The notes under the pieces are model-generated. The model was not told the DNA's origin and did no database searches. It saw only the letters and a list, made by a program, of their open reading frames with translations. Shown here piece after piece: positions 1-64,000 of a stretch of DNA of 64,000 nucleotides. Where the stretch lies: positions 161,987-225,986 of the forward strand of contig JALGXW010000001.1 in NCBI GenBank assembly GCA_029821875.1. Direction: 5' to 3'. Source of the DNA: Candidatus Hebobacterum abditum (lineage in GTDB: Bacteria; Armatimonadota; Hebobacteria; Hebobacterales; Hebobacteraceae). Both the position numbers and the translations under genes were made by a program. The first letter of the stretch is position 1; each line of letters starts with the position of its first letter.

Positions 1-53
1 GCCAGAAGCCGGCCCCGCTGCCCCTGGGACTGCTGCCGGGCACGCTGGACTGA
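1..53 (+). CDS. 3' end of an unidentified upstream gene (partial, continues left of window)
   Basis: Frame 3 reads QKPAPLPLGLLPGTLD then TGA at 51-53 with strong GC3 bias typical of coding sequence in this genome; too short to identify. Confidence 0.25.
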   Translation, partial: QKPAPLPLGLLPGTLD

Positions 54-214
54 GCCCTTTCGGGGCAGGGAGGGCGATGTGCTCGCCGCAGACTGGCTGG
101 AACGCCTTGGCCCTCAAAGCCGGCTGAATTCGTGGAATAAGGGATATGTGACACCAAGCTGTCGCTGAAGCTTGCCTAGCCAACTGAAGCAGTCGAGCAG
201 AGCGAACCTCTGAT

Positions 215-246
215 GGCCCGGAGGCCGTAGGCCTCCGGGCTTTTTT
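215..246 (+). terminator. Rho-independent terminator (plus-strand orientation)
   Basis: Perfect GC-rich inverted repeat GGCCCGGAGGCC / GGCCTCCGGGC with 3-nt loop (GTA) followed by TTTTTT at 241-246; on the minus strand the hairpin is not followed by a U-tract. Confidence 0.55.
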
Positions 247-414
247 GCATGGGGCGGCGGGGGCAAAAGCAGACGCCGCTTGAGAGCGCGCATTCTAGGC
301 GCGTTGACATAGACATACCGTGGTGCTGTCCTTGGCACCCCTCCTCCGTGGACAGCCGCCCGCCGGCAGACCGGCGGGCGGCTTGCTCTTGTGTGATGGC
401 GCTGGGAATCGCGC

Positions 415-2236
<1,822 letters not shown>

Positions 2237-2330
2237 TCAAGCAGCGCCCGGCGTGCAGGCGACGCGAGCAGGCAAGTCGTAAGAGTGGCATGGGCCTCTT
2301 GCCGCGGGCCGAGCTGCCACCTCGGGCTGC

Positions 2331-2360
2331 TTGACACTAGTTGGAGCGCCTCACTATAAT
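2331..2360 (+). promoter_or_regulatory. sigma70-type promoter TTGACA-18-TATAAT
   Basis: TTGACA at 2331-2336 and TATAAT at 2355-2360, 18-nt spacer, sitting in the divergent tgt/membrane-protein intergenic region. GGGAGG RBS at 2373-2378 and a TTG start at 2385 follow. Confidence 0.5.
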
Positions 2361-2384
2361 CCGAAGGAGCCGGGAGGCAGCAGT

Positions 2385-3143
2385 TTGCCCCAGGTTATCT
2401 GCCCGCAGTGCGGAGCAAGGAACGACACGCGCGCGGCCGACTATCCGTTCTGCGCGGGCTGCCAGGACAATCTGGCGAAGTGCGGGTATTGCCGCTGGTT
2501 TGACTCCGAAACGGGGACCTGCACTCATCCGGTAGTCGCGGGCATATTTGAAGTCGGCGAGTCGGCAACGCCACCGTGTGTCTACCACACACCGAACGAG
2601 CGCGTTGTGGTCGGTCGCCGACTGCTGCAGGTGCTGATCTGGGCCCTCGCGGTCGCTGTTATCGGGCTGATCGCTTTTGGTGTGGCGAGGTTGCGCGGGC
2701 CGCCGCAGCCGCCGCCTGTCGCGAGGCTGGACTTGGCGATCGAGGCCAACTATGAGGGTGCTGTGGTCGGGCAGCCGTTCCCGGTGACGGCCCTGATCTA
2801 CAACACCTCCAGCCTGTGGGCCGCGACCGTACGGTTCGAGATAGCAGGGCGATCACTGGACGAGTTCGAGCTGGTCTCGGTGGAGCCGAGGCCGGTGTCT
2901 GGAGCAAGGCGAAGGCGAGGCAGATGGGAAATCCTCTCGTATCCGGCCTTGAGGCCCGGAGGGCGTCAACGTATTATCCTTGAGGTGATACCGAAGAGGC
3001 CTGGGACGCTGCACCTAACGGTGAGGCTGGTCTCCGGTGACAACCTGTACCACGGAATGGCCGACCTGCCCGTGATTGTGGAACCAGGCCCGGGCGAGGC
3101 GGAGGGCGAGCCCACATCGGGAGATGAGGAGGGGCGACTATGA
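2385..3143 (+). CDS. membrane protein with N-terminal double zinc-ribbon, one TM helix and a C-terminal beta-sandwich-like (DUF11/CARDB-like) domain
   Basis: CPQCG...CAGCQ...CGYCRW...CTH Cys pairs, then the hydrophobic LLQVLIWALAVAVIGLIAFGVA. Start is set at the in-frame TTG at 2385 rather than the listed 2331, which is actually the -35 hexamer. The stop overlaps the next ORF as ATGA. Confidence 0.55.
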   Translation: MPQVICPQCGARNDTRAADYPFCAGCQDNLAKCGYCRWFDSETGTCTHPVVAGIFEVGESATPPCVYHTPNERVVVGRRLLQVLIWALAVAVIGLIAFGVARLRGPPQPPPVARLDLAIEANYEGAVVGQPFPVTALIYNTSSLWAATVRFEIAGRSLDEFELVSVEPRPVSGARRRRGRWEILSYPALRPGGRQRIILEVIPKRPGTLHLTVRLVSGDNLYHGMADLPVIVEPGPGEAEGEPTSGDEEGRL

Positions 3144-3385
3144 GGCCCGGCGACGCGCTACTCAAGCGCAGGATTCGCAGCGAGTTCATCAAGCGCGAGC
3201 TGAATTCGGACCAACTGGAAATCCAGGTCATCCACGGGGTGGCGTACCTCAGCGGGGAGCTGAGGGGCACGCGCTCGAGGAGGGTGCCGGACTGGAAGAA
3301 GGAAATGGGCCTCATCGAGAGCATCATATTGCAGATCCACGGCGTTCGCGGCATAGACAACCGAATCAAGTGCTTCGACCTTTGA
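3140..3385 (+). CDS. small BON-domain-like protein (81 aa)
   Basis: GAGGAGGGG RBS 5 nt upstream of the ATG. Two BON-like half motifs: LEIQVIHGVAYLSGEL and IILQIHGVRGIDNRI. Confidence 0.45.
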   Translation: MRPGDALLKRRIRSEFIKRELNSDQLEIQVIHGVAYLSGELRGTRSRRVPDWKKEMGLIESIILQIHGVRGIDNRIKCFDL

Positions 3386-4026
3386 CAGGTTGCTCCAGGG
3401 GGAGTTCCGACGCCGGGCTTCTCGTCGTTCTGTCCGGGCCTTCCGGGGTGGGGAAGGGGACGGTTGTGGCCCATGCGATGTCCCTCAAGAGCGAGGGAGC
3501 ACACAGGCTTCGCCGCTCCGTCTCTGTTACCACGCGGCCGCCGCGCCCCGATGAGAAGGACGGGGTGGATTACTTCTTCTGTGGCCTCGAGGCGTTCGAG
3601 GGGAAGGTCCAGCAGGGCCGACTCCTGGAGTGGGCCACCTATCTCGATAACCGGTACGGGACGCCAGCCGACTGGGTCGATCAGCAGCTCGCGTCGGGAA
3701 GTAATGTCGTGCTGGAGATAGAAGTCCAGGGCGCGATGCAGGTGAGGGAGCGGCGCCCGGAGTCCGTACTCATATACATGCTTCCTCCATCCTGGCGAGC
3801 CCTCCGTCGCAGGCTTCGGACCCGGCGGAGCGAAAGCGAGGAGGTCCAGCGGAAGCGGCTGGCCGTGGCTCGTGAAGAGGTGAAATGGGTGTCGGCGTAC
3901 TCGTATCTGCTTGTGAACGATCGCGTCCCAAGGGCGGCCCGGAGGTTGCTGGCCATCCTCGAGGCGGAGCGCGCCCGCGTCGAGCGGGCCGACTTAGGCC
4001 CGTGGTTCGGGGGCGTCGATGACTAA
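3382..4026 (+). CDS. gmk: guanylate kinase
   Basis: P-loop LLVVLSGPSGVGKGT and TTRPPRPDEKDGVDYFF motifs. Start assigned to the in-frame TTG at 3382, about 12 aa before the P-loop; the listed ORF start at 3076 is a spurious upstream extension. Confidence 0.85.
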   Translation: MTGCSRGSSDAGLLVVLSGPSGVGKGTVVAHAMSLKSEGAHRLRRSVSVTTRPPRPDEKDGVDYFFCGLEAFEGKVQQGRLLEWATYLDNRYGTPADWVDQQLASGSNVVLEIEVQGAMQVRERRPESVLIYMLPPSWRALRRRLRTRRSESEEVQRKRLAVAREEVKWVSAYSYLLVNDRVPRAARRLLAILEAERARVERADLGPWFGGVDD

Positions 4027-5239
4027 GCCACTTGCCGGTAGAGTCGTCGTCTTGGGCATCACGGGAAGCATCGCGGCCTACAAAGGCGCGGAGCTCGCGC
4101 GGCGTCTCATGGACCTCGGCGCGGATGTGCACGCGACGCTCACCCGCGCGGGTGCGGAGTTCATCACGCCGCTCACGCTGCGCACGCTCACTGGGAACCG
4201 AGTCACGGCGGATATGTTCGAGGATCCGGAGGAGTGGGAGGTGAGGCACGTCTCCCTCGCCGAGCGCGCGGCAGCCGTCGTCGTTGCGCCTGCAACCGCC
4301 GATGCAGTTGCGAAGCTTGCCCTCGGCCTTGCGGATGAGTTCATCTACACCGTTGCGCTGGCGACGCGGGCGCCGCTCGTCGTGGCGCCGGCGATGAACG
4401 ATAAGATGTACGCGCACGCGTCGGTTCAGGAGAACCTGGCGCGGCTGCAGGCCAGGGGGGCCCACGTCGTCGAGCCGGAGGTGGGTCTTCTGGCATCCGG
4501 CGCGGTCGGCATGGGGCGCCTGGCCGAGCCCGAGTCCATCGCCGCGGAAGTAGCGCGGTTGGTCTCCGACGGCGACCTGGCTGGCGCGCGCGTGCTTGTG
4601 ACGGCCGGCCCCACCCGGGAGGCGCTGGACCCAGTGCGCTTCATCTCGAATCGATCCAGCGGGAAGATGGGATACGCCCTGGCCGCAGCGGCCGCCATGC
4701 GGGGCGCCGCTGTGACTCTGGTGTCAGGCCCTGTGGCAGCTCCGGGGCCCGAGGGCTGTGACGTCGTTCGAGTTGAGACCACGGCAGAGATGTACGACGC
4801 GGTCCTCAGCCGCGCCCCGAAGTGTGATGTGCTCATCGCGGCCGCGGCCCCCGCGGACTACGCGCCGGCATCCCCGGCCGGTCAGAAGATGAAGAAGGGA
4901 GCGGAGCCGCTGACCATCGAGCTCCAGCCGACGCCGGACATTCTTGCTGAGTGCGGCCGTCGGAAGCAGCCCGGCCAGCTCCTCGTGGGGTTCGCGGCTG
5001 AGACGGAGAATCTCCTGGCGAATGCGGGCGAGAAGCTTCGGTCCAAGAATCTCGACCTCATCGTGGCTAACGAGGTGTCCGGGACTTGCGTCGGGATCGA
5101 CTCCGACCGCAACGCAGGATACATCCTATTCGCCAGCGGGGAGAGCGCTGAGTTGCCGGTGATGGCTAAGGACGAGTTCGCGCAGCGTGTTCTGGACGCG
5201 GTCGTGCAACGACGAGCGGCAGCACAACACGAGGACTGA
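4019..5239 (+). CDS. coaBC: bifunctional phosphopantothenoylcysteine decarboxylase / phosphopantothenate-cysteine ligase
   Basis: 406 aa; N-terminal flavoprotein domain (VVLGITGSIAAYK) and C-terminal CoaB domain (GPTREALDPVRFISNRSSGKMG). Overlaps gmk by 8 nt. Confidence 0.9.
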   Translation: MTKPLAGRVVVLGITGSIAAYKGAELARRLMDLGADVHATLTRAGAEFITPLTLRTLTGNRVTADMFEDPEEWEVRHVSLAERAAAVVVAPATADAVAKLALGLADEFIYTVALATRAPLVVAPAMNDKMYAHASVQENLARLQARGAHVVEPEVGLLASGAVGMGRLAEPESIAAEVARLVSDGDLAGARVLVTAGPTREALDPVRFISNRSSGKMGYALAAAAAMRGAAVTLVSGPVAAPGPEGCDVVRVETTAEMYDAVLSRAPKCDVLIAAAAPADYAPASPAGQKMKKGAEPLTIELQPTPDILAECGRRKQPGQLLVGFAAETENLLANAGEKLRSKNLDLIVANEVSGTCVGIDSDRNAGYILFASGESAELPVMAKDEFAQRVLDAVVQRRAAAQHED

Positions 5240-5296
5240 CTCGGCAGCCAGCGTCGGGGCGTGTTTCACTACCAGGGGAAACGGAACGAGGGATAG

Positions 5297-6445
5297 ATGA
5301 AAGACGAGCACTATCTGTTCACATCCGAATCTGTTACCGAGGGTCATCCGGACAAGATGGCCGACCAGATCTCGGACGCGGTCCTCGACGCTCTGCTCGA
5401 GCAAGATGAGAACAGTCGCGTCGCATGCGAAACCCTCATCACGACTGGACTCGTCATCGTCGCAGGGGAGGTGACCACGACCGGGTACGTGGACATTCCG
5501 GCTGTGGTTCGCGAGACGATACAGGACATCGGCTACACGCGTGCCAAGTTCGGCTTCGACTCGGAGGTCTCGGGGGTCCTGACCGGCATACAGGAGCAGT
5601 CTCCCGACATCGCGATGGGCGTGGACATCGGGGGGGCCGGCGACCAGGGGATGATGTTCGGTTACGCCGTGAACGAGACGCCGGAGCTCATGCCCATGCC
5701 CATCATGCTCGCCCACAAGATGGCGCGGCGGCTCTCCGAGGTCCGGCGGCTCGGGGAGGTGGATTACCTGCGACCGGACGGCAAGACGCAGGTCACTGTT
5801 GCCTACAACAACGGGAAGCCGGTCCACCTTAACAAAATTGTCGTGTCGGCGCACCATCGACCGGACGTGGATCACGAGCGGATCCGCAGCGACATGATCG
5901 ATCTCGTGGTTCAGAAGATATGTCCGAAGGACATGGTGGACGACGAGACTGACATCCTCGTCAACCCGACGGGCAGCTTCGAGCGAGGCGGGCCGCTCGC
6001 CGACACCGGTCTGACCGGGCGCAAGATCATCGTGGACACGTATGGGGGAGTGGGTCGGCATGGAGGCGGATGCTTCTCGGGCAAAGATGCTACGAAGGTG
6101 GACCGCTCGGCCTCATACATGATGCGCTACGTCGCGAAGAACATCGTGGCCGCGGGCCTCGCCGAGCGCGTGGAAACTCAAGTGGCCTACGCCATAGGGC
6201 ACGCGGAGCCCATGGGCTTCTGGGTCGACACCTTTGGCACCGGGAAGATCGCCGATGAGGCGCTGGCCGACATCTGCACGAAGCTGTTCAAGCTCACCCC
6301 TCGGGACATAATCGACAAGCTGCAGCTGCGGACACCGCAGTTCCGTCAGGTGGCCGCGTACGGTCACTTCGGGCGAACAGACCTCCCGGTCCTCTGGGAG
6401 CAAACGGACATGGCGGACAAGCTGCGGCAGGAGGCGGGCGTCTAG
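5297..6445 (+). CDS. metK: S-adenosylmethionine synthetase
   Basis: 382 aa; [26 protein letters not shown] and DTYGG signatures. GAGGGA RBS upstream. Confidence 0.95.
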
Positions 6446-6464
6446 GCGGGGGCCCGCCGACGGG

Positions 6465-8897
6465 ATGCCGATGTCTCTCTACGCGGAGGTGCTGCCAGAC
6501 CCGGGACGCGCGCTCGGCCAGCTTTTCACCTATCGCGTGCCCGAACACCTGCAGGACGCCGTGAGGGTAGGCTCCCAGGTACTCGTTCCCTTTGGCCCCC
6601 GCACCGTCGTTGGCTTGGTGGGCGCGTTGCGGAGCAGGAGTGGCCGCCAAGACCTGAAAGATGTCGAATCGGTCTTGGCCGACGTGCCCGCGCTCTCCGC
6701 GGATTCCCTGGCCCTCGCCGAGTGGATGGCCCGCTACTACATCTGCGAACTCGGCGAGGCCCTGCGGCCCTTCCTGCCGGAGGGAATGAGCTATCGCATC
6801 AGCCGCCGGTTCCGCCTGACCGGGCAGCCCATCCCCCCCGAGGTGCTTCGGCGCCCCGATGCCGGCCCGATCGCCGAGCACCTCCAGTCGGCCGAGAAGG
6901 AGGTAAGCATCGGGAGCCTCCGGCGGCTCCTTCCCGCGAGCCGGCTCCAGAGGGGCCTCAGGCTGCTCAAGTCGCGCGGCCTGGTCGGCGAGCGTGCTCT
7001 TCTCCTGCCACCTCGTGCCCGCGAGAGGCAAGTTCGGCTGCTCGAGGTGGCGGTGGCCGCCGGGGAGGTCGATCGGTACTGCGAGGCAAGGGCGAATCGC
7101 GCGCCCGCGCGCGTGGCCGCCCTTCGCGTAGCCCTCGTTGCAGGGGCCTCGCCGGCCGGCGAACTCGCTCGGCGGGCAGGTGTCTCCGTCGCCGCCATTC
7201 GGGGACTGGTCGACGATGGCATGTTGCGAGCCCGCTGGATCCCGGTCCGCCGAAGGCCGTGGGCGCAGGCCGCCGATGCGCTCGGCGAGCCCCCGGCTCT
7301 GACGCCCGAGCAGTCCGCGGCCGTCGCGGCCGTGACCGCCGCCGTCGATTCCGGGGAACACGCGTCCTTCCTGCTGTACGGAGTGACCGCCAGCGGGAAG
7401 ACGGAGGTCTTCCTTCGAGCTATCGAGCGCGTTTTGGCTGCTGGCAAGCAGGCCATCGTCCTGCTGCCCGAGATATCGCTCACCGCTCAGGCGATCGGTG
7501 TCTATCGGGGGCGGTTCGGCGAGCGGGTGGCGTTGGTGCATAGCGCGCTCTCGCTCGGCGAACGCTGGGACGAGTGGCAACGGATTCGCAGCGGCGATGC
7601 CGGAGTCGTGTTGGGTGCGCGTTCGGCCATCTTCGCGCCGGTGCCCAAGCTCGGCCTGGTCGTCGTGGACGAAGAGCACGAGACCTCCTACAAGCAGGAA
7701 CAGGCTCCGCGCTACCACGCGCGTGAGGTTGCGCTGAAGCGGGGGGAGCTCAGCCGCTGCCCGGTGCTCCTGGCCAGTGCGACGCCTGCCATCGAGACGT
7801 TCTACGACGCTGAGAAGGGCCGACACAAGCTGCTGCGGCTTCCGCGGCGGGTAGAGGATCGGCCGCTGCCGACCGCACGCGTGATCGACATGCGCGGGAG
7901 CGAGGGAAGGCAGACCATCCTCTCGAGCGCGCTTCGACAGGCCGTCGCCGCACGGCTGCGAGAGGGCGAGCAAGTCATCCTCTTCCTGAATCGCCGCGGG
8001 TTCGCGACCTTCCTGCTCTGCCCGACCTGCGGGCGGGCGGTTAGATGCAAGGAGTGTGGCGTTGCTCTGAAGTACCACCGAGACGCCCGCCAGGTTCGGT
8101 GCCATCACTGCAACTACGCAGAGGTCGCACCGGATATCTGCGCCAACTGCGGCAGTCATCAGATCCGGTTCTCCGGGTTCGGCACAGAGCGTGTCGAGAG
8201 GGAGCTCCGTCGAATACTCCCTGCCGCCCGGCCGGGGCGCATGGATCGCGACACCACGTCTGGCAAGGGGGCTCATGTGCGCATCGTGGGCCAGTTCCGC
8301 AGCGCCGAGACGAACGTGCTCATCGGAACGCAGATGGTTGCCAAGGGCTTCGACTTCCCCGGAGTGACGCTCGTCGGTGTCATATCGGCCGACACCTCTC
8401 TCAACTTGCCCGACTTCCGCGCGGCCGAACGGACCTTCCAGCTGCTCACCCAGGTCTCCGGCCGGGCCGGCCGCGGGGAGAAGGAGGGAGAGGTCATCGT
8501 CCAGACGTACCGGCCCGACGATGACAGCATTCGCGCCGCCGCCGCCCATGACTACGAGTCCTTCTACCGGAACGAGATCGAGAGCAGGCGGGAGTTGAAC
8601 TACCCGCCGGTATCCCAGCTCGTCAACCTCGTTGTCAGTTCGGAGGAGGAGGAGGCTGCATCCCACCGCGCTGGCGTCATTGCGGACGCTCTGCGCCGGG
8701 CCGGGGGGGAGCGAGTGCAGGTGCTGGGGCCTGCGCCTGCTCCTCTGCCGAGGCTGCGTCGGCGCTATCGGTGGCACGTCATGCTGAAGGGACCCCAGGG
8801 CGAAGTGCAGGGGGTGGTCCGAGAGGCGCTGGTTGGTCTGGGGACTGCGGAGGCAGGCATGCTGGCCGTGGATGTGGACCCAGTCTCACTCATGTGA
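6465..8897 (+). CDS. priA: primosomal protein N' (replication-restart helicase)
   Basis: 810 aa; Walker A GVTASGKT, DEEHETSYKQ, Cys4 zinc-binding region (CPTCGR...CKECG...CHHCNY...CANCG) and C-terminal helicase motifs. Confidence 0.9.
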   Translation: MPMSLYAEVLPDPGRALGQLFTYRVPEHLQDAVRVGSQVLVPFGPRTVVGLVGALRSRSGRQDLKDVESVLADVPALSADSLALAEWMARYYICELGEALRPFLPEGMSYRISRRFRLTGQPIPPEVLRRPDAGPIAEHLQSAEKEVSIGSLRRLLPASRLQRGLRLLKSRGLVGERALLLPPRARERQVRLLEVAVAAGEVDRYCEARANRAPARVAALRVALVAGASPAGELARRAGVSVAAIRGLVDDGMLRARWIPVRRRPWAQAADALGEPPALTPEQSAAVAAVTAAVDSGEHASFLLYGVTASGKTEVFLRAIERVLAAGKQAIVLLPEISLTAQAIGVYRGRFGERVALVHSALSLGERWDEWQRIRSGDAGVVLGARSAIFAPVPKLGLVVVDEEHETSYKQEQAPRYHAREVALKRGELSRCPVLLASATPAIETFYDAEKGRHKLLRLPRRVEDRPLPTARVIDMRGSEGRQTILSSALRQAVAARLREGEQVILFLNRRGFATFLLCPTCGRAVRCKECGVALKYHRDARQVRCHHCNYAEVAPDICANCGSHQIRFSGFGTERVERELRRILPAARPGRMDRDTTSGKGAHVRIVGQFRSAETNVLIGTQMVAKGFDFPGVTLVGVISADTSLNLPDFRAAERTFQLLTQVSGRAGRGEKEGEVIVQTYRPDDDSIRAAAAHDYESFYRNEIESRRELNYPPVSQLVNLVVSSEEEEAASHRAGVIADALRRAGGERVQVLGPAPAPLPRLRRRYRWHVMLKGPQGEVQGVVREALVGLGTAEAGMLAVDVDPVSLM

Positions 8898-8932
8898 TAG
8901 ACTTGCGCCTGACGGGCTTCCAGGCAGGAACC

Positions 8933-9499
8933 GTGAGCGATCCATCCAGCCCGGAACTGAAGATCCTGCAGTATGGCCATCCGGCCCTCCGGCAGCGGGC
9001 GAAGAAGATCGGCCGTGTGACTTCGGAGGTGAGAGAACTCGTTGGCACAATGACAGAAGTCATGCGATCGGCGCGCGGCCTTGGCCTGGCGGCGAACCAG
9101 ATTGGAATGGCGCGCCGAGTGGCCGTTGTGGAGATCGCGGACAAGCTGACGGCGCTCATCAATCCGGAGATCGTTAGCGCAACGGGTGCGGAGGCGACGG
9201 ATGAGGGCTGCCTCAGCCTGCCCCGGCTCTACGGGAGTGTAGAGAGGCCCACGGAGGTCGTCGTTCGCGCGCGGGACCTCACCGGGAGGCAAGTGAAGAT
9301 CGAGGCCGAGGGCATGCTTGCGCGCGCTCTCTGCCACGAGATCGACCATCTAAACGGCAAGCTGTTCGTGGATTCGGCCGAGCGCGACACGCTTTACTGG
9401 CTGATAGGCCAGACGGAGGAAGGCGAGCCGCTGACACAGGCGACGACGCTGGAAGACGCGCTCCGGGTCTTTGCCGCCGCGCGGGGCTCAGATGGGTAG
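8933..9499 (+). CDS. def: peptide deformylase
   Basis: GCLSLP, EGCLS and HEIDHLNG motifs. Start chosen at the in-frame GTG at 8933 (MSDPSSPELKILQYGHPALRQRA), the usual distance before the ILxY motif; GTG 8894 is an alternative. Confidence 0.85.
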   Translation: MSDPSSPELKILQYGHPALRQRAKKIGRVTSEVRELVGTMTEVMRSARGLGLAANQIGMARRVAVVEIADKLTALINPEIVSATGAEATDEGCLSLPRLYGSVERPTEVVVRARDLTGRQVKIEAEGMLARALCHEIDHLNGKLFVDSAERDTLYWLIGQTEEGEPLTQATTLEDALRVFAAARGSDG

Positions 9500-10454
9500 C
9501 ACGTCTGGGACGACACTTCAGATCGCCTTTATGGGCACGGCCGAGTTCGCCGTGCCCACACTGCGTGAGTTGGCGGAGGGAGGAGAGGAGATCGCGGCTG
9601 TATTCACGCGCCCCGACCGGCCGGCGGGCCGGGGGCGCCGACTGAGGCCGCCCCCCGTGAAGCGCGCCGCGGAGGAGATCGGGCTGCCGGTTCATCAACC
9701 GGAGCGTGTGGGCGTCGGCGAGGGACTCGGGCTGCTCCGGTCGATGGGGCCGGACCTGATCGTCGTCGTCGCCTTCGGTGAGATTCTCAGCGAAGAGGCC
9801 CTGTCTGTTCCTGGTCTCGGCGGGATCAATACCCACGCCTCGCTATTGCCGCACTATCGAGGCGCGGCGCCAATCCAGCGGGCCCTGATGGCGGGGGAGC
9901 GACTGAGCGGCGTCACCGTGCAGTGGATGTCGGCCGAGATGGATGCAGGCGATATCTTGCTTCAGCGTGAACTCGCCATCGGCGAGGAGGAGGATTTCGG
10001 GAGCCTGCACGACCGCCTCGCCGCCGTTGGCGCCGAGGCGACCGCGGAGAGCGTGGCTCTGATTCGCCGAGGCAAGGCGCCACGCGACAGGCAGGACCAC
10101 TCGCAGGCAAGCTACGCGCCGCCGATTCGGCGGGAGGAACTCGTGATAGATTGGGGCAGATCCGCCCAGGAGGTGGCGCGGCTCGTCTGCGCCTTCTCTC
10201 CTCGTCCGGGAGCGCGAACGACGCACGAGGGCGATCTGCTGAAAGTGCTCGCCGCGCGGCCTGGCAAAAACGCAGCCGCGGCAGGAGGAATCCCTGGACA
10301 GATCATGGAATTGACCAGCGATGGCTTCTGGGTGGCTACTGGTGACGGGCGTCTGCTGGTGACCCGTGTGCAGTCGGCTGGGCGAAGAGCTATGTCCGCC
10401 GCGGAGTACCTGAAGGGGCATCGGCTTCCAGTAGGCGGGCGATTAGGCAGTTGA
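9492..10454 (+). CDS. fmt: methionyl-tRNA formyltransferase
   Basis: N-terminus MGSTSGTTLQIAFMGTAEFAVPTL and HASLLPHYRGAAPIQ motif. The ATG overlaps the def stop (ATGGGTAG). Confidence 0.9.
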   Translation: MGSTSGTTLQIAFMGTAEFAVPTLRELAEGGEEIAAVFTRPDRPAGRGRRLRPPPVKRAAEEIGLPVHQPERVGVGEGLGLLRSMGPDLIVVVAFGEILSEEALSVPGLGGINTHASLLPHYRGAAPIQRALMAGERLSGVTVQWMSAEMDAGDILLQRELAIGEEEDFGSLHDRLAAVGAEATAESVALIRRGKAPRDRQDHSQASYAPPIRREELVIDWGRSAQEVARLVCAFSPRPGARTTHEGDLLKVLAARPGKNAAAAGGIPGQIMELTSDGFWVATGDGRLLVTRVQSAGRRAMSAAEYLKGHRLPVGGRLGS

Positions 10455-10503
10455 TATCGGTGTCGGCTTCCGGGATGTCCCACCCCTCGGAAGAGTCGGG
10501 AAG

Positions 10504-10887
10504 GTGCCCAAAGTGGGAACAGGCGGCGCCGACAACATCGAGCAGCGATGCGATCAGGCCCTGGAGTTGAAGAACCAAGGCCAGTACGACGAGGCCGCGG
10601 CCGAGTTCCAGGAGATCCTGAAGACCTGTCCAGACCATGCCAGAGCACACCTCGGTCTGGGGCTCGTGTTCTGCTTTGTCGGGCGGTTCGATGAGTCGCT
10701 TGAGGAGCTCAAGCGAGCGGTCGAGTGCGACCCAGCATGGGTCGATGGGCACCTGAACCTGGCCAAGACCTATGCCATGCTCGGCATGTACGACGAGGCG
10801 AAGACTGAGTTCAACCTGGTGCTCGAGCTACATCCGGGACATCCTGAAGCCACAAAGCAACTCAAGTACTTCGAGGGTGCGGGCTAG
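10504..10887 (+). CDS. tetratricopeptide-repeat protein (127 aa)
   Basis: Three TPR-like units, e.g. AEFQEILKTCPDHARAHLGLGLVF and GHLNLAKTYAMLGMYDEAKTEF. GTG start. Confidence 0.6.
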   Translation: MPKVGTGGADNIEQRCDQALELKNQGQYDEAAAEFQEILKTCPDHARAHLGLGLVFCFVGRFDESLEELKRAVECDPAWVDGHLNLAKTYAMLGMYDEAKTEFNLVLELHPGHPEATKQLKYFEGAG

Positions 10888-10941
10888 GTCCTCTCGCCCG
10901 CACCTGCTCTTTTCCCAGAGCGGATGCCGCTTCGGTGAACC

Positions 10942-12792
10942 ATGGCCGACTTCACTATTACGTTTCTGCCGAGTCGTGAGTCCGTTTCGGCTGCCGCTGA
11001 CACAACGCTGCTAGACGCGGCCGCCGCCGCAGGGCTGCCGCTCGAGGCCCCCTGCGGCGGGCAGGGCCGATGCGGCAAGTGCCTTGTGAAAGCCGCGGCC
11101 GGGCTCTCTGAGCCGACGGATATTGAGAGACGCGTCCTGTCTCCATCGCAGGTGGGGGAGGGTTGGCGCCTCGCCTGTCAGGCGCGCGTGACCGGCGAGG
11201 CCGAAGTGCTCGTTCCGTACTCCTCCCGGGCCTTCAAGCCTACCGTCCTTATCGAGGGGGCAGCGCGTGAGATCGAAGTGGAGCCTAATGTCCGCAAGCA
11301 GAGCTTCCGTCTGCCCCGCCCCTCTAAGGACGATGCGCGCGCTGACCTGACTCGGGTCATGGACGCGATCGGCGAGGGCCCCCTTCCGCCAGCGCGTCTT
11401 GCTCCCGTTCGGGATCTTCCTCGCCTGCTTCGGAGCAACGCTTATCATGTCACAGCGGTCGTTGCCGGCGGCAGGCTCGTGACGGTGGAACCGGGCGACA
11501 CGTGTGATGAGGCGTACGGCCTTGCTGTGGACGTGGGCACCACAACGGTCGTCGCCTACCTCTGTCATCTTCCCAGCGGAGAACTCGCGGCCGTCGCCTC
11601 GGATCTGAACTCGCAGGCGCAGTACGGTGATGATGTGATCTCCCGGATACACGCGGCCACGAGCAGCGAGGAAGATCTGCTCGGCCTGTCGAGCGCTGTC
11701 GTCACCGTCCTCAACGACCTCGTCGAGCGGGCCACCCATAAGGCGGGCATCCCCGCGACCGCGATCTACGAGATTGCCGTCGTGGGCAACACGTGCATGA
11801 CTCATCTGTTCCTTGGGGTGCCGCCTGCTGGGCTCGGCCGCGTGCCGTTCGTCCCGAGCTTCCGCGCGGGGCAGACCGTCCGCGCGGCTGACCTGGGAAT
11901 CAGCGTGAACCCGGCGGCCAGCGTGTACGTCACTCCGTGCATCGGCGGGTTCGTGGGAGCGGACAGCGTTGGAGTCATCCTCGCTAGCGAGCTGTACCGC
12001 TCCGGCGGGCCGCGGGCGGCCGTGGACATCGGGACCAACGGCGAGATCATCCTGGCGTCGGGTGGCGAGATCTATGCGTGCTCGACCGCGGCCGGCCCTG
12101 CCTTCGAGGGGGCGACGATCAGCGCAGGGATGCGCGCCTCCGTTGGCGCTATAGACGCGGTGCACATCGAGGATGACGTAAGATACCGTGTGATAGGGGA
12201 CGCGCGCCCGCGCGGGATCTGCGGCTCCGCCCTCGTGGACGCCATCGCCGAGTTGGTGCGGGTGGGGGTCATCGCCGACTCCGGCAGGATGGTGGGACCG
12301 CAGGAGGCTGATTCGCTGCCGGAGAAGGTGGGGAGGCGCCTGGTCGAGAATGAGAACGGGACCGAGTTCGTCCTGGCCACGGCGGACGAGGGCTATGGCG
12401 GCGAAGCGATCACGCTGACGGCCCGCGACGTGAGAGAGGCGCAGCTGGCCAAGGCCGCCATCTACGGCGGCATCGAGTTGATGCTCGAGCAGGTCGGAGC
12501 TGCGCCGGATGATCTCGACGAGTTGCTGCTGGCCGGAGCGTTCGGCAACTACATACGGCGTGAGAGTGCGCTCGCCATTGGGCTCATCCCGTCTGTGCCG
12601 ATGGAGCGAATCAGATCGATCGGCAACGCGGCCGGCGTCGGGGCCCGCCTCCTGCTCTGCTCGGTGAGCGAGAGGGTGAGAGCGGAGGAGTTGGCGCGCC
12701 GAGTGAAGCATGTCGAGCTGGCGGAGCGCGAGGGCTTTTACGATCGCTTCGCGGATGCTATGATGCTTCGGCCTCTGCCGGCAGAGGGGTAG
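10942..12792 (+). CDS. RACo-like corrinoid reductive activase: N-terminal plant-type [2Fe-2S] ferredoxin fused to an ASKHA/DUF4445 ATPase domain
   Basis: 616 aa; PCGGQGRCGKCLV...ACQARV 2Fe-2S motif, then an ASKHA-fold region (GLAVDVGTTTVV, DIGTNGEI). Architecture matches reductive activators of corrinoid proteins. Confidence 0.75.
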   Translation: MADFTITFLPSRESVSAAADTTLLDAAAAAGLPLEAPCGGQGRCGKCLVKAAAGLSEPTDIERRVLSPSQVGEGWRLACQARVTGEAEVLVPYSSRAFKPTVLIEGAAREIEVEPNVRKQSFRLPRPSKDDARADLTRVMDAIGEGPLPPARLAPVRDLPRLLRSNAYHVTAVVAGGRLVTVEPGDTCDEAYGLAVDVGTTTVVAYLCHLPSGELAAVASDLNSQAQYGDDVISRIHAATSSEEDLLGLSSAVVTVLNDLVERATHKAGIPATAIYEIAVVGNTCMTHLFLGVPPAGLGRVPFVPSFRAGQTVRAADLGISVNPAASVYVTPCIGGFVGADSVGVILASELYRSGGPRAAVDIGTNGEIILASGGEIYACSTAAGPAFEGATISAGMRASVGAIDAVHIEDDVRYRVIGDARPRGICGSALVDAIAELVRVGVIADSGRMVGPQEADSLPEKVGRRLVENENGTEFVLATADEGYGGEAITLTARDVREAQLAKAAIYGGIELMLEQVGAAPDDLDELLLAGAFGNYIRRESALAIGLIPSVPMERIRSIGNAAGVGARLLLCSVSERVRAEELARRVKHVELAEREGFYDRFADAMMLRPLPAEG

Positions 12793-12858
12793 CCTGCGCG
12801 GCCGCGAGGTCGGCCTGGCAATATGAGGAGATGACTCTCGACCAAGGAGGAGCGGTTC

Positions 12859-13482
12859 ATGGCGGTGCTTGAGGATCTGAAGCAGGCCATCATCTCGGGG
12901 AACCGGGACAAGGCAAAAGAGTTGACGCAGAAGGCGCTGGACGAAGGCGTCGAAGCGCGGACGATCGTCGTCGATGGAATCGCCGCCGCGATGGAGGTGG
13001 TTGGGGAGAAGTTCAGAGCGAATGAATTCTTCGTGCCCGAGTTGCTCATAGCTCAGCGGGCAATGAAGGAAAGCCTCTCGATGATGTCGGGCGCGGAGGT
13101 CGATTACGTCGGGACGGTGGTGATCGGCACGGTCAAGGGCGACCTCCACGACATCGGCAAGAACCTCGTCGCCGCCATGCTGGAAGGCGCAGGATTCAAG
13201 GTTGTCGACCTCGGCGTCGATGTGTCGCCGGCGCAGTTCGTGGAGGCGGGGAAGGAGAACTCGGCCAACCTGGTCGCGATGTCGGCGTTGCTTACAACGA
13301 CGATGGGCTCGATGCGCGATACTGTGGCGGAGTTGGAGAAGGCCGGTCTGCGTGATGCGGTCAAAGTGATGATCGGCGGCGCGCCGGTGACGCAGAGCTA
13401 CGCCGACGAGATCAAGGCCGACGGCTACGCGCCCGACGCGGCGAGCGCAGTCGAGCAGGCCAAGCAGCTCCTTCCGGTCTAG
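12859..13482 (+). CDS. cobalamin-binding corrinoid protein (MtaC/MtbC/MetH B12-domain type)
   Basis: 207 aa; N-terminal B12-binding cap helix bundle followed by a Rossmann domain with the GDLHDIGKNLV DxHxxG motif. AAGGAGGAG RBS upstream. Confidence 0.8.
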   Translation: MAVLEDLKQAIISGNRDKAKELTQKALDEGVEARTIVVDGIAAAMEVVGEKFRANEFFVPELLIAQRAMKESLSMMSGAEVDYVGTVVIGTVKGDLHDIGKNLVAAMLEGAGFKVVDLGVDVSPAQFVEAGKENSANLVAMSALLTTTMGSMRDTVAELEKAGLRDAVKVMIGGAPVTQSYADEIKADGYAPDAASAVEQAKQLLPV

Positions 13483-13592
13483 GCGTAGCCGGCCTCACCA
13501 GCACACAGGCGTTGCGGGAGGGCGAATGCGGCGCAGGCGCCAGCGCACGTGGGGCGACCTGCGCCCGCTTGCCATCATGGACGGGAGCGTGA

Positions 13593-14240
13593 ATGGCTGG
13601 CAGCTCTCCAGGAGCGCGACCCCAGATGACCGCGTACGAGTATCGCCCGCCCCAGAGGAAGAAGAGGTCGCTGCTGCGCACGCGGGTCACACCGCTGACG
13701 GCCGTTCTGGTCCTGGGATCGATCGCCGTGCTCCGTATCTGGGTCGTGGAGACGGCGTACGTAGAGGGGAGTTCCATGGCGGACACGCTCCAATCCGGCG
13801 ACCGAGTGCTCACCCTCAAGCCACTGGGGCCGGAGCGCTTCGACATCATCGTCTTCGGCGAGCCCGGGGGCGATGGCATTGACATCAAGCGGATTGTGGG
13901 AATGCCGGGTGATGTTGTCTCCATGGTGCCGCATGTCACGGTCGTGCGTGGGAGAGAAGTAGTCCTGGGCAGCGATCTCTACGTCAACTCGCAACGCTAC
14001 GACGAGCCGTACACCGCTCCCGTGATGCCGACCTCGCTGGGTCCGATCAAGGTCCCCAGGGACAGCTACTTCGTGTTGGGTGATCACCGCGACGCCAGTG
14101 TCGACAGCAGGCGCTACGGCGCGGTCAAGGCCGATCTCGTTCGAGGCGTGGCGGTGGCGGTGGTATATCCTCCTGCCAGCATCCGTCTGCTGGGCCGGGA
14201 TGAACAGCCCACCGCGATCGCCGCGGATACTACACGCTGA
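13593..14240 (+). CDS. lepB: signal peptidase I
   Basis: TM helix then GSSMADTL (catalytic Ser box), and GDHRDASVDSRRYG (box D/E). ATG 13626 is an alternative start. Confidence 0.8.
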   Translation: MAGSSPGARPQMTAYEYRPPQRKKRSLLRTRVTPLTAVLVLGSIAVLRIWVVETAYVEGSSMADTLQSGDRVLTLKPLGPERFDIIVFGEPGGDGIDIKRIVGMPGDVVSMVPHVTVVRGREVVLGSDLYVNSQRYDEPYTAPVMPTSLGPIKVPRDSYFVLGDHRDASVDSRRYGAVKADLVRGVAVAVVYPPASIRLLGRDEQPTAIAADTTR

Positions 14241-14254
14241 AAGGAGTCGCTCTC

Positions 14255-14644
14255 TTGCGTCCCTTCATGGTTGCCCTCTTCCTTCTCATCGCGATAACGC
14301 TTGGCGCCTTCGGGCAGATCTCGCTGAAGCACGGGATGAAGCAGTTCGGCCCTCTCGGACAGCCGGGCGCCGGACTTGTGTCCAACTTGCTGCGGGCCGT
14401 CTTCACGCCGTACGTGCTCCTCGGCCTGAGCTTGTACGCCATCAGCTCTGGCTTCTGGCTCGTCGTGCTGAGCAGCTGGCAGCTGAGCTACGCCTATCCG
14501 ATGATCGCGACCAACTACCTGCTGGTGGTATTGCTGTCCCGCGTGTTCTTCAAGGAACAGGTTATGCCCCTCCAGTGGGCTGGGATTCTCCTCATGGTCA
14601 CCGGACTGGTGCTGGTGGCCAGCTATGGCGTCTCCAAGGGATAG
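14255..14644 (+). CDS. small 4-TM EamA/SMR-like (ArnE/ArnF-type, DMT superfamily) membrane protein; candidate polyprenyl-phosphate-sugar flippase subunit
   Basis: 129 aa, four hydrophobic helices, EamA-like WLVVLSSWQLSYAYPM. GAAAGGAG RBS 8 nt before the TTG start. Its TAG stop at 14642-14644 is the only stop separating it from the in-frame YfhO ORF downstream. Confidence 0.6.
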   Translation: MRPFMVALFLLIAITLGAFGQISLKHGMKQFGPLGQPGAGLVSNLLRAVFTPYVLLGLSLYAISSGFWLVVLSSWQLSYAYPMIATNYLLVVLLSRVFFKEQVMPLQWAGILLMVTGLVLVASYGVSKG

Positions 14645-14779
14645 AGGCCGCTGGAACACGAATCAGCTAGAAGCAGGCGGATCTTCGTCCTCCTCGCTCT
14701 GCTCGCCGTTCCGACGCTGCTGGTTGGCCCGGCGCTGCTGCCCGGCCGCGCGCTGCTTCCCGCAGACTTCCTCGTCCAG

Positions 14780-17032
14780 ATGGAGCCCTGGCGCTCGCAA
14801 GTCGACGCGATCCCGCGCGCCTACTGGGACCCTCTGGTGTGGGACGGGATTGCGCAGTACTATCCCTGGCGTGTGTTCGCGGCTCGGGCGCTGGGCGCCG
14901 GCGTCTTGCCTCTGTGGAACCCGCACCAATTCTGCGGCACGCCCTTCGTCGCGAACGGCCAGTCGGCGGTGTTCTATCCGCTGAATATCATCTTCTGGAT
15001 CCTTCCCGTCGCAAGCGCCTTCGGGTGGTCGGCCTGGCTGCACCTGGGGCTGACCGGATGGTTCCTCTACTTGTTCCTTCGCCGGCTCGGCGTTGGACGG
15101 TTTGGGACAACTGCGGGGGCCGTCGTGTGGCAGGGCAACGCCTTCTTCGTTGCCTGGATGCATCTGCCTACCGTCCTCGCCACGGCCTCCTGGTTGCCGC
15201 TGGTATTGCTGCTGGCAGGACGAGCCGTCGCCTCGGGCTGGGCGCGGTCGGCAGTGGCCGCGGGCGTGGCCCTCGGCGTCTCCTACCTGGGGGGCCATCC
15301 TCAGGTATTCCTTTTCGTGTGCCTCATGACGGCGGCCTATCTCATCGCTCGCGCGTGGAGTCGGGGCCTGAATCTGGCGCTCCCTGAACGGCTGGGGAGA
15401 CTCGCCTCCATGGGCCTTGTCATCGGCCTGACGGGTGCGGGGCTCTCGGCCCTGCAGACTCTCCCCACCTGGGAGTTGCTCGGGATCGCGCATCGCTCCG
15501 GGGCCCCTGGGCCCGAGGGCTACCGCTACTTCCTCTCTCATGCCATGCCTGGGGCGCAGTTGGCCGGCTTGATCGTCCCCCATGCTTTCGGACATCCTGG
15601 GCTCGGGAGCTATGTGGGTCGAGACAACTATGCCGAGTTCGCAGCCTATGTCGGCGCGGCCGCCGTTGTGCTCGCCATGTGGGGCGCGGTCGGCTCTCGC
15701 ACCTGGTACGCGCGGTACTTCGCGGCGGCCCTGCTCGTGTCGCTCCTTCTGGTGCTGGGCACGCCGCTGAATTGGCCGCTGTATCACTGGGTTCCAGGCA
15801 TCGCCCGCTCGGGCGGCCCGGGACGCCTGGTGCTCCTCGCCGTGTTCGCGATGAGTGTGCTCGCCGCTGTCGGCGCCGATGAGCTCGCGCGCAGGAGCGC
15901 CCAGCGAAGGCTTGGCGCGCTTGGCGGGTTCAGTGTCGCAGTTCTCTTGCTGGGTGCCGGCTACTGGGCCTACCTGCTGCGCGTGAAGCCGGGGGTCATA
16001 GCGCTGCAGCCGGGGGGCGGAACTCGAGCGACGTGGGAGGGCATTCAGGTTGGACTGGTGATCATACTTGCCGTCTCCTGCGTGGTGATGCTCTCGCGAC
16101 CCAGGATGCGGCACATCGGACAGGTGGCCTTGATCATGCTGCTCGCCGCGGATCTGGTGCTGGCCGCGCGCGGCCATCTGCACATCTCGCGACAGCAGTG
16201 GGTCTACAGCGCGCTGCCATTCGAGAGGAGCAAGGAGAGACGCGTCCTCGGCAACGCAAGAGACTGGCCGATCAATCGGTTCCCGATTGCCGCGCTGCCG
16301 CCCAACTCGGCGACTGTCTACCAACTTCGCGATGCCTTCGGATATGACTCGTTGTACTTGGCGCGCTTCCGTGACTTCGCGGCCGCGGTTCAGCATGGGG
16401 ATCCCAGCCCGCCTTTGAATGGGAACATGCTGCTGCCGAGGCTGAGCCAGACATATGGGCTCGACATGATGAGCCTGGCCGCCGTCGAGACAGTGGTCTC
16501 TCCGATCCCTGTGCGCGGGTTGAGGATGGAGCGAGCGGGAGCATACTACGTCTACTCGAACCCGTACGCGTGGCCGCGCGCGTGGGTCGCGGAATCGGCG
16601 GTGCACGTTGCCAGCCACACCGATGCAGTGGCGACACTTGTGCGGCTCGGTCCCAGCCAGGATTGCGTGATAGTCACCGGCATGGAGGAGCTGGCGGGGG
16701 AGGTGGCGGGAGAGGAGCGTCCCAGCGCGCGCGTTCGAGACACGACGCCCAACGAGGTCGCGGTGGAACTCTCCCGGCCTGGCGGCGGCTATCTCTTCCT
16801 TGCGGATGCGTTCGCGCCGGGCTGGCGCGCATACGCCGGCGCGCGGCAGCTTGCCATCCGGCCGGCATACGTGGGATTCCGGACGGTGTCACTGCCTGTG
16901 GACGCAGAGTCGGTCGTTTTCCGCTACGAGCCGGGGAGCTTCCGGGTGGGCCTCTTCGTGTCGCTGCTCACGGCGATGGCGATAGCAGCCGCCTGCGCAC
17001 AGCAGCCGGTCTGGCGACGGGAACAGCGATGA
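14780..17032 (+). CDS. YfhO-family GT-C fold membrane glycosyltransferase, paralogue 1
   Basis: PLWNPHQFCGTPFVANGQSAVFYPLN, typical of the YfhO N-terminal loop; many TM helices; C-terminal extracytoplasmic domain ending in a final TM. Start coordinate is the first canonical start in the track, but the expected first TM helix is encoded in frame upstream without an ATG/GTG/TTG. Confidence 0.75.
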   Translation: MEPWRSQVDAIPRAYWDPLVWDGIAQYYPWRVFAARALGAGVLPLWNPHQFCGTPFVANGQSAVFYPLNIIFWILPVASAFGWSAWLHLGLTGWFLYLFLRRLGVGRFGTTAGAVVWQGNAFFVAWMHLPTVLATASWLPLVLLLAGRAVASGWARSAVAAGVALGVSYLGGHPQVFLFVCLMTAAYLIARAWSRGLNLALPERLGRLASMGLVIGLTGAGLSALQTLPTWELLGIAHRSGAPGPEGYRYFLSHAMPGAQLAGLIVPHAFGHPGLGSYVGRDNYAEFAAYVGAAAVVLAMWGAVGSRTWYARYFAAALLVSLLLVLGTPLNWPLYHWVPGIARSGGPGRLVLLAVFAMSVLAAVGADELARRSAQRRLGALGGFSVAVLLLGAGYWAYLLRVKPGVIALQPGGGTRATWEGIQVGLVIILAVSCVVMLSRPRMRHIGQVALIMLLAADLVLAARGHLHISRQQWVYSALPFERSKERRVLGNARDWPINRFPIAALPPNSATVYQLRDAFGYDSLYLARFRDFAAAVQHGDPSPPLNGNMLLPRLSQTYGLDMMSLAAVETVVSPIPVRGLRMERAGAYYVYSNPYAWPRAWVAESAVHVASHTDAVATLVRLGPSQDCVIVTGMEELAGEVAGEERPSARVRDTTPNEVAVELSRPGGGYLFLADAFAPGWRAYAGARQLAIRPAYVGFRTVSLPVDAESVVFRYEPGSFRVGLFVSLLTAMAIAAACAQQPVWRREQR

Positions 17033-18723
17033 GTGATCCTGGGCAGGGGGAGGGCTCGCGGGGCAGATGGCTCATCGCGGCCCCGGTCCTGCTGTTTGTC
17101 GGCGCCCTCGCCGTGCGCGTTGTCGGGCTCGGCTGGGGCCTGCCCAACGAGGATCACTACTTCTCCTATCACCCCGACGAGGTCTTCCTGCTGCTGCCGT
17201 CCTTCCGCTTTGCCGTCGGCGAGTTCAACCCAGGGTTCTTCAACTACGGGAGCCTCTACCTATACCTCGTCGGCCTGCCGGCCGTGGCGCTGGGCCTTGT
17301 CCCTGACTTCGCTGACTTCCCTCGGGGGGTGCGAGCGCTGTACCTGGAGGCGAGACTCATCACCGCCCTCCTCGGCGCGGCCACGGTGCCTCTGCTCTAC
17401 CTTGCTTTGCGACGCGAGCACAGCTCGATGGCACTGCTGTCCTCCGGGCTGCTTGCCGTCTGTCCGCTGCACGTGGTGAACAGCCATTACGCGACGGTCG
17501 ACGTGCCGGCGACCTTCTTCCTGGCTGTCGCCTTCCTCCTGGCGCTTCGCGGCGCGAGGCAGCCAAACGCGGTTAGTGGGATGCTCGCCGGCCTTGCCGT
17601 TGGCTTGGCTGCCGCCACGAAGTACAACTCAGTCCTGTTCCTCCTGCCGGTGTTGTGTGCTCCACTCCTTGTGAGGCGCGAGAGTGGCTCTCTTGCGGCC
17701 TGGTTCGTGGGCGTCCCCGCGGGGGCAGCACTCGGCTTCCTGATCGGCAACCCCTATGTCTGGACGGAGGAGTTTGCCAAGGGCATCCGTTTTGAGCTTG
17801 ACCACGCGCGCAGGGGCGGCACACTGGCCTTCGAGGGAACCGGCTCTGGCTGGGCCTACCACCTGACTCGCGGTCTCCCCGTCGCGCTCGGCTATCCGCT
17901 GCTCCTTGCAGCCGGCGTTGGCGCCATCGCCGCCATTGTCAGGGGCTCTCCTGCCACCCGTCTGTGCCTCCTGTGGGTCGCCATCTACCTATTTGCCATC
18001 GGCTTCGGCAGAGAGCGATTCATCCGGTACCTGGTCCCTCTCACGCCGTTCCTCTGCCTTCTCGCCGCCTGGGGCGTGTGTTCCCTCGTTGCCGCGAAGC
18101 GCGCCCGGGGGCAGGTGAGCGCCAGCGCTGCAGCCATCGTCCTCGCGCTGCTTTGTGCGCTCTACTCCTTCGGTCAGATCTCCGCGTTCGTCCGGCTCGA
18201 CCCGCGCGATATGGCTTGGCGGAGCGGGCAGACCATACTCGCTTCCCGAGCTGCGGCTGGAGACACGCTCCCCGAGTTTGCTGTTCGGCAGACAGCCTTG
18301 GCTCCCATCCCTGTTGACCTCGGCCGACGTCGGGCGAGGATCGGCCTTGCAGGTGTGCCCTGGCACTACCATCCTCCCGTTTCCCCCTACAACGCTGGCC
18401 AGTTCTCGGTCGCCTGGTTCGAGCGATGGAATAACGCCACAGGTAGCCGGATCGCGATCACGGGGTGGGACGCCGAGCGGCTGCGCGCGGCTCCTCCGGT
18501 GCTCTTCTTCATCTCCGACCTGGAGAGCGCGGATCTCAGGCGCCTCGGCCGCGTGGAAGTCGTCAACTTTCTGTCCGCGCTTGACGAGACATACGGTGCA
18601 CGCGCCGTGTATGGTGCCAGGACCCTTCCTTTCTCCTGGCTTGGGCCGCCTCGACGTCGGCAGCCCCCAGACTGGCTCTATCCCGCGCCGGAGATCACCA
18701 TGTACTACGGTGCCACTCCGTGA
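17029..18723 (+). CDS. polytopic membrane glycosyltransferase, GT-C fold (ArnT/PMT-like, GT39/GT83-type)
   Basis: Start ATG 17029 overlaps the previous stop (ATGA). N-terminal TM followed by a NEDHYFSYHPDE acidic loop motif and more than 10 predicted TM helices. Confidence 0.6.
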   Translation: MSDPGQGEGSRGRWLIAAPVLLFVGALAVRVVGLGWGLPNEDHYFSYHPDEVFLLLPSFRFAVGEFNPGFFNYGSLYLYLVGLPAVALGLVPDFADFPRGVRALYLEARLITALLGAATVPLLYLALRREHSSMALLSSGLLAVCPLHVVNSHYATVDVPATFFLAVAFLLALRGARQPNAVSGMLAGLAVGLAAATKYNSVLFLLPVLCAPLLVRRESGSLAAWFVGVPAGAALGFLIGNPYVWTEEFAKGIRFELDHARRGGTLAFEGTGSGWAYHLTRGLPVALGYPLLLAAGVGAIAAIVRGSPATRLCLLWVAIYLFAIGFGRERFIRYLVPLTPFLCLLAAWGVCSLVAAKRARGQVSASAAAIVLALLCALYSFGQISAFVRLDPRDMAWRSGQTILASRAAAGDTLPEFAVRQTALAPIPVDLGRRRARIGLAGVPWHYHPPVSPYNAGQFSVAWFERWNNATGSRIAITGWDAERLRAAPPVLFFISDLESADLRRLGRVEVVNFLSALDETYGARAVYGARTLPFSWLGPPRRRQPPDWLYPAPEITMYYGATP

Positions 18724-20390
18724 CTGACTCACCTCCGATACGGAGACCCCCCGGCACGACTGCCTCCGAGCTCCGCTGGGCGGGCGGTTTCGCCGCAGTG
18801 GCCGTGCTGCTACTCAGCATCCCGTATCTCTACGGTCTGTCGATCCGGCCCGAAGGCGCCTACTACTCGGGCCTTCTCACCAATCCAGACGAACACAACG
18901 TCTACCTCGCCTACGTGAAGCAGGTCCAGCAAGGCCGCCTCTTCCTGATCGATCCGTTCACTTCGGAGCCGCAGGCGGGGCGCGTCCTCAACGTCTTCTT
19001 CCTTGGCCTCGGTCTATTCGCGCGACTAACGAGGCTCCAGCTGCCTGTCGTTTACCACATGGCGCGGCTCGCCTCTGGGTGGCTGCTGCTGATGGCCATC
19101 TACTGCCTCGGAGCCCAGGCGATAGCCGATGTCCGCGCCCGTCGCCTGGCGCTCGTCCTTGCTGCCTTCGCCTCGGGTCTGGGGTGGGCCTGGCGAGCAC
19201 AGCCAGGGCAGCCACATCCGATAGACTACGGGCCAGGACTCATCATGCCCGAGGCGGTCACGTTTCTCAGCTTGCTGCTCAATCCGCTCTTTTGCTTCTC
19301 GATGTTCCTCATGGTCGCCATCGTGGGCTTTGGCGCGCATGCCTTCTGTTCGGGTTCGCTGCGATCCGCCGTCATCGCTGGGTTAGCAGGTCTCGTCCTC
19401 GGGAACATCCATACCTATGACATAATCCCCGTTGGCGCGACGCTGGCGGTGTTTCTGCCCTACCTGTGGATACGGCGTTCGGCAGGTGTTCGGGCGCTCG
19501 GCCTGGCGGCTCTCTCCGCGGGGATCGCACTCCCATCGGTCGCGTATCAGCTATGGCTCCTACGAAGCGGCGAGGTAACGCTGGCCATCAAGGCCGCTGA
19601 TACCCCAGTCTCCTCTCCGGCCCCGCTCATGCTGGCGATGGGAATCGGCCTGCCGCTTGCCTTCGCAGTGGTTGGGGCTGCCCGCGCAGCATGGCGTGGG
19701 GCGCCGCCCGGCGCGGTGCTGCTGGCAGTCTGGCTTGTGATCGGGCTTGCCGCGCCCTATCTGCCGGACGTCCCCTTCCAGCGCAAACTCGCCCAGGGCG
19801 TCCAGATTCCTGCGATCCTGCTCATGGCGTTCGCCATGCAGCCTCTGCTCGCCCGGGCTAAAGGCTGTGCCGCAGGGATGCTCGCCGCCCTCATCGTGCT
19901 CCTCACACTGCCGTCGAGCGTCCTCTTCGTGGCACGCACTGTGAGGGACTTGCAGACGAACAACAAAGCATACCTGCCCAACCTCATGCCCCCACTCTAT
20001 CTCCGAGCGGACCAGCACGCCGCCTTGAAGTGGTTAGATCAGCGCGCCGACTACGGCGATGTTCTGCTGTGCAGTTCGTTCATGGGAAGCTATGCTCCAT
20101 CCTTGGCAGGAACGCGGGTCTATCTCGGACACTGGGCGGAGACCTTGCACTTCCCACAGAAGCTCAGAGTCTACGCGGCCTTCCTCAACGCGAGGGCAGA
20201 CGACTCATCCAGGGAGGCCTTTGTCCGCCAAGCCGAAATCACGTACGTTCTGCGTGACCGGAGCATCTACGATGATGCGTACAACCTGTCCCCCGAGGGA
20301 GAGGTGCTCCCGTCCTTCGACGCCGAGAGCGCGGCCTGGTTGGTTCCGGTCTACGCGAACGACAGCGTTTCCCTGTATCGTGTAGACTAG
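18720..20390 (+). CDS. polytopic membrane protein, putative GT-C fold glycosyltransferase
   Basis: GTG start overlapping the previous stop (GTGA). TM1, then an NPDEH loop motif, about 11 TM helices and a C-terminal soluble domain. Family not recognised. Confidence 0.45.
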   Translation: MTDSPPIRRPPGTTASELRWAGGFAAVAVLLLSIPYLYGLSIRPEGAYYSGLLTNPDEHNVYLAYVKQVQQGRLFLIDPFTSEPQAGRVLNVFFLGLGLFARLTRLQLPVVYHMARLASGWLLLMAIYCLGAQAIADVRARRLALVLAAFASGLGWAWRAQPGQPHPIDYGPGLIMPEAVTFLSLLLNPLFCFSMFLMVAIVGFGAHAFCSGSLRSAVIAGLAGLVLGNIHTYDIIPVGATLAVFLPYLWIRRSAGVRALGLAALSAGIALPSVAYQLWLLRSGEVTLAIKAADTPVSSPAPLMLAMGIGLPLAFAVVGAARAAWRGAPPGAVLLAVWLVIGLAAPYLPDVPFQRKLAQGVQIPAILLMAFAMQPLLARAKGCAAGMLAALIVLLTLPSSVLFVARTVRDLQTNNKAYLPNLMPPLYLRADQHAALKWLDQRADYGDVLLCSSFMGSYAPSLAGTRVYLGHWAETLHFPQKLRVYAAFLNARADDSSREAFVRQAEITYVLRDRSIYDDAYNLSPEGEVLPSFDAESAAWLVPVYANDSVSLYRVD

Positions 20391-20393
20391 ACC

Positions 20394-21866
20394 ATGGGCC
20401 GCGCATCTGACGGCAACTCCAGATCTCTGCTGATACTGGCGGCGGCCCTTGCCACCGTTGGCCTGGGAATCGCGCTGGTGTTGGGATGGGAGCCAGGCCT
20501 GCGGGGGGAGTGGGTCTGGCGCCGGAATGCGCTTCCCGCGCGCCTCTGGGCTCCACTCGGGATCGGTCTGGCGCTTGTGCTGCTCTCAGCGGCGCTCTGC
20601 TGCGGCCGCCGGTGGGAGGCGGGGCGCCCCTTCCATCGCGCCGCCTGGATGGCCGCACTGATTCTCCTCGTCTTCGCGTTCCAGGTCAGTCTCCTCAACG
20701 CAGTGGGGCCGGCCTGGGTCACTCCTGGCGCGTACATCCTCAGCCCGAACGCCACGACCTACTTCGGCGTGTCGCTCGAGGTCAGCAACGCCGCCGAGTG
20801 GGTCGCCGACTACGCGGCGGCCCTCCCCGCGCTTCCCTACCACGCGGCCACCCATCCACCCGGGTTCGTGCTCTTCTTTCTCGCCATTCGTCGGGCGACT
20901 GCCGCCGTCATTGGCCCTCCTTCGCCGCAACTCGCCGAGCTTGCCCAGAGCTACTCCGATCTCTTTGGGCTCGGGCTGGCTCCTGCCGACGCCGCCGCGG
21001 CGGTCGTGAGTGCACTTGCCATCGCCCTGATAGGCGCGCTGGGACTCCTACCGTTGTACTTCCTGTCCTGTCGCCTCGCCGGCCCCAGGATGGCCATATG
21101 TGCGGCCTGCCTGGCCGGCAGCATGCCGGGCCTTCTCCTGCTTAGTGCATCTCCTGATCTGGTGGTGTGCACGCTCGCGATTGCGACGCTCTCCACCGCG
21201 TATGCCGCCTGGCGCGGCAAGACCATCTGGATTGGGTTGCTCGCCGGCGCGCTTGCAGGTATCGGGCTGTTCTTCAGCCTGGCCTTCGGGCTGGTCGTGG
21301 CGTGGCTTGTCATGTGGGCCTTCGTGGGTGTGTGTCGCGCAGCTCACGCCGGGCGGTACTTCAGGCGGGTACTGCTGTGGGGGATGGCCGCCGCGGCCGG
21401 GCTCGTCATCCTCTATCTGGGGCTCGCCGTGCTCCTTGGGTATCGACCAATCGAGGTCGCCAAGCAGGCCCTGTCCATGCACCGGACGATCGCCGCCACG
21501 GAGTCCGTCCGGACGTACTGGAAGTGGGTGCTGCTGAACCCACTCGAATGCGCGATCTTCGCCGGCCTGCCCCTCACCGTGGCTGCGCTCTGGTCGTGGC
21601 GCGCCCTGGGCGACGAGAGACTGGCGAGGCTCAGGACATTCGTCGTGAGCTGGCTCGCGATACTCGTTCTGCTCGATCTGTCAGGCACGGTGCGCGGGGA
21701 GGTAGGCCGCATCTGGTTGTTTCTGCTCTGGCCGGCGTCCCTGGCCACCGCCGCCTGGTCCACCAGTCGGGCGGGCCGCGAGTACGTCGTGCCTCTGCTC
21801 GTGTTGCTGCAGGTAGTTCAGGCCCTTCTCATGAAGGGCTATCTCACCGTGTACAGCATCCTATGA
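20394..21866 (+). CDS. polytopic membrane protein, putative GT-C fold glycosyltransferase (GT39-like HPPG motif)
   Basis: 490 aa, more than 10 TM helices, a YHAATHPPGFVLFF segment resembling the HPPL(G)K signature of PMT_2/ArnT-like enzymes. Confidence 0.45.
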   Translation: MGRASDGNSRSLLILAAALATVGLGIALVLGWEPGLRGEWVWRRNALPARLWAPLGIGLALVLLSAALCCGRRWEAGRPFHRAAWMAALILLVFAFQVSLLNAVGPAWVTPGAYILSPNATTYFGVSLEVSNAAEWVADYAAALPALPYHAATHPPGFVLFFLAIRRATAAVIGPPSPQLAELAQSYSDLFGLGLAPADAAAAVVSALAIALIGALGLLPLYFLSCRLAGPRMAICAACLAGSMPGLLLLSASPDLVVCTLAIATLSTAYAAWRGKTIWIGLLAGALAGIGLFFSLAFGLVVAWLVMWAFVGVCRAAHAGRYFRRVLLWGMAAAAGLVILYLGLAVLLGYRPIEVAKQALSMHRTIAATESVRTYWKWVLLNPLECAIFAGLPLTVAALWSWRALGDERLARLRTFVVSWLAILVLLDLSGTVRGEVGRIWLFLLWPASLATAAWSTSRAGREYVVPLLVLLQVVQALLMKGYLTVYSIL

Positions 21867-24250
21867 AGGTCCCGAGCAAGAAACTGGATCGCACCTCTTG
21901 GTGGCCGGTGCTGTTGATCGTCGGCTCGGCCTGCGCGTTCTGTTGGCCGGTGTTCGCCGGGCGCGTGATGCTGCCAGCCGACATGTGTCTGCTCATGCTG
22001 CCGTGGAACGAGTTGAGATCACAGTTCCCCGAGTTCTACCGGCCGCACAATCCGATGTTCGATCCGATACAGCAGTATCTCCCCTGGCGGATCTATGCGG
22101 TCGAGTCGCTCAGGGCCGGCTTCATCCCGCTGTGGAATCCCTACGCATTCTGCGGAACGCCGTTTCTCGCCAACCTGCAGTCCACAGTTCTCTACCCCCT
22201 GAACCTGCTGTTCTTGCTTGTCGGCGCTCGGCACGGCTTCGGCGTCTCCGCCATCATCCATCTGAGCCTTGGTGGGCTCTTCATGTACGCCTTCCTACGC
22301 ACACTGGGGCTGAATCCCGCGGCGTCGCTCGTGGGCGCGCTGGTGCTGATGTTCAACGGATTCACAGTGGCGTGGCTCGAGTTCCCGACGCTTTCGCTCT
22401 GGGTCTTCATGTGGCTGCCGGGCCTTCTGCTGTGCTACGAGCGCGCGCTCCGCGCCCCTCGATCCATCTGGCCGGCGCTCTGCGCCGCCGTCGTCGGCGT
22501 GCAATTCCTCGGGGGGCACTTACAGGTGTCCACGTATGTCATGCTCGCGTTCCTGCTCTACGCGCTCGTGCGGGTCGCTGGCGGCAAGGAGAGCGTGGGG
22601 TACAGGGCCGTTGCTGGCGGACTCGCCATCGGCACAGTGGTGGTCGGGCTGGCCTTCGCGGCCGCTCAGGTGCTCCCGACGCTCGAGCTGGCGGAGCACA
22701 GCGGGCGCGTGACGGCCGAATCCGGCGCCGCGGTTGGCACGGCCTTCCCCCTCACGCATCTGGTCCTCTATCTCGTCCCCAACTTCTTCGGGAATCCGGT
22801 GAACTACAACTACTGGGGCGACTATCAGAATCCCGGCGTCATCAACTTCTTTGAGACAGCATGCTATGTCGGTGTGCTCCCGCTGTTCCTGGGCGCTTGG
22901 TCTCTGCGGCTCTGGCGGCGCCGTGAGGTCGTGTTCTTCGGCGCGCTGACACTGCTGGCCGTGCTGGTGGCCATCGGGTCGCCGGTCTACCTGCTGCTGC
23001 ACAAGGCAGTGCCCGGGTTCCGCGAGCTGGCCGGGCTGGGACGCGTGCTCTGCCTGGCCGCCTTCGGCCTTGCCGGTCTCGCCGCCGTTGGCCTCAACGA
23101 TCTCCTCGGCGACAGACTGCCCAAGCGATCCAGCCAATATGTCATCGCTCCCATGCTAGGGCTCGTCTGGATGACGGTCGCCTACTACGAGTATCAGCCG
23201 CTCCGCAACCTCCTCGACGCGACTCTGCGCTTCAACGCGTACCTGGTCTGGCAGATCGTAATCGCGGCTGCGTTGGTGGTCTTTTCCGGCCTTCTTGTCG
23301 GGCTCCGTGTGCGTGCTCGTCTCCCCACAGGCGCCGTCGGCGCGGTGGCCTGCTTGCTGCTCCTTGCCGATCTCTTCCTCTTCGGCCTCGGCTTCAACCC
23401 ATTCACCGATGCCCGAATGGCCTACCCCACGACCGATTCAACGCGCTGGCTCGAGAGTCACATCGAGCACTCGCGGATGGTCTCCCTCGCCTCCGATAGG
23501 CTCGACTGGATGGCCCATAACAGCCCGGTGATCTTTGGGCTGAGGGATATCCATGGGTCGGACTCTCTCCGCGTCAGGCGGTCGTTCGAACTGGTCTCAG
23601 GGGAAGATCTGGACCAGGCTCGCTATCCCCCGTCCGATTCGCCGCTGCTGGATGCGCTGGGCGTCCGCTACCTCATGACCCGCCAACGAGTTGAGGACGG
23701 CTGGATGCTGGCCTATCCGGGACAGAGCCCGATCTACGAGAACACGGAGGCTGTCCCCAGGGCTCGCCTCGTCCACGACTTCCGGACCGGGACCGATGCC
23801 GAAGGCATGGCCGCCCTGCAAGAGGGCGGCCGACGCGCTCGGAAGGCGATCTTGCACCCGGACGGAACGGGCCCTGAGCTGGCTCGCCGGAGCAGTCCGG
23901 CGCTGGGGGATCCCGCGGCGAAGGTGAGCTTCGTGCGCGACGCGCCAAATGAGATCGTCATCGAGACGGAGAGCGCGGCTCCGGCGCTGCTCGTCCTTAG
24001 CGACTCATACTACCCAGGCTGGCGCGCCTGGGTCTACGAGACACCGGCGACCATTGTCCGCGCCAACTACGCATTCCGAGGGATCGCAGTGCCGGCAGGG
24101 CGACAGCGCGTGACACTCCGCTATGAGCCCACAAGCTTCCGCCTGGGACTGTACATCTCGCTGCTTGCCGTCTCGCTGCTGTCGGCCTGGGCGATGGCAG
24201 CCTACCTAGCCGCGCCGGCAAGGACATCAGAGACGGCCGCGCGGTCGTAG
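21863..24250 (+). CDS. YfhO-family GT-C fold membrane glycosyltransferase, paralogue 2
   Basis: ATG overlaps the previous stop (ATGA). N-terminus MKVPSKKLDRTSWWPVLLIV... and PLWNPYAFCGTPFLANLQSTVLYPLN. C-terminal region (SDSYYPGWRAW...LRYEPTSFRLGLYISLL) is parallel to paralogue 1. Confidence 0.75.
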   Translation: MKVPSKKLDRTSWWPVLLIVGSACAFCWPVFAGRVMLPADMCLLMLPWNELRSQFPEFYRPHNPMFDPIQQYLPWRIYAVESLRAGFIPLWNPYAFCGTPFLANLQSTVLYPLNLLFLLVGARHGFGVSAIIHLSLGGLFMYAFLRTLGLNPAASLVGALVLMFNGFTVAWLEFPTLSLWVFMWLPGLLLCYERALRAPRSIWPALCAAVVGVQFLGGHLQVSTYVMLAFLLYALVRVAGGKESVGYRAVAGGLAIGTVVVGLAFAAAQVLPTLELAEHSGRVTAESGAAVGTAFPLTHLVLYLVPNFFGNPVNYNYWGDYQNPGVINFFETACYVGVLPLFLGAWSLRLWRRREVVFFGALTLLAVLVAIGSPVYLLLHKAVPGFRELAGLGRVLCLAAFGLAGLAAVGLNDLLGDRLPKRSSQYVIAPMLGLVWMTVAYYEYQPLRNLLDATLRFNAYLVWQIVIAAALVVFSGLLVGLRVRARLPTGAVGAVACLLLLADLFLFGLGFNPFTDARMAYPTTDSTRWLESHIEHSRMVSLASDRLDWMAHNSPVIFGLRDIHGSDSLRVRRSFELVSGEDLDQARYPPSDSPLLDALGVRYLMTRQRVEDGWMLAYPGQSPIYENTEAVPRARLVHDFRTGTDAEGMAALQEGGRRARKAILHPDGTGPELARRSSPALGDPAAKVSFVRDAPNEIVIETESAAPALLVLSDSYYPGWRAWVYETPATIVRANYAFRGIAVPAGRQRVTLRYEPTSFRLGLYISLLAVSLLSAWAMAAYLAAPARTSETAARS

Positions 24251-25833
24251 GCGAGCAGCACGGGAGTCTCCCCCACGGTGACCTCCCAGACCGGCTCTTC
24301 CTCGCTTACGAGTGACCAGGCCAGTTGAGTGTAGTCGCTCTGCATGGCCTGGAACATCACGTAGTCGGCGGTCCGCGCGTCGGTTTCTTCCCCGGTGAAC
24401 TCGACGTCCGGCCGGAGGCTCCCGGCCTGCTGCTGGAACTCGAGAAGGTAGATGACGCCCGTCGGGATCAACAGCACGCGGGAGGAGGGCTTCTCCACCT
24501 GGTTGAGGAAGAGCGGCGCCTCCTGGAACACCTGCCCCCAGTAGATGGTCTCGAATCCCCGTTGTCTCGCACCTTCGGGCCCTCCCACGAGGATGTTGTA
24601 GTAGGCGAGCTGGTAGGGGTGGGTGCGGGCGATCCCGCTGAGGCTCGGCAGCAGCAGAGCGCCCCCGAGGATCACTGCAACCGCGACCGAGAGGAGCGCG
24701 CCATGGGCCTGCCGGCGGCGAACCGGCCTGGTGAGCTGCGCCTGGAGCCACGCGAACCCCCCTCCGGCCAGCGCGGCCAAGAACGGGAACGCGGGCAAGA
24801 ACAGGCGAACGCCGTTGTACTTCGGGCTGGTCGGCAGTGCGCTGGGGAGCAGTGACAGGGCCAGGCCCAACAGGATCAGGACCCGTTCCGGATCCCTCTT
24901 CCGGCGCGCCCATGCCCGCTGTGCTCCCAGCAGCGACAGCAGCAGGATGAGCGTGGGGGTCGTCACCGCGGTGAGCACGAACGGGTAGTGCCAGGGCGCG
25001 TACTCGTGGAGCTGGCCGAGATACCACACGTTGTAGGCCGCATGCCGGAAGTGGAACGCGAGGTACTCCCTCAGGTGGTCCCCGAACCCAATCCAAAGCC
25101 ACGGCCATCCGAGCACGAACACCGCCGGGCCGATGAGCAAGAGCAGCACCACTAGCTTGAGCCAGCGCTGCTGGTAGAACAAGAGCCCCCAGGCGAGCAG
25201 AAGGACGGGGAGGAAGAACGCGTTAAGTTTCGACATGAGCGCGAGGCCGAATGCCACTCCCGCGAGGACGGTCCAGCGCCAGGAGTTCCTGCGAACGGCC
25301 TCCGCCGCAAGCGCGGCCGTGATGAAGAACCAGGCCGTGATCGGCATATCGAGCGCAATGAAATGCGCGTGAGCGACGACCCGCGGCAGCAGCGCGAAGG
25401 CCAGCGCGCCGAAGAGCGCTCCTCGCCGCCCCCAGATTCCCCGGGTGAACAGGTAGATCGCGCAGGCCGTGAGCGCAAACCAGAGCGCGCTCGGCAGCCG
25501 GATCGCCGCCAAGCCCGGCAGGTACTGGCCAAACCACCGCTCGGAGAAGCCGGAGGCACACTTCTGGAGCGGGGGATGTTCGTGGTTGAGACGCCAGGTC
25601 GAATGGATCTCATCCCGACCGAAGGCCTGGAAGTCCCCGTGGAAGACGCGCGCCCACCAGTCGGCATAGCGGATACCCGCTGAGGCATAGTGCGGCTCGT
25701 CATAGGTGGGGCCGTAGTGGGTTGCCGTCACGACCGTGACATAGAACGTGCCGATGAAGAGCAGGGCGATGAGTGCCCATTCCAGGGGCCCGAGCCTGGG
25801 ACGGTCTACTGGCGGATCTTTCTGAGCTTCCAT
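24202..25833 (-). CDS. GT39/PMT_2-family (ArnT/PMT-like) GT-C membrane glycosyltransferase
   Basis: Start at the MEAQKDPP methionine (ATG 25831-25833). YDEPHY acidic loop and the LNHEHPPLQK signature typical of PMT_2/ArnT-type enzymes; many TM helices. Its 3' end overlaps the convergent YfhO-2 by 49 nt. Confidence 0.7.
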   Translation of the reverse strand: MEAQKDPPVDRPRLGPLEWALIALLFIGTFYVTVVTATHYGPTYDEPHYASAGIRYADWWARVFHGDFQAFGRDEIHSTWRLNHEHPPLQKCASGFSERWFGQYLPGLAAIRLPSALWFALTACAIYLFTRGIWGRRGALFGALAFALLPRVVAHAHFIALDMPITAWFFITAALAAEAVRRNSWRWTVLAGVAFGLALMSKLNAFFLPVLLLAWGLLFYQQRWLKLVVLLLLIGPAVFVLGWPWLWIGFGDHLREYLAFHFRHAAYNVWYLGQLHEYAPWHYPFVLTAVTTPTLILLLSLLGAQRAWARRKRDPERVLILLGLALSLLPSALPTSPKYNGVRLFLPAFPFLAALAGGGFAWLQAQLTRPVRRRQAHGALLSVAVAVILGGALLLPSLSGIARTHPYQLAYYNILVGGPEGARQRGFETIYWGQVFQEAPLFLNQVEKPSSRVLLIPTGVIYLLEFQQQAGSLRPDVEFTGEETDARTADYVMFQAMQSDYTQLAWSLVSEEEPVWEVTVGETPVLLAYDRAAVSDVLAGAAR

Positions 25834-26555
25834 GGCAGAACCAGCGCCTCGGCCACAATCGAGCCGGACATCTTCGACTTGCCGGCCCTTCTCTCCGTGA
25901 AGCAAATGGGCACTTCCACAACGCGGCAGTCGGCCGCCGCGGCGCGGACGGCCATCTCGATCTGGAAACCGTAGCCGCGCGTCCTCACGGCGTCACGGTC
26001 GATGGCCTCGAGTGCGCGGCGGCGCCACATCCGAAACCCGGCCGTCAGGTCCCGGACGCGCGCGCCGAGCACTGCCCGGACATACGTATTGCCCCACGTG
26101 CTGAGCAATCGCCGTCGGAGACCCCATCCCTCGGTGCGCCCGCCTGGCACATACCGAGAGCCGATGGCCAGTTCGGCCTCGCCGAGTGCCTCGAGCAGGC
26201 GGGGAAGGTCCGACGGATCGTGAGAGAAGTCCGAGTCGATCTGGCCCACGAAGTGAACGTCCGGCCGCCGGAGCGCCTCCCCAAAGGCGGCGAGGTAGGC
26301 CGGACCGAGGCCCTCCTTCCGCTCTCGGTGCAGCACAGATACGCGTGGTTGCTCACGCGCGATATCGTCCGCCAACTCGCCCGTGCGGTCGGGAGAGTTG
26401 TCGTCAACCACCAGCAGTCGCCAGCCTCCAGACAGAGCTAGCACGGCCTCAACAAGAGCCGGCAGCGTCTCCCGCTCGTCGTACGTTGGCACCACGACGA
26501 GAGCCTTCCCGGGGTCCGGCCTCGGCGACTCCTCGGTTGATAGCGGTCCTGACAA
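25806..26555 (-). CDS. GT2 polyprenyl-phosphate sugar synthase (DPM1/Ppm1/GtrB/ArnC-like)
   Basis: 249 aa; ALVVVPTYDERETL, LLVVDDNSPDRT and DSDFSHDP motifs of dolichyl/polyprenyl-phosphate mannose or glucose synthases. TTG start preceded by GAGGAG. Confidence 0.8.
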   Translation of the reverse strand: MSGPLSTEESPRPDPGKALVVVPTYDERETLPALVEAVLALSGGWRLLVVDDNSPDRTGELADDIAREQPRVSVLHRERKEGLGPAYLAAFGEALRRPDVHFVGQIDSDFSHDPSDLPRLLEALGEAELAIGSRYVPGGRTEGWGLRRRLLSTWGNTYVRAVLGARVRDLTAGFRMWRRRALEAIDRDAVRTRGYGFQIEMAVRAAAADCRVVEVPICFTERRAGKSKMSGSIVAEALVLPWKLRKIRQ

Positions 26556-26575
26556 AAGCCAACTCCTCTGCTACA

Positions 26576-27619
26576 ATGGCTCAGCCTCTAATGCGGATAC
26601 TATCCATCGCTCCGAGTTTCCATCCCGCCATCGGCGGCGTCGAAACACACGTGCGCCGCGTCTCCGAATGCCTCGTCGACAAGGGCCATGAGGTGACCGT
26701 GCTCACCCACGCCGATGCAGCCTCAGAAGAGACGCTTGCAGGGGTCCGCGTGCGCCGGCTCCCACGAACCGGTTGGCTGAGAGCGTGGAGAGCGGCCCGC
26801 CCCCACATCGCCTCCGCTGATATTGTACACTGCCACGACGCCTACAGCTTCCTCCATTTCTACCTACCATCCTGCTGGTTGCCTCCCCGCCGCCCGGTCT
26901 TCGCCACTTTCCATGGCTACGAGCAGTACCCGATCCTAGGCGAGGCCATCCGCCGCCGGCGCTTCGTCCGGCGGCGAGTCATCAACGCACTCTGCATGGG
27001 GGAGTTCATCTGTCGGTGGTACGAGACGTCGTGCTTCGCGGTGTCATACGGCGGAACAGACCCCGTGGCCGTCCCTCCGTCGCTTCCAGAGCAACCGTCG
27101 GCCGTCTTCATCGGGCGCCTTGCCGAGGACACGTCGCTCATGCTGTACTTGGACGCGCTCGCCATCCTGCGCCACGACTATGGAAGAAACCTTAAGCTCG
27201 CCGTGGTCGGGGAGGGCCCGTTGCGATCGGTGGCAGAGAAGTTCGCGGAAGCTCAAGGCCTGCGCGTAAGGTTCCTGGGCGCGGTGGCCGACCCAGGTCC
27301 CTTGCTCGACGCGGCGAGTTTCGCCTTCGTCTCGGGCTATCTCGGGATCTGGCAGGCCTTGGCTCGGCGGCGTCTCGTCTTCGGCGTCTACGAGAACGAG
27401 CTGAAACGCGACTACGTCGCCTGCTTCCCGGAGGCCGAGAAGGTACTGGTGATCTCCGACAGCGCCGCTGATCTTGCGGCTGTCTTGAACCGCCACGTGG
27501 GCGCGCCCGCCGCTGGCGAGGCAATGCGCGAGCGAGGCGCGCAGCTGGCCGCCGAGAATACGTGGGAGAAGGTCGCGCAGTTGTACCTCGCGATGTACCG
27601 CGCGCACGGCTTCGCCTGA
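26576..27619 (+). CDS. GT4-family glycosyltransferase
   Basis: MRILSIAPSFHPAIGGVETHV N-terminus (GT-B N-domain) and a C-terminal Glycos_transf_1-like region. Start uncertain (ATG 26576 or 26591); the listed ORF start 26186 would overlap the divergent GT2 gene. Confidence 0.75.
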   Translation: MAQPLMRILSIAPSFHPAIGGVETHVRRVSECLVDKGHEVTVLTHADAASEETLAGVRVRRLPRTGWLRAWRAARPHIASADIVHCHDAYSFLHFYLPSCWLPPRRPVFATFHGYEQYPILGEAIRRRRFVRRRVINALCMGEFICRWYETSCFAVSYGGTDPVAVPPSLPEQPSAVFIGRLAEDTSLMLYLDALAILRHDYGRNLKLAVVGEGPLRSVAEKFAEAQGLRVRFLGAVADPGPLLDAASFAFVSGYLGIWQALARRRLVFGVYENELKRDYVACFPEAEKVLVISDSAADLAAVLNRHVGAPAAGEAMRERGAQLAAENTWEKVAQLYLAMYRAHGFA

Positions 27620-27620
27620 C

Positions 27621-29726
27621 ATGCCCAGGTGCACCGTCTCGCTCATCACAACCGTCCTCGACGAGGAGGGGAGCATCGAGCCCCTGCTCCAGTCGCTGGC
27701 CGATCAGCGCAGGCAGCCCGACGAAATCATCATCTGTGATGCCGGGTCCACGGACAGCACGGCTAACATCATCCGGCAGTGGATCGTCGACGGCTTCCCC
27801 GCGCGGCTGATCGTCGAGCAGGGCGCGAACCGCTCCAAGGGCCGGAACCGGGCCATTGAGAAGGCGACCGGCGAAGTCGTTGCCAGCATCGACGGGGGAT
27901 GTGTTGCCGGCAGGGACTGGCTCGCGAACCTGATCGCTCCCTTTGATTCAGATGACCCACCCGACGTCGTCGCCGGCTACTACGAGCCCGACACCGACAC
28001 GCAAATGGAGGACGCAATCGCCGTCGCTACCGTGCCGGCATCGGCCGAGGTTGACCCCGAAACCTTCCTGCCGTCGGGTCGCTCTGTCGCCTTCCGGCGG
28101 GATGCCTGGCGGCGCGTCGGCGGCTACCCCGAGTATGTCGATTACGCCGAAGACACGGACTTCGGCGTCCGGCTCAAGGCAGTGGGCTGCAAGTTCGACT
28201 TCGCGCCTGACGCTGTCGTCCACTGGCGCATGCAGACCGATCTGCTGCGGGTGTTCCGGCAGTTCTTCCGCTACGCCCGGAGTGACGGCCAACTCGGGCA
28301 CTGGTTCGTCCACTACCGAAAGGCCTATCTTGGATTCCTTCTCGCCTTCTTGCTGGCATTGCTCACCGAGACCGGCTCCGCGTGGGCGCCGTTTGTGCTG
28401 GTGGGACTGCTCGCCGCCCACTGGGTGCGCTACACGACACGCGCCCGGCATCGAGGCGCGGAATGGCTTGCCGCGCTTGTGTCTCCGGGTGTTTCGCTGA
28501 CAGTGGATGCCGCGCACCTCGTCGGCTATTCCCGCGGTTTCCTCCGCCATCGGCCTGCTCCGCCCCGGCTGCCGGCCGATCGGCCGCTGTCAGTCGCCCA
28601 GGTGACCTATACCTATCGCCCGCTCTCAGGCGGGGCCGACGTCTATGTTTCCCAGCTCGCGGAGATGATCACAGCGGCCGGACACGAGCACCGCGTCTAC
28701 CAGCGACAATCCGAAACCGACGCGGCCGACGTGACCTTCGTGCCCAATCCCTGGCATGGTGCGCCGCTCGAGTTCTGGACCCAGGCGCTGGCGCTGTTTC
28801 GCCTTCGCAAGGAGCTGCTCGCGCACGACGTGGTGATCTGCCACTACCCGCACTACTTGCTCGCGCTGGACCTCATGAGCTTCTTCGCGAGGCGGCCTCT
28901 ACGTGTGGCGGTCTCCCACGGGGTCTTCTGGGATGACGCGCCGGGTTCGCCGAAGAGCTTCGTCAAGGCGTGGCTCACGAAGATCGCATTCCGTCGAGCT
29001 CACCTCTACATCGCCAATGATTCTCACTTCCTTCGCGCCATGGGAATGGAGATCGAGCCCCGCCAGGCCATGAACTCGCTGATTGCGCCGGGCGTGTGGT
29101 TCGTCCCCAACGGTGTGGATGCTGAGAAGTTCCGGCCCGCCCAGCCGGCACACAAGTTGCGCGAATGGAACGCAATCCTCGTGCCCCGGAATCTCTTCCG
29201 CAACCGCGGCATTCACCTCGCCATCGAGGCCTTCGCTCAGTTCCATCCCCTGCATCCGGAGACGATCCTGTTCATCGTCGGCGGCGGAGGTCAGCGGGAG
29301 TATGTGGCGGCCCTGAAGCGGGAGGTCGAGGAGCGCGGCCTCCGCCGGTGTGTCGTCTTCTATGGGCCAGTGCCCCGCGACGAGCTGCCTGCGATCTACT
29401 CGAGCGCCGAGATGACACTCATCCCATCCATATGTGGCGAGGGCACGTCTCTCGGCGCACTGGAGAGCATGGCCTGTGGCACGGCCACCATCTGCACCTA
29501 TGTCGCCGGCCTCCGCGACCTCCCCGGGCCGCACTGTCTGCCGATGGTCGCCGGCCTGGTCGAGACGATGGAGGCCGTGTATCCGAACCGGAAGCAGGTA
29601 GGGGAGGAGCAGCGGGAGATCGTCTCCGAGGTCTACTCTATCGAGAGGTGGCGCGCGGCGTGGCGCGGTGCGCTGGCCGCGTGCGGGGTAAGGGAAGGAC
29701 CCGAGCAGGACCCGGCCAGCGGCTGA
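27621..29726 (+). CDS. bifunctional glycosyltransferase: N-terminal GT2 domain fused to a C-terminal GT4 (GT-B) domain
   Basis: 701 aa; N-terminal SLITTVLDEEG...ICDAGSTDST...DGGC GT2-like region, a central TM/hydrophobic segment, and a C-terminal GT4 region (EGTSLGALESMACG). Confidence 0.75.
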   Translation: MPRCTVSLITTVLDEEGSIEPLLQSLADQRRQPDEIIICDAGSTDSTANIIRQWIVDGFPARLIVEQGANRSKGRNRAIEKATGEVVASIDGGCVAGRDWLANLIAPFDSDDPPDVVAGYYEPDTDTQMEDAIAVATVPASAEVDPETFLPSGRSVAFRRDAWRRVGGYPEYVDYAEDTDFGVRLKAVGCKFDFAPDAVVHWRMQTDLLRVFRQFFRYARSDGQLGHWFVHYRKAYLGFLLAFLLALLTETGSAWAPFVLVGLLAAHWVRYTTRARHRGAEWLAALVSPGVSLTVDAAHLVGYSRGFLRHRPAPPRLPADRPLSVAQVTYTYRPLSGGADVYVSQLAEMITAAGHEHRVYQRQSETDAADVTFVPNPWHGAPLEFWTQALALFRLRKELLAHDVVICHYPHYLLALDLMSFFARRPLRVAVSHGVFWDDAPGSPKSFVKAWLTKIAFRRAHLYIANDSHFLRAMGMEIEPRQAMNSLIAPGVWFVPNGVDAEKFRPAQPAHKLREWNAILVPRNLFRNRGIHLAIEAFAQFHPLHPETILFIVGGGGQREYVAALKREVEERGLRRCVVFYGPVPRDELPAIYSSAEMTLIPSICGEGTSLGALESMACGTATICTYVAGLRDLPGPHCLPMVAGLVETMEAVYPNRKQVGEEQREIVSEVYSIERWRAAWRGALAACGVREGPEQDPASG

Positions 29727-29776
29727 TGCCACTTCCGATATCGGTGCTCTGAAGTAGGCGGCGGCCGAAGACCGAA

Positions 29777-29803
29777 GCGCCCCCGCGTGACGCGCGGGAG
29801 CGC
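29777..29803. terminator. GC-rich hairpin between convergent genes (possible bidirectional terminator)
   Basis: GCGCCCCCGCG / CGCGGGAGCGC stem, 11 bp with one mismatch, 5-nt loop. Only weak U-tracts on either strand. Confidence 0.3.
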
Positions 29804-29832
29804 CTCTCTCGAACCCCTCTGCGCTTCTTTCG

Positions 29833-30714
29833 TTACATTGCCAGTATCTTGTCGAGCGCGAGCGAGGTGTTGGCCAGCCTGGTTTCGGGTGCATGGGCGT
29901 AGTGCGGGATCATCTCCGCGATGAGGAAGTCGTCGTAGCCGACCTCCTTCAGCGCCTTCATCACCTCGGGCCAGTTGACATCACCCTCCAGCAGATCGAC
30001 GAAGCCGTCGAGGTTGCCCACGGTGCGTCGGAAGTCCTTCACATGCACCTTCTTCACCCGCTTGCCGAGGATTCGGATCCACTGCTCCGGCATACCCAGG
30101 AGCATGATGTTGCCGACATCGAAGAACCAGCCCAAGTACTCGCTGCCGAACTTGTCGATGAAGTCACGCGCCTCCAACGGGCTGAGGAACATCTTGTTCC
30201 AGACGTTCTCGATCCCGATGGCGACTTTGTTCCTCTCGGCCACCGGGACCAGCTCTTTCATGGCATCCTCGACGCGCTGCACCGCGACGTCGTACTGCAC
30301 GACCTCCATCGCGGGGTTGAAGAACACCTCCACTGCGCCCGGCACCACGAGTATGCCGGTGGCGCCGAGCAGGTTGGCGACCTCCAGGCAGCGGCTGACG
30401 CACTCGATCCCCTTCTTCCGCGCCGCCGCGTCGCTTGACGTCAGCGGGTACTCCCACAGCATCCCGGTCGTCACCGAGGCGGCCCGGAGCCCTGCGCCGT
30501 CCAGCTTCTTCCGAAGAGCCTTCGCGTCGTCATCGGACATGTCGATGTTCAGCGGCCCATCGGGGAAGAGGCAGACTTCGATGCCCTCGTAGCCGAGCTT
30601 CTTCGCCTCCGCAATCGCCTCGTCGATGTCCTTCTTCCCCTCGAGTCCACCTGGGAAAGACCAGTAATTGATGCCTTTCTTCACCGTCTTCCTCCTCGCG
30701 TTCAGGTCCGGCAT
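29833..30714 (-). CDS. sugar phosphate isomerase/epimerase (xylose-isomerase-like TIM barrel)
   Basis: 293 aa; GYEGIEV, IGIENVWN and VHVKD motifs of the AP-endonuclease-2/xylose-isomerase-like TIM-barrel family. Confidence 0.8.
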   Translation of the reverse strand: MPDLNARRKTVKKGINYWSFPGGLEGKKDIDEAIAEAKKLGYEGIEVCLFPDGPLNIDMSDDDAKALRKKLDGAGLRAASVTTGMLWEYPLTSSDAAARKKGIECVSRCLEVANLLGATGILVVPGAVEVFFNPAMEVVQYDVAVQRVEDAMKELVPVAERNKVAIGIENVWNKMFLSPLEARDFIDKFGSEYLGWFFDVGNIMLLGMPEQWIRILGKRVKKVHVKDFRRTVGNLDGFVDLLEGDVNWPEVMKALKEVGYDDFLIAEMIPHYAHAPETRLANTSLALDKILAM

Positions 30715-30809
30715 GGTATTCGCTGAGCCGTCTGCAACTCCCTCCCCCAGGACCGGCGGGATTCGATGGCGAAGGTGGCTGGGCCGATCTTCATCTGCCG
30801 CCCATTGAG

Positions 30810-32189
30810 GTGAGCATGGCGGAGCGCCCGGTTGAGAAGGGGCAAACCGTGAGACTCCGGCTCGACTCTCTCGCCGTCGGTGGCGAGGCGGTCGGACGGC
30901 ATGAGGGCATGGCCGTCTTCACCCTATTGGGATGCCCGGGCGATGAGGCCGAGGTGGAGATCACGGAGGTCTCTCGACGGTTCGCTCGCGGTATTGTCCG
31001 GTCGGTCATCGAGCCATCGCCCGACCGCGTCGATCCGCCCTGCCCGCACTTCGGCGATTGCGGGGGGTGTCAGCTCCAGCACGTCTCGTATGAAGCCCAG
31101 CTCCGGCACAAGACCGCGATGGTGCGCGACGCGCTCCAGCGCATCGGCGGGCTCACAGATGTCGAGGTCGGTGAGACGGCCAGCATGGACGAGCCCTGGC
31201 GCTACCGGAACCGCGCGCAGTACAGCGCGGCCGTGAACGAGTCGGGAGAACTGGCGCTCGGCTTCGCTCGGTTCCACGCTCACGAGATAGTCGCACTGAC
31301 GGAGTGCGAGCTGCAGCATCCTCTCTCCGAGCGGATCCGCACGGCTATCGAGCGACTCCTCCCGCCCACCGATCAGGGGGGCCGGGAGCGGCCGCTGCTT
31401 CTCGGGGTTGAGACGTTCGTCTCCTTCTCTGCGGGGCGGGCCCTCATTACTCTCGTCTGCGAGGGCCAGCCTGCGTTCGTGCGACCACTGGCCGATGCAC
31501 TCACGGAAGACGTTTCGGAGGTGGCCGGCGTTCTGTTCGCCCGGCGACGCGGGCGAGCCGCGGTGCACCGCTCGCCGGCCGAACTCGTCATGGGCGAAGG
31601 GCACCTGCTGGAAGAGGTCGGTGGCCATACCTATAGGGTGTCTGCCGATTCCTTCTTCCAGACCAGTCCGGTGCAGGCCGCGCGTGCGATCGAACTGGTG
31701 AGAGAGTGGGCGGATATCGGCCCGGGCGACACCGTGGTCGATCTCTACTCTGGCGTGGGGACCTTTCTCTTGCCCCTTGCCGGAAGGGCCCGACGCGCGT
31801 TCGGGGTCGAAGCGGCCGAGTCGGCGGTGAGTGATGGGAAGGCAAACGCGCGCGCCTGGGGCCTGCGCAATGTGACCTTCTACCAGCGCAACGTGGAGCG
31901 AGTACTGCCGAGATGGGTCGAGCGCGGCCGCACGGCTGATGTCGTGGTGCTGGACCCGCCGAGGAAGGGCGCCGGCCCCATCGTCACCGCCTCTGTGGCC
32001 AAGCTGCAGCCGCGCCGCATCGTCCTCGTCTCCTGCGACCCCGCCACCCTCGCCCGCGATCTGAAGCACCTGGCCGAGTTGGGTTACCCCTGCGCCCGCG
32101 TGCAGCCCATCGACATGTTCCCACAGACGTGGCACGTTGAGGCGGCGGCTTTGTGTGAACGCCAGGCCGAGGCCGACGGGGCCGCCTGA
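30810..32189 (+). CDS. rlmD: 23S rRNA (uracil-C5)-methyltransferase RlmD/RumA
   Basis: 459 aa; N-terminal TRAM domain, 4-Cys cluster CPHFGDCGGCQLQH, C-terminal SAM-MTase motifs (VVDLYSGVGTF, DPPRKG). Confidence 0.85.
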   Translation: MSMAERPVEKGQTVRLRLDSLAVGGEAVGRHEGMAVFTLLGCPGDEAEVEITEVSRRFARGIVRSVIEPSPDRVDPPCPHFGDCGGCQLQHVSYEAQLRHKTAMVRDALQRIGGLTDVEVGETASMDEPWRYRNRAQYSAAVNESGELALGFARFHAHEIVALTECELQHPLSERIRTAIERLLPPTDQGGRERPLLLGVETFVSFSAGRALITLVCEGQPAFVRPLADALTEDVSEVAGVLFARRRGRAAVHRSPAELVMGEGHLLEEVGGHTYRVSADSFFQTSPVQAARAIELVREWADIGPGDTVVDLYSGVGTFLLPLAGRARRAFGVEAAESAVSDGKANARAWGLRNVTFYQRNVERVLPRWVERGRTADVVVLDPPRKGAGPIVTASVAKLQPRRIVLVSCDPATLARDLKHLAELGYPCARVQPIDMFPQTWHVEAAALCERQAEADGAA

Positions 32190-32248
32190 TGCATTCTGTA
32201 TGTGCGAGGCAGCGCTGAGGCCCCTCCCTCAAGCGCCTGACGCACACA

Positions 32249-33211
32249 CTACTCATCGCCTTCTGACAGCCAAGGGGGAGACGTGTCCTCGGGTGTCAGG
32301 CTCTCCTCGGGCTCGAACTTCCTCGGTTTCAGCCGACGCACGAGCGAGGTAACGTCGTCGGCCTTGCACGCATCCTCGATACCATCCGCGTCGGCGTGGC
32401 GTGATAGGATGACGAGCGCTTCACCGTGCCAGAGCACCTCGAACAAGAGCAGGCAGTCATTGAGCTGAGCATCGAGGCGGACGACGGGCGAGACGAGCTT
32501 CGCCCAGTTCTTCACTTGGCCGGAACGCCCGCGCGGAGCGATGAACCCGGTCGCACCGGCCCCCGCGCCCTGGGCGAACGCGTCCTCAAGCCGGTCATAC
32601 GGGCAACACAGGTATCCCCATGGCAGAAGCTGTGGGCCATCGATTCTGTAGTCTCTTGCCTGGAACACCGCTATCTTTCGGCATTCGAACTCCCTTTGGA
32701 AGTGCTCCATGGCAGCGGCGGTGCCCTCCGGCGTAAATACGTTGACCTCGTCTGGGTGTTGCTCAGCTACCCACGAGGGTATGAAGCAGACTTCGTAGTC
32801 ATCAGGGTCGTAGAGCTGTTTGAGAACGCGAGCCCACATGCGGGCGAGGGCCCGCTGCTCCAGCGGCGTTGGCTCCCAGTCATCCGTCTCCGGCCCGGCT
32901 ATAGCCGCCATCCCAATGCCCGTGTAGGGCGGGAGATCTAGTGGGGGCCCACATTCGATGGGAGCCTCGGGTAGCCCGAAGTGCAGACCGCGGTTCAGGA
33001 CGCACTCAGCGCCGCTGTCCTCCAGCCACTCACAACCCCAGTCCAACTGAACAGATGATACGCCTTGCTCGGTGTCGATACGCTTGGACACAGGTCGGAA
33101 GACCGTGTCCGCACCGTACCACACGCCCGCGATATCTCGCCGCCAGTCCGGCGCGAACCCGGGGATCTTCCGTGGGTCCAAGGTGAAGTGTTTCCCGCTG
33201 TCTTCCCCCAT
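32249..33211 (-). CDS. hypothetical protein (320 aa, acidic C-terminus)
   Basis: Long ORF with coding-like composition; no recognisable motif. Confidence 0.5.
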   Translation of the reverse strand: MGEDSGKHFTLDPRKIPGFAPDWRRDIAGVWYGADTVFRPVSKRIDTEQGVSSVQLDWGCEWLEDSGAECVLNRGLHFGLPEAPIECGPPLDLPPYTGIGMAAIAGPETDDWEPTPLEQRALARMWARVLKQLYDPDDYEVCFIPSWVAEQHPDEVNVFTPEGTAAAMEHFQREFECRKIAVFQARDYRIDGPQLLPWGYLCCPYDRLEDAFAQGAGAGATGFIAPRGRSGQVKNWAKLVSPVVRLDAQLNDCLLLFEVLWHGEALVILSRHADADGIEDACKADDVTSLVRRLKPRKFEPEESLTPEDTSPPWLSEGDE

Positions 33212-33361
33212 GGAGCCCCCTCTATAGGCCAGACATGAACTCCCATACAGAGTCGGCCGCGCCGGGTAGGCCTTCGTGGCCGACTCGGGGGGACAATTCG
33301 CCGCCGCGCTGCCGGAGGCCTGCCGGTTCCGCTGGAGCAGCTCAGTCGAGTCGAAATGGTG

Positions 33362-33601
33362 TCACTTCTTGCGTCCGGCCACGAGCTTGTTGTAGAGCTT
33401 GTCGCCGAGGCACTCTCTCGCCATCTCGCAGTGGTCGATGCAGCCCTGGAGACGCTCCCGCGAAACGACGGTGCCGCAGTCGGCGCACTTGACCTCGATC
33501 TCGTCGGTCCAGATCTCCACCTCGGAATGGCAGACCGGGCAGGGGATGAACTCCAGCGTCGGCTGCTTGAACTGCTTCGCCCCTGGGCACTCGCTCCACA
33601 T
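33362..33601 (-). CDS. small Cys-rich protein (zinc-ribbon CPVC...CADCG plus CIDHC...C), 79 aa
   Basis: Start placed at MWSECPGAKQ because it is preceded by a GGAGAG RBS at 7-nt spacing; the longer ORF version would run through the regulatory palindrome at 33681-33694. Confidence 0.5.
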   Translation of the reverse strand: MWSECPGAKQFKQPTLEFIPCPVCHSEVEIWTDEIEVKCADCGTVVSRERLQGCIDHCEMARECLGDKLYNKLVAGRKK

Positions 33602-33680
33602 TGCTCTGCTCTCCACATAGATCACGGGGTGAGATGTCCGTGTCCACATGGATGATAGCCGGGAGGGGGCGTGGAACTCC

Positions 33681-33694
33681 TTGACCTGAGTCAA
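33681..33694. promoter_or_regulatory. Palindromic FNR/Dnr-type box TTGACCTGAGTCAA (TTGAC-N4-GTCAA), site 1
   Basis: Perfect inverted repeat in the divergent region between the small Cys-rich gene (-) and the crp/fnr-family gene (+), 21 nt upstream of the latter's ATG. Confidence 0.5.
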
Positions 33695-33714
33695 CTGCGG
33701 GAGGAGGAGCTTAC

Positions 33715-34398
33715 ATGGGAGCAGTCACGGCATCTGACCTGGCAGGATGGCAGCTGTTCTCCTATCTGCCGGCGGGCGATACGGCTCGCCTGGCTCGCGT
33801 CGCCACCCAGCACCGGTTTGGCAAGGGACAGACGATCTTCTCCGAAGGCGATCAGGCAGATGCGCTCTGGGTCCTCCTCAAGGGGCAAGTGAAGATCTTC
33901 AAGCTGTCGCCCGACGGGAGAGAGCAGGTCATGCGCATCGTGCGTGGGGGAGAGTCCTTTGGCGAGGCCGCCGCGCTCTCGCAGGGCGACTACCCCGCCC
34001 ACTGTGAGGCGATTGCGCGCTCGGTCGCAGTACGATTTCCGGCCAACGACTTCCTGGCCCTACTCAAAGGCAGCCCCCAACTCGCGGTCAATATGATCGT
34101 GGCGCTCAGCCAGCTTCTGCGGGGCTTCGCCTCATTGGTGGATGCCCTCGCGCTCCGCGAGGTGTCGGCGCGGCTCGCCAAGTATCTCCTCGACGCCTCT
34201 GTTCGCGCGAAGAGCGACGCTGTCGTCCTCGAGGTCCGCAAGAGCCTCCTGGCCGCTCGTCTTGGCACGGTGAGCGAGACGCTCTCCCGTACGCTGCGCC
34301 GTCTCCGGGAGCGCCGCATCGTGAGAGTTGAGGGCCAGCGCATCGACATCCTCGATCGCCCTGCCCTCCAGCAGATCGCGGCTGGGATGAGGATCTGA
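33715..34398 (+). CDS. Crp/Fnr-family transcriptional regulator
   Basis: 227 aa; cNMP-binding-like beta-roll (GQTIFSEGDQADALWVLLKGQVKIF...GESFGE) and a C-terminal HTH with FNR-type recognition helix VSETLSRTLRRL (E--SR). Only one Cys, so not an Fe-S FNR sensor. GGGAGGAGGAG RBS. Confidence 0.85.
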   Translation: MGAVTASDLAGWQLFSYLPAGDTARLARVATQHRFGKGQTIFSEGDQADALWVLLKGQVKIFKLSPDGREQVMRIVRGGESFGEAAALSQGDYPAHCEAIARSVAVRFPANDFLALLKGSPQLAVNMIVALSQLLRGFASLVDALALREVSARLAKYLLDASVRAKSDAVVLEVRKSLLAARLGTVSETLSRTLRRLRERRIVRVEGQRIDILDRPALQQIAAGMRI

Positions 34399-34404
34399 CA
34401 GCTC

Positions 34405-34418
34405 TTGACCTGGGTCAA
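34405..34418. promoter_or_regulatory. Palindromic FNR/Dnr-type box TTGACCTGGGTCAA (TTGAC-N4-GTCAA), site 2
   Basis: Same half-sites as site 1, 7 nt after the crp/fnr stop and centred 70 nt upstream of the ferredoxin-like gene's ATG. A TATCCT -10-like hexamer at 34441-34446 would put the box at about -41.5, the class II activation position. Confidence 0.55.
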
Positions 34419-34480
34419 GGCGCTTCGAGCGGGCCCTGCGGTATCCTGCTGATGACAGTGCAATCTGCAGGAGGAAAGAG

Positions 34481-35251
34481 ATGGCTAGGGTCCGCAACAT
34501 AATCCACATCGACGAGGAGAAGTGCAACGGCTGTGGGCAGTGTGCCACGGCCTGCGCCGAGGGCGCGATCGAGTTGGTTGACGGGAAGGCGCGCCTCGTC
34601 AGCGAGGTCTATTGCGACGGTCTGGGCGCATGCATCGGCGAGTGCCCGACGGGGGCCCTCTGGATCGAGCAAAGGGAGGCCCCGGACTACGACGTCCAGG
34701 CCACGCGGGAGCACCTCCAGAGCATCGGGCGCGATCCAAACGCCGCCCATGACCCCGGCGCGGAGAACGAACACGCGCCGGCCGAGGCCGGTCAGAACCT
34801 GGCCTGTGGCTGCCCCGGCACCGCCGCACGGGCATTCACACCGGCCGGGCAGGAGGCTCCCACGGGCCAGCCGTCCGCGCTGGGACAATGGCCGGTGCAG
34901 CTCACACTGGTGCCGCCGGATGCGCCCTACTTCCAGGGCGCCGACCTGCTGGTGACGGCGGACTGCGTCCCCTACGCCTACGCCGACTACCACGCCGATC
35001 TGCTCGCCGGAAAGGCGGTCGTGGTGGGCTGCCCGAAGCTCGACGATGCTGACTTCTACGCCAACAAGCTGGCAGCGATTCTCACGGCCTCGGACATCCG
35101 CTCGATCACGGTGGCGATTATGGAGGTTCCCTGCTGCGGCGGACTTCTGAGGATCGTCGAGCGGGCGCTCGAGCAGTCCGGCAAAGATATCCCCGTCGAG
35201 GTCGCTACGATCGGTGTGCGCGGGGAGAAGAGGGTGCCGGCCGCGGCATGA
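34481..35251 (+). CDS. ferredoxin-domain protein: N-terminal 2x[4Fe-4S] ferredoxin fused to a C-terminal Cys-rich domain
   Basis: CNGCGQCATAC...C and CDGLGACIGECP cluster motifs; C-terminal CGCPG, CVPYAYADYH, GCPKLDD and VPCCGG motifs. AGGAGGAAAGAG RBS. Confidence 0.7.
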   Translation: MARVRNIIHIDEEKCNGCGQCATACAEGAIELVDGKARLVSEVYCDGLGACIGECPTGALWIEQREAPDYDVQATREHLQSIGRDPNAAHDPGAENEHAPAEAGQNLACGCPGTAARAFTPAGQEAPTGQPSALGQWPVQLTLVPPDAPYFQGADLLVTADCVPYAYADYHADLLAGKAVVVGCPKLDDADFYANKLAAILTASDIRSITVAIMEVPCCGGLLRIVERALEQSGKDIPVEVATIGVRGEKRVPAAA

Positions 35252-35319
35252 CATCTCCTTGAGTTGTCGGCCTGGCACAGCAATCGTCGCGCACGTCGTA
35301 CGAGCTCGGCCGCAGGGCG

Positions 35320-37557
35320 ATGCTGCGGGAGCGGCAAACTATCGGCACCATGGGTCTGAGACGAGCTGACCTGAAGATAACGGGCATGCACTGCGCGGCC
35401 TGCGCGTCTCGCGTCGAGAGTGCGCTGCGCGAGACCGAGGGGGTCTCCGAGGCGAATGTGAACTTCGCCACGGAGAGTGCCGGCCTCCTCTATGACGACG
35501 AGCGTCTCGGCCTCGAGGAAATTGCGGCCGCGGTCGAGGCGGCGGGCTATGGCGTCGTCATGCCGGGCGCCGAGGATGACGAGCGCGCAGCGAGAGAGCG
35601 AGAGCTTCGCACTCTCCAACGGAAGCTGTGGTTCTCGCTCGCCGCCGTTGCCGTGATCATGCTGAGCATTCACGTCGTTTCTCACGTCGTGGCGGTGCCC
35701 GCCGAGGCGCTGCTCGTCGTCGCGACACCGGTTCAGTTCTGGGCCGGGGCCCAGTTCTACCGCGGAGCCTGGACGGCTCTGCGCGGCCGCTTCGCAGACA
35801 TGAACACACTCATCGCCGTGGGGACCTCGGCCGCCTACTTCTACAGCCTGGTGGTCACCCTCAGGCCGGACGTCATAGTCAGTGTAGGTGCGGAGATCCA
35901 CCTCTATTACGACACCTCGGCAATGATCATCACGCTGATCCTGCTGGGCCGGACGCTGGAGGCCAGGGCGAGAGGACGGGCCTCCGAGGCCATCCGGCGG
36001 CTCATGGGGCTCCAGGCGAAGACGGCCTGCGTGCTGCGAGATGGTGAAGAAGTGGAGGTCGCCATCGAAGATGTCGTCATCAGGGATGTCGTCGTCCTGA
36101 GACCCGGCGAGCGCGTGCCTGTGGACGGCGAGGTACTGGAAGGGGAGTCGGCTCTGGACGAGAGCATGGTCACGGGAGAGAGCATGCCCGTCGAGAAGGG
36201 TCCGGGAGACCTGGTGGTGGGCGGCACCGTGAACCTGAGCGGCGCCTTCCGCTTCCGCGCCTCACGGGTTGGAGCGGACACGGTCCTCGCGCAGATCATT
36301 CGGCTCGTCCAGGAGGCCCAGGCCACGAAGGCTCCCATCCAAAGGCTCGCGGATAGGGTCGCAGGCATCTTTGTCCCCATCGTCATCGCCATCGCCGTCA
36401 TCACGTTCGTCATCTGGCTCTTCGTCGGGCCCAATCCGACCTACGCGGTGGTTGCCGCAGTTGCCGTTCTCATCATCGCCTGTCCGTGTGCCCTCGGCCT
36501 CGCTACGCCGACCTCCCTTCTCGTCGGTACCGGGAGAGGGGCGGAGCTCGGCATACTCATACGCAGCGCGGAGGCGCTCGAGGTGGCCGGCGCTGCGGAC
36601 ACCGTGCTCTTCGACAAGACGGGCACTCTGACTCGCGGCACGCCTGAGGTGACCGACATAGTGGCCGCGCCTGGACACACTCAAGAGTCGGTCCTCCGCC
36701 TCGCGGCCTCAGCTGAGCGCTACTCCGAGCATCCCCTGGGCCAGGCCATCGTGAGGGCTGCACGAAACAGGAAGGTCGATATCGCTGAGGCCGCCGACTT
36801 CAAGGCTATGTCCGGCCTGGGAGTGAGCGCCGGCATCGAAGGGACCACCGTGCTGGTGGGCTCCGGCCGGCTGCTGGCCGAGCAAGGCGTGGCCGTCGAA
36901 ACAATGCAGGGACAAGCCGATGTGCTGGCCGGGGAGGGGAAGACGGCCGCGCTTGTGTCCGTGGATGGCAAGACCATCGGCGTGATCGGCCTGGCAGACG
37001 TTGCGAAGGAGGAGGCCAGTGATGCAGTCCGTTTGCTGAAGGAGATGGGCCTGCGGGTCGCGATGGTCACCGGCGACAATGCGCGGACGGCCGAGGCCAT
37101 CGCCCGCGAGGTGGGGGTCGACGACGTGCGCGCCGAGGTCTTGCCAGATCAGAAGGCCGAGGCCGTGAAGGCCCTTCAGGCGGAGGGGCGGCGGGTGGCG
37201 ATGGTGGGAGATGGCATCAACGATGCGCCGGCCCTCGCCCAGGCCGACGTCGGCATCGCCATCGGGCGCGGCACCGACATCGCGATGGAGTCGGCGGACA
37301 TCACCCTGGTGCGAGATGACCTCCGCCTCGTGCCCGAAGCGATCCGGCTGAGCGGGGCGACGCTCCGCAACATCAAGCAGAACCTCTTCTTCGCCTTCTT
37401 CTACAACAGCTTGGGGATTCCGATTGCGGCGGGTGTGCTCTACCCCGTCATTCATACACTTCTCAACCCCGCCATCGCGGCGGGTGCCATGGCCTTCTCG
37501 TCGGTCTCCGTGGTGACGAACGCGCTGAGGCTGCGGACGTATGAGCCTGTCGGCTAG
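35320..37557 (+). CDS. copA: copper-translocating P1B-type ATPase
   Basis: 745 aa; HMA domain [25 protein letters not shown] (CPC motif), DKTGTLT phosphorylation site, GDGINDAP hinge. Confidence 0.85.
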
Positions 37558-37685
37558 CGCGGAGCGCGACGCCGCCGAGCCGGAAGGAAGCCGGCTCCCG
37601 GCCAGCCAAGAAGCTCGGACATGAGGGGGCTGTCGCGTCGCGAGGTGCGCGGCGGCAACCATTACAGGACTGCGGGAGGTCTCTC

Positions 37686-37994
37686 ATGCTAGCCAGCTTC
37701 TCGATTGTTCCTATCGGTGTTGGTGAAGAGCTCGGGGAGCATGTTGCGAAGGTGCTCGACGTGATCGACACGTCCGGGCTCTCGTACAAGCTCGGCGCGA
37801 TGCAAACGACGGTCGAGGGCGAGCCCCACGAGGTAATGGCGCTCATCATGACGTGCCATGAGTTGATGCTGGAGAGCGTGCCCCGAGTGCTGACCCACAT
37901 CGCCATCGATGACCGGAAGGGCGCGAGCGGGCGCCTTGAAGGCAAGGTGAAGGACGTGGCGTCGGTTCTCGGCCGGGAGCTGTCACATGAGTAG
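37686..37994 (+). CDS. MTH1187/YkoF-family (DUF77) small protein
   Basis: 102 aa; MLASFSIVPIGVGEELGEHVAKVLDVI... matches the thiamine/HMP-binding MTH1187/YkoF fold family. GCGGGAGGT RBS. Confidence 0.7.
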   Translation: MLASFSIVPIGVGEELGEHVAKVLDVIDTSGLSYKLGAMQTTVEGEPHEVMALIMTCHELMLESVPRVLTHIAIDDRKGASGRLEGKVKDVASVLGRELSHE

Positions 37995-39036
37995 CGGCCA
38001 CGTTGGCAAGCCGTCCCCGACTCGCCTGGCGCAGCTCCTTGCCGGCAACTTCGGTGCGCCCTCCGACAGCGTGCTCGTGGGGCCCGGCCCCGGCCTCGAC
38101 GCGGCCGTGCTGGACCTCGGCGATGGGCGGGTGATGGCCATTGCGGAGGACCCGATCTTCCCCGCGCCTGGTCTGCCGCTGGAGATCATGGGGCAGTTCA
38201 CAGTGCACATCGGGGCCAGCGATGTGGCCGTCACCGGGGTCAAGCCGACGTACATGACGTACACACTGCTGCTGCCGCGGACCTCGCCGGAGTCGGATGC
38301 TACCGCAATCATCACAGCCATCTCGAAGCACTGCGAGGATCTCGGGATCACAGTGCTGGGCGGCCACACGGGTTGGTATGACGCGGTGACGATCCCGACT
38401 GTGGGCGGCGTCGCGGTGTGGGGATTCGCGGACAAGGACAAGTGGGTGTCGCCGGGCGGGGCGCGGGACGGAGACGCTCTCCTGCTGACTAAGGGTCCGA
38501 GCATCGAGGCGGCGGCGCTGCTGGCCATCCTCTATCGGGATCGCCTGCAAGCCGAGTTGGGCGAGGACATCGTGGGACGGGCCTGTGCGCGTTCTGACGA
38601 GATCACCGTTGTCGCAGACGCATTGACCGCCTTCGAGGCGGGCGGCGTGCATGCGATGCACGACGCGACCGAGGGCGGCGTTCTCGGCGGCCTGTGGGAG
38701 ATGGCATCCGCCTCAGGTGTCGGCATCGACGCCGACTTGGACGCGGTAGACGTGCCGGAAGACATCGCCCAGGTCGCTGCCGCGCTTGGCTTCGATCCCT
38801 GGGCGGCCATCAGCGAGGGGACGCTTCTCGTCGCGGCCGACCCGGGCGCAGTCTCGACCGTGATGGGCGCCTGGCAGAAGGCAGGCATTCAGGCCTGGGA
38901 GATGGGTCGGTTCTCGGGGGCGGCCTCCGAGGTGAGAGTGAGACGCGCGGCGCGGGAGGAGAGTGTTGCGGAGCCGCAGGAGGATCCCTTCTGGGACCTG
39001 TTCTTCGCAGGCCTGGCCGCAGACGCAGAGGGCTAG
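37987..39036 (+). CDS. PurM-superfamily (AIR-synthase-related, ThiL/HypE/SelD-like) protein
   Basis: 349 aa; N-terminal PurM-like domain (DAAVLDLGDGRVMAIAEDPIF, GGHTGWYD) and a C-terminal PurM-C-like domain. Overlaps the previous gene by 8 nt. Confidence 0.7.
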   Translation: MSSGHVGKPSPTRLAQLLAGNFGAPSDSVLVGPGPGLDAAVLDLGDGRVMAIAEDPIFPAPGLPLEIMGQFTVHIGASDVAVTGVKPTYMTYTLLLPRTSPESDATAIITAISKHCEDLGITVLGGHTGWYDAVTIPTVGGVAVWGFADKDKWVSPGGARDGDALLLTKGPSIEAAALLAILYRDRLQAELGEDIVGRACARSDEITVVADALTAFEAGGVHAMHDATEGGVLGGLWEMASASGVGIDADLDAVDVPEDIAQVAAALGFDPWAAISEGTLLVAADPGAVSTVMGAWQKAGIQAWEMGRFSGAASEVRVRRAAREESVAEPQEDPFWDLFFAGLAADAEG

Positions 39037-39072
39037 CGGGACTCGGCATGGTGCGCTGCGAGGCGACCGCGC

Positions 39073-39101
39073 TTGTCAATCGGCACTGAATACGATAGAA
39101 T
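39073..39101 (+). promoter_or_regulatory. candidate sigma70-type promoter TTGTCA-17-TAGAAT upstream of yebC
   Basis: Each hexamer is 5/6 to consensus with 17-nt spacing; 31 nt upstream of the yebC ATG, which has GGGGA/GGAGGG RBS elements. Confidence 0.4.
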
Positions 39102-39132
39102 CTGAGCGAAAGGGGATTCGGAGGGTCCGCGT

Positions 39133-39882
39133 ATGTCCGGCCATTCCAAGTGGCACAACATCAAGATTCGGAAGCAGGCCCAGGATAAGCAGAAGAGCAA
39201 GATCTTCGGCAAGCTCTCGAGGGAGATCATCACGGCGGCTCGGGAGGGCGGGGGCGATCCGGGCGCCAATGCTCGACTGCGCGCTGCGCTGGAGAAGGCG
39301 CGGGCGGCGGGCATGCCTCAGGACAATACCAAGCGGGCCATCCGGCGAGGCACGGGCGAGATCGAGGGTGCCACGTACGAGTCGGCCGTCTATGAGGGCT
39401 ACGCGCCAGGCGGCGTCGCCATTCTCGTGGAGGTGCTTACCGATAACCGGAACCGCATGGTCGGCGAGTTGAGAAGTGTGTTCACCCGGAACGGGGGCAA
39501 CCTCGCCGAATCAAACGCGGTCGCGTGGCTGTTCGATCGCAAGGGAATCGTGCTGGTGCCGACCGAAGCGGCCTCTGAAGAGCAAGTGATGGAGACGGCC
39601 CTGGAGGGCGGCGCCGAGGACTTGCAGACGGACGATACCTCCTATGAGATCCGAACTGAGCCGGGCGATCTCGAATCGGTGAAGCGGGCGCTGGAGGCGG
39701 CGGGCATCACATACGACAGCGCCGAGGCGACCATGGTGCCGCAGACGCGCGTCGCCCTGGGCGAGAAGGAGGCCCAGAAGGTGCTGCGCCTGATGGATGC
39801 CCTCGACGACCTGGACGATGTCCAGCAGGTCTTCGCGAACTTCGACATCCCTGACGCGATCATGGAGGCAGCCGCAGCGTAG
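39133..39882 (+). CDS. yebC: YebC/PmpR-family transcriptional regulator
   Basis: 249 aa; MSGHSKWHNIKIRKQAQDKQKSKIF N-terminus is diagnostic. Confidence 0.9.
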   Translation: MSGHSKWHNIKIRKQAQDKQKSKIFGKLSREIITAAREGGGDPGANARLRAALEKARAAGMPQDNTKRAIRRGTGEIEGATYESAVYEGYAPGGVAILVEVLTDNRNRMVGELRSVFTRNGGNLAESNAVAWLFDRKGIVLVPTEAASEEQVMETALEGGAEDLQTDDTSYEIRTEPGDLESVKRALEAAGITYDSAEATMVPQTRVALGEKEAQKVLRLMDALDDLDDVQQVFANFDIPDAIMEAAAA

Positions 39883-39945
39883 TCGCGGACCGCGGTGGGA
39901 CGTTTGGGGAACGCAGTGGGCGGTGGAGCATTCCTGCTGCGTTAG

Positions 39946-41706
39946 GTGGAGAGGAAGATTTCGAGTTTCGACGTGCTGCTTTCGCGGGTGACGAAGCCCG
40001 CGCGCTACACCAATGGGGAATGGAACGCGGTTCACAGGGACACCGCGTCAGCGCGCGCGCGCTTTGCGCTCGTCTACCCCGATGTATATGAGGTGGGGAT
40101 GTCCCACCTCGGTCTCCAGATCCTGTATCACACCCTGAACTCCACGCCGGACTTCGTGGCCGAACGCGCTTTCGCGCCGTGGCCGGACATGGAGTCCGAG
40201 CTTCGCTCGCGCGGCCTACCACTGACGAGCCTGGAGTCCCGCACGCCGCTGCGGCAGTTCGATGCGATCGGCATCACCCTTCCCTATGAGCTGACCTACG
40301 CCAACGTTCTCAATGTGCTCGACCTGGCCGGCATTCCGATTAGAGCAAGTGATCGCGGACCGGATGATCCTCTGGTAATCGGCGGCGGGCCGGGCGCCGC
40401 GAACCCGGAACCGATGGCCGACTTCTTCGACGCCATTCTCATCGGCGAGGGAGAAGATGCCATTGTCGAGATGGCGGAGGCAGTCGCAGAGGCCGAGCGG
40501 ACTGACGTGCTCCGGCGACTCGCCGAGATAGCGGGCGTGTACGTGCCGTCGTTCTACGAGGTATCCTACGAGGGCGTAGGCCCCCTCGCTCGCGTCACAC
40601 CCCGCGACGGCGCGCCTCCGGTGATCGGGCGCCGGATAGTGGAGGACCTCGACGCAGCGCCGTTCCCCACTCGCCAGATCGTGCCCTTCCTCGACACCGT
40701 GCACGCGCGCGCGACGCTGGAGATCATGAGGGGTTGTGCGAGGGGGTGCCGCTTCTGCCAGGCGGGCACCGCCTATCGGCCGCGGCGGGAGCGCAGCGTG
40801 GCGGCCCTGCTGCGCCAGGCCGACGAGCTCATCGCGAACACGGGATATGATGAGATCTCCCTTCTGGCCTTCACAAGCGTCGACTACGGGGCGATCCAGG
40901 AGTTGGCCGCGCGGCTTGTCGAGAGATTCGGAGAGCGGGGCATCGGCGTCGCTCTACCGTCGCTGCGCGCCGACGCCTTCTCGGTCGCGCTCGCCAACAC
41001 GATACAGAAAGTGAGGAAGACTGGCCTGACCTTTGCCCCCGAGGCGGGCACCGCGCGACTGCGCCGTGCCATCGGCAAGCAGATGGAGGAAGACGACCTG
41101 TTCGCGGCTGCGGAGGCGGCCTTCTCCTCCGGATGGACGCGTCTGAAGCTGTACTTCATGATCGGTCTCCCAACCGAGACGGACGACGACGTTGCGGCGA
41201 TCGGAGACTTGGTTCGGCGTCTGGTGCAGTTCGGACGCGGTGTGCTTGGCCCTCGCCGCAACCGCCTGCAGATCGCTGTCAGTGCCGCAACGTTCGTGCC
41301 GAAGCCTCACACGCCGTTCCAGTGGGTGGGGCAGCATGCTCGGGACGAGCTCGAACGGAAGCACAGGATACTGCAGACCGCCCTGCGTGGACGTCACATC
41401 AAGCTGTCCTGGACTGACCCCGGCACGAGCGCGCTGGAGGCAGCCGTGTCTCGCGGTGACCGCAGAGTTGGCGCTGCCATAGAGGCCGCGTGGCGCGAGG
41501 GCGCCCGGTTTGACTCGTGGGGCGAGTATTTCGACTTCGGCCGCTGGGAGGCGGCATTCTCCCAGAAGGGTCTGTCAATCGGTGACTACGCGAACTCGCC
41601 TCTCGACTATGGGGCGCATCTCGCCTGGGAACATGTGTCATGCGGGCCCGACAAGAGCGTCCTCAAGGCGGAAGCGGAGAGGGCGATCGAGGGCGGAGGG
41701 CTCTGA
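39946..41706 (+). CDS. B12-binding-domain radical SAM protein, TIGR03960-type
   Basis: 586 aa; N-terminus VTKPARYTNGEWN, CxxxCxxC as CARGCRFCQAG, characteristic of the family that pairs with TIGR03936. Confidence 0.8.
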   Translation: MERKISSFDVLLSRVTKPARYTNGEWNAVHRDTASARARFALVYPDVYEVGMSHLGLQILYHTLNSTPDFVAERAFAPWPDMESELRSRGLPLTSLESRTPLRQFDAIGITLPYELTYANVLNVLDLAGIPIRASDRGPDDPLVIGGGPGAANPEPMADFFDAILIGEGEDAIVEMAEAVAEAERTDVLRRLAEIAGVYVPSFYEVSYEGVGPLARVTPRDGAPPVIGRRIVEDLDAAPFPTRQIVPFLDTVHARATLEIMRGCARGCRFCQAGTAYRPRRERSVAALLRQADELIANTGYDEISLLAFTSVDYGAIQELAARLVERFGERGIGVALPSLRADAFSVALANTIQKVRKTGLTFAPEAGTARLRRAIGKQMEEDDLFAAAEAAFSSGWTRLKLYFMIGLPTETDDDVAAIGDLVRRLVQFGRGVLGPRRNRLQIAVSAATFVPKPHTPFQWVGQHARDELERKHRILQTALRGRHIKLSWTDPGTSALEAAVSRGDRRVGAAIEAAWREGARFDSWGEYFDFGRWEAAFSQKGLSIGDYANSPLDYGAHLAWEHVSCGPDKSVLKAEAERAIEGGGL

Positions 41707-41707
41707 G

Positions 41708-42442
41708 ATGGCCCAGTTCATCTGCCGCTACCAAAAGGGCGAACGGGTCAGGTGGATCTCTCATTTGGATCTCAAGCGCACACTCGAGCGCGCAATGAGG
41801 CGGGCCGGGCTGCCGCTGGAGCTAACGAAGGGACACAACCCGCGCCCGAAGCTCAGCTTTGGGCCGCCACTCCCACTCGGCGCGACTGGCGATGCAGAGC
41901 TGCTCGCCCTGCATCTGGCAGAGCCCCTGGAACCGGAGGGGCTGAAGCAGCTCCTAAACCGGCAGCTGCCATCTGGGCTCGAAGTACTGGAGGCGTGGCG
42001 AGTTCCTGTCCATCAGAAGCGGGAGACCTTCGGGCAGGTGGACGTGGCCGAGTACAAGATCATGGTGTCCAACGGGCTGAATGAGGAAGAACTTGGCAAT
42101 CGCGTGAGCGGCCTCATGGAGTCGGAGACGCTGCCCGTTCGGCGCGGGGGCGGCCGTCCCGAGCGTGAGGTCGACCTAAGGCCGCTCATTATCAGCCTGG
42201 CGGTATCCAGAACGGGACCGCACGAGATCGAGCTGCAGGCCCGTCTGAGAACGGGCAGTCACGGAGGAGCTCGGCCTCAGGAGGTCGTGGACCTGCTTGA
42301 CTTGAACGACGACGGGCGCGTGGTTCGCTACCACCGCACCGGCCTGTATGCTTCCGCCGGGCCGCCAACACAGCGCCGCGGCGGCGTGTGGCGGCGATGG
42401 ACGCGAGCCCGCAGAAGTCGAGGAAAAGACTCAGAGTCATGA
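41708..42442 (+). CDS. TIGR03936/DUF2344 radical-SAM-associated protein
   Basis: MAQFICRYQKGERVRWISHLDLKRTLERAMRRAGLP is a typical DUF2344 N-terminus. ATG placed 2 nt after the upstream stop; the listed ORF start 41510 is a spurious extension. Confidence 0.75.
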   Translation: MAQFICRYQKGERVRWISHLDLKRTLERAMRRAGLPLELTKGHNPRPKLSFGPPLPLGATGDAELLALHLAEPLEPEGLKQLLNRQLPSGLEVLEAWRVPVHQKRETFGQVDVAEYKIMVSNGLNEEELGNRVSGLMESETLPVRRGGGRPEREVDLRPLIISLAVSRTGPHEIELQARLRTGSHGGARPQEVVDLLDLNDDGRVVRYHRTGLYASAGPPTQRRGGVWRRWTRARRSRGKDSES

Positions 42443-44415
42443 AGAAAGAGATCGTCGTAAACGCGAGCGACCTCGAATCCAGAGTGGCGATTCTAGAGGA
42501 CGGGGAACTTGCGGAGCTACATGTAGAGCGCGACCCCCGCATCGTCGGCAGCATATACAAGGCGCGCGTTGTGAGCGTTCTGCGAGGAATGGACGCGGCC
42601 TTTGCGGATGTCGGGCTCGACCGCAACGTCTTCCTTTCTGCTGATGACGTAGGCTTCGTCAGCCGAGACGGTGTTGCGGCCACCCCGGCCCCGAGATCCG
42701 CATCCATCGCTCAGCGCCTCAAGGAGAAACAGGAAGTTGTAGTCCAGATCGTGCGAGCGCCCGTGGCCGGCAAAGGAGCGCGGGCCACCACGCGGCTCGC
42801 GTTGCCCGGACGGTACCTCGTTCTCCTGCCCTCGCATGGGACACAGGTGGGAGTGTCACGCAAGATCGAGGAGCGCAAGGAGCGAGACAGACTTCGCAGG
42901 ATCGGCGAGCGAATCCGGCCGAAAGATGCCGGCTTGATCATCCGGACCGAGGCGGAGGGCCATGATCGAGGAGATCTCGAGGCTGACCTCAAGGTGCTGC
43001 TCGACCTGCGGGATCGCCTGACAAAGAAGGCGTCTCGGGCGAAGGCACCCGCTGTCCTGCACCAGGACCTGACGCTCATCTACCAAGTGATCCGAGACGT
43101 CTTCACCGACGACGTCGAGCGGTTGATGATCGACGAGAAGAGCGTCTACGACAATGCAGTGGAGCTGGTCAAGCTCATCGCGCCGAAGCTCCGCAAGCGG
43201 ATCAAGCTGTATCGCGGACGCTTGCCCATCTTCCACAAGTACAGCATCGAGGACGAGATAGACCGGCTGCTGAGACGGAGAGTCTGGCTCGGAGCGGGAG
43301 GTTACATCAGCATCGACCAGGCCGAGGCGTTCGCAGCCATTGACGTCAACACCGGGCGCTACACCGGCTCAAAGGGGCTCGAGGACACAATCTTCCGGAC
43401 GAACATGGAGGCCGCGGAGGAGATCGCCCGTCAGCTCAGGCTGAGAGACTTGGGCGGCATCATCGTCATCGACTTCATCGACATGGAACGGGCCAGGAAC
43501 CGCAGCCGGGTGACAAAGGCCTTCGAGGCCGCGCTGAAGCGGGATCGGCAGCGAACGAAGATACTCCATCTGAGCCCGCTTGGGCTTGTGGAGATGACGC
43601 GGAAGCGTCGCGGCGAGAGCCTCATGGGCATACTGACCGAGACATGTCCTCACTGCGCCGGTCTGGGGCGGGTGCGTCGCCCGCTTACCATTGCCCTCAA
43701 GCTCGAGCGCGAGGCCTATCGGCTGGCGGCTGAGGACAAGGTGAAGGCAGAGGTGATCCGGGCGGCTGCGGCCGTTGCGGATATCCTCATAGGCGAACTC
43801 GGGGCCCGCGCTGCTGCCCTGGAGACGCACGCCGGGACCACGCTATACATCCGTGCCGACCACAACCTCGCAGTGGAAGAGCACGAGTTGCTGCCCACTT
43901 CTCGCGCCGAGGCCGAGCGGCTCGTGAGCCCCCACAGCCGTGGTGAGGAGGTCGTGCTGGACCGCGTGGATCCCCCACAGCCCGGGGAAGGGGATGAAGT
44001 CTATGGCTGGGCGGACGGCTACCGCGTCCTCGTGGACACCAGCAAACCTGTGGCGGAGGGGTCTGTCATAGTGCTGACCGAAGCTGGCCGCTCCTTCGGC
44101 CGAGGGCACGTGAAAGGAGCCGCGCCGGCGGCACAACCGGCGCGGCGCAAGGGCGGCAAGCCTGCAGCGGCCCGCAAGCGTCGCCGGCCCCGCCGGAAGG
44201 CCAAGGCGGCGAAGGGTGGTAGGACCGCGGAGGCGGCTGGGAAGGCGGGTTCGGACTCCGGCCGGTCCAAGAAGGAGGCGGCCCGACCTGAGGAGCCTCG
44301 CGAGCAGGCCGCAGCGCCGCAAAAGACACCAGCCGCGGGGAGCGCAAAGAAGAAGCAGGGGCTGCTGCGGCGCGGCGCGAGGCGGCTCGCAAGGGGCCTG
44401 CGGCAGCCGGTCTGA
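42439..44415 (+). CDS. ribonuclease E/G-family endoribonuclease with basic C-terminal tail
   Basis: S1 domain (VGSIYKARVVSVLRGMDAAFADVG), catalytic core (DFIDME, GGIIVIDF), CPHCAGLG zinc-link. 90-aa Arg/Lys/Ala-rich C-terminal tail. ATG overlaps the previous stop (ATGA). Confidence 0.85.
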   Translation: MKKEIVVNASDLESRVAILEDGELAELHVERDPRIVGSIYKARVVSVLRGMDAAFADVGLDRNVFLSADDVGFVSRDGVAATPAPRSASIAQRLKEKQEVVVQIVRAPVAGKGARATTRLALPGRYLVLLPSHGTQVGVSRKIEERKERDRLRRIGERIRPKDAGLIIRTEAEGHDRGDLEADLKVLLDLRDRLTKKASRAKAPAVLHQDLTLIYQVIRDVFTDDVERLMIDEKSVYDNAVELVKLIAPKLRKRIKLYRGRLPIFHKYSIEDEIDRLLRRRVWLGAGGYISIDQAEAFAAIDVNTGRYTGSKGLEDTIFRTNMEAAEEIARQLRLRDLGGIIVIDFIDMERARNRSRVTKAFEAALKRDRQRTKILHLSPLGLVEMTRKRRGESLMGILTETCPHCAGLGRVRRPLTIALKLEREAYRLAAEDKVKAEVIRAAAAVADILIGELGARAAALETHAGTTLYIRADHNLAVEEHELLPTSRAEAERLVSPHSRGEEVVLDRVDPPQPGEGDEVYGWADGYRVLVDTSKPVAEGSVIVLTEAGRSFGRGHVKGAAPAAQPARRKGGKPAAARKRRRPRRKAKAAKGGRTAEAAGKAGSDSGRSKKEAARPEEPREQAAAPQKTPAAGSAKKKQGLLRRGARRLARGLRQPV

Positions 44416-44459
44416 GAGGGCCCAGCGGGAGTCGGCGGAGGGCCGCGTCGTCGAGCCGT

Positions 44460-44489
44460 TTGACACATCCCCCAGCGGTTTGATAACAT
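44460..44489 (+). promoter_or_regulatory. candidate promoter TTGACA-18-(TGa)TAACAT upstream of rplU
   Basis: Perfect -35 hexamer; extended -10-like TGaTAACAT. GGAGG RBS 10 nt before the rplU ATG. Confidence 0.45.
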
Positions 44490-44513
44490 AGCCTGTCTGG
44501 AGGCACATGACCG

Positions 44514-44855
44514 ATGTACGCCATCGTCGAGACCGGCGGCAAGCAGTACCGCGTCTCGGTTGACGAAGATGTCGTCGTTGAGAAGCTTGCGGCCGAGCCC
44601 GGCCAGAAGGTCGAGTTCGAGCAGGTTTGTCTCGTGGCCCGTGACGGGAAGGTCACGGTGGGGAAGCCCTGGGTGAGGGGCGCGAAGGTGACATGCCGCG
44701 TTCTCGGCCACAGCAGAGGCAGCAAGATCGAGGTCTTCACGTACAAGGCGAAGGAGAACATCAAGCGGAAGCTCGGCCATCGGCAGTCGTGCACTCGGCT
44801 TCGAGTAGAGAAGATCACCGCGGGCCGCGCCCGCAGGAAGAAGAAGGAGAGCTGA
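44514..44855 (+). CDS. rplU: 50S ribosomal protein L21
   Basis: [25 protein letters not shown]. Confidence 0.95.
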
Positions 44856-44856
44856 G

Positions 44857-45117
44857 ATGGCGCACAAGAAAGGAATGGGGAGCTCGCGGAACGGCCGGGA
44901 CAGTCGGTCGAAGCGGCTGGGCGTGAAGGCTTTCGACGGGGCTCTGGTTCCCGCTGGCGCCATCATCGTTCGTCAGCGGGGGACTCCCATTCGGCCGGGC
45001 CGGAATGTTGGGCAAGGCCGCGACGACACTCTCTATGCCAGAGTTGAGGGCATCGTCCAGTTCGCTGGCAAGTCTGGGGGCCGCCGCCAGGTTCACGTTT
45101 TGCCAGCCGCCCACTGA
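44857..45117 (+). CDS. rpmA: 50S ribosomal protein L27
   Basis: [28 protein letters not shown]. Confidence 0.95.
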
Positions 45118-45122
45118 CGGCC

Positions 45123-46418
45123 GTGCCGGCCGGCAGAGGCCGCGCAGTGTTTGTTGATGAGGCGGAAATAGAGGTCGCCGCCGGTGACGGCGGCGACGGT
45201 CTAGTCAGTCTCCGGCACGAGAAACACGTTCCGCGCGGGGGGCCGGACGGGGGCAATGGCGGCCGCGGAGGCGATGTGAGGGGAACGGCTGATCCGAGTT
45301 TGCGCACCCTTGTCGACTTCACCTACCGCTCTCACTATCGGGCTGAGGGCGGCGTCCGGGGGGGATCCAACAACCGCCGCGGACGAGATGGTGCTGACGA
45401 GATCATCCGGGTGCCCGTAGGTACAGTCATCAAGGACTCCGCGGACCAGTCGGTCCTCGCCGACGTAACACATGGCGGCCAGGAGACAGTGCTGGCGCGA
45501 GGCGGCCGCGGGGGTCGGGGGAATGCCAGCTTCGCGACAGCCACCCGCAGGACTCCTCGCTTTGCGGAGAAGGGAGAGCCGGGCGAACGCCGACGCCTCA
45601 GCCTGGAGTTGAAGCTGCTGGCCGATGTCGGCTTGCTCGGCATGCCGAATGTCGGCAAGTCCAGTCTCATCGCGCGCGTTTCGGCGGCGCGCCCCAAGAT
45701 TGCGGACTACCCGTTCACCACGCTCGTGCCGAACCTGGGTGTGGTGAGAGTCGAGGAGGGAACGAGCTTCGTGATAGCGGATCTCCCGGGTCTCGTGGAG
45801 GGGGCCCATCGAGGAGCCGGTCGCGGGGACAGATTCCTGCGACACGTGGAGAGAACGCGTCTGTTGATCCATATGTTGGACGCCACCGTTCCCGATCGCG
45901 ATCCGCTGGCCGACCTAGCCGTTCTGAACGAGGAGCTGAGGCTGTATCAGGAGGAGTTGGCGTCCCGAAGGCAGCTCGTGGCCCTCAACAAAATCGATCT
46001 GAGGCCTCCGGCCGAGAAGCTGGAGGCAGTTGAGGAGTCGCTCCGGGCAGAGGGATACGACGTGTTCCGGATCTCCGCCCTCACCGGTGAGGGCGTATGG
46101 GAGTTGATGGGACGAGCGGTTCAGCTTCTGGCGCAAGAGGAGCCGCAGACGCGCGAGGAGATGCCGCCGCCCCCTCGGGCAGAGCCGCGCCCGAAGCGGC
46201 CGCTGCGGGTGGAGAGGGCGGGCACTGGCAGCTACCTGATCAGTGGCGAGGATGTGGAGCGGGCCGTCATCATGACCGATCTGGAGAACGAGGAGGCCGT
46301 GCGCCACCTCCATCGGCGACTTGAGCGGATGGGCGTCATGCGCCGGCTCCGTGACCTTGGAGCCAGGGACGGCGACCGGGTCACCATCGGGACCGTCGAG
46401 CTTGATTTCGTGGAGTGA
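45123..46418 (+). CDS. obg: GTPase Obg/CgtA
   Basis: FVDEAEIEVAAGDGGDG Obg fold N-domain, G-domain motifs GMPNVGKSS and DLPG, C-terminal OCT domain. Start GTG 45123 or 45147. Confidence 0.9.
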   Translation: MPAGRGRAVFVDEAEIEVAAGDGGDGLVSLRHEKHVPRGGPDGGNGGRGGDVRGTADPSLRTLVDFTYRSHYRAEGGVRGGSNNRRGRDGADEIIRVPVGTVIKDSADQSVLADVTHGGQETVLARGGRGGRGNASFATATRRTPRFAEKGEPGERRRLSLELKLLADVGLLGMPNVGKSSLIARVSAARPKIADYPFTTLVPNLGVVRVEEGTSFVIADLPGLVEGAHRGAGRGDRFLRHVERTRLLIHMLDATVPDRDPLADLAVLNEELRLYQEELASRRQLVALNKIDLRPPAEKLEAVEESLRAEGYDVFRISALTGEGVWELMGRAVQLLAQEEPQTREEMPPPPRAEPRPKRPLRVERAGTGSYLISGEDVERAVIMTDLENEEAVRHLHRRLERMGVMRRLRDLGARDGDRVTIGTVELDFVE

Positions 46419-46427
46419 GGTCGTAAG

Positions 46428-47690
46428 GTGTCGACAATCGTAAGGGATGAAGTCATCGCGAAGGGGAGGCGAGCGCAGACGGCGTCGGCGCGCTTGTCCG
46501 TAATGGACCGCGAGCAGAAAGATCGCATTCTCCTCGCCATGGCCGAAGCGGTGGAGGGCAGCAAGGAGCGCATGCTGGAGGCAAACGCTCGCGATGTGAC
46601 CGCGGCCGAGAAGCGCGGCGCGAGCGCCACGCCGATCGACCGGCTGCTGCTGGACGAGGCGCGCATCGCTGACATGGCGGAAGGGCTGCGCACCGTTGCG
46701 CGCCTGCCCGATCCGGTGGGCGAGGTCATCGGCGGGTGGCGACTGCCCAACGGCCTGGAGATCAGCAAGGTGCGCGTCCCGCTTGGAGTCGTCGGGATCA
46801 TCTACGAATCGCGGCCCAACGTCACCGTGGACGCTGCAGGGCTCTGCTTGAAGGCCGGCAATGCCACTCTCCTCAGGGGGGGGTCAGACGCAATAGGCTC
46901 CAACGTAGCTCTCGCTGGCATTCTCAACGAAGCCGGCGCGCGAGAAGGCCTGCCGGAGGGTGCGATCGAGATCATCGAGACCGCCGACAGAGAGGCCGCC
47001 GCGGAGCTCATGCGCTTGACCGAGTACGTCGATGTGCTCATTCCGCGCGGCGGCGGGGGACTGATCAAGCGTGTCAAGGAAGAATCGACCGTTCCGGTGA
47101 TCGAGACGGGCGAGGGGAACTGCCATGTGTATGTCGACGGGACGGCCGACCTCGACCAAGCCGAAGCGATTGTGGTAAACGCGAAGTGCCAGCGCCCGAG
47201 CGTGTGCAACGCGGCCGAGACGCTGCTCGTGCACAGGGAGGTCGCAGCCTGCTTCCTGCCTCGGGTGGGGGCGAAGCTCAGAGAGATGGGCGTGGAGTTG
47301 CGGGGCTGCGAGGAGACACTCCGCCACCTGCCGGAGGCGAGGCCGGCCGGCGAGGAGGACTGGCGGACGGAGTTTCTGTCGCTGATCCTCGCCGTCAAGG
47401 TGGTGGCTGACGTCGGCGAGGCCATCGGCCACATCAGCCGCTATGGCACGAAGCACTCCGAAGCCATCCTGACGGAGGATCTTAGGAACGCTCGCCGCTT
47501 CACCAGAGAGGTAGACGCGGCCGCCGTCTACGTCAATGCCTCCACTCGGTTCACCGACGGGGGGCAGTTCGGGATGGGAGCAGAGATAGGCATCAGCACG
47601 CAGAAGCTGCATGCGCGCGGGCCCATGGGGCTCTCGGAGCTGACGAGCTACAAGTACGTCATCGTGGGCGAGGGGCAGATTCGCTCGTAA
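46428..47690 (+). CDS. proA: gamma-glutamyl phosphate reductase
   Basis: 420 aa aldehyde-dehydrogenase-fold protein with ProA-type N-terminus and catalytic Cys region (ETGEGNCHVYVD). GTG start with GGAG RBS. Confidence 0.9.
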   Translation: MSTIVRDEVIAKGRRAQTASARLSVMDREQKDRILLAMAEAVEGSKERMLEANARDVTAAEKRGASATPIDRLLLDEARIADMAEGLRTVARLPDPVGEVIGGWRLPNGLEISKVRVPLGVVGIIYESRPNVTVDAAGLCLKAGNATLLRGGSDAIGSNVALAGILNEAGAREGLPEGAIEIIETADREAAAELMRLTEYVDVLIPRGGGGLIKRVKEESTVPVIETGEGNCHVYVDGTADLDQAEAIVVNAKCQRPSVCNAAETLLVHREVAACFLPRVGAKLREMGVELRGCEETLRHLPEARPAGEEDWRTEFLSLILAVKVVADVGEAIGHISRYGTKHSEAILTEDLRNARRFTREVDAAAVYVNASTRFTDGGQFGMGAEIGISTQKLHARGPMGLSELTSYKYVIVGEGQIRS

Positions 47691-47702
47691 ACAGGAAGAA
47701 CG

Positions 47703-48332
47703 ATGGGGGAAGCGCTCGGGATAATGGGAGGAACCTTCGACCCGATTCACTTCGGGCATCTGGTGGCGGCTGAAGAGGCGCGCCTCCAGTTCGAGCTGGC
47801 CCGTGTCATCTTCGTGCCAAACGGCCATCCGCCGCACAAGAAGGACTACGATGTCACGGCGGCCGAGCGGCGCTATGAGATGGTCTTCCTGGCCACCGCG
47901 AGCAACCCTGGCTTCGAGACCTCACGAGTCGAACTGGACCGCGAAGGGCCATCGTACTCAGTGGATACGCTCGCGGAGTTTCGGCGCCGGTTCGGCGCGG
48001 GTACGCGGCTCTACTTCATCACTGGCGCCGACGCCGTGCTCGAGTTGCTGACGTGGCACGAGCCGCGTCGCCTGGCGGAGATGTGCGAGTTCATCGCTGT
48101 CATACGGCCCGGGTATGACTTGCGACGTCTGGAGGAGGCACTGGGCGCAGACCTCATGGCACGGTGCCGGGTGCTGGCGATCCCGGGCGTTGATATCTCT
48201 TCCACGGGACTTCGACGTCGGGCGGCCGGCGGCGAGTCACTCCGCTACTTCACGCCGCCCGCAGTGGAGCAGTACATAGGGGCTCACCGGCTATACGCCG
48301 ACCTGGGCGCGGGCGCGTCAGCGGCGGGATAG
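47703..48332 (+). CDS. nadD: nicotinate-nucleotide adenylyltransferase
   Basis: GIMGGTFDPIHFGHL (H/TxGH nucleotidyltransferase motif), 209 aa. Confidence 0.9.
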   Translation: MGEALGIMGGTFDPIHFGHLVAAEEARLQFELARVIFVPNGHPPHKKDYDVTAAERRYEMVFLATASNPGFETSRVELDREGPSYSVDTLAEFRRRFGAGTRLYFITGADAVLELLTWHEPRRLAEMCEFIAVIRPGYDLRRLEEALGADLMARCRVLAIPGVDISSTGLRRRAAGGESLRYFTPPAVEQYIGAHRLYADLGAGASAAG

Positions 48333-48405
48333 ACGGCGCAACACATTGTACACCGTCCCTGGGCTCAGCCTGGACGAGCCTGGAGGGGGAGGAGGTGAAA
48401 GGATC

Positions 48406-48663
48406 GTGGCGGTAACTCTCTATGTCGGGAACCTTCCCTGGACCGTCACGGAAGACGAGCTGGCCGAGACCTTCAGCAGGATTGGGCAGGTGGGAGCGGT
48501 CCGCATCATTGCCGATCACGTTACGGGACGCTCTCGCGGCTACGGCTTCGTTGAGATTGACGGTGTGGGTCTGGAGGAAGCTATCCATGCAATGGATGGG
48601 GTGGAGGTCAGAGGTCGACGTCTCACCGTGGGCCCGGCCAGACCCCGCCCCCCGCGTCATTGA
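48406..48663 (+). CDS. RRM-domain RNA-binding protein (about 86 aa)
   Basis: RNP2-like LYVGNL and RNP1-like RGYGFVEI. Start set at the in-frame GTG 48406 preceded by a GGAGGAGGTGA RBS; the listed ORF start 48346 is a TTG extension. Confidence 0.7.
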   Translation: MAVTLYVGNLPWTVTEDELAETFSRIGQVGAVRIIADHVTGRSRGYGFVEIDGVGLEEAIHAMDGVEVRGRRLTVGPARPRPPRH

Positions 48664-48764
48664 GCGCTGTGTAGGGCCTCGAGCGCCGAGGACGCCGACG
48701 ACAGGCGGCACTGTGCGGGGCTCGTGGAAGGTAGCGCGGCCGGAGCCGAACTGGTAGAAGAGCC

Positions 48765-49970
48765 TTGGTGACAGCAGACGAATCACTGGAAGCGTCGCAG
48801 AACAGACGCCTGGCGTTCGAGTGGTGGTGGCTGATCTGGATCGCCGCGGGGGCCTGCGTGTTCCTCTCTGGCGCCCTGCTCGGCGCCGTCGCAGGCGGCG
48901 GATCGGCTGGCGAGGATGACGGATTCCTTCACCTCCTTGCACCGCCCTTCGGGGGCCGCGATCGCGTCACGGTGCTCGCCGTCGGAGTGGATACCTCCGA
49001 GGGGAGGGGCCTCGCCGATACGATCATCGCACTGGCCGTCTGGCCGGCACGAGGGGACCTCGCCGCGCTCTCGATTCCTCGCGACAGCCGCGTGCTCGTG
49101 CCAGGGGTGGGGGTGATGCGCATCAACGCCTCTCATTCCTATGGCGACCGCCCGCTGACGGTACGCACCGTCGAGATGCTGCTCGGGTCTCACTTCGACT
49201 ACTACGTTGAGGTGGACGTCCCGGGGCTGGTGGGCCTCGTCGATGCAGTAGGCGGCTTGGACATTGAGGTGGAGAAGCGGATGTACTACCGCGACCGATC
49301 GCAGGACCTGCTCATCGATCTTCAGCCCGGGCTGCAGCATCTCAACGGCGAACAGGCAGTTGGCTATGTCCGGTTCCGCCACGACGCAACGGGCGATATC
49401 GGGCGCATCGAACGGCAGCGCAAGTTCCTCCGCGTGCTTGCCCGCGAGCTCCTGTCGCCGAAGAAGGTGGGCCGGATCCCGAGCCTCGTCGACGCCTTTC
49501 TCGAGACGGTGGACACGAACCTGGCAGTCCGGGATATTCTGAGCCTCAAGAAGCTCGTGGAGCAGGTCGGGCCCGACGGAGTCCTGATGGAGACGCTGCC
49601 GGGCCATCCCCGGATGATCGACGGTGACAGCGTGCTGGAGCTGGACGCGGATCAGGTGCAGCGAACCGTCGATAGGGTCCTGTGGGGACAGGGAACCAGA
49701 GTTGTCGTATTGAACGCTACCGACATCAAGGGCTTGGCGGCCCGCACGGCTGAGTTCCTCGCCGAGCAGGGCTATGACATTCTGGATGTCGGTAATGCAG
49801 ACCGTAAGACGGGAAGTACTCTGATCCTCGACCACCGCGGGCAGGCCCGGCGCGCACAACGGGTCGCGGGAACGCTCGGCATGGGTGTTATCTCCGCAGT
49901 GCCTGACGGCGACAACCCGGCCGATGTCACTGTGATCCTCGGGGGTGACTTCGGGAGCGCTACTCGATGA
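48765..49970 (+). CDS. LCP (LytR-CpsA-Psr) family cell-envelope glycopolymer transferase
   Basis: N-terminal TM, LCP core (VLAVGVDTSEGRGLADTIIALAV...RDSRV...GEQAVGYVRFRHDATGDIGRIERQRKFL) and a C-terminal LytR_C-like domain. Confidence 0.8.
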   Translation: MVTADESLEASQNRRLAFEWWWLIWIAAGACVFLSGALLGAVAGGGSAGEDDGFLHLLAPPFGGRDRVTVLAVGVDTSEGRGLADTIIALAVWPARGDLAALSIPRDSRVLVPGVGVMRINASHSYGDRPLTVRTVEMLLGSHFDYYVEVDVPGLVGLVDAVGGLDIEVEKRMYYRDRSQDLLIDLQPGLQHLNGEQAVGYVRFRHDATGDIGRIERQRKFLRVLARELLSPKKVGRIPSLVDAFLETVDTNLAVRDILSLKKLVEQVGPDGVLMETLPGHPRMIDGDSVLELDADQVQRTVDRVLWGQGTRVVVLNATDIKGLAARTAEFLAEQGYDILDVGNADRKTGSTLILDHRGQARRAQRVAGTLGMGVISAVPDGDNPADVTVILGGDFGSATR

Positions 49971-50365
49971 GCGAACGGGCCGCGCGCGTCGATGCGTCCT
50001 GTGGCGGGCTGTCGGCCGAAGACAAGGCCGCACGCGCGCGGGGCGCGCTGATCGACAGGCGGGCCGTCGATCCGGTTCTGCTCGACATGCGAGAGATCAC
50101 GCTCATCACGGACTACTTCTTGATCTGTCACGGAACGTCCAGTGTCCATGTGCGCGCCCTCGGCGACGCCGTGCTGGAATCGCTCAAGGAGATAGGCGTG
50201 CGGCCCAGCGGCGTAGAGGGCCGCGGTGAGGCGCAGTGGGTGCTTCTGGACTATGGCGATGTGATCGTTCACATATTCGGACAGGAAGAGCGAGAGTTCT
50301 ACTCGCTGGAGAGGCTCTGGAGCGACGCGCGCCGACTGTCGGATCGAGAATCCGGCCCGAGCTAA
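49967..50365 (+). CDS. rsfS: ribosome silencing factor RsfS (Iojap)
   Basis: LITDYFLICHGTSSVHVRAL...WVLLDYGDVIVHIF. Confidence 0.85.
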   Translation: MSERAARVDASCGGLSAEDKAARARGALIDRRAVDPVLLDMREITLITDYFLICHGTSSVHVRALGDAVLESLKEIGVRPSGVEGRGEAQWVLLDYGDVIVHIFGQEEREFYSLERLWSDARRLSDRESGPS

Positions 50366-50367
50366 TC

Positions 50368-51066
50368 ATGTCAGACGAACCGACCCTATCGGAGATACAG
50401 AACCGGATCCGCGAGCTGCTCGGCCGCGCCACTCTTCTTCGCGCGCGGGGGGAGCGCAGGGAGGCGCTCCAGCTGACCCAGCAAGCCATCGATCTGGACG
50501 AGAGAAGCTGGGAAGCGCACGAGTTGATGGGCGACCTCCACCTCGATATGGGCCGAGGCGATCTCGCCCTGGAGAACTACCGACGGGCGCGGGAGCTCAA
50601 CCAGTCGCGAGGGGTGCTCGAGGAGAAGATCGGGCGCGCCGCACTCGCTCGGGCTGCGCGGCAGCGCGCCGCCAGCATGTCCGAGGCGCTCCTGGAGGGG
50701 ATGGGCGGGCCCTCGACCGTCAAGCGCAAGCCTGGCCTGGCCGCGGTGCTCTCCCTCATAGTCCCCGGGCTCGGCCAGCTCTACAACGGCGAGGTGATCA
50801 AGGGCTTCATCATGGCAGCGCTCTTCATCGCGCTGTTCGGCCTGACCGCGGTTGCACTTCGCGCTCACATTGCCGCAACTCCCGCCTCCGCACAGGGGAT
50901 CCTGTACGGTCCGCGCGTTGACATCGGCCGCATTGTGTCGGGGCTCTTCAGCGGCCTCAGTGCGGTCTGGGTGGTGCTGCTCGCGTGCCTCTGGATCTAC
51001 TCCATAGCTGATGCCGGCATCCGCGCCAGCAAGACCATGACCTCCGACTCGACAGGGCTCGTGTGA
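50368..51066 (+). CDS. TPR-like N-domain protein with two C-terminal TM helices
   Basis: ATG 2 nt after the rsfS stop; helical repeat N-terminus; hydrophobic segments VLSLIVPGLGQLY..IMAALFIALFGL and VWVVLLACLWIYSIA. Confidence 0.5.
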   Translation: MSDEPTLSEIQNRIRELLGRATLLRARGERREALQLTQQAIDLDERSWEAHELMGDLHLDMGRGDLALENYRRARELNQSRGVLEEKIGRAALARAARQRAASMSEALLEGMGGPSTVKRKPGLAAVLSLIVPGLGQLYNGEVIKGFIMAALFIALFGLTAVALRAHIAATPASAQGILYGPRVDIGRIVSGLFSGLSAVWVVLLACLWIYSIADAGIRASKTMTSDSTGLV

Positions 51067-51707
51067 GCGCCGACATGGAGAAGACCCCCCAGCTGCGCGA
51101 ACTCGCCCGGCTCGCAGTCGGAGAGGGCATGGACCTTCCTCGGCCCGGAGAAGCCGGGGAGATGGCGCTGGAGGAGGCTCTTGCTAGAAGGCGGAGTGTA
51201 CGCAGCTTCTCCCCGAAGGAGCCTGGGTTCCATCAGGCCGCGCAGCTGCTCTGGGCCGCACAGGGCGTGACCTCCGAAGACGGTCTGCGAGCGGCCCCGT
51301 CGGCAGGGGCGGGCTATCCGCTCGAGACGTATCTGGCGTGCGTCCACGGCCTCCTCCGCTACGAGCCGGCGAAGCATGCCGTCACGAAGGCTGAGGCCGA
51401 AGACATCCGTGGGCCGCTTGCCTCGGCCTGCTTCGGACAGGCCTTCATTGCTGAAGCGCCTCTGTCGATCATCTTCTCCGCCGTCTTCGAGCGCACGACG
51501 AGCCGCTACGGCGACCGCGGCATCCGCTACGTCTACATGGATGTCGGCCACGCAGCTCAGAACGTCCACCTGCAGGCCGAGGCCCTCGGCCTCTGCTCGG
51601 TGCCGGTGGGCGCCTTCGATGACGAGGCCGTCGCCGACGTCCTCCGTCTCCCTTCCGACCAGAGGCCGGTGTACATCGTCTCTATCGGCTTCGCCGCTCG
51701 CGCCTGA
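51063..51707 (+). CDS. SagB/ThcOx-type (nitroreductase-fold) dehydrogenase-domain protein
   Basis: 214 aa; RRSVRSFS...GAGYPLETYL...VYMDVGHAAQNVHLQAEALGL, typical of SagB-type nitroreductase-fold proteins. Overlaps the previous gene (GTGA). Confidence 0.65.
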   Translation: MSADMEKTPQLRELARLAVGEGMDLPRPGEAGEMALEEALARRRSVRSFSPKEPGFHQAAQLLWAAQGVTSEDGLRAAPSAGAGYPLETYLACVHGLLRYEPAKHAVTKAEAEDIRGPLASACFGQAFIAEAPLSIIFSAVFERTTSRYGDRGIRYVYMDVGHAAQNVHLQAEALGLCSVPVGAFDDEAVADVLRLPSDQRPVYIVSIGFAARA

Positions 51708-51709
51708 GC

Positions 51710-51738
51710 TTGACCGGCCTCTTGGCCTACCCTATAAT
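51710..51738 (+). promoter_or_regulatory. sigma70-type promoter TTGACC-17-TATAAT driving tRNA-Arg
   Basis: TTGACC 51710-51715, TATAAT 51733-51738, 17-nt spacer; tRNA 5' end 11 nt downstream of the -10. Confidence 0.6.
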
Positions 51739-51749
51739 CGTACGCGCGT

Positions 51750-51824
51750 GCCCCAGTGGCCAAGTGGATAAGGCACAGGCCTCCGGAGCCTGGATCGCAG
51801 GTTCGAATCCTGCCTGGGGTACCA
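51750..51824 (+). tRNA. tRNA-Arg (anticodon CCG), CCA encoded
   Basis: Hand-folded cloverleaf: 7-bp acceptor stem GCCCCAG/CTGGGGT (G1-U wobble), D-loop AAGTGGATAA, anticodon stem CAGGC/GCCTG with loop CU-CCG-GA, T-arm GCAGG-TTCGAAT-CCTGC, discriminator A and encoded CCA. Confidence 0.8.
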
Positions 51825-51870
51825 TTCCCGTCTAGTTCTTCTGTCTCCGACCCGCCGGAGCGAACCGGAC

Positions 51871-52716
51871 GTGACGGCAGCACCAATGGACAACGTCCGC
51901 GAGCACTACGACCGGCTTGCACAGTACGAGTGGGACCGTCTGTTCCAGGATCCCTATCACTCGCTCGAATGGCGGTCGACCATCGCCGCGCTCGATGAGT
52001 ATCTGCCCTCGTCCGGCCGCCTCCTCGACGCCGGCGGCGGGCCAGGCCGATACGCCGCGGAGCTGTGTCGGCGTGGCTACCAGGTGTTCCTCCTCGACTA
52101 CTCCGAGAAGTGCGTAGAGCTGGCTCGGCAGAGCTTTGCCGAGCTGCCCGCGGAGGTGGCAGGCCGCCTGGAGGCGGCCGAGGTCGGCGACATCCGCGAT
52201 CTCTCCCGATTCTCCGATGAGAGCTTCGATGCGGCGCTCTGCTTGGGAGGTCCGCTGTCACACATCATGGACCGTGCCGAGCGGGAGCGGGCCATGTCGG
52301 AGCTGGCACGGGTAGTGAGGCGAGAACGGCCGGTCTTTGCTTCCGTGATGGGCTACTTCGCCGTGCTGCGAACTCTCCTGTGCAGAGATCCCGGCTCCCT
52401 GGGCTCGTCTGAGCGTAAGGCCCTTCTCGGCAAAGGCGACCACGTTCATCACGAAGGCGGGTACTGTGACTGCCACTTCTTCCGGCCTGAAGAGCTTCGC
52501 GAACTGGCCGAACAGGCAGGCCTGAAGACGGTCGAACTCCGAGCGCTCGAGGGGCTGTCATCCAATCTCTCAGAAGCCACGAACGCCTTGCGGGAAGAGG
52601 ACGATGGGCGTTGGGAGGCGTGGCTCGAGGTCTTGGACGCAACCTGCAGGGAGCCTTCGGTCGTGGCGACGTCGGAGCACTTCCTCTATGTCGGGCGGCG
52701 CCCCCCTGCAGCCTGA
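51871..52716 (+). CDS. class I SAM-dependent methyltransferase
   Basis: LLDAGGGPGRYAAEL (motif I), FLLDYSEKCVELA, FDAALCLGGPLSH. Confidence 0.75.
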   Translation: MTAAPMDNVREHYDRLAQYEWDRLFQDPYHSLEWRSTIAALDEYLPSSGRLLDAGGGPGRYAAELCRRGYQVFLLDYSEKCVELARQSFAELPAEVAGRLEAAEVGDIRDLSRFSDESFDAALCLGGPLSHIMDRAERERAMSELARVVRRERPVFASVMGYFAVLRTLLCRDPGSLGSSERKALLGKGDHVHHEGGYCDCHFFRPEELRELAEQAGLKTVELRALEGLSSNLSEATNALREEDDGRWEAWLEVLDATCREPSVVATSEHFLYVGRRPPAA

Positions 52717-52918
52717 GACAAGAGCGCGTGTCTGAGCACGTGAAGGCCCGCGAGGATGCCCTGTGACACCACGGGAATGATAGCAGCGACACACGCGCGC
52801 ATGGTGTAACCATTGGCTGAGGCATCTACCGCGCTTTCGCCTCGCGCTTGGGTATTGTATAATGGGAGTACATAGACGGTATCCTGCCGGAGCCTATCTG
52901 TAGACTCAGGAGGAACGT

Positions 52919-53761
52919 GTGAACACAGCCAAGACAGTCGGCCTCATGGTCCTGCTGACAGGGCTGTTCATCGTGGTCGGCTACTTCATCGGGGGCGAGC
53001 AGGGCATGATCATCGCCTTTGGGTTTGCCTTCTTGATGAACGTTGTCAGCTACTGGTTCTCCGACAAGATCGTGCTGGCGATGTATCGGGCCAAGCAAGT
53101 GGATGAAGCGACCGAGCCAGGCCTCTTCCGGATCGTCCGTCGCCTGGCGCAGCGAGCAGGCATGCCCATGCCGAGGGTGTACATTGTCCCCCAGGCGCAG
53201 CCGAACGCGTTTGCGACCGGACGGAACCCGAAGCACGCGGCAGTCGCCGTTACGCAGGGCCTGATGCAGATCATGAACGATGAGGAGCTCGAAGGCGTCC
53301 TCGCGCACGAGATCTCCCACGTCGGGAATCGCGATATTCTCATCGGCACCATTGCCGCAACGTTGGCCGGTGCCATCATGATCCTCGCCCGGATCGCTCA
53401 GTTCGCGGCCATCTTCGGAGGCGGCGGTCGCGACCGCCGCGGCGGCGGCATCGCTCTGATCCTCGTAGCGATCGTCAGCGCCATCGCGGCGTTGCTTATC
53501 CAGATGGCCATCTCTCGGTCCAGAGAGTACCAGGCCGATGCCTCAGCGGCGAAGTTGAGCGGGAACCCGCGCGGCCTTTCCCGTGCTCTGGACTCCCTCC
53601 GCCGGAGTACGCAGCGTGTGCCAATGGAGGCGAGTCCGGCGACGTCGCATATGTTCATCGTCAACCCCTTCACGAAGAAAGGGATGAGCTCCCTCTTCAG
53701 CACGCACCCGCCCGTCGAGGAGCGGATTCGGCGTCTGGAGCGGATTCGAACGAGTCGCTGA
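52919..53761 (+). CDS. htpX: zinc metalloprotease HtpX (M48)
   Basis: HEISHVGNRD HExxH motif, 4 TM helices, AGGAGG RBS. A TATAAT at 52858-52863 lies upstream. Confidence 0.9.
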   Translation: MNTAKTVGLMVLLTGLFIVVGYFIGGEQGMIIAFGFAFLMNVVSYWFSDKIVLAMYRAKQVDEATEPGLFRIVRRLAQRAGMPMPRVYIVPQAQPNAFATGRNPKHAAVAVTQGLMQIMNDEELEGVLAHEISHVGNRDILIGTIAATLAGAIMILARIAQFAAIFGGGGRDRRGGGIALILVAIVSAIAALLIQMAISRSREYQADASAAKLSGNPRGLSRALDSLRRSTQRVPMEASPATSHMFIVNPFTKKGMSSLFSTHPPVEERIRRLERIRTSR

Positions 53762-53869
53762 TCTCTCCGGGCGCAGCCCCGGACGGTTATCCCCTCGCCA
53801 GGCGATGGTTGGGGGATGCCAGGCCTCCTGCGTCGAACTCCGGTCCCAGGTAGGAGTGGTGATCCTGCG

Positions 53870-54967
53870 ATGGCCCAATCCTCGCGCTCAGTTACGGTTG
53901 GCGGCGTCAGGATCGGCGGCGGCGCGCCGATCACGGTTCAGTCCATGACCTCGACGGATACTCGCGACGTCGACGCGACAGTATCCCAGATTCGTCAGAT
54001 CGAGGATGCTGGCGCGGACCTCGTCCGGGTCGCCGTGCCCGACGAGGAGGCCGCTCAGGCCCTCAGCCGGATCAAGTCGCAGATGTCCGTGCCGCTGATC
54101 GCCGACATCCACTTCAACTACAGACTGGCGGTTGCGGCCGCCGAGCAGGGCGTGGACAAGCTCCGCCTCAATCCCGGCAACCTCAGCCGGCCGGAGCAGG
54201 TAGAGGCGGTCGTCGCGGCGGCCGGCGAGCGCGCCATCCCGATACGGATCGGGGTCAACGCAGGCTCCGTTCCGGAGGATGCCAGGGAGCGTCACAAGGG
54301 ACGTGGCGACGTGCAGGAGCAGGTCGCGGCGGCCATGGTTGACACTGCCCTCGGCCACGTGGAGCTGCTCGAGGGGTGGGGCTTCAGCGACATCGTCGTC
54401 TCGCTGAAGGCCTTTGACCTGCGCTCCACCTGGCTGGCGAACCGCTTGTTCAGAAAAGAGCGCGACTACCCGCTGCATCTGGGAATCACCGAGGCCGGAC
54501 TGCCGCCTGCGGGGATCGCGCGCTCTGCCATCGGCATCGCGATGCTTCTCAAGGAGGGAATCGGCGATACCATCCGTGTTTCTCTCACAGGAGATCCTGT
54601 GCTGCAGGTGAGCGTGGGTCGGGAGATCCTGTCGGCCCTCGAGTTGGGCGGCGCGGGCATAACGCTGGTGACATGCCCCACCTGCGGCCGGTGCGAGTTG
54701 GACCTGGCGGGCCTGGCGCGATCGGTGGAGGGGCAGCTTCGCCCTATCGATCGGGATCTCCGCAGGGAAGGGCGTTCGCTTCGAGTGGCGGTGATGGGAT
54801 GCGTCGTCAACGGGCCGGGTGAGGCGCGTGAGGCCGACGTCGGCATCGCTGGAGGTGCGAGCAGAGGTGTGGTATTCGTTGGGGGCAAGCCGATCGCGAC
54901 CGTCCCCGAGGGAGAGCTCGTTGGCGCCCTCGTCGATGCAGTGAACGATTATCTGAAGGGCGAGTGA
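53870..54967 (+). CDS. ispG: 4-hydroxy-3-methylbut-2-enyl diphosphate synthase (flavodoxin)
   Basis: MAQSSRSVTVGGVRIGGGAPITVQSMTSTDT N-terminus, 4Fe-4S ligands CPTCGRC...C. Confidence 0.9.
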   Translation: MAQSSRSVTVGGVRIGGGAPITVQSMTSTDTRDVDATVSQIRQIEDAGADLVRVAVPDEEAAQALSRIKSQMSVPLIADIHFNYRLAVAAAEQGVDKLRLNPGNLSRPEQVEAVVAAAGERAIPIRIGVNAGSVPEDARERHKGRGDVQEQVAAAMVDTALGHVELLEGWGFSDIVVSLKAFDLRSTWLANRLFRKERDYPLHLGITEAGLPPAGIARSAIGIAMLLKEGIGDTIRVSLTGDPVLQVSVGREILSALELGGAGITLVTCPTCGRCELDLAGLARSVEGQLRPIDRDLRREGRSLRVAVMGCVVNGPGEAREADVGIAGGASRGVVFVGGKPIATVPEGELVGALVDAVNDYLKGE

Positions 54968-54987
54968 CCACCGGGGAAGCACAGGCT

Positions 54988-55329
54988 ATGCCGCGCCGAC
55001 AGAAGCCGAGCCTGATAGAGCTCCTGGTAATCGTGTCCATCCTCGGGATTCTAGCCGCCATCGTTATCCCGGCGATGGAGCAAGCGCGTCAACGCCCTCC
55101 CTCTTCCGGGGAGCGCGTCGGCCAGGCGCATGATGTTGCGGGCGGGCCCGAGGGCTTCGACGGTCAGCTCAACACAATCGAGGTTCCCGAGCTGTCGCAG
55201 GGCCGGGATGGCGGCAGTCCCGGCCGAGCTATAGGCGTGCTCATAGGTCTCGTGCCCGTCATCCTGCCCGTCGTCGTCGTGCTGATCATCTTCGGGCGCG
55301 TGCGGCGGCAGTTGTCGGGAGGCGGATAG
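54988..55329 (+). CDS. prepilin-type N-terminal-domain-like small membrane protein (non-canonical, no Gly at -1)
   Basis: MPRRQKPSLIELLVIVSILGILAAIVIPAM resembles a class III (type IV pilin / T2SS pseudopilin) signal with Glu at +5, but lacks the G/F cleavage site. A second hydrophobic helix sits at the C-terminus. GTG 54964 is an alternative start. Confidence 0.5.
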   Translation: MPRRQKPSLIELLVIVSILGILAAIVIPAMEQARQRPPSSGERVGQAHDVAGGPEGFDGQLNTIEVPELSQGRDGGSPGRAIGVLIGLVPVILPVVVVLIIFGRVRRQLSGGG

Positions 55330-55409
55330 TTCTTGGGCGAATCGTCGGTGATCAGCTAGCGCGGTCGAGGTGTCTACTGCTTTCTCGCACGTTCATCCAC
55401 ATTCCGGGC

Positions 55410-56135
55410 GTGGGTCCCGTCACGGAACGGCGCATCTGGGACAGCGGCGTGCTGTCCTGGCGCGACTTCATGCGGGAGCCCGGCGCCGCGGGTCTGCCTG
55501 CCCGAATCACAGGGAAGGCGGAGAGCGCCATTGGCGCCTCGCTGCGCCACCTCGAGGCCGGGAACCACAGCTACTTCGCCTCTGCCCTCGCGTCGAGGGA
55601 GCATTGGCGGGCCTACCCGGAGTTCTCCCATCGAGTCGCCTACGTGGACATCGAGACAACCGGAATGGGGGAACACGACTCGGTGACGATGGTGGGGGTG
55701 TACGATGCCCGCGGTGTCCGCATCTACACGAAAGGCGAAGACCTCCAGGACTTCGCCGACGACATCCGGCAGTACGGACTCCTCGTCACGTTCTTCGGGT
55801 CGTGCTTCGACCTGCCGTTTCTCCGCCGGCGCTTCCTCGGCCTGCGCCTCGACCAACTGCACATTGACCTCTGTCATGTGCTGCGTCGCCTCGGCCTGAA
55901 GGGTGGATTGAAGAACATCGAGCGGCAGCTGAACATCGCTCGCAGCCCCGAGACTGAGGGCCTCGGCGGGTGGGACGCGGTCAGGCTGTGGCGGGAATGG
56001 GAGCGCGGCAGTCAGGAAGCTCTGGATCTGCTCAAGGCCTACAACCGGGAGGACATCGTCAACCTCGAGAGGCTGATGCACTACGCCTACGAGCACATGT
56101 GCGAGAAGACGGGCATCCCGGCTCAGGCTGTGTAG
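55410..56135 (+). CDS. RNase-H-like / DEDD 3'-5' exonuclease-fold domain protein (YprB/PF13482-like)
   Basis: VAYVDIETTGMG (exo motif I), FFGSCFDLPFL, YNREDIVNLERL (motif III-like). About 75-aa N-terminal extension of unknown function. Confidence 0.55.
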   Translation: MGPVTERRIWDSGVLSWRDFMREPGAAGLPARITGKAESAIGASLRHLEAGNHSYFASALASREHWRAYPEFSHRVAYVDIETTGMGEHDSVTMVGVYDARGVRIYTKGEDLQDFADDIRQYGLLVTFFGSCFDLPFLRRRFLGLRLDQLHIDLCHVLRRLGLKGGLKNIERQLNIARSPETEGLGGWDAVRLWREWERGSQEALDLLKAYNREDIVNLERLMHYAYEHMCEKTGIPAQAV

Positions 56136-56196
56136 CTTCTTCGCGCGAAGAACCTTTCGAGGCTCTCCCGCGTCCAATCGGCAGGGAAGAGAGGGG

Positions 56197-58017
56197 GTGA
56201 TGGCAGTGCGCCTGGCCTATGCTCCTTGGATCGTGCTGGGAGCCGTTGTCCTTGTGACGGCAGCGGCTCCGTCCCTGCGCGAGCAGGTCGGGTCGATGCC
56301 CGATGCGCTCATGCCGCGACTGGGGGAGGAGCCCGATCCCTCCGAGGCACATCTGGCACAGATCCAGCCGTGGTGTGATCGCGCCGTTGCCTTCGTCGAG
56401 CAACATCACCCAGACGACCCCGACATGATGCTGGCCGCCGGGGTGCTGGCCGGCGATGTCTCCCTGCTGCAGCGCGCGGCCGAGGCCAGCGACGATCCCG
56501 TCGCGTGGGCGGCCTACTGCGAGCTGCTCGAAAGCTGCGGGCCAGGCCTGACCTGCGGAGGCGGCTTCGAGCGCATCGGCTTGAGCGGCATCGACCCCGC
56601 CGACACGGCCGCTGTAGAACAGGAAGAGCGACGCATCGCTGAATCAGGGCTCCCGGCGAAGCTCACGCCCCAGGAGGTCCAGCCCAACCTTCGGGCGCTT
56701 CGAGCCTGGCAGGACGCCGATCCCGAGAACGGTCTGCCCGTCGCGCTGGAGGCGCGCTACCTGTATGCACTTCATCGGGACCGAGACGCGCTCATCGTCT
56801 GGTCCCAGGCCGGGCGAATGCCGCTCGCCACGCCCCATGCGATCCCTCGCGCCCGCGAGGCACAATGCCTTCTCACCGCGATGGGGATGCCCCAGGCCGA
56901 CGCGCTCGCGAGCTCCTGGCAGGTGATCATCCTGCCGAGCTTCGCGCGCCTCCGCAGCCTCGCCCGCGTCGCCTACTACGAAGGTCGGCGCGCGCAGATG
57001 GCGGACGATCCGTGGGGCGCCATCAACTGGTGGCAGTCCACCGTCGGGCTCGGCCGCAACCTCCAGGACTCGGCCGAGACGATCATCCAGTTCCACGTGG
57101 GCGTCGCCATCGAGGGCATCGGCGCCCGCCCCGTGTGGCGGTGGCACCACGACAACGTCACCGGCATCCCGGATGGGCCACTCTTGGGTGGCCGCTACTT
57201 CCACGGCCCTCAGCACGACTTCTACGTTGAGCACATGGACTGGAGGGCCGAAGAGGATATGATCGAGAATCTCGCTGGGGCGAGAGTTCGCAGCGGCCTC
57301 GTGCACGAATACACTGGCGGACCCGGCGGCCTTGGCGCATTTGAGGACTACTACCAAGCCAATCGCCACATTGGGGCGGCGGCCCTCTGGGCCTTCTTCG
57401 CCATTGTAGTGATAGCTGTCCTCGTGCTGTTCGGCACGTGGTCGCGGCGCGCCGCAGATGATGCGACACGACTCAGCAGCGCATGGCAGTTCCTCCTCGC
57501 GGTGCTTATCTTGCTGCCGGCCGCGGCGCTGGTCACCCTCGCACTCGCCAGCGGCGGCGCCGGCCCTGCCCTGAGGAGCGCGTCTCCGGCTGCGGGCCCG
57601 GCGGCGTCCATTGCACTTCCGGCTGGCCAAGCGGCCGTCGCGGCGACTCTACGTGCGGCCCGTGCCTGGGTCGAGGCGAGGCCCTATGTGGCGATAGGCT
57701 TGGCCGCGGCATCGGTGCTGGCTGTGCTGTTGCTTCCGCTGCTCGGGGCGGTCCTGGCCCGCGCAGGCGGGGCCCGGGTGCGGACGGCGTGGCGAGGGAA
57801 TCTGCGCCGCGTGCTACCGGTCGCGGTCGCCCTGTCTGCGCTTCTGTTCCTGTACTTCAATGTGACCGCGCTTCGCATCCGCGGTGCGTGGTTCGCCAAG
57901 TGGTCTGCGCCAGGGGTGACCGAGTTCAGCGACATGGTCGACCAGCTCGGCGGAGCGTGGCAGGAGCCGGACATCCCCTTCGACGCCTGGCGGGCCGAGC
58001 TGCCACCTGGCGCATAG
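56197..58017 (+). CDS. uncharacterised membrane protein family, tandem paralogue 1 (N-terminal signal-anchor, about 380-aa extracytoplasmic helical domain, 4 TM, conserved C-terminal DAWRAE motif)
   Basis: AGAGAGGGGG RBS. Shares the motifs WQxADPENxLPV, YEGRRAQ, WWQST, GIPDGPLLGGR, GPQHxFYV and C-terminal PDIPFDAWRAELPP with the next two genes. Confidence 0.6.
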   Translation: MMAVRLAYAPWIVLGAVVLVTAAAPSLREQVGSMPDALMPRLGEEPDPSEAHLAQIQPWCDRAVAFVEQHHPDDPDMMLAAGVLAGDVSLLQRAAEASDDPVAWAAYCELLESCGPGLTCGGGFERIGLSGIDPADTAAVEQEERRIAESGLPAKLTPQEVQPNLRALRAWQDADPENGLPVALEARYLYALHRDRDALIVWSQAGRMPLATPHAIPRAREAQCLLTAMGMPQADALASSWQVIILPSFARLRSLARVAYYEGRRAQMADDPWGAINWWQSTVGLGRNLQDSAETIIQFHVGVAIEGIGARPVWRWHHDNVTGIPDGPLLGGRYFHGPQHDFYVEHMDWRAEEDMIENLAGARVRSGLVHEYTGGPGGLGAFEDYYQANRHIGAAALWAFFAIVVIAVLVLFGTWSRRAADDATRLSSAWQFLLAVLILLPAAALVTLALASGGAGPALRSASPAAGPAASIALPAGQAAVAATLRAARAWVEARPYVAIGLAAASVLAVLLLPLLGAVLARAGGARVRTAWRGNLRRVLPVAVALSALLFLYFNVTALRIRGAWFAKWSAPGVTEFSDMVDQLGGAWQEPDIPFDAWRAELPPGA

Positions 58018-58078
58018 AGCGAAAGGCAGGCAATAGCGGCCACTTGCTGCTTTCGGGCGGCCGCGTTGGCAGGGAACT

Positions 58079-59962
58079 ATGATTAAGCCGCGCCTATCGT
58101 GGCTGGTTGTGGTCGCCGTCGTCTGCATCATCGCCGCGGTGCCGACGCTGCGCCACCACGCGGGGCTCGCCTGGCTCTCACTGAAGCCGGGGGACATAGA
58201 AGCACTGGGACTCGACGAGAACATGCCTGCGGAGGCGCATGGACCGCCCTCCTACCTCCGCGTCCTCAGTCAGCTCCGATCCCACCAAGCGAGAGCCATC
58301 GCCTTCGTCGAAGAGCACTATCCGGACGACCCGCGCATGCTGACCGCGGCGGCGCTCCTCGCTGACGAGTTCTCTCCAGGAGATCGGACTCTGCGGCTGC
58401 TCGAGCGCGCCGCCGAGCTGGGCGAGAAGCCAATTGCCTGGGCCGCCTACACCGAACGTCTCGCGGCGAAGGGCCCGCACTATGCCCGCGTGGGGTCCGG
58501 CGGGGTCGACCCCGACGACGCATTCGCAATGCAGGCTGAACGCTCGCGCCTCGCCCACTCCGGCATCCCGGACAAGCTCTCCCCGGAAGAGGCCGAGCCG
58601 ATGTTGGCTGTCGTCCGCCGGTGGCAGGCGGTCGATCCCGAGAACGCCCTCCCTGTCGTCCATGAATCCGTCTATCTGTACGGCCTCCACCAAGACAGGG
58701 AGGCGCTCATGGCCTGGGCCAGGGCCAGCCGGCTGCCCACACTGACCGCCCATTCCACAGGCCACATGCATGCCATCACCGATGTGCTCGTGGCCATGGG
58801 CATGCCTGAAGCAGACGCGCGCCTCGCCGCCTGGTCGAGCGTCCGCTGGCGGCATTTCGCTCGCCTACGGGACTGCGCTCGCATCGCCGGATATGAGGGG
58901 CGCGTCGCCCAGATCGAGGGCCGCGCCGAAGACGCCGTCACCTGGTGGCAGAGCACCTTCGACATCGGGCGCCACATGCAGGACTCCGCCGATACTCTCA
59001 TCGGCTGGCTGGTCGGCTCGGCCGTCATGAGCATCGGCACCCAGCATGTCTGGCAGTGGATCCATGACGAGCGGTCCGGCATCCCCGACGGCCCCCTCCT
59101 GGGCGGGCGCATCTTCTACGGGCCTCAGCACGGCTTCTACGTGTCCGTCATGGGCGCGGAGGCCGACGAGGACATGCGGGCCGCTCTTGTCCTCGCCAAG
59201 GTGCGCACGAAGTTGCGCCGCGGAGGCGGCTGGCCGCAGATCGCGGACGAGTACTACCTTGCAGCCGGCTATCTTCACTATGCTGGTACGCTGCTGATCG
59301 CGGCCATGGCTCTGGTGGTCGTGTTCTGCGCCCTTGGTATCTGGTCTCGCCGCGCTGCCGACGACGCTGTTCGGTCCGGCCCCCTGTGGAACCCAGTGCT
59401 GCTCGGCCTCATCTTGCTGCCGCTGGTCGTCGGAGCCCTCGCCGTACCGTTCGTCGGGGAACGTATGCCGACCAGAATGCCCGACCTCCCCGACATCGTT
59501 CCCTTCGACATTCCAGTGGAGAGCGTGGACCTCGGCCCCTTCGTGTTCTTCGGCCCGCCCATCCTCTCAGTGCTGCTTGCCGTGTTCCTCACCAGCCTGG
59601 CCGGACACAAGGGCCAGGCGCCTGGCGCCAGCCCGTTCGCCGCCTGGCGGGGCTACATCCGGCGCATCTTCCCGCCTGTGCTCGCCGTCTTCGCGCTCAT
59701 CTTCCTCGCTCTCATCATCAGTGGGCGGAACATCCGCAAGGACTGGGCTGCCTACTGGCGCACCCCCGGCAACACCGAGATGTCGTGGCATATCGAGCAC
59801 ATCGGCCCCGAATGGCACAATCCCACTATCCCACCGGACGCCTGGCGGGCCGCGCCGCCTCCTCCACCTCCACCTCCTCCGCACCCTCCAGGCAGACGCG
59901 GGATGCGAGGCTCCATGGGCAGGCGAGGTATGCGAGGCGCCCCAGGAGGCAGAGGGCCCTAG
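58079..59962 (+). CDS. uncharacterised membrane protein family, tandem paralogue 2 (with C-terminal poly-Pro/RG-rich tail)
   Basis: Same architecture and motifs as paralogue 1. C-terminus HNPTIPPDAWRAAPPPPPPPPPHPPGRRGMRGSMGRRGMRGAPGGRGP. Confidence 0.6.
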   Translation: MIKPRLSWLVVVAVVCIIAAVPTLRHHAGLAWLSLKPGDIEALGLDENMPAEAHGPPSYLRVLSQLRSHQARAIAFVEEHYPDDPRMLTAAALLADEFSPGDRTLRLLERAAELGEKPIAWAAYTERLAAKGPHYARVGSGGVDPDDAFAMQAERSRLAHSGIPDKLSPEEAEPMLAVVRRWQAVDPENALPVVHESVYLYGLHQDREALMAWARASRLPTLTAHSTGHMHAITDVLVAMGMPEADARLAAWSSVRWRHFARLRDCARIAGYEGRVAQIEGRAEDAVTWWQSTFDIGRHMQDSADTLIGWLVGSAVMSIGTQHVWQWIHDERSGIPDGPLLGGRIFYGPQHGFYVSVMGAEADEDMRAALVLAKVRTKLRRGGGWPQIADEYYLAAGYLHYAGTLLIAAMALVVVFCALGIWSRRAADDAVRSGPLWNPVLLGLILLPLVVGALAVPFVGERMPTRMPDLPDIVPFDIPVESVDLGPFVFFGPPILSVLLAVFLTSLAGHKGQAPGASPFAAWRGYIRRIFPPVLAVFALIFLALIISGRNIRKDWAAYWRTPGNTEMSWHIEHIGPEWHNPTIPPDAWRAAPPPPPPPPPHPPGRRGMRGSMGRRGMRGAPGGRGP

Positions 59963-59972
59963 GACAGGTGGC

Positions 59973-61775
59973 ATGAGTAAGCTCAGGCTTCCCTGGCTCA
60001 TCGTCGCCCTTGTCGTTGTGGTGGTCGCTGCCACACCGACGCTCCGACAGCTCGCCAGGCGCCAACTGAGGGCCGCTCTCTATCGGCCCACTGAAAGTGA
60101 CCCCGGAGCCGAATGGCTCTTTGGGGAGCGCCATCTCTGGAGCCCCGCGGCGCATGGGATGGCTTGGAGCTCTGCTCCCGACATTGGGGACCGTGCGATC
60201 CCCTTCGTGTTGGCTCACCATGCGGACGATGCCGAGATGCTCACCGCGGCCGCTGTTCTGGGCGAAGGTGAGGCGACTGACCTCGAGTGGCACGGACGGC
60301 CGGACGACGCGGAAGCTCTGAGAAAGGAGATGCACTCGCTCCTCAAGCGGGCCACATCACAGCACGGCCCGCCCGCCTGCTGGGCCGCTTACGCTGAGTA
60401 TGCGTTGTGGCATCTGACGTGTAACCGGATCGGCGCGTTGGGGATCGATCCCGAAGACGCTCAAGCCGTCCAGGAGGCGCGCTGGGAGCTGGAGGAGAGG
60501 CTAGCGTCTGATGCCGAACTGGGCTTCGTCGAGCCCACGTCCACGCAAGTCGAGGAGGCTCTTGGCGCTCTCCGCGGATGGCAGCAGGCCGACCCCGAGA
60601 ACGCGATGCCAGTCGCCCTTCGGGCGTGGGTGCTGTACGCTCTGGAGCGGGACGAGGAAGCCATAGCGGCGCTGAAGGAGGCCGCGAGCTTGCCGATCGC
60701 GACCGGCCGCGGGGCCGAACGGGGCGAGGCCGTCCGCGCGCTGGCCCTGGAACTGGACGCTTCTCCGTTGGACGCGATTCTCACAGCCAGCAACGTCTGG
60801 AGCAGCCCGTGGGTCCTGGGCAGGCTTCGGTCTCTCGGGCGCATCGCCGTCTACGAAGGGCGCCGCGCCCAGCTCGAAGGTCGGCCCGAGGATGCCATCG
60901 CGCTATGGACCGCTGCCATCAACCTCGCACGCAGCCACTCGAGGTCGGCCCACACGTTGATTGAGCATCTCGTGGGCCTGGCAGTGGAGGGAATCGCCGC
61001 CAGCCCGGTATGGCGCTGGTGCCCTGACAGCGTCACTGGCATCCCCGATGGGCCGCTCATGCGCGGCCGCCTCATGTACGGGGCTCAGTATGAGTTCTAT
61101 GTCGAACAGATGGGCGAGGAGGCCGCCGACCAGATCAGAGACAGTCTTCTGGTCGCCAAGCTCCGCTCTGCCATGCACAGGGATTACTACGGTGCTGACA
61201 CCTCCTACGAGCGTCTCTTGCTCTCTGGCTACTTCCCGTTCATCGGCCAGCTCGTCGCCGGGGCAGGGCTGCCGCTGGTGGCCCTTCTCGTCATCGTGGG
61301 GTTCTTCGGCCGAAGCTATGGAGTGCCTGGGGAGTGGGTGCGCAGGTTGAGACGCCTCGCGGTGTGGCTCCTCGTCGTCACGACCATCGCCATTGCGTGG
61401 GCGCTCGGCGGAGCACGCCTCTTCCCCGAATCCCCGATATATCCCGGCCTTCCACTTAGCCTCTTCGCCTTGCCGGGTCTGCTCGTGCTTGTGACGACCT
61501 TCCTCTTCGCCCTCTTTGCATGGGCCGACCGCGGCCCGTTCATTGCGACTTGGGGCGCGAGCCTGCGGCGTATCGTCCCACCCATGCTTGCGCTGCTCGC
61601 CGTCTGGTATCTAGTGATCTCCATCATGTCGGTTGACAGCTGCTGCAGATCGGCCCAGGAGCTCGGCCGGCCCGAAATGGCGAAGTTCATTGAGCAGGCC
61701 GGCCCCGAATGGCACAATCCCACCATTCCGCCCGACGCCTGGCGGGCCGAGTACCCGCCGAACCTCCAGCCTTGA
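59973..61775 (+). CDS. uncharacterised membrane protein family, tandem paralogue 3
   Basis: ATG 59973, 10 nt after the paralogue-2 stop; the listed ORF start 59334 is an out-of-context extension. C-terminus GPEWHNPTIPPDAWRAEYPPNLQP. Confidence 0.6.
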   Translation: MSKLRLPWLIVALVVVVVAATPTLRQLARRQLRAALYRPTESDPGAEWLFGERHLWSPAAHGMAWSSAPDIGDRAIPFVLAHHADDAEMLTAAAVLGEGEATDLEWHGRPDDAEALRKEMHSLLKRATSQHGPPACWAAYAEYALWHLTCNRIGALGIDPEDAQAVQEARWELEERLASDAELGFVEPTSTQVEEALGALRGWQQADPENAMPVALRAWVLYALERDEEAIAALKEAASLPIATGRGAERGEAVRALALELDASPLDAILTASNVWSSPWVLGRLRSLGRIAVYEGRRAQLEGRPEDAIALWTAAINLARSHSRSAHTLIEHLVGLAVEGIAASPVWRWCPDSVTGIPDGPLMRGRLMYGAQYEFYVEQMGEEAADQIRDSLLVAKLRSAMHRDYYGADTSYERLLLSGYFPFIGQLVAGAGLPLVALLVIVGFFGRSYGVPGEWVRRLRRLAVWLLVVTTIAIAWALGGARLFPESPIYPGLPLSLFALPGLLVLVTTFLFALFAWADRGPFIATWGASLRRIVPPMLALLAVWYLVISIMSVDSCCRSAQELGRPEMAKFIEQAGPEWHNPTIPPDAWRAEYPPNLQP

Positions 61776-61801
61776 CGGGCCGCGCTCGCTCATGGTATAA
61801 G
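61772..61801 (+). promoter_or_regulatory. candidate promoter TTGACG-18-TATAAG for the ileS leader
   Basis: Both hexamers are 5/6 to consensus with 18-nt spacing, immediately after the paralogue-3 stop; predicted TSS about 61808, just upstream of the leader ORF ATG at 61814. Confidence 0.45.
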
Positions 61802-61813
61802 TGCAACAGACAG

Positions 61814-61900
61814 ATGAACCGCATGGCCATCCTGATTGCCAGCATCATCATTATCGACCCGGCGGTGAGCCGGGAGCGATGCTGGATGTCAGGAAGGTAG
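61814..61900 (+). CDS. Ile-rich leader peptide MNRMAILIASIIIIDPAVSRERCWMSGR (28 aa; 25 aa from second ATG)
   Basis: Six Ile in ten residues, including four consecutive Ile codons ATC ATC ATT ATC at 61844-61855. Located between a promoter and mutually exclusive hairpins directly upstream of ileS. Confidence 0.5.
   Translation: MNRMAILIASIIIIDPAVSRERCWMSGR
61861..61873 (+). promoter_or_regulatory. antiterminator arm GGCGGTGAGCCGG (pairs with 61927-61939)
   Basis: 12 of 13 positions complementary to CCGGCCCACCGCC (61927-61939), which is also the 5' arm of the downstream terminator. Begins 5 nt after the last Ile codon. Confidence 0.4.
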
Positions 61901-61929
61901 TCCCAGACAACGAGCGCCAGCAGGCTCCG

Positions 61930-61966
61930 GCCCACCGCCAGACGAGGCGGTGGGCTTTTCGCGTTT
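61930..61966 (+). terminator. intrinsic terminator / attenuator hairpin upstream of ileS
   Basis: 10-bp GC-rich stem GCCCACCGCC / GGCGGTGGGC, 6-nt loop, followed by CTTTTCGCGTTTG. 26 nt upstream of the ileS ATG. Confidence 0.55.
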
Positions 61967-61991
61967 GTGGTGCTAGGAACGGAGCGGGGAG

Positions 61992-64000
61992 ATGTTCGAG
62001 GAGCAGTCAGGTCTGCCCGATCAGACAGAGTTGGAGAAGGGGGTGCTCGCGTTCTGGCGCGAGAGGAGAATCTTCGAGAAGCTGCGAGAGAAGAACCGCG
62101 GCGGACCGCGCTTCTCCTTCCTCGACGGCCCCATCACGGCCAATAATCCCATGGGCATCCACCATGCCCGCGGCCGCACTCTGAAGGACCTGTCCCAGCG
62201 CTACTGGGCCATGCGCGGCCGCGACCAGCGCTATCAGAACGGCTTCGACTGTCAGGGGCTGTGGGTGGAGGTGGAGGTGGAGCGCGAGCTCGGCTTCACG
62301 AGCAAGCGCGACATCGAGCGCTACGGAGTGGCCGAGTTCGTCGAGCGCTGCAAGGAGCGCGTCCGCCGTTTCGCCGATCTCATCACGCAGGACTCCATCC
62401 GCCTCGGCTGCTGGATGGACTGGGAGCGCTCCTATTCCACCGATTCCGAGACGAACAACTATGCCATCTGGCACTTCCTCAAGAAGTGCCATCAGCGCGG
62501 CCTCATCTATCGGGGCGCCGACGTCATGCCCTGGTGCCCGCGCTGCGGCACCGGGCTCTCCCAGCAGGAGGTGCAGGATGGGTATCGGGAGACGACCCAC
62601 CCAGGGGTCGTCGTCAAGTTCCCGTTGAGGGGCCGCGCGGGCGAACATCTGCTGGTCTGGACGACGACTCCCTGGACATTGACGGCGAATGTCGCCTGCG
62701 CCGTCCAGCCGGACGCTGCCTATGCACGGGTCCGCCAGGGGGATGGCGTCTACTACCTGGCGGCGGAGCGCGTGCGCGAGGTACTCAGCCAGAGCGCACC
62801 GTGGCGAGTCGAGCGTGGACTGCCAGCGAGCGAGCTGGTGGGGCTGGAGTACGATGGACCATTCGATGACCTCCCACTCGCAGCCGAGGCAGCGGCGGCT
62901 CACCGTGTAGTGTCCTGGACAGAGGTTTCCGAGGCGGAGGGCACTGGCATCGTCCACATCGCACCGGGCTGTGGCAAGGAAGATTACGACCTCGGGCGCG
63001 AGCTCGGGCTGCCGGTTGTTGTGCCTATCGACGAGAACGGCACGTTCGTGTCGGGTGCGGGCCCCTACGAAGGGATAACAGCGTCCGAGGCGGGCGATGC
63101 GATTGTCGCGTCGCTTCGCCAACGGGGCTCGCTCTACCGCGTCGATGAGCACAGGCACAGATACCCGCACTGTTGGCGATGTGGCTCTGAGCTGCTGTTC
63201 CGGCTCGTCGACGAGTGGTTCATCGCGATGGACCCATGGCGGGAGGAGATCAAGCGGCTCGCGCGAGAAGTGGCGTGGATACCAAGCTATGGTCGGGAGG
63301 TCGAGCTGGACTGGCTGGCCAACATGGGTGACTGGATGATCTCCAAGAAGCGGTACTGGGGGCTTGCGCTCCCCATCTGGCGGTGCGAATGCGGCTGGTT
63401 CGACGTGATCGGCGACAAGGCTGAGCTTCGAGAGCGGGCCGCCGCCGGCTGGGCGGATTTCGACGGCCACACTCCGCACCGTCCCTGGATAGACGCGGTC
63501 AAGGTCAAATGCGCGAAGTGCGGGGAGCTTGCCAGTCGCATCCCCGATGTCGGCAATCCTTGGCTGGACGCTGGGATCGTGCCGTACTCCACCATGGGCT
63601 ACTTCGAGGATCGTGAGGAGTGGGAGAAGTGGTTCCCGGCCGACCTGATCGTCGAATGCCTCCCGGGCCAGTTCCGCAACTGGTTCTACGCGCTCCTCGC
63701 CATGAGCGCCATGCTCGAAGGCCGCACGCCGGTAAGCACGATCGTCGGGCATGGGCTCGTCGTTGACGAGGACGGCGAGGAGATGCACAAGTCGAAGGGC
63801 AACGCGGTCCTCTTCGCTGAAGCTGCCGAGGAAGTTGGCGCCGATCTCGTACGGTGGATGAGCGCGGCGCACCCGGTCGTGCAGCCCCTACGCTTCGGGT
63901 CGGCGTCGGCAATGGCGGCGAGTGGCTGGCTCCGCACGCTGTGGAATGTGTACAGCTTCTTCGCCACCTACGCGAATGTGGACCGCTGGCCGATGTCCCA
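61992..64000 (+). CDS. ileS: isoleucyl-tRNA synthetase, type 2 (eukaryote/Thermus-like), 5' partial; continues beyond window end
   Basis: Uninterrupted frame-0 ORF from ATG 61992 to the window end. N-terminal region aligns residue-by-residue with the remembered Thermus type-2 IleRS N-terminus, and a KMSKS-region EEMHKSKGN is present. Not in the ORF track because it lacks a stop in the window. Confidence 0.85.
   Translation, partial: MFEEQSGLPDQTELEKGVLAFWRERRIFEKLREKNRGGPRFSFLDGPITANNPMGIHHARGRTLKDLSQRYWAMRGRDQRYQNGFDCQGLWVEVEVERELGFTSKRDIERYGVAEFVERCKERVRRFADLITQDSIRLGCWMDWERSYSTDSETNNYAIWHFLKKCHQRGLIYRGADVMPWCPRCGTGLSQQEVQDGYRETTHPGVVVKFPLRGRAGEHLLVWTTTPWTLTANVACAVQPDAAYARVRQGDGVYYLAAERVREVLSQSAPWRVERGLPASELVGLEYDGPFDDLPLAAEAAAAHRVVSWTEVSEAEGTGIVHIAPGCGKEDYDLGRELGLPVVVPIDENGTFVSGAGPYEGITASEAGDAIVASLRQRGSLYRVDEHRHRYPHCWRCGSELLFRLVDEWFIAMDPWREEIKRLAREVAWIPSYGREVELDWLANMGDWMISKKRYWGLALPIWRCECGWFDVIGDKAELRERAAAGWADFDGHTPHRPWIDAVKVKCAKCGELASRIPDVGNPWLDAGIVPYSTMGYFEDREEWEKWFPADLIVECLPGQFRNWFYALLAMSAMLEGRTPVSTIVGHGLVVDEDGEEMHKSKGNAVLFAEAAEEVGADLVRWMSAAHPVVQPLRFGSASAMAASGWLRTLWNVYSFFATYANVDRWPMS

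Follow-up and report, generated by a model that had tools for sequence, protein, structure and literature searches.

The window analysed here, a stretch of 64,000 nucleotides from Candidatus Hebobacterum abditum, contains ten genes arranged back to back across positions 14255-29726, as judged from its open reading frames and from family searches of the window (g1 to g10; Table 1). A sequence-only reading of the same DNA had counted nine genes in this interval; the gene content and motifs that it quoted are otherwise in place, including signal peptidase I (g0) immediately upstream and an LCP protein elsewhere in the window. From g0 to g6, the start and stop codons of neighbours overlap or lie 1-14 nt apart: the gap between g0 and g1 is 14 nt, and the ATGA starts of g3 and g6 overlap the stops of g2 and g5, respectively. 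Because stop and start codons overlap, the genes from g0 to g6 are probably co-translated. g6 and g7 are convergent, with a 49-nt overlap at their 3' ends. Only one gene had been assigned to the minus strand; g7 is indeed there, but so is g8, which overlaps the start of g7 by 28 nt to form a single minus-strand unit with it. g9 diverges from g8 across a spacer of 35 nt and is separated by 1 nt from g10. The three components of a candidate glycosylation system, namely g8, g1 and g2-g7, are found together inside 12 kb of overlapping genes.

Table 1. Genes of the cluster and two further genes of the window.
Gene	Assignment	Position	Strand	Main evidence
g0	signal peptidase I (LepB)	13593-14240	+	Peptidase_S26 E 4.6e-31; TIGR02227 113 bits
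g1	half-size EamA/SMR-fold 4-TM protein, 129 aa	14255-14644	+	Pfam EamA 29.4 bits
g2	YfhO-type GT-C paralogue A, ~793 aa	~14651-17032	+	Pfam YfhO 27.5 bits
g3	PMT/PMT_2-type GT-C, 564 aa	17029-18723	+	PMT 55.9, PMT_2 48.4 bits
g4	GT-C-fold protein, 556 aa	18720-20390	+	AF2 model, Foldseek
g5	divergent GT-C, 490 aa	20394-21866	+	AF2 model, Foldseek, profile
g6	YfhO-type GT-C paralogue B, 795 aa	21863-24250	+	Pfam YfhO 56.3 bits
g7	PMT_2-type GT-C, 543 aa	24202-25833	-	PMT_2 60.3, PMT 41.7 bits
g8	Dpm1/Ppm1-like GT2, 249 aa	25806-26555	-	Pfam GT2 100 bits
g9	GT4, cytoplasmic, 342 aa	26591-27619	+	Glyco_transf_4 60.7, Glyco_trans_1_4 34.7 bits
g10	GT2-2TM-GT4 fusion, 701 aa	27621-29726	+	Pfam GT2 + GT4 domains
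	LCP protein	48765-49970

By homology or by fold, all six polytopic proteins, g2 to g7, are GT-C enzymes. Two of them are YfhO paralogues, as had been proposed. g6, containing PLWNPYAFCGTPFLAN, is above the Pfam YfhO cut-off (56.3 vs 28.5 bits), and g2, containing PLWNPHQFCGTPFVAN, is slightly under it (27.5 vs 28.5 bits) and aligns with g6 over the full length (31% identity, E 1e-69). PF09586 is matched by 20 of the 25 YfhO family members (best 1.4e-21), and relatives carry the NCBI name 'YfhO family protein.' The best-scoring Pfam YfhO stretch listed for g2 and g6 comprises only the C-terminal ~80 profile positions, and therefore the two represent a divergent YfhO branch. D64 is invariant in g2/g6. 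There is no canonical start codon in g2 before TM1, the first being an ATG at 14780, after TM1; the residues aligned with g6 include those upstream of 14780. The start of g2 is uncertain, a conserved CTG at 14651 being the candidate.

About four further GT-Cs had been expected, and g3 and g7 are found by Pfam and g4 and g5 by the fold of their AF2 models. g3 and g7 both pass the Pfam PMT/PMT_2 gathering thresholds, and their families are connected at 98.7% by hhalign. The first loop of g3 has an invariant S-Y-H-P-D-E motif, and that of g7 holds YDEPHY and EHPPLQK; the latter had been taken for a PMT_2/ArnT-type signature. The public gene call for g7 also has 543 aa. Besides a weak match of g7 (E 0.0019), no Pfam match to GT87 (PimE/Mpt) was found among the cluster genes. 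The g5 protein itself matches nothing in Pfam or NCBIfam. However, several of its relatives carry PF13231 and are named 'glycosyltransferase family 39' or 'methylthioxylose transferase,' its family profile matches AglB (3waj, E 3.4e-6), and its AF2 model (pLDDT 93.1) retrieves AftA, STT3, AglB, ArnT and ALG12 at probability 1.0 in Foldseek. A T-H-P-P motif is invariant and GEWVW is conserved after TM1. Judging from its relatives and its model, g5 is a divergent GT-C related to PMT_2/GT39.

What, then, is g4? It has no Pfam or NCBIfam match, and its family has no model in either. Its AF2 model (pLDDT 90.6) has ArnT as a top structural match. For both g4 and g5, the high-probability structural matches are catalytic GT-Cs only, transporters appearing at probability <=0.16. 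The refuting outcome named by the earlier reading, HMM hits placing the membrane proteins in unrelated families such as transporters, did not come about. The g4 family is connected with the g3 family at 98.2% by hhalign, its sole link to PMT, and we group it with its PMT-type neighbours as a putative PMT-related family. D57 (in NPDE) after TM1 is invariant in 37 sequences, and the protein ends in a C-terminal periplasmic alpha/beta domain; one member of the family has an N-terminal DnaJ domain. An assignment to the oligosaccharyltransferases (STT3/AglB/PglB, GT66) was rejected: WWDYG is missing, GHWAET is conserved at 470-475, the similarity is at the fold level only, and ArnT, AftA and ALG12 have almost the same structural scores. 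A sequence search of the PDB with the g4 profile returned no chain at E<=10, hence no oligosaccharyltransferase. GT-C families recognisable by fold alone have founded new CAZy families (PMC11127046).

Conserved acidic residues directly follow a K/R-preceded N-terminal TM in all six families: HPDE in g3, NPDE in g4, GEW in g5, YDEP in g7 and D64 in g2/g6. Those of g3, g4 and g5 lie in the acidic first loops that had been noted. The K/R before TM1 and the fold match suggest that these residues are extracytoplasmic; crude hydropathy topology is unreliable for these proteins.

The DPM1-like GT2 proposed from the letters is borne out by homology. g8 carries PTYDERE, DDNSPDRT and DSDFSHDP, and its best solved relative is the Dol-P-Man synthase of P. 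furiosus (5mlz, E 4e-33, 118 bits, residues 17-244), with which PTY-ERE, DD-SPDRT, D-D--H-P, IGSRYV-GG and GF are aligned, D-S-D lying over D-A-D. The match to ArnC, whose matched chains are 322-363 aa long, is far weaker (46 bits), and g8 falls short of all NCBIfam equivalog cut-offs (AglJ, 65 vs 325 bits; ArnC, 48 vs 529 bits). g8 has no strongly hydrophobic C-terminal segment and is thus of the soluble type without C-terminal TM helices. It is predicted from these relatives to be a polyprenyl-phosphate hexose synthase, most likely for mannose.

g1 corresponds to the EamA/SMR-like 4-TM protein of the earlier reading. It passes the Pfam EamA cut-off (29.4 vs 28.2 bits), and EmrE is matched by its family profile (E 6e-6). 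Its nearest named relatives in NCBIfam are ArnF (E 1.8e-10) and ArnE (E 2.1e-9), although the equivalog cut-offs are not reached (41.3 vs 99 and 37.5 vs 92 bits, respectively). By sequence, g1 is homologous to ArnE/ArnF, yet no equivalog of them. Glycolipid transporters occur among SMR-type proteins (PMC9574504), and g1 adjoins YfhO in many related loci, several of which have a tandem g1 pair. We regard g1 as a candidate polyprenyl-phosphate-sugar flippase, probably acting as a homodimer; flipping is unproven even for the model proteins (PMC11127046).

The two cytoplasmic enzymes were also recognized by Pfam as foreseen. g9, a GT4 with weak NCBIfam matches, is kept beside g8 in L004-L009 and L012. 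g10 consists of a GT2 domain (residues 7-126, 68 bits), a hydrophobic linker with room for about two TM helices at about residues 230-290 of the translation, and Glyco_transf_4 (337-469) and Glycos_transf_1 (517-633, 74.6 bits) domains; these domains are split onto separate genes in Zipacnadia-type loci. g0 exceeds the TIGR02227 cut-off (113 vs 47 bits) and precedes g1 or g4 not only in L004-L009 but in the distant loci L025, L044, L045 and L053 as well. It belongs to a longer conserved housekeeping order (priA-def-fmt-TPR-RACo-B12-binding protein), which makes the adjacency of signal peptidase I weak functional evidence, and g0 may or may not share the function of the cluster.

A comparison of genomes revealed the complete order g0-g10 in at least five other MAGs (L004, L005, L006, L008 and L009), with protein identities of 50-90%, so the arrangement is not due to chance. 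In other classes of Armatimonadota, the core of g1, g2 and g4 (EamA-like, YfhO and unannotated GT-C) recurs. g4 is the most conserved cluster member across related loci, and YfhO adjoins it in 27 of the 40 loci having both flanks. Many lineages keep g1-g2-g4, or g4 alone, at this place, while g3, g5, g7, g9 and g10 come and go. The GT2 does not adjoin the g1-YfhO-g4 trio in many loci, and therefore donor synthase and transferases may not form an obligate set; Zipacnadia-type loci have a g8-like GT2 in the interval from g4 to g6. One assembly supplies the sole example of a fusion: P0278, a protein of 1,352 aa on a low-GC metagenomic contig, unites YfhO with g4, and behind it come a 244-aa GT2 and a Wzy_C protein.

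The word 'island' applied by the sequence-only reading is misleading. GC is 0.65-0.66 both inside the cluster and elsewhere in the window, housekeeping genes stand on either side, and neither the ORF survey nor the Pfam survey showed an integrase, transposase or tRNA at the borders. Horizontal acquisition was rejected on the normal GC, the lack of visible mobility genes and the synteny conserved in other Armatimonadota lineages. As far as gene order and composition tell, the cluster is an ancestral, syntenic and vertically inherited part of the Armatimonadota chromosome. Three points go beyond that reading: this place of the cluster in the chromosome, as opposed to an accessory island; the g4 family, which lacks a Pfam or NCBIfam model, as the conserved partner of YfhO; and the housekeeping context of signal peptidase I.

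From gene content, family and fold assignments, conserved motifs, synteny and the YfhO-g4 fusion, we infer the catalytic activities, the sugar, flipping by g1, the partnership of YfhO with g4, and the acceptor, as outlined below. On the cytoplasmic side, g8 would load a hexose, most likely mannose from GDP-mannose, onto polyprenyl phosphate. g1 would dimerise and flip the polyprenyl-phosphate-sugar in the style of ArnE/ArnF, and the six GT-Cs, working on the outer side of the inner membrane, would pass the sugar on. The inner part of the acceptor, which would depend on nucleotide sugars, would come from the GT4 (g9) and the membrane-tethered GT2-GT4 (g10). The favoured acceptor is a membrane-anchored glycan that would grow step by step, in the manner of PIM/lipomannan assembly in actinobacteria. 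YfhO and g4 may be the ancestral working pair, with the remaining GT-Cs as lineage-specific additions. There is precedent for three-component glycosylation systems (PMC11127046, PMC8035078), and Ppm1 feeds PPM-dependent GT-C arrays in lipoglycan synthesis (PMC3485146). A multi-enzyme transmembrane glycosylation system, with a lipid-anchored glycan favoured as acceptor, seems the best explanation as a whole, and we hold it to be rather probable; the cluster would most likely build or decorate a glycoconjugate of the envelope. Its general three-component mechanism (synthase, flippase and GT-C), which the earlier reading had also put forward and whose elements are each borne out by homology or fold, is quite likely. 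The lipid-anchored glycan as the specific acceptor is a tentative choice, somewhat short of an even chance. Since the cluster holds no phosphoglycosyltransferase, Wzx, ABC exporter or anchor-synthesis gene, such an acceptor is left unsupported by its neighbours, and we know of no lipomannan-like lipoglycans in LPS-bearing diderms. The host organisms are reported to be such diderms (PMC10290634).

By enzyme classes and numbers, the best match among known systems is the actinobacterial Ppm1 pathways, in which PimA/PimB' (GT4) and then PimE, MptA, MptB and MptC (GT-C) build PIM/LM/LAM. Common features would be a soluble-type Dpm1-like synthase feeding an array of different GT-Cs and cytoplasmic GT4s building the inner part of a glycolipid (PMC3485146, PMC12041525). 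However, the actinobacterial genes are dispersed instead of forming a single cluster, no inositol-lipid genes were seen here, phylum and envelope type differ, and mannose is in our case a predicted sugar. CsbB/GtcA/YfhO of B. subtilis and GtlA/GtcA/GtlB of Listeria are three-component systems for lipoteichoic-acid glycosylation (PMC5836110, PMC7389260, PMC8035078). A GT2 synthase, a small membrane flippase candidate and an outside-acting YfhO GT-C are common to our cluster, to these two systems and to GtrB/PgtC2 and PgfS/PgfM1 of streptococcal protein glycosylation (bioRxiv 10.1101/2024.05.05.592596). In contrast to these systems, the present host has a diderm envelope with LPS genes, and teichoic acids are not known from it; the flippase candidate is of the EamA/SMR type and not of the GtrA/GtcA type, six GT-Cs replace one, and YfhO has a partner from another GT-C family that lacks annotation. 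g8 is Dpm1-like and does not have the C-terminal TM helices found in the CsbB/GtrB/ArnC-type GT2 (~310-330 aa). PMT_2-type GT-Cs and the order from synthase through flippase to transferase are shared with ArnC/ArnE-ArnF/ArnT, which adds aminoarabinose to lipid A, but g8 matches ArnC weakly, ArnA, ArnB and ArnD genes are absent, and the single g1 suggests a homodimer instead of the ArnE/ArnF heterodimer, though some relatives have a tandem pair. The GtrA/GtrB/Gtr* systems for O-antigen glucosylation and the GT136 pentofuranose systems also employ a periplasmic GT-C using a polyprenyl-phosphate-monosaccharide, but these are accessory, often phage- or serotype-linked and have one GT-C, whereas here six belong to a conserved core-genome cluster.

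Could the acceptor be protein instead? In general O-glycosylation, the PMT-type and YfhO-type GT-Cs would put mannose or another hexose from polyprenyl-phosphate-sugar on Ser/Thr of Sec-exported or membrane-anchored proteins, the several GT-Cs serving different protein classes or extending the glycan. Ppm1/PMT O-mannosylation in actinobacteria and the GtrB/PgtC2 and PgfS/PgfM1 systems of streptococci are the models. The PMT/PMT_2 scores of g3 and g7, the DE...HPPL-K pattern in loop 1 of g7, the DnaJ domain on a g4-family protein and the YfhO-family enzyme PgtC2, which adds glucose to Ser/Thr-rich regions of membrane proteins (bioRxiv 10.1101/2024.05.05.592596), all speak for this, as does signal peptidase I immediately upstream in both near and distant loci, although this position may merely reflect the longer housekeeping order. 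Against it, what the GT4 and GT2-GT4 would do in a one-step reaction is not obvious, known systems use far fewer than six transferases, and no Ser/Thr-rich candidate substrate was found, the LCP protein of the window having no such region. We consider this explanation unlikely, though one to be taken seriously. ArnT-like GT-Cs could instead modify the lipid A or core of LPS in the periplasm from a polyprenyl-phosphate-sugar, with ArnC/ArnE-F/ArnT or the galacturonosyl system RgtE/RgtA-D of Rhizobium as models. This is improbable: genes for lipid A, Kdo or heptose are missing from the window, g8 is much closer to Dol-P-Man synthase than to ArnC, and no LPS role is known for YfhO enzymes. It would accord with the LPS and Kdo biosynthesis that the MAGs are reported to encode (PMC10290634), with ArnF and ArnE as the nearest named relatives of g1, and with a KdsC-like HAD phosphatase ~6 kb downstream of g4 in Zipacnadia-type loci, an assignment that is generic (Pfam Hydrolase_3 only).

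A different question is whether there is one system at all. The GT-C genes might come from several unrelated pathways and be mere neighbours with no single donor, flippase or product; the variable genes around g1-g2-g4 or g4 alone and the frequent location of the GT2 elsewhere fit this. But the overlapping codons imply co-translation of g0 to g6, the order is kept down to ~50% protein identity, and the YfhO-g4 fusion is followed by a GT2 on an unrelated low-GC contig, so that we find mere neighbourhood decidedly improbable. Far less credible still is that the membrane proteins are transporters or non-catalytic GT-C folds like PIG-U/GAB1 of the GPI transamidase: although g4 and g5 themselves match no family model, their high-probability structural matches are all to catalytic GT-Cs, the acidic residues of loop 1 are invariant, and a donor synthase is encoded alongside.

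A bolder extension of the favoured transmembrane glycosylation system, and a doubtful one, is that the EamA-like/YfhO/g4 trio is a machine conserved widely in Armatimonadota, and possibly essential there, in which YfhO and g4, the latter from a hitherto unrecognised PMT-related GT-C family, are an obligate pair, the trio making an undescribed envelope glycoconjugate. If so, the product of the trio might be, for example, a mannan-type lipoglycan or general O-mannosylation in an LPS-bearing diderm, and the lineage of the window would have expanded the trio's machinery to six GT-Cs.

Three-component glycosylation systems, consisting of a synthase, a flippase and a GT-C glycosyltransferase, are known mostly as accessory modules with a single GT-C, in Firmicutes, where they act on teichoic acids and proteins, and in Proteobacteria, where they act on O-antigen and lipid A. 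The known large arrays of GT-Cs depending on polyprenyl-phosphate-mannose are chiefly actinobacterial. This kind of system is well known already (PMC8035078, PMC11127046). What is new here is the phylum, the place in the core genome, the number of GT-Cs (six) and the pairing of YfhO with a GT-C family lacking a database model. A literature search yielded no paper joining Armatimonadota with YfhO, and none of the papers listed by a wider search of the GT-C, mannosyltransferase, polyprenyl and lipoglycan literature mentions Armatimonadota. The three-component logic is now extended to a diderm phylum that has hardly been studied, where it belongs to the conserved core genome, and a defined gene set is available for tracing the envelope glycoconjugate of Armatimonadota.

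ORF listing and translation give ten genes with hardly any intergenic DNA at window 14255-29726, and all of the motifs quoted in the sequence-only reading were found in the translated ORFs. From g0 to g6, each gene either shares nucleotides with the next at the stop and start codons (ATGA, GTGA) or is separated from it by 1-14 nt; g8 and the start of g7 overlap by 28 nt, and a spacer of only 35 nt separates the divergent g8 and g9. GC content is flat at 0.65-0.66. AT skew is strongly negative at 14-24 kb and positive at 24-26 kb, coinciding with the strand switch of the genes, as expected from the T-rich hydrophobic codons of membrane proteins. Family HMMs detected no additional GT-C genes in the rest of the window. 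Neither the exact 215-aa signal peptidase nor the exact 750-aa g2 has an entry among public gene calls.

Genes of the glycosylation cluster and the adjacent signal peptidase gene (window positions)
Gene	Position	Strand	Length	Assignment
g0	13593-14240			signal peptidase I (LepB)
g1	14255-14644	+	129 aa	EamA/SMR-like candidate flippase
g2	~14651-17032	+	~793 aa	YfhO paralogue
g3	17029-18723	+	564 aa	PMT/PMT_2-type GT-C
g4	18720-20390	+	556 aa	GT-C family without database model
g5	20394-21866	+	490 aa	divergent GT39-like GT-C
g6	21863-24250	+	795 aa	YfhO paralogue
g7	24202-25833	-	543 aa	PMT/PMT_2-type GT-C
g8	25806-26555	-	249 aa	Dpm1-type GT2
g9	26591-27619	+	342 aa	GT4
g10	27621-29726	+	701 aa	GT2-2TM-GT4 fusion

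The six membrane proteins are GT-C enzymes belonging to four distinct subfamilies, as Pfam families, fold matches, profile-profile links and a conserved acidic residue together indicate. Pfam assigns g6 to YfhO (56 bits), g3 to PMT and PMT_2, and g7 to PMT_2 and PMT, while the YfhO match of g2 (27.5 bits) falls slightly below the cut-off. g2 and g6 are paralogous over their full length (31% identity, E 1e-69), PF09586 is matched by 20 of the 25 members of their family, and public records call their relatives 'YfhO family protein'. No match to g4 or g5 was obtained in Pfam or NCBIfam, and structure models of both were built from homologue alignments. The g5 model (pLDDT 93.1) matches the folds of AftA, STT3, AglB, ArnT and ALG12 with a probability of 1.0; its profile detects AglB by sequence (E 3.4e-6), and some homologues carry PF13231 or are named 'GT39' or 'methylthioxylose transferase'. 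The g4 model (pLDDT 90.6) matches STT3, PglB, AglB, DPY19, AftA, AftD and ArnT in Foldseek with E down to 7e-9, transporters appearing with negligible probability only. In profile-profile comparison, g4 pairs with the g3 family at 98.2% (E 4e-14) and g3 with g7 at 98.7%. In every family an acidic residue is kept directly past the N-terminal TM helix, which is preceded by Arg or Lys; the hydropathy topology of all proteins is crude, as missed helices shift parity, and was relied on only for the position of TM1. Membership of g4 in the bacterial oligosaccharyltransferases was rejected, the WWDYG motif being absent and no sequence match being found.

Pfam places g8 in GT2, g9 in GT4 and g10 in GT2 plus GT4. 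Among proteins of solved structure, g8 is closest to the dolichol-phosphate-mannose synthase of Pyrococcus furiosus (5mlz; E 4e-33, 118 bits), with which its nucleotide-sugar and metal motifs align, whereas ArnC scores 46 bits only. By hydropathy, g8 stops at the end of the catalytic domain and has no strongly hydrophobic C-terminal segment, and is therefore of the soluble Dpm1/Ppm1 type rather than the GtrB/CsbB/ArnC type. None of the NCBIfam equivalog cut-offs was passed by g8; mannose would be our preference for the sugar. Pfam assigns g1 to EamA, its alignment with ArnF in NCBIfam is nearly full-length (E 1.8e-10, under the cut-off), and its family profile matches EmrE (E 6e-6). SMR-fold proteins include glycolipid transporters (PMC9574504), and flipping lacks direct demonstration even in model proteins (PMC11127046).

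What, then, might this cluster make? Family, fold, donor-synthase and flippase-candidate homology support the earlier proposal of three-component logic, and a multiplied three-component system is the best-supported interpretation. g8 would make a polyprenyl-phosphate-hexose, g1 would flip it and the six GT-Cs would spend it outside the membrane, with g9 and g10 presumably working in the cytoplasm. The closest counterpart in the classes and numbers of enzymes is the actinobacterial pathway, in which a glycolipid begun by GT4 enzymes is extended by PPM-dependent GT-Cs fed by Ppm1 (PMC3485146). The favored product, tentatively, would be a membrane-anchored glycan built stepwise. A rival explanation is protein O-glycosylation, for which both PMT and YfhO provide precedents; the LCP protein of the window, checked as a candidate glycoprotein, contains no Ser/Thr-rich region. 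Another is LPS modification, supported by the ArnE/F-like character of g1, by folds resembling ArnT and by the KdsC-like gene that some related loci carry. The lineages in which the g4 relatives occur are, according to PMC10290634, gram-negative and equipped with LPS genes. The sequence decides for none of these three products.

Look-ups of exact sequences locate the cluster's genes in an NCBI MAG (GCA_029821855.1). A genome scan gave 243 relatives of g4, almost all labelled Armatimonadota and the closest from a 'Candidatus Hebobacteria' MAG; 80 loci were retrieved, and tblastn and family HMMs were run over those 80. The full g0-g10 order on the same strands is found in five related loci (L004, L005, L006, L008 and L009) at 50-90% identity. 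Zipacnadia-type loci contain g1, g2, a radical-SAM gene, g4, a g8-like GT2, g6, g7 and split g10 domains, and many Armatimonadia-type loci contain g1(-g1)-g2-g4 only. Many related loci also keep the upstream order priA-def-fmt-TPR-RACo-B12-binding protein(-lepB), so that the chromosome around the glycosylation core is unusually stable, and the same genes flank the window cluster, where a RACo-type corrinoid reductive activator and a B12-binding corrinoid protein (10942-13482, + strand) lie directly 5′ of lepB. Since lepB belongs to this housekeeping order, its adjacency carries little functional weight. The cluster had been called an island; with uniform composition, housekeeping neighbors and conserved synteny, a foreign origin was rejected, and the conserved order of both the cluster and its upstream genes marks the region as an ancient piece of the core chromosome. 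Zipacnadia-type loci have a gene for a B12-binding radical SAM enzyme between YfhO and g4 (L058 8625-9995; equivalent in about 15 loci) and one for a KdsC-like HAD phosphatase about 6 kb 3′ of g4 (L033 9983-10570; about 10 loci); the window cluster has neither.

The g4 family is large and effectively unannotated, being missed by current Pfam and NCBIfam models. In a HMMER search of 1.84 billion representatives, the g4 profile matches 7,392 proteins at E<=1e-3 and 3,149 representatives (50%-identity clusters) at E<=1e-30, and of the 37 members aligned, a single one touches any Pfam model, namely DUF6541. YfhO lies next to g4, before or after it, in 27 of the 40 loci having both flanks. Moreover, a 1,352-aa protein, P0278 (L083 4756-8814; Logan contig SRR16235686_45897, GC 32%), is a natural fusion of the two: residues 44-781 align with g2 (E 2e-40) and the g4 profile matches residues 830-1352 (E 4e-129), in the same order as the genes g2 and g4. 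Its gene is preceded by TPR and ABC-transporter genes and followed by a GT2 gene (244 aa, polyprenyl-phosphate-sugar-synthase-like) and a Wzy_C (O-antigen ligase/polymerase-like) gene; though a single example, it independently ties YfhO, g4 and a GT2 together. By hydropathy, the final hydrophobic segment of g2 (763-781) comes after a long, presumably periplasmic loop, and therefore the C-terminus of YfhO and the N-terminus of g4 are both expected to be cytoplasmic, which fits a g2-then-g4 join. Adjacency and one fusion are genetic evidence that g4 works with YfhO. Another family member, P0344, has an N-terminal DnaJ (J) domain (residues 4-66, Pfam E 2.4e-25) ahead of the g4 profile match (residues 102-677); a cytoplasmic J domain attached to a GT-C is unusual.

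How does translation of g2 begin? No ATG, GTG or TTG lies ahead of TM1; a canonical start appears only with the ATG at 14780, past that helix. Public gene calls are consequently cut short, to 750 and 740 aa as against ~793 aa from the candidate start, revealing a systematic gene-call error. At the g1/g2 junction (window 14642-14780; L003 ~233, L004 ~5962, L005 ~5893), g2 is in frame with g1 and no stop occurs from the g1 TAG to TM1 in the window and three related MAGs, and a CTG two codons past the TAG is kept in all four. Most likely, translation starts or restarts at this CTG. Recoding of the TAG by pyrrolysine or readthrough was suggested by the upstream corrinoid protein and RACo genes; readthrough, which would join the candidate flippase to YfhO, is the less likely reading: TAG terminates 21 of the 51 window genes, pyrrolysine goes unmentioned in the Hebobacteria paper, and the same-frame arrangement occurs in 11 of 37 loci, about the chance rate. 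A start at the conserved CTG explains the junction more simply.

Directly after g10 is a gene for a xylose-isomerase-like TIM-barrel protein (29833-30714, - strand) with weak NCBIfam matches to sugar 3-epimerases, which still adjoins g10 in L008 and L009 at 80-83% identity; it may serve the cluster as an accessory that modifies sugars, or be a mere neighbor. Elsewhere in the window, tandem paralogues of 606 and 627 aa (56197-58017 and 58079-59962, + strand), without a Pfam match, each consist of a large soluble part flanked by one TM helix at the N-terminus and further TM helices at the C-terminus, the second ending in a poly-proline, Arg/Gly-rich tail.

Follow-up and report, generated by a model that had tools for sequence, protein, structure and literature searches.

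Background

Which protein reads a perfect TTGAC-N4-GTCAA palindrome that lies between the gene of a Crp/Fnr-family regulator and a divergently transcribed small Cys-rich gene, and which of the two genes does it serve? The question is raised by a locus in Candidatus Hebobacterum abditum, which belongs to an uncultivated lineage (Ca. Hebobacteria) of the Armatimonadota, and from which a stretch of 64 kb (the window) was analysed. A sequence-only reading of this DNA had described the palindrome as an FNR/DNR-like operator, had named the adjacent regulator with its E--SR recognition helix as the most likely binder, and had proposed that the site serves autoregulation, control of the divergent Cys-rich gene, or both.

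A motif of this kind has been described before. Rodionov and co-workers predicted HcpR, in 2004 and 2005, as a Crp/Fnr regulator that lacks the cysteines of FNR and branches with DNR (PMC545781, PMC1274295), and the text of the later paper groups the HcpR1 and DNR branches together and gives the FNR-like type of HcpR a Ser or Pro at the position of R180 in CRP (PMC1274295). The consensus in the same accounts, wyTTGACnnnnGTCAArw (ATTTGACCnnGGTCAAAT), was placed upstream of hcp and frdX in Desulfuromonas, Geobacter, Desulfotalea and two cyanobacteria (PMC545781, PMC1274295), and the motifs reported for HcpR elsewhere are TGTGA-N6-TCACA in Desulfovibrio and GTAAC-N4-GTTAC in the HcpR2 branch (PMC1274295, PMC5701242). 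In C. difficile, activation of hcp and frdX by HcpR upon exposure to NO exceeds 200-fold, and the role of FrdX was still called unclear in 2026 (PMC12915319); the HcpR of P. gingivalis works by a heme-dependent mechanism (PMC12750200). In the limited literature that was searched, I found no direct binding study of an HcpR of the TTGAC-N4-GTCAA type.

Data and methods

Relatives of the regulator are encoded in the 160 loci (1.18 Mb) of the comparative set, of which 80 come from genomes and 80 from metagenomes; single loci are cited by L numbers. The nearest public relative of the regulator, at 95% identity, comes from a Candidatus Hebobacteria MAG of the phylum Armatimonadota (L001). The expected number of boxes was computed from base composition for the 160 loci and from shuffles for the window, and a gene was counted as associated with a box if a box with at most one mismatch is found 20-250 bp upstream of its start. 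The regulator was also aligned pairwise with the sequences of CRP and E. coli FNR.

Results

The palindrome of the earlier reading (TTGACCTGAGTCAA, box 1; TTGACTCAGGTCAAgg when read on the strand of the Cys gene) is indeed present in the 113 bp that separate the divergent regulator and small Cys-rich genes (Table 1), and it is one of exactly two matches to TTGAC-N4-GTCAA in the whole window, where 0.01 would be expected. Relaxing the pattern to TTGAY-N4-RTCAA returns the same two sites only, against an expectation of 0.06. Sites with one or two mismatches were rejected as candidates, as their number in the window (15, with 12 expected) is at chance level, and those that were placed fall in open reading frames. 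The second perfect palindrome (TTGACCTGGGTCAA, box 2), which is absent from the earlier reading, belongs to the same regulatory unit as box 1; it is found 7 nt past the stop codon of the regulator gene, with its centre 69.5 nt before the ATG of the frdX-like gene.

Table 1. Features of the regulatory unit in the 64-kb window (positions of the window; -10 elements and targets are predicted)
Feature	Position	Strand	Basis or remark
Box 1, HcpR-type palindrome	33681..33694	.	pattern match
Box 2, HcpR-type palindrome	34405..34418	.	upstream of frdX-like gene
-10-like hexamer TATCAT, predicted Cys-gene promoter	33652..33657	-	23 nt from box 1; centre of box at about -42.5
-10-like hexamer TATCCT, predicted frdX promoter	34442..34447	+	23 nt from box 2; centre of box at about -42.5
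HcpR-like Crp/Fnr-family regulator, 227 aa	33715..34398	+	Pfam domains; recognition helix V-S-E-T-L-S-R
Small 8-Cys zinc-ribbon protein gene, 79 aa, predicted box 1 target	33362..33601	-	homologs; invariant Cys
frdX-like gene, 256 aa, predicted box 2 target	34481..35251	+	Fer4 families
Cu-type P1B ATPase gene (copA-like)	35320..37557	+	family matches; 68 nt after frdX

Both boxes recur among relatives. Box 1 is kept in eight related Armatimonadota loci that have the divergent Cys gene, where it starts 34-35 nt before the ATG of the regulator, and box 2 is conserved ahead of the frdX homologs in all close relatives. Within this Armatimonadota group, the half-sites are 93-100% conserved, in comparison to 69-73% for the spacer of four nucleotides (69% for that of box 1) and 52-85% for the flanks. 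Over the 160 loci, 100 perfect boxes are observed where 0.81 would be expected. A box is associated with 64 of the 75 frdX homologs (52 of them with a perfect one, and with a median distance of 78.5 nt between box centre and gene start), with 36 of the 64 genes of the YgbA_NO family (PF11756), and with 18 of the 19 homologs of the Cys gene. The box and the regulator gene co-localise, usually as immediate neighbours, across Armatimonadota, Thermodesulfobacteriota/Desulfuromonadales, Planctomycetota, Actinomycetota and Sumerlaeota.

The regulator has the architecture that defines the Crp/Fnr superfamily, an N-terminal cNMP-binding-like beta-barrel (cNMP_binding, PF00027, 88 bits) followed by a C-terminal Crp-type HTH (HTH_Crp_2, PF13545, 53 bits). 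No NCBIfam model reaches its cut-off with this protein, and FtrB, FixK, NtcA and other equivalogs stay far below theirs. Its closest solved structure is DNR (PDB 3dkw, E 5e-25, about 92 bits). The gene has a strong Shine-Dalgarno sequence (GGAGGAGGAG) before its ATG, and the N-terminus of the protein is conserved from Met1. The recognition helix contains VSETLSRTLRRL, and the E--SR residues that the earlier reading had pointed out are confirmed: E188, S191 and R192 align with the E..SR residues of DNR and of E. coli FNR (E209/S212/R213) and are invariant in 30 homologs. Aligned to CRP, S187, E188 and R192 correspond to R180, E181 and R185, which places a Ser at the CRP-R180 position.

Two better known members of the superfamily were tried and rejected as identities of this protein. 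The [4Fe-4S] cluster of E. coli FNR, the O2 sensor, is ligated by C20, C23, C29 and C122. The regulator holds a single Cys (C97), its alignment with FNR begins at FNR residue 54, and C122 faces a residue other than Cys; having neither the N-terminal Cys cluster nor an equivalent of C122, it should therefore not sense O2 by means of a labile [4Fe-4S] cluster. CRP, the cAMP receptor, is characterised by R82 and S83, which contact cAMP, and by the R180-E181-R185 helix, which reads TGTGA. In the regulator, R82/S83 are replaced by Y93/P94 and R180 by S187, and the third position of the boxes is a T instead of a G. Across the 30 homologs, the effector domain has no invariant His, Met or Cys, so that a heme ligand, and hence NO sensing, is not readable from the sequence.

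The promoters downstream of the boxes share a common geometry. Read from the box towards the target gene, the sequence has a TAnnnT hexamer at an offset of 22-23 nt in 49 of 55 unique frdX promoters and in 27 of 34 YgbA promoters; for the Cys gene, 14 of 17 promoters have it at 21-23 nt. Both predicted promoters in the window keep a spacing of 23 nt, whereas 22 nt is dominant elsewhere; L002 and L004 have the identical 23 nt, with AATCAT or TATCTT before the Cys gene and TAACCT before frdX. Taking TAnnnT as the -10 element puts the centre of the box at -41.5 or -42.5. In class II activation by FNR or CRP, the activator site is centred near -41.5 and overlaps a poor -35 element, and under the same assumption on TAnnnT this spacing is observed at both window promoters as well as at the 49 frdX promoters mentioned above. 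Scans of 33300-34600 for sigma-70 and terminator consensus sequences found nothing, the promoter of the regulator included, a null result on the sigma-70 side that fits activator-dependent promoters.

Box-preceded hcp genes are located near homologous regulators in L033, L048, L078 and L121: box-frdX-hcp operons adjoin the regulator homologs in L033, L078 (Pirellulales) and L121, and in L048 a perfect box directly precedes hcp. In an Aquicultor-type group (L026, L113, L119, L120, L123), the box is followed by a short ferredoxin gene and hcp. These Hcp assignments are based on the NCBIfam hydroxylamine reductase/hybrid-cluster equivalogs, with scores of 754-840 bits against cut-offs of 361-367. 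In the 64-kb window itself, tblastn with a verified Hcp detected no hcp or prismane gene, so that the name-giving target of HcpR is missing locally. A different enzyme gene was observed in an Actinomycetota MAG (L036, 4718-6749), where a perfect box (TTGACTTAAGTCAA) precedes a CooS-type gene (TIGR01702, 800 bits) beside a regulator homolog. This arrangement points to some CooS-like enzymes as members of HcpR-type regulons.

The frdX-like gene codes for an N-terminal 2x[4Fe-4S] ferredoxin domain and a Cys-containing C-terminal domain, and its product, aligned over its full length, has 42% identity to the FrdX of the box-frdX-hcp operon in L078. With box 2 in front of it, the window contains the box-preceded frdX, linked to the regulator gene, by which an HcpR system is recognised. 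Whether copA is part of the unit through read-through from the predicted box-2 promoter is uncertain; sigma-70 and terminator consensus scans of 35100-35500 detected no promoter- or terminator-like site in the gap between the two genes. As a conserved regulon member, copA was rejected, since among the related loci frdX and copA are adjacent only in the window and in L004, and the adjacency is interrupted in L001 with its 95% identical regulator. There, at 6181-9606 on the minus strand, a gene of 1141 aa is found between frdX and copA, with N-terminal motifs that resemble SLH repeats when judged by eye; its absence from the window points to a recent insertion or deletion. Antisense to frdX, an open reading frame of 287 aa (34415-35278, minus strand), which a crude gene caller preferred, was read as a shadow ORF of high-GC DNA.

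The small Cys gene needs a corrected start. The mechanically called open reading frame (33362-33694, minus strand) starts at a TTG inside the palindrome, but as the homologs begin with MWSECPGA, the real start is taken to be the ATG at 33601, which gives a protein of 79 aa. Eight cysteines are invariant (C5, C21, C24, C39, C42, C54, C58, C64), of which C21xxC24 and C39xxC42 form a zinc ribbon and C5, C54, C58 and C64 are four further ones. No family of Pfam or NCBIfam reaches its cut-off with this protein. A profile search at E<=1e-3 retrieved 765 representative clusters, of which 188 pass E<=1e-10. Nearly all matches listed carry the domain at their N-terminus, and in the representative-library matches P0165, P0152 and P0265 it is joined to hemerythrin (62 bits), HD or DUF2249 domains. 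An AF2 model (pLDDT 75) has the zinc ribbon followed by helices, and compared with the PDB it retrieves generic zinc-ribbon matches only, none with E below 0.3. Downstream of the Cys gene, an open reading frame of 320 aa (32249-33211, minus strand) has no match in Pfam or NCBIfam; no homolog of it was found among the 160 related loci, and it is therefore not counted in the regulatory unit.

Discussion

I consider it highly probable that both palindromes are operators of the HcpR-like regulator encoded between them, which is predicted to activate the Cys gene and frdX from class II positions, with NO as the most likely effector. By analogy with the characterised HcpR and DNR proteins, the regulator would be activated by its effector, most likely NO or nitrosative stress, and the activated dimer would then bind each TTGAC-N4-GTCAA box through its E..SR helix. 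Both box centres are found about 42.5 bp before the predicted start of transcription, where the -35 region is weak and the -10 element reads TATCAT or TATCCT. From box 1, the dimer would switch on (rather than repress) the divergent 8-Cys zinc-ribbon gene, and from box 2 the frdX-like gene, possibly reading through into copA. The choice of NO as the signal is inferred from the family analogy and from the genes that share the box, frdX, YgbA_NO and hcp.

Taken together, the motif, the recognition helix and the predicted targets fit an HcpR regulon of the HcpR1 branch as described in the text of Rodionov et al. The window boxes match their wyTTGACnnnnGTCAArw (ATTTGACCnnGGTCAAAT), and the 14-nt core of box 2 is that of the site ccTTGACCTgGGTCAAtT listed for hcp3/hcp2 of D. 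psychrophila (PMC545781). In agreement with the proteins in that account, the regulator carries a Ser where CRP has R180 and none of the FNR cysteines, and DNR is its closest solved structure; it likewise has a box-preceded frdX beside its gene, and the distance from box centre to gene start, about 55-100 nt here, resembles the published -80 to -130. The differences are the uncultivated Armatimonadota host, the lack of hcp within 64 kb, and the 8-Cys zinc-ribbon target, which is not among the members given in the main text and in-text tables of Rodionov et al. The HcpRs that have been studied, those of P. gingivalis and C. difficile and the HcpR1 and HcpR2 of Desulfovibrio, are also Crp/Fnr activators of hcp and/or frdX under nitrosative stress (PMC12915319, PMC12750200, PMC5701242). 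However, they come from other branches, with GTAAC-N4-GTTAC or TGTGA-N6-TCACA as motif, and their heme or Fe-S ligands (e.g. Met68 of P. gingivalis) are not conserved in the window regulator.

DNR of P. aeruginosa, a heme-based NO sensor (3dkw), shares with the window regulator the P/S-E-T-x-S-R helix and an FNR-like box, and is its best structure match. However, this match amounts to only about 92 bits, and the predicted targets are frdX and the small Cys gene; in the partly annotated window, both boxes precede genes other than nir, nor and nos, and none of these denitrification genes was noticed near them. E. coli FNR resembles the system in its class II promoters, with half-sites TTGAT/TTGAC-N4-ATCAA/GTCAA, a helix of the E209/S212/R213 type and a site near -41.5, and differs in its cluster cysteines, including C122, which the window regulator lacks.

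As far as can be judged from sequence comparison, box 1 is most likely a class II activator site of the divergent 8-Cys gene. It could, alternatively, be kept mainly for autoregulation, by repression or activation of the regulator's own promoter. Box 1 runs from 34 nt to 20 nt before the ATG of the regulator (in the relatives it ends at 20-21 nt), and the remaining gap holds only the Shine-Dalgarno sequence, so that the core promoter or 5' UTR of the regulator must overlap the box, and some members of the family do autoregulate, e.g. HcpR1 of Desulfovibrio (PMC5701242). Still, I regard this as unlikely, as only 16 of 151 regulator homologs have a box in the 250 bp upstream of them, almost all of these in a divergent arrangement with a target gene, and the other 135 have none. 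A comparison among relatives points in the same direction. In L089, L090 and L091, whose regulator is 72% identical, the Cys gene has been lost and replaced by a block of REP-like repeats, and the upstream box has decayed to CTCACCC[G/A]GATCAA (three mismatches), while the box of frdX is perfect and the 87 nt that precede the regulator ATG have kept 87% identity with those of L085; these three loci are nearly identical and essentially represent one loss event. Both the Cys gene and an upstream box are absent from L093-L095, which have kept the regulator. Moreover, the conserved promoter-proximal GG flank and the -10-like hexamer are on the Cys-gene side of box 1, and class II activation of the regulator is geometrically impossible, because transcription would have to start inside an open reading frame that is conserved from Met1. 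The rarity of upstream boxes at regulators and their decay without the Cys gene thus indicate that box 1 serves the divergent gene. The second half of the earlier proposal, control of the Cys gene, holds; its first half does not hold as a main function. Autoregulation is at most a side effect and not what conserves box 1: a dimer bound 20 nt before the ATG may dampen transcription of the regulator by steric auto-repression.

The boxes might, instead, be read by another global regulator of the FNR/DNR type that is encoded elsewhere, e.g. an O2-sensing FNR. TTGAY-N4-RTCAA is common to FNR, DNR, FixK and others, as is generally known and as the text of the 2005 survey also has it (PMC1274295), but the adjacency of box and regulator gene in several phyla makes this improbable, and tblastn found no second Crp/Fnr homolog in the window. 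The E..SR helix and this co-localisation support the adjacent regulator as the most likely binder, as had been supposed. A somewhat better chance, although still a minor one, falls to the same mechanism with an effector other than NO, which might be CO or a further diatomic gas, a metal or a redox signal. Genes of the CooS type (the CO-dehydrogenase family) have homologs of the Cys gene and of frdX as neighbours, in one case under an Rrf2 regulator, so that the signal could be broader than NO; the box before the CooS-type gene in L036, copA behind frdX in the window and an effector domain with no conserved heme-ligand residue in 30 homologs can be read in the same way. However, the most common box-preceded neighbours, frdX, YgbA_NO and hcp, are known genes of NO and nitrosative-stress regulons (PMC1274295, in its text, and PMC12915319), cooS itself is induced by NO in D. 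desulfuricans (PMC5701242, Table 4), and the linkage to copA is not conserved. Finally, that the palindromes are chance inverted repeats, RNA hairpins or terminators has next to no probability and is effectively refuted. Box 2 does occupy a possible terminator position so close behind the stop codon, but the stem has only 5 bp and no T-tract follows, the folding z-scores are -0.5, +0.2 and -0.85, the terminator scan found no terminator-like site, and rarity in the window and half-sites that are conserved while the spacer varies are against all three.

The TTGAC-N4-GTCAA site of HcpR has been known since 2004-2005, and the pair of copies in the Armatimonadota is a well-founded but not an unusual result. 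Through it, the nitrosative-stress regulon of the HcpR type is extended to an uncultivated class within this phylum, with the operator, the promoter geometry and the frdX target unchanged across phyla, and the window supplies promoter/operator pairs that are ready for testing. The loss of the Cys gene is a natural experiment which indicates that a box upstream of a regulator can persist for the divergent gene and not for autoregulation, and this calls for caution in regulon annotation. The REP-like block at the site of the loss (L089, about 3640-3900, also in L090 and L091) is composed of five tandem GC-rich palindromic units of ~44 nt, CCGTTCTGTAGGGCGGGC...GCCCGCCGGCC.

The most novel by-product of this analysis is the 8-Cys protein family, which is flagged here, with FrdX, as a conserved partner of Hcp- and CooS-type enzymes. 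Members of the family are encoded behind HcpR boxes in several phyla, and they have frdX and Hcp- or CooS-type genes as neighbours. Two closer homologs of the Cys protein immediately precede CooS-type prismane genes (TIGR01702, 764-784 bits), and L164 (2538-6896) has the order Rrf2-family regulator, FrdX-like protein (54% identical to that of the window), 8-Cys protein, NIR_SIR/Fer4 protein and CooS-type prismane enzyme, in a cluster without an HcpR box. As the Cys protein and FrdX thus accompany prismane-family enzymes under at least two kinds of regulators, a functional link is supported. I tentatively propose, with the chances a little short of even, that the 8-Cys protein represents an unrecognised, widespread family and is a dedicated component of an NO-stress/prismane-enzyme module, in which it could act as a metal or Fe-S redox partner, as a maturation factor or as an NO-sensitive switch for prismane enzymes. 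If so, box 1 would couple the 8-Cys protein to the signal in the Armatimonadota lineage. Tandem repeats of ~95 nt were also observed (L161, 1-340; L162, 300-430), in front of the gene for a Cys-protein homolog that is followed by a CooS-type gene.

Follow-up and report, generated by a model that had tools for sequence, protein, structure and literature searches.

A candidate HcpR-type activator site upstream of a frdX-type ferredoxin gene in DNA of the Armatimonadota

Here we report that the palindrome TTGACCTGGGTCAA, found in the window (by which we mean the whole stretch of DNA that was analysed, 64 kb in length), is, with a probability that we put at about 0.8, an HcpR-type activator site of the HcpR1 branch that serves the frdX-type gene following it. 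The palindrome, which we call box 2, lies between this gene and the gene of a Crp/Fnr-family regulator, and, as far as can be read from the DNA, the trio of regulator, site and target is another case of the HcpR-frdX regulon that has already been described. Binding of the site, activation rather than repression, and the position of the transcription start are features that we infer from the same source. In the mechanism we propose, a dimer of the adjacent regulator would bind box 2, which would then occupy the place of a -35 element about 30 nt upstream of the weak -10 hexamer TATCCT. The coordinates of the features concerned are collected in Table 1.

Table 1. Features of the frdX region in the window (positions are those of the window).
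Feature	Position	Strand	Description
znr	33362-33601	-	79-aa Cys-rich zinc-ribbon-like protein, divergent from hcpR
-10-like hexamer TATCAT	33652-33657	-	putative znr promoter; first base 30.5 nt from box 1 centre
HcpR box 1, TTGACCTGAGTCAA	33681-33694	.	centre 33687.5
hcpR-type Crp/Fnr regulator gene	33715-34398	+	227 aa; recognition helix TVSETLSRTL; single Cys, C97
HcpR box 2, TTGACCTGGGTCAA	34405-34418	.	perfect palindrome, centre 34411.5
-10-like hexamer TATCCT	34442-34447	+	first base 30.5 nt from box 2 centre
frdX Shine-Dalgarno sequence GGAGGA	34470-34475	+	present as GAGGAGG in relatives
frdX-type gene	34481-35251	+	256 aa; N-terminal 2x[4Fe-4S] Fer4 domain and C-terminal PF27217 (AF_0155) domain
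copA-type Cu P-type ATPase gene	35320 or 35350 to 37557	+	HMA and E1-E2 ATPase domains; 69-99 nt after frdX

Several lines of evidence support the assignment of box 2 to the HcpR motif. Firstly, perfect sites of the form TTGAC-N4-GTCAA occur in the 64 kb only twice, as box 1 and box 2, against 0.01 expected according to 100 dinucleotide-preserving shuffles of the window, none of which (0/100) contained two or more such sites. Secondly, when scored with a position weight matrix (PWM) made from 30 sites of other loci, the two boxes reached 23.3 and 23.7 bits; the next-best match in the window scored 14.2 bits, and the highest maximum obtained from 20 shuffles was 18.1 bits. Thirdly, the motif agrees with the HcpR box that has been reported as atTTGACCnnGGTCAAat, derived from the regions upstream of hcp and of frdX paralogues (Rodionov et al. 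2004, PMC545781), and as wyTTGACnnnnGTCAArw (Rodionov et al. 2005, PMC1274295). The genomes behind the published box are those of Desulfuromonas, Desulfotalea, Geobacter and two cyanobacteria, and the core regulon consists of hcp and the ferredoxin-like frdX (PMC545781, PMC1274295). Both boxes of the window match the consensus half-sites perfectly, and box 2 also fits the extended core TTGACCnnGGTCAA; its exact core is present upstream of hcp3/hcp2 of D. psychrophila (PMC545781, Table 10). The rarity in the window and the PWM scores, together with the conservation across phyla that is described below, exclude chance as the origin of the site.

The sequence-only reading of this DNA had described two identical palindromes around the regulator gene. 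The hcpR-type gene is indeed flanked by box 1 and box 2, whose 5-nt half-sites are identical; the complete 14-mers are not, as they differ by one central base (G vs A). The weaker match mentioned above, TTGACCTCTGTCAT (55864-55877), is an HcpR-like site with one mismatch that lies inside a gene of the RNase_H_2 family (55410-56135). It was considered as a third box and rejected, because it is intragenic and its score falls within the range of the shuffles; it is probably there by chance.

The gene downstream of box 2, whose ATG lies 69.5 nt from the box centre, fits FrdX. Its product had been described as a di-cluster ferredoxin fused to a Cys-rich C-terminal domain, and this was borne out by the 2x[4Fe-4S] Fer4 assignment and by conserved C-terminal cysteines: the five Cys residues outside the ferredoxin domain (C111, C162, C184, C218 and C219) are invariant. 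No solved structural relative was found for the C-terminal domain, which is listed as PF27217 in newer Pfam releases, and we know of no function that has been assigned to FrdX. The original definition of frdX rested on its neighbourhood with hcp. Genomes were scanned with the aligned ferredoxin-like protein, which yielded 80 loci of 44-54% identity in many phyla; in about 19 of the 80 an hcp gene is located within 4 kb of the frdX homologue on the same strand (tblastn with E. coli Hcp as probe). A site with at most one mismatch to TTGAC-N4-GTCAA is found 63-150 nt upstream of the frdX homologue in 18 of the 80 loci. In 6 more, the site precedes an hcp gene that heads an hcp-(znr-HD)-frdX cluster, which brings the total to 24/80; by a rough estimate, chance would account for fewer than one such locus in 80. 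Half of the hcp-headed loci (3/6: L035, L066 and, as a partial match, L028) have a Crp/Fnr gene in front of hcp that is encoded on the other strand. Across phyla, the cognate regulator and the site co-vary.

Other palindromes were observed at some of the loci. In Chloroflexi loci, zinc-ribbon-frdX pairs are preceded at about 90 nt by variant boxes of the form ATGAT-N4-ATCAT, and the TTGAC box is replaced by the variant palindromes ATGATtcaaATCAT, ATGATccagATCAT, GTGATttaaGTCAT and ATGATgtaaGTCAT in L036, L060, L064 and L089. These variants are located at about -90 of znr in L036, L060 and L064, and upstream of frdX in L089; those of L060 and L064 closely follow a more distant Crp/Fnr gene. Read from the DNA of these loci, this suggests a co-drift of motif and regulator.

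The regulator itself contains a cNMP_binding domain (PF00027, E = 4e-25) and an HTH_Crp_2 domain (PF13545, E = 3e-14), and it falls below all of the NCBIfam equivalog cut-offs. Over its full length it shares 39-45% identity (157-194 bits) with the frdX/hcp-adjacent regulators of eight loci, and the corresponding values are 31% (93 bits) for P. aeruginosa DNR, 27% for E. coli FNR and 20% for CRP. By these pairwise identities it is clearly closer to the frdX/hcp-adjacent regulators than to DNR. Its best match among solved structures is DNR (PDB 3dkw, E = 5e-25, 31% identity), and P. gingivalis HcpR is absent among the best 60 of 95 solved-structure matches.

The recognition helix of the regulator has Ser at the position of CRP residue 180 and keeps Glu181 and Arg185. 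The helices of the frdX/hcp-adjacent regulators read TIPETLSRIL or TVSETLSRTF, and that of CRP reads CSRETVGRIL. It has been reported that Ser or Pro in place of CRP Arg180 goes together with the change of the half-site from TGTGA to TTGAC (PMC1274295). Two other identities were considered and rejected. The regulator is not an FNR-type oxygen sensor, because it is without the N-terminal Cys cluster that, with a central Cys, serves the [4Fe-4S] cluster of FNR; C97 is the only Cys of the protein, as the sequence-only reading had seen, and its N-terminus is Cys-free and shorter than that of E. coli FNR. Nor is it a CRP, because it is without Arg82, Ser83 and Arg180 (the first two, which contact cAMP in CRP, are aligned to Tyr and Pro, and the third to Ser), and because its site is TTGAC-N4-GTCAA and not TGTGA-N6-TCACA.

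Box 2 had been said to lie just past the stop codon of the regulator gene, and this is correct: the TGA codon (34396-34398) is followed by 6 nt (CAGCTC), and the box begins at the seventh base. On the downstream side, the TATCCT hexamer had been placed at 34441-34446 and the centre of the palindrome at about -41.5. The hexamer is present, one base further on, and a recount gives about -42.5, so that the earlier figure was right to within a base: if the hexamer corresponds to positions -12 to -7, its distance from the box centre puts this centre at -42.5. The transcription start of frdX is accordingly predicted at about 34453-34455. TATCCT agrees with TATAAT at 4 of the 6 positions, and no sigma-70-like -35/-10 pair was found in the region 33300-35400.

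Comparison with close relatives gives more weight to this arrangement. Six close homologues of the target protein (63-90% identity) led to ten loci (L082-L091), which were analysed. The regulator gene is present in nine of the ten, and six (L082 and L084-L088) share the gene order of the window: zinc-ribbon gene (-), regulator gene (+), frdX (+). The frdX gene of L090 and L091 is located three genes downstream of the regulator gene, with no zinc-ribbon gene found, and L089 is without the arrangement of the window. Box 2 is kept at the same distance in L082-L088, L090 and L091. In seven relatives the next 21 bases are not conserved, and after them come GG and then TAnCCT (as TATCCT, TAACCT or TACCCT), at exactly the same spacing. 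The A at position 2 and the T at position 6 of this hexamer are invariant, and these are the most important bases of a -10 hexamer. We regard such a fixed distance between box and hexamer, with a spacer that drifts in sequence, as the footprint of a promoter in which the regulator's site is at the -35 position. The class II-type placement for activation of frdX by the adjacent regulator, which had been proposed before, is supported both by this fixed spacing in seven relatives and by the presence of the box in 24 distant loci. Half of these distant sites (12 of 24) have a TAnnnT hexamer at 29.5 nt from their centre, which implies a position of -41.5; the distance in the clade of the window is 1 bp longer than in most distant loci and in E. 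coli class II promoters (30.5 vs 29.5 nt).

A box upstream of a gene may also be an operator for its repression, exerted here either by the adjacent regulator or by a Crp/Fnr paralogue encoded elsewhere, for example an FNR-type oxygen sensor. TTGAC-N4-GTCAA is near the FNR/DNR consensus TTGAT-N4-ATCAA, which makes cross-recognition by a paralogue conceivable, and HcpR2 of D. desulfuricans has been modelled as a repressor (PMC5701242). However, the box is located upstream of the conserved -10-like hexamer and not over it, at a fixed distance that resembles that of class II sites, and no -35/-10 pair that would do without an activator is detectable. Moreover, it is the cognate regulator that adjoins the box and co-varies with the site across phyla, and this local regulator is without the Cys cluster of FNR. 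We therefore consider repression of frdX through box 2 very unlikely, and activation by the adjacent regulator remains our preferred reading.

One of the close relatives, L083, carries a deletion in this region (4500-5000) that has taken away the zinc-ribbon gene together with hcpR, except for the last ~19 codons of the latter, which are still recognisable; the box, TTGACCTGCGTCAA, and TATCCT are intact. Because box 2 persists in L083 and in L090/L091, we take it to be a stand-alone promoter element of frdX and not a feature of the 3' end of hcpR. This bears on a further reading of the palindrome, namely as the terminator hairpin of the regulator gene or as an inverted repeat that arose by chance. 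A sequence that is self-complementary and begins 7 nt past a stop codon would suit a terminator, but folding of the RNA of 34390-34440 gave no greater stability than folding of shuffled sequences (z = 0.37), no U-tract is present, and a terminator scan of 33300-35400 found no terminator-like site. Furthermore, L083 and L090 retain the box in front of frdX although it does not follow a regulator gene in either. An intrinsic terminator was rejected as effectively refuted by the fold and by the lack of a U-run, and we attach a negligible probability to this reading as a whole.

Box 1 has its centre 86.5 nt upstream of the ATG of the divergent gene znr, and it ends 20 nt before the ATG of hcpR. 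Read on the minus strand, it shows the same geometry as box 2, with 21 bases plus 2 and then TATCAT. The box is kept in L082, L084, L085 and L087, in the last three of which the second half-site is GATCAA, and these four loci have TATCAT, TATCTT, CATCAT or AATCAT at 21+2 nt from it. The distance to the znr start codon varies among the relatives between about 55 and 200 nt. Considering its geometry, box 1 is probably a class II-type site that drives znr, the start of which would then be expected at about 33644-33646 on the minus strand.

On the hcpR side, a strong Shine-Dalgarno sequence, GGGAGGAGGAG, is found 5 nt past box 1, and the distance from the box centre to the hcpR ATG, 27.5-28.5 nt, is conserved in relatives. 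We considered the possibility that box 1 is a class II activator site of hcpR and rejected it, because the implied start (about 33730) would be inside the coding region and because the strong Shine-Dalgarno sequence comes directly after the box. For the first of these reasons the hcpR promoter must lie at or upstream of box 1, and plain self-activation of the regulator through this box is improbable. The regulator, when bound to box 1, would sit over or just downstream of the hcpR start and would limit hcpR transcription, which suggests that hcpR is subject to negative autoregulation via this box. E. coli FNR likewise binds a site over its own promoter and represses itself.

The product of znr gave only sub-threshold zinc-ribbon matches in Pfam and NCBIfam, and no curated family. 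A word-based search returned 17 close homologues, all of which are unnamed or have generic names. Of the 80 distant loci, 16 have a gene for a zinc-ribbon protein beside frdX and in the same orientation. There are also long forms of about 250 aa, of which the zinc-ribbon part is the N-terminus; the five that were scanned (L006, L022, L035, L041 and L066, all of them hcp-containing loci) have a C-terminal HD phosphohydrolase domain. The zinc-ribbon gene may be the '?' gene that was drawn beside frdX2 of Desulfuromonas in 2004 (PMC545781). A small zinc-ribbon protein without annotation that accompanies frdX and hcp in different phyla may be a more interesting finding than the site.

Downstream of frdX, the window differs from L082, its closest relative (88-90% nucleotide identity), by the absence of the 3.7 kb that separate frdX from copA in L082 (window 35252-35350 vs L082 5772-9441). 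The missing DNA comprises an SLH-domain gene on the opposite strand and the upstream region of copA. No terminator-like site lies between frdX and copA in the window; transcription from the frdX promoter may run on into copA, and copA may consequently be co-transcribed with frdX by read-through and come under the control of HcpR. A copA or other HMA-domain gene is found near frdX throughout the clade. On the other side of the region, an ORF of 320 aa (32249-33211, minus strand) has a coding-like GC3 and lies in a region without nucleotide similarity to L082. It has no Pfam or NCBIfam match and no homologue in any fetched locus, and relatives have either an AXE1-type esterase gene (319 aa) or an unrelated gene of 189 aa at this position. 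The other genes of the window that were sampled are housekeeping genes, encoding glycosyltransferases, YebC, RNase E/G and a radical SAM protein. The closest named homologues come from Armatimonadota.

The effector of the regulator had been left open in the sequence-only reading. The system now matches the published HcpR-frdX regulon (PMC545781, PMC1274295), which makes nitrosative stress the likely signal; for NO itself, which would be sensed through haem, we would put the odds a little above even. Results from other HcpR systems are consistent with this. In C. difficile, frdX and hcp are induced about 200-fold by NO in an hcpR-dependent manner, and knockdown of frdX renders the cells NO-sensitive (PMC12915319). 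In P. gingivalis, HcpR carries a haem from which NO displaces the ligand Met68 (PMC12750200). No counterpart of this haem ligand could be mapped on the regulator of the window, and no conserved His, Met or Cys haem ligand could be assigned in it from the alignment. His96-Cys97 was considered as a CooA-like ligand pair, but it varies even between close relatives and was therefore rejected. The His of the 'EQILH' motif, present in all eight distant frdX/hcp-linked regulators (8/8), is Arg throughout the clade of the window (residue ~74, in REQVMRIV), and given this replacement in the flap the signal of the clade's regulator could differ.

This leads to the alternative that the adjacent regulator does activate frdX but senses something else than NO, for which a different diatomic gas, the redox state or a metal are candidates. 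The regulon of the clade (frdX, the zinc-ribbon gene and perhaps copA) would then serve a stress response that differs from the classical detoxification of NO by Hcp. The replacement of the His in the clade points in this direction. So does the absence of hcp, which was found neither in the 64-kb window (E. coli Hcp probe) nor in the ~4-5 kb of DNA that flank the ten loci of close relatives, as well as the proximity of copA/HMA genes to frdX in the clade, with copA directly after frdX here. On the other hand, the DNA motif, the recognition helix and the target gene all agree with the HcpR regulon, frdX proved to be induced by NO and to be protective where it was tested (PMC12915319), and the proximity of copA may be mere inherited synteny. 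We consider such a different signal unlikely.

A related possibility, to which we give a similarly low probability, is that an HcpR-type regulator has become uncoupled from hcp in this clade, with a minimal regulon of FrdX and the 79-aa zinc-ribbon protein, joined by CopA after the 3.7-kb deletion. If this were true, FrdX and the zinc-ribbon protein would have a function independent of Hcp, for example in the protection or repair of Fe-S or other metal centres, and the sensor of the clade, with its Arg in the flap, may respond to a signal that is not NO. If instead the HcpR-type reading with nitrosative stress as its signal holds, the HcpR-frdX regulon would extend to a poorly studied phylum, and the regulator would gain a name and a likely signal. 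FrdX, on which the NO tolerance of C. difficile depends, may also deserve more interest than the site.

The system most similar to the one described here is the HcpR1 branch, with which it has in common the core motif, frdX as target, an adjacent regulator gene and a recognition helix with Ser/Pro-Glu-Arg. The distances between site and start codon are also similar, being about -63 to -110 in that branch and in the loci examined, and -69.5 here. The window differs in its host lineage, in that no hcp gene is nearby, in that a stand-alone zinc-ribbon gene is a probable divergent second target, in that the spacing to the -10 hexamer is 1 bp longer, and in that the His in the flap is replaced by Arg. 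We found no paper in the literature that names HcpR together with Armatimonadota. The HcpR proteins that have been studied, those of P. gingivalis, C. difficile and Desulfovibrio, are likewise Crp/Fnr-family activators of hcp and/or frdX that act in nitrosative stress, and in C. difficile frdX is a direct target of HcpR (PMC12915319). However, they belong to other branches, with boxes resembling GTAAC-N4-GTTAC or TGTGA-N6-TCACA, whereas the TTGAC branch is known from comparative genomics.

More distant systems share part of this organization. DNR of P. aeruginosa, a haem-based sensor of NO, uses an FNR-like box, as here, and class II activation, as proposed here, but it controls the nir, nor and nos denitrification genes, none of which is present here. 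The class II promoters of E. coli FNR and CRP have the dimer site at about -41.5, where it replaces the -35 element in the way that is proposed for box 2, although their half-sites are TTGAT and TGTGA and not TTGAC as in the window, and the site in FNR's own promoter is analogous to box 1.

What the first reader, a model, noticed from the sequence alone, without database searches (positions are those of the whole stretch)
56197..61775. Tandem triplication of an unrecognised roughly 600-aa membrane-protein family
Three consecutive same-strand genes (606, 627 and 600 aa) share one architecture. Each has an N-terminal signal-anchor helix, a roughly 380-aa extracytoplasmic, largely helical domain, four TM helices and a short cytoplasmic tail.
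They also share blocks of strongly conserved sequence: (H/Y)YPDDP.ML.AA, WQxADPEN(A/G)LPV, YEGR.AQ, WWQST, LVG.AV.I, W.W..D..(T/S)GIPDGPL..GR, YGPQH.FYV, and C-terminal GPEWHNPTIPPDAWRA(E).
I do not recognise this family from memory, and it carries no obvious catalytic signature such as HExxH or Ser-Lys. Tandem paralogue arrays of sensor-like membrane proteins often mark diversified recognition or signalling functions. The genes sit between a DEDD-exonuclease-domain gene with a pilin-like gene on one side and the ileS leader on the other.
Basis: seen in the sequence. Interest (0 to 1): 0.6.

Follow-up and report, generated by a model that had tools for sequence, protein, structure and literature searches.

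The report
Three tandem TPR-like membrane protein genes
Three neighbouring genes of an uncultivated Armatimonadota bacterium encode members of an undescribed family of five-pass membrane proteins with a large helical-repeat domain facing the cell envelope; relatives with an extra N-terminal piece sit directly behind stress (ECF) sigma factor genes, so the family probably binds or senses something in the envelope, but nothing about its function has been tested.

Summary
Three intact same-strand genes (606, 627 and 600 aa) share one architecture and most of the listed motifs. Orthologues evolve under purifying selection (dN/dS 0.21-0.32).

Two corrections:
- Five TM helices plus the positive-inside rule place the conserved C-terminal tail outside the cell, not in the cytoplasm.
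- The genes are old paralogues (38-45% identity), not a recent triplication.

The family is far larger than three genes: 1338 clusters at 50% identity. Every named source record but one (a MAG labelled Bacillota) is an Armatimonadota MAG.

The one functional clue comes from a nested clade. Its members carry a roughly 45-aa cytoplasmic N-terminal module and, in 7 of 7 loci examined, overlap the stop codon of an ECF sigma gene, which is the anti-sigma layout.

The window's genes lack that module, and no sigma gene lies in the window. They sit in a conserved block: ispG, a small pilin-like gene, an RNase H-like exonuclease gene, then the family.

My best reading is a stand-alone periplasmic binding or sensor protein (confidence 0.4). 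An envelope enzyme remains possible. Interest is moderate.

The parts
56197..58017 (+). Paralogue 1 (606 aa), short form. It is the copy closest to the single-copy orthologues at the same locus in related genomes.
   Evidence: ORF. Family HMM E = 5e-255. Orthologues L008_a and L009_a give dN/dS 0.21-0.23. Best hits outside its own clade are P0006-P0017 at 48-50%.
58079..59962 (+). Paralogue 2 (627 aa), short form. This is the protein that was modelled.
   Evidence: ORF. HMM E = 6e-230. AF2 pLDDT 87.7, pTM 0.84. dN/dS 0.25-0.30.
59973..61775 (+). Paralogue 3 (600 aa), short form and the most divergent copy, from an old separate lineage.
   Evidence: ORF from the ATG at 59973. HMM E = 1e-181. 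Best hits are P0091 (48%) and P0089 (38%). dN/dS 0.32 against L017. JGI names it 'tetratricopeptide (TPR) repeat protein'.
58094..58162 (+). Paralogue 2, TM1 (about aa 6-28). N-in signal anchor followed by the conserved P-x-L-R.
   Evidence: Hydropathy. AF2 helices 6-20 and 22-33 with pLDDT 84-96. K/R-rich N-terminus.
58166..59245 (+). Paralogue 2, extracytoplasmic TPR-like alpha-solenoid (about aa 30-389). It contains one beta-hairpin (aa 325-347) and the family-wide residues D84, R137, D186-P-x-N189 and D206.
59246..59737 (+). Paralogue 2, four-TM bundle (about aa 390-553). It has two conserved basic cytoplasmic loops (WSRRAADxA and AWRGxLRR) and a hypervariable outer loop between TM3 and TM4.
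   Evidence: Loop conservation is 0.51 and 0.61 against 0.10 for the outer loop. Charge bias.
59738..59866 (+). Paralogue 2, conserved extracytoplasmic C-terminal tail (about aa 554-596). It includes E567 and the motif GPEWxNPxIPPDAWRAxPP.
   Evidence: Conservation 0.54, with E567 conserved family-wide. pLDDT 89-96. Topology by TM count and charge.
59867..59959 (+). Paralogue 2, extra Pro9 plus Arg/Gly/Met-rich low-complexity tail (aa 597-626). The other two paralogues lack it.
   Evidence: Conserved in the orthologue L008_b. pLDDT below 65.
54964..55329 (+). Conserved neighbour: a small (121 aa) two-TM protein with a pilin-like N-terminal helix but no Gly at position -1. This is association only; a functional link is not shown.
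   Evidence: Weak PilA N-terminal match. Present upstream of the family in L001, L004, L006, L015 and L025.
55410..56135 (+). Conserved neighbour: an RNase H-like (PolB-exonuclease-like) protein directly upstream of the family gene in all syntenic loci. This is association only.
   Evidence: PF13482, E = 2.8e-35. Synteny.

Best explanation
The three genes encode stand-alone ('short-form') members of an undescribed family of polytopic envelope proteins. Every named source record but one is an Armatimonadota MAG.

Predicted structure (not demonstrated). Each protein starts inside the cell with a signal-anchor helix. It then exposes a roughly 360-residue TPR-like helical solenoid to the periplasm and re-enters the membrane as a four-helix bundle. 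It ends outside with a conserved ~45-residue tail.

Inferred mechanism.
- The tail supplies a family-wide conserved glutamate (E567) and probably folds back onto the solenoid.
- The solenoid plus tail form a binding site for an envelope component, either a peptide/protein segment or a polymer. The site lies around the universally conserved acidic/polar residues D84, R137, D186-P-x-N189, D206 and E567.
- The membrane bundle and its two conserved basic cytoplasmic loops anchor the module and possibly relay occupancy.

Evidence from relatives. In a nested clade the same module was fused to a ~45-aa cytoplasmic N-terminal module and translationally coupled to ECF sigma genes. There it acts as the sensor part of an anti-sigma factor.

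The window's copies. They lack that N-terminal module, so they cannot hold a sigma factor that way. I take them to be the ancestral, sigma-independent binding or scaffold form, duplicated in tandem. All three keep the same core site and differ mainly in linkers and outer loops.
For: Architecture and topology:
- Hydropathy, AF2 model and charge bias agree.
- The N-in orientation is independently required by the long forms, whose N-terminal module must reach a cytoplasmic sigma.

Fold:
- TPR_2 is a sub-threshold hit in paralogue 3.

Conservation pattern typical of a binding module:
- TM helices are the less conserved parts (0.37-0.50).
- The ectodomain, the tail and the cytoplasmic loops score 0.51-0.61.
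- No polar residues are conserved inside the membrane.
- E567 in the tail is conserved even in the ~20%-identity clade. This fits the tail and ectodomain lying on the same side.

Anti-sigma relatives:
- 7 of 7 long-form loci overlap the stop of an ECF sigma gene by 8-17 nt.
- The N-terminal module is shared (43% over 74 aa, E = 8e-18) with sigma-coupled proteins that have unrelated ectodomains.
- Those sigmas form one group at 45-65% identity.
- Long forms are a nested, roughly monophyletic clade.

The window's genes:
- No room for an N-terminal extension, and no ECF sigma in the window.
- Purifying selection on all three.
- All universal residues are retained in all three.
- Conserved housekeeping synteny extends to a relative at 35% identity.
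Against: - No ligand, partner or phenotype is known. Everything about function is inference from relatives and from a predicted structure.
- I could not read the model's coordinates, so docking of the tail onto the solenoid is not shown.
- A family-wide cluster of carboxylates (D84, D186, D206, E567) plus N189 and R137 is more than most TPR scaffolds conserve, and would also suit an enzyme or a metal site.
- The most conserved segment is a cytoplasmic loop (AWRGNLRR, 0.61), which a purely periplasmic binder does not explain.
- The synteny partners (ispG, pilin-like gene, exonuclease) suggest no envelope ligand.
- Two of the seven long-form loci (L012, L014) carry frameshifts or deletions, from MAG errors or decay.
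- The tree is neighbour-joining without bootstrap support.
Confidence: 0.4

Rival explanations
1. The proteins are membrane-anchored periplasmic enzymes, such as a hydrolase, lyase or transferase acting on a cell-envelope polymer or lipid-linked intermediate. The conserved carboxylates and asparagine form the active site, and the TM bundle positions it at the membrane surface.
For: - D84, D186-P-x-N189, D206, E567 and R137 are conserved even in the ~20%-identity clade, and N189 is 100% conserved.
- Some long-form loci lie next to polysaccharide genes: a flippase-like Polysacc_synt_3 gene, a pyruvyl transferase and a GT2.
Against: - No hit to any enzyme family in Pfam, NCBIfam or the PDB.
- No known catalytic motif is present.
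- Use of the module as the extracytoplasmic part of anti-sigma factors is more typical of a binding domain, although enzyme-like sensor domains do exist.
Confidence: 0.2
2. The short forms are themselves signal transducers. The two conserved basic cytoplasmic loops bind a cytoplasmic regulator, or the short forms pair in the membrane with other anti-sigma factors. The regulator could be a sigma factor, for example the ECF sigma that lies just downstream of the family gene in related genomes. The array would then tune a sigma regulon.
For: - The cytoplasmic loops are the most conserved segments (0.51 and 0.61).
- In L001 and L004 the single family gene lies 100-140 nt upstream of an ECF sigma plus FecR-domain pair. 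In L006 the same pair follows after ileS.
- Genomes carry both short and long forms (CP070816.1: L010 and L011).
Against: - That downstream sigma already has its own FecR-type partner, and it belongs to a different sigma group from the ones coupled to long forms (25-33% identity).
- L025 has the family pair but no adjacent sigma.
- ileS, with its own promoter-like element and attenuator, separates the array from anything downstream in the window.
- About 30 loop residues is very little surface for binding a sigma factor.
Confidence: 0.15
3. The proteins are assembly or docking factors for a type IV pilus or type II secretion-like apparatus, in the manner of TPR proteins such as PilF/PilW. They would work with the pilin-like small protein encoded two genes upstream.
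For: - A small gene with a pilin-like N-terminus is conserved two genes upstream in every syntenic locus.
- An MshE-type T2SSE ATPase gene lies 6-8 kb downstream in L001, L004 and L025.
Against: - The PilF match is no better than dozens of unrelated TPR proteins.
- The small protein lacks the Gly at -1 that prepilin peptidase needs, and it has a second TM.
- There is no lipoprotein signal on the family proteins.
- Copies elsewhere in genomes (L010, L013, L018) have no pilus genes nearby.
Confidence: 0.08
4. The ORFs are decaying or non-functional duplicates.
For: - Frameshifted or internally deleted relatives exist (L012, L014, L015).
- Paralogue 3 has lost several family motifs.
Against: - All three are intact, and each has an intact orthologue in at least one other MAG, with dN/dS 0.21-0.32.
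- The closest relative keeps all three copies in the same order (L008 plus L017).
- All universal residues are retained.
Confidence: 0.02

Closest known systems
Membrane-anchored ECF anti-sigma factors (RseA, RsiW, FecR types; short class II anti-sigma domains such as CnrY)
   Same: Long-form relatives have the standard layout. The gene lies at +1 from an ECF sigma gene with overlapping stop and start. A short cytoplasmic N-terminal module comes first, then a TM helix, then an extracytoplasmic domain. The module is predicted as two helices of about 14 and 11 residues at low confidence. From my own knowledge, this resembles the short class II domains.
   Different: - The window's three genes have no cytoplasmic N-terminal module and no adjacent sigma gene.
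- The long forms have five TM helices. The ECF census of Casas-Pastor et al. 2021 (PMC7826278) lists anti-sigma factors with 1, 2, 3, 4 or 6 TM helices, but not five.
- The N-terminal module matches no Pfam anti-sigma domain.
Bacterial envelope TPR proteins (PilF/PilW, YrrB, MamA; from my own knowledge also BamD, YfgM, CcmI/CycH, BepA)
   Different: - No specific relationship: 7-15% identity, high rmsd, and eukaryotic TPR proteins score equally well.
- None of these has the architecture of one TM, a solenoid, four TMs and an outside tail.
- The family has its own invariant motifs (DPxN, YEGR, GIPxGPLxGGR).
Polytopic anti-sigma factors (NrsF, DUF1109, six TM; CarR of Myxococcus), named from my own knowledge
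   Same: Multi-pass membrane proteins that control ECF sigma factors.
   Different: They have no large periplasmic solenoid, a different TM count and no sequence similarity. No Pfam hit to these families appeared.

Membership tests
Any curated protein family (Pfam-A 2025, NCBIfam 20.0, PADLOC 2.0, PHROGs v4) | Score at or above the family's curated threshold | tested here: not met
   No hit above threshold for the three proteins or for 20 further family members scanned against Pfam (NCBIfam also none for two long forms). The best hit was TPR_2 at 19.9 bits against a cut-off of 27, in paralogue 3 only.
TPR / TPR-like solenoid superfamily | Tandem helix-turn-helix hairpins forming a superhelix, recognisable by structure | tested here: inconclusive
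ECF anti-sigma factor | A cytoplasmic anti-sigma domain able to bind sigma2/sigma4 | tested here: not met
   Only about 5 residues precede TM1 in all three window proteins, and the reading frames leave no room for more. Long-form relatives do carry a ~45-aa module. Its binding to sigma is inferred, not tested.
ECF anti-sigma factor | Gene adjacent to (usually +1 from) and co-transcribed with an ECF sigma gene | tested here: not met
   No ECF sigma ORF anywhere in the 64-kb window. The feature is met in 7 of 7 long-form loci.
ECF anti-sigma factor | Inhibition of the cognate sigma factor | not testable with these tools
   This needs a reporter or binding experiment, or at least a complex prediction.
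Type IV pilus TPR assembly lipoproteins (PilF/PilW/Tgl) | Lipoprotein signal peptide with lipobox Cys; about six canonical TPRs; encoded with pilus genes | tested here: not met
   The N-terminus is a signal anchor with no lipobox Cys. Canonical TPRs are not detected. Only a pilin-like small gene lies nearby.
(alpha/alpha)n-barrel glycan-active enzymes | Closed alpha/alpha toroid with catalytic Asp/Glu, or Asn/His/Tyr/Arg, in the central cleft | tested here: inconclusive

The most novel reading that the evidence does not exclude
The family is a new class of polytopic envelope sensor. Its sigma-coupled long forms would be a previously undescribed five-TM, TPR-solenoid type of ECF anti-sigma factor. 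Its stand-alone short forms, including the window's three, would act as co-sensors. They would heteromerise with the long forms or signal through the conserved cytoplasmic loops. Tandem paralogue arrays would then set the ligand range of a sigma response.
Probability: 0.15. Interest if true: 0.6.

Novelty: new variant of a known kind. Interest (0 to 1): 0.35.

Why it matters
- If the reading is right, Armatimonadota carry a large (over 1300 clusters at 50% identity), entirely unannotated family of envelope-facing membrane proteins.
- The core module of this family has been recruited at least once as the sensor of an ECF anti-sigma factor with an unusual five-helix topology.
- That would give a name and a testable hypothesis to hundreds of 'hypothetical proteins' in a poorly studied phylum.
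- It would also add a new architecture to the catalogue of anti-sigma factors.
- For the three genes in the window the gain is modest. They are the sigma-independent form, in an uncultivated organism, and their ligand is unknown.

Tried and rejected
Searches that found nothing useful:
- Pfam, NCBIfam, PADLOC and PHROGs on the three proteins and on relatives: nothing.
- PDB sequence-profile searches with A1 and A3: only noise on the TM helices, best E = 0.007 to GPCRs.
- The word-indexed homologue search saturated. It returned 32 and then 12 hits, whereas the exhaustive HMM search found 1338.
- Searching with the 70-aa N-terminal module alone gave nothing significant against 5.8 billion sequences.
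- Literature: no paper links ECF or anti-sigma factors to Armatimonadetes in this way. The paper describing the class Hebobacteria does not mention sigma factors, TPR or pili.
- Promoter and terminator scans inside the array were at background level.
- Rfam found nothing in the region.

Ideas rejected:
- Mis-annotated long forms: no upstream coding room.
- Pseudogenes: dN/dS 0.21-0.32.
- A defence or phage element.
- A recent triplication.


Full report
WHAT IS THERE

Three same-strand ORFs occupy 56197-58017 (606 aa), 58079-59962 (627 aa) and 59973-61775 (600 aa). The mechanical ORF of the third runs back to a TTG at 59334, but that part overlaps gene 2 in another frame. Homologues align from the ATG at 59973. 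The spacers are 61 and 10 nt, and each start is preceded by a purine-rich SD-like stretch. No convincing promoter or terminator lies inside the array.

Genes 2 and 3 are 45% and 38% identical to gene 1. A family HMM finds exactly these three copies in the window, at E = 5e-255, 6e-230 and 1e-181. Gene 3 departs from several of them, and gene 1 differs in the C-terminal motif.

The sequences are on record as 'hypothetical protein' (twice) and 'tetratricopeptide (TPR) repeat protein', on a 341,731-bp contig. The nearest relatives are MAGs of the class Candidatus Hebobacteria, phylum Armatimonadota.

REAL GENES, OLD PARALOGUES

Each gene has an intact orthologue in other MAGs, with dN/dS of 0.21-0.32. 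The closest MAG keeps all three copies in the same order, split over two contigs (L008 and L017).

- Paralogues 1 and 2 both hit best to the single-copy gene at the same locus in other genomes, at 44-50% identity.
- Paralogue 3 hits best to a different lineage (P0091 48%, P0089 38%).
- Copy number at this locus is 1 in L001 and L004, 2 in L006, 3 here, and 2 in the distant L025.
- In L025 the two copies are each other's best hits, so that is an independent duplication.

The array is therefore not a recent triplication, but tandem duplication at this locus is recurrent.

ARCHITECTURE AND TOPOLOGY

Hydropathy gives one N-terminal TM, a domain of about 360 residues and four more TMs in each protein. 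The AlphaFold2 model of paralogue 2, built on a 32-sequence alignment, is confident (pLDDT 87.7, pTM 0.84). It is almost entirely helical, with one beta-hairpin at residues 325-347.

Five TM helices and an N-in start put the large domain outside and the C-terminal tail outside as well. Over 139 family members:

- The TM2-3 loop is net +1.65 and the TM4-5 loop net +4.33, so both are cytoplasmic.
- The TM3-4 loop is net -0.9, so it lies outside.
- The tail is net -0.1 to -0.9.

The N-in orientation is independently required by the long-form relatives described below.

WHAT IT RESEMBLES

The ectodomain is therefore TPR-like at fold level only. The whole architecture has no solved counterpart.

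SIZE AND SPREAD OF THE FAMILY

The word-indexed search found 32 relatives. The exhaustive profile search found 1338 clusters at 50% identity at E <= 1e-3, of which 693 are at <= 1e-10 and 167 at <= 1e-30. Every named source record is an Armatimonadota MAG, apart from one MAG labelled Bacillota. Genomes carry several copies at different loci, for example CP070816.1 and CAZLHI01.

THE FUNCTIONAL CLUE: A SIGMA-COUPLED CLADE

About 20 of the 131 full-length proteins held at that point (the hits) carry a roughly 45-residue extension before TM1, with consensus M-x-E-R-x-D-x-E-L-x-x-L-L-x-x-A-x-P-x-P-x-x-G-W-x-x-R-A-L-x-x-M.

- In all seven long-form loci I could read, the gene starts 8-17 nt before the stop of an ECF sigma gene: L003/L011, L012, L014, L021, L022, L023 and L024.
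- Sigma70_r2 and r4_2 are present, and TIGR02937 scores above its cut-off. In L024 only the sigma4 end lies on the contig.
- The same N-terminal module occurs on neighbouring sigma-coupled proteins whose ectodomains are unrelated: 43% identity over 74 aa, E = 8e-18.
- The sigmas coupled to this module form one group at 45-65% identity. They are distinct from the FecR-linked sigmas found downstream of short forms, at 25-33%.
- In a neighbour-joining tree the long forms form a nested, nearly monophyletic clade (no bootstrap).
- A model of the long form P0039 predicts two short helices for the module at low confidence, then TM1, a disordered linker and the same confident core.

By the usual genomic criteria the long forms are anti-sigma factors. 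The census of Casas-Pastor et al. 2021 lists anti-sigma factors with 1, 2, 3, 4 or 6 TM helices, not five (PMC7826278).

Caveat: two of the seven long-form genes (L012, L014) are interrupted by a frameshift or a deletion. This could be MAG error or gene decay.

WHERE THE WINDOW'S GENES STAND

They are short forms. About five residues precede TM1, there is no coding room upstream, and there is no ECF sigma gene in the 64 kb.

They sit in a conserved block: obg, proA, nadD, lytR, rsfS, a TPR gene, a nitroreductase gene, htpX, ispG, a small pilin-like gene, an RNase_H_2 gene, and then the family. The last four genes of this block are kept even in L025, whose family protein is only 35% identical.

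Downstream, related genomes have an ECF sigma plus FecR-domain pair. It follows either directly (L001, L004) or after ileS (L006). L025 has none. In the window, ileS follows with its own leader (see below).

CONSERVATION PATTERN

Within the main clade the mean frequency of the commonest residue per column is:

- TM4-5 cytoplasmic loop (AWRGNLRR): 0.61
- Ectodomain: 0.54
- C-terminal tail: 0.54
- TM2-3 cytoplasmic loop (WSRRAADEA): 0.51
- TM helices: 0.37-0.50
- N-terminal linker: 0.17
- Outer TM3-4 loop: 0.10

Across the whole family, including a ~20%-identity clade, the surviving polar residues are D84, R137, D186-P-x-N189 (N189 is invariant), D206 and E567. E567 lies in the tail just after TM5. 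This fits the tail and the solenoid forming one extracytoplasmic unit. All three window paralogues keep every one of these residues. They therefore probably share one core activity and differ in peripheral loops.

MOST LIKELY MECHANISM AND RIVALS

I commit to a periplasmic binding or sensor module, at confidence 0.4. The solenoid and the folded-back tail bind an envelope component at the conserved acidic/polar site. The TM bundle anchors the module and may relay occupancy to the two basic cytoplasmic loops.

- Shown: the genes, their paralogy, purifying selection, absence from curated libraries, and the sigma coupling of the long forms.
- Predicted: the fold and the topology.
- Inferred: the binding role, the docking of the tail, and the ancestral status of the short forms.

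Rivals:

- An envelope enzyme using the carboxylate cluster (0.2). Supported by the unusually deep conservation of D, D, N, D and E. Weakened by the lack of any enzyme-like fold or sequence hit.
- A transducer acting through the cytoplasmic loops or through pairing with anti-sigma factors (0.15).
- A pilus or secretion assembly factor (0.08). This rests only on the pilin-like neighbour and a distant MshE-type ATPase gene.
- Decaying duplicates (0.02), contradicted.

COMPARISON WITH KNOWN SYSTEMS, AND NOVELTY

The family works most like the extracytoplasmic sensor part of membrane anti-sigma factors, and it looks most like bacterial envelope TPR proteins. The window's genes fail two defining tests for an anti-sigma factor: they have no anti-sigma domain and no adjacent sigma gene. 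They cannot be placed in any specific TPR family.

I rate this a new variant of a known kind: an undescribed protein family built from familiar elements, not a new category of system. Interest is moderate at 0.35. The family is large and unannotated, and the five-TM anti-sigma architecture would interest ECF specialists. Against that, the window's copies are the sigma-independent form, in an uncultivated lineage, and no ligand or phenotype is in sight.

SEEN IN PASSING

The 216-nt spacer between paralogue 3 and ileS is about 95% identical at the nucleotide level among three genomes, while the flanking proteins are only 70-85% identical.

- It encodes a 28-codon peptide, MNRMAILIASIIIIDPAVSRERCWMSGR, with four consecutive Ile codons (five in L017).
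- A 10-bp GC hairpin and a U-tract follow, about 20 nt before the ileS start.
- Rfam finds no T-box even at E <= 1.

This looks like a leader-peptide attenuator of ileS.

Noticed in passing
window 61776-61991 (leader ORF 61814-61900; hairpin about 61929-61958); also L009 7798-8010, L006 13587-13800, L017 1281-1500: The spacer between paralogue 3 and ileS is about 95% identical at nucleotide level across three genomes, while the flanking proteins are only 70-85% identical. It holds a 28-codon ORF, MNRMAILIASIIIIDPAVSRERCWMSGR, with 7 Ile in the first 14 codons and 4 in a row (5 in L017). Then comes GCCCACCGCC-AGACGA-GGCGGUGGGC plus UUUUCGCGUUUG, about 20 nt before the ileS ATG. A stretch inside the ORF (GGCGGUGAGCC) could pair with the 5' arm of the hairpin as an antiterminator. 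There is no T-box or other Rfam hit even at E <= 1. It looks like a ribosome-mediated (leader-peptide) attenuator of ileS.
   Followed up: partly
window 54964-55329; L001 8770-9114, L004 8834-9202, L006 8688-9029, L015 2907-3272, L025 6765-7121: A small (113-122 aa) conserved protein has a pilin-like N-terminal helix (..KPSLIELLVIVSILGILAAIVIPA) with the Glu at +5. It lacks the Gly at -1 that prepilin peptidase needs. It also has a conserved GQLNTIEV(S/P)E motif and a second, C-terminal TM. It always lies between ispG and the RNase_H_2 gene.
   Followed up: partly
window 59867-59959 (paralogue 2 aa 597-626); also L008_b, P0044, P0049, P0181, L013, L025_603: Some family members end in a Pro-rich run followed by an Arg/Gly(/Met)-rich low-complexity tail, after the conserved C-terminal motif. 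By the inferred topology this basic tail lies outside the cell. Its role is unknown.
   Followed up: no
L012 4613-6904 and 6183-6491; L014 5674-6921 and 6918-7475; L015 4086-5618: Two sigma-coupled long-form genes are split by a frameshift or a deletion (L012 at HMM position 475; L014 between positions 344 and 375). The syntenic short form in L015 lacks HMM positions 411-492, which is roughly TM3, the outer loop and TM4. That deletion would preserve the outside position of the tail. These could be MAG assembly errors or real decay.
   Followed up: partly
L023 3096-4953; L012 2027-3851: The ~45-aa N-terminal module plus TM of the long forms also occurs on other proteins that follow ECF sigma genes of the same group but carry unrelated ectodomains. 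One is a PD40 beta-propeller protein, the other a 420-aa protein without a Pfam match. It appears to be a portable anti-sigma module that is not in Pfam.
   Followed up: partly
L020 5578-9966 (JAWLHY010000002.1, Armatimonadota MAG): Three tandem genes of 445-455 aa each have an N-terminal TM. One of them (5578-6915) matches the family ectodomain over only about 70 residues (34% identity, E = 2e-5). They may be a distant, single-pass branch that is again arrayed in tandem.
   Followed up: no
window 51750-51824: tRNA-Arg (CCG), the only tRNA or Rfam hit in the 64-kb window. It lies between the nitroreductase and methyltransferase genes.
   Followed up: no
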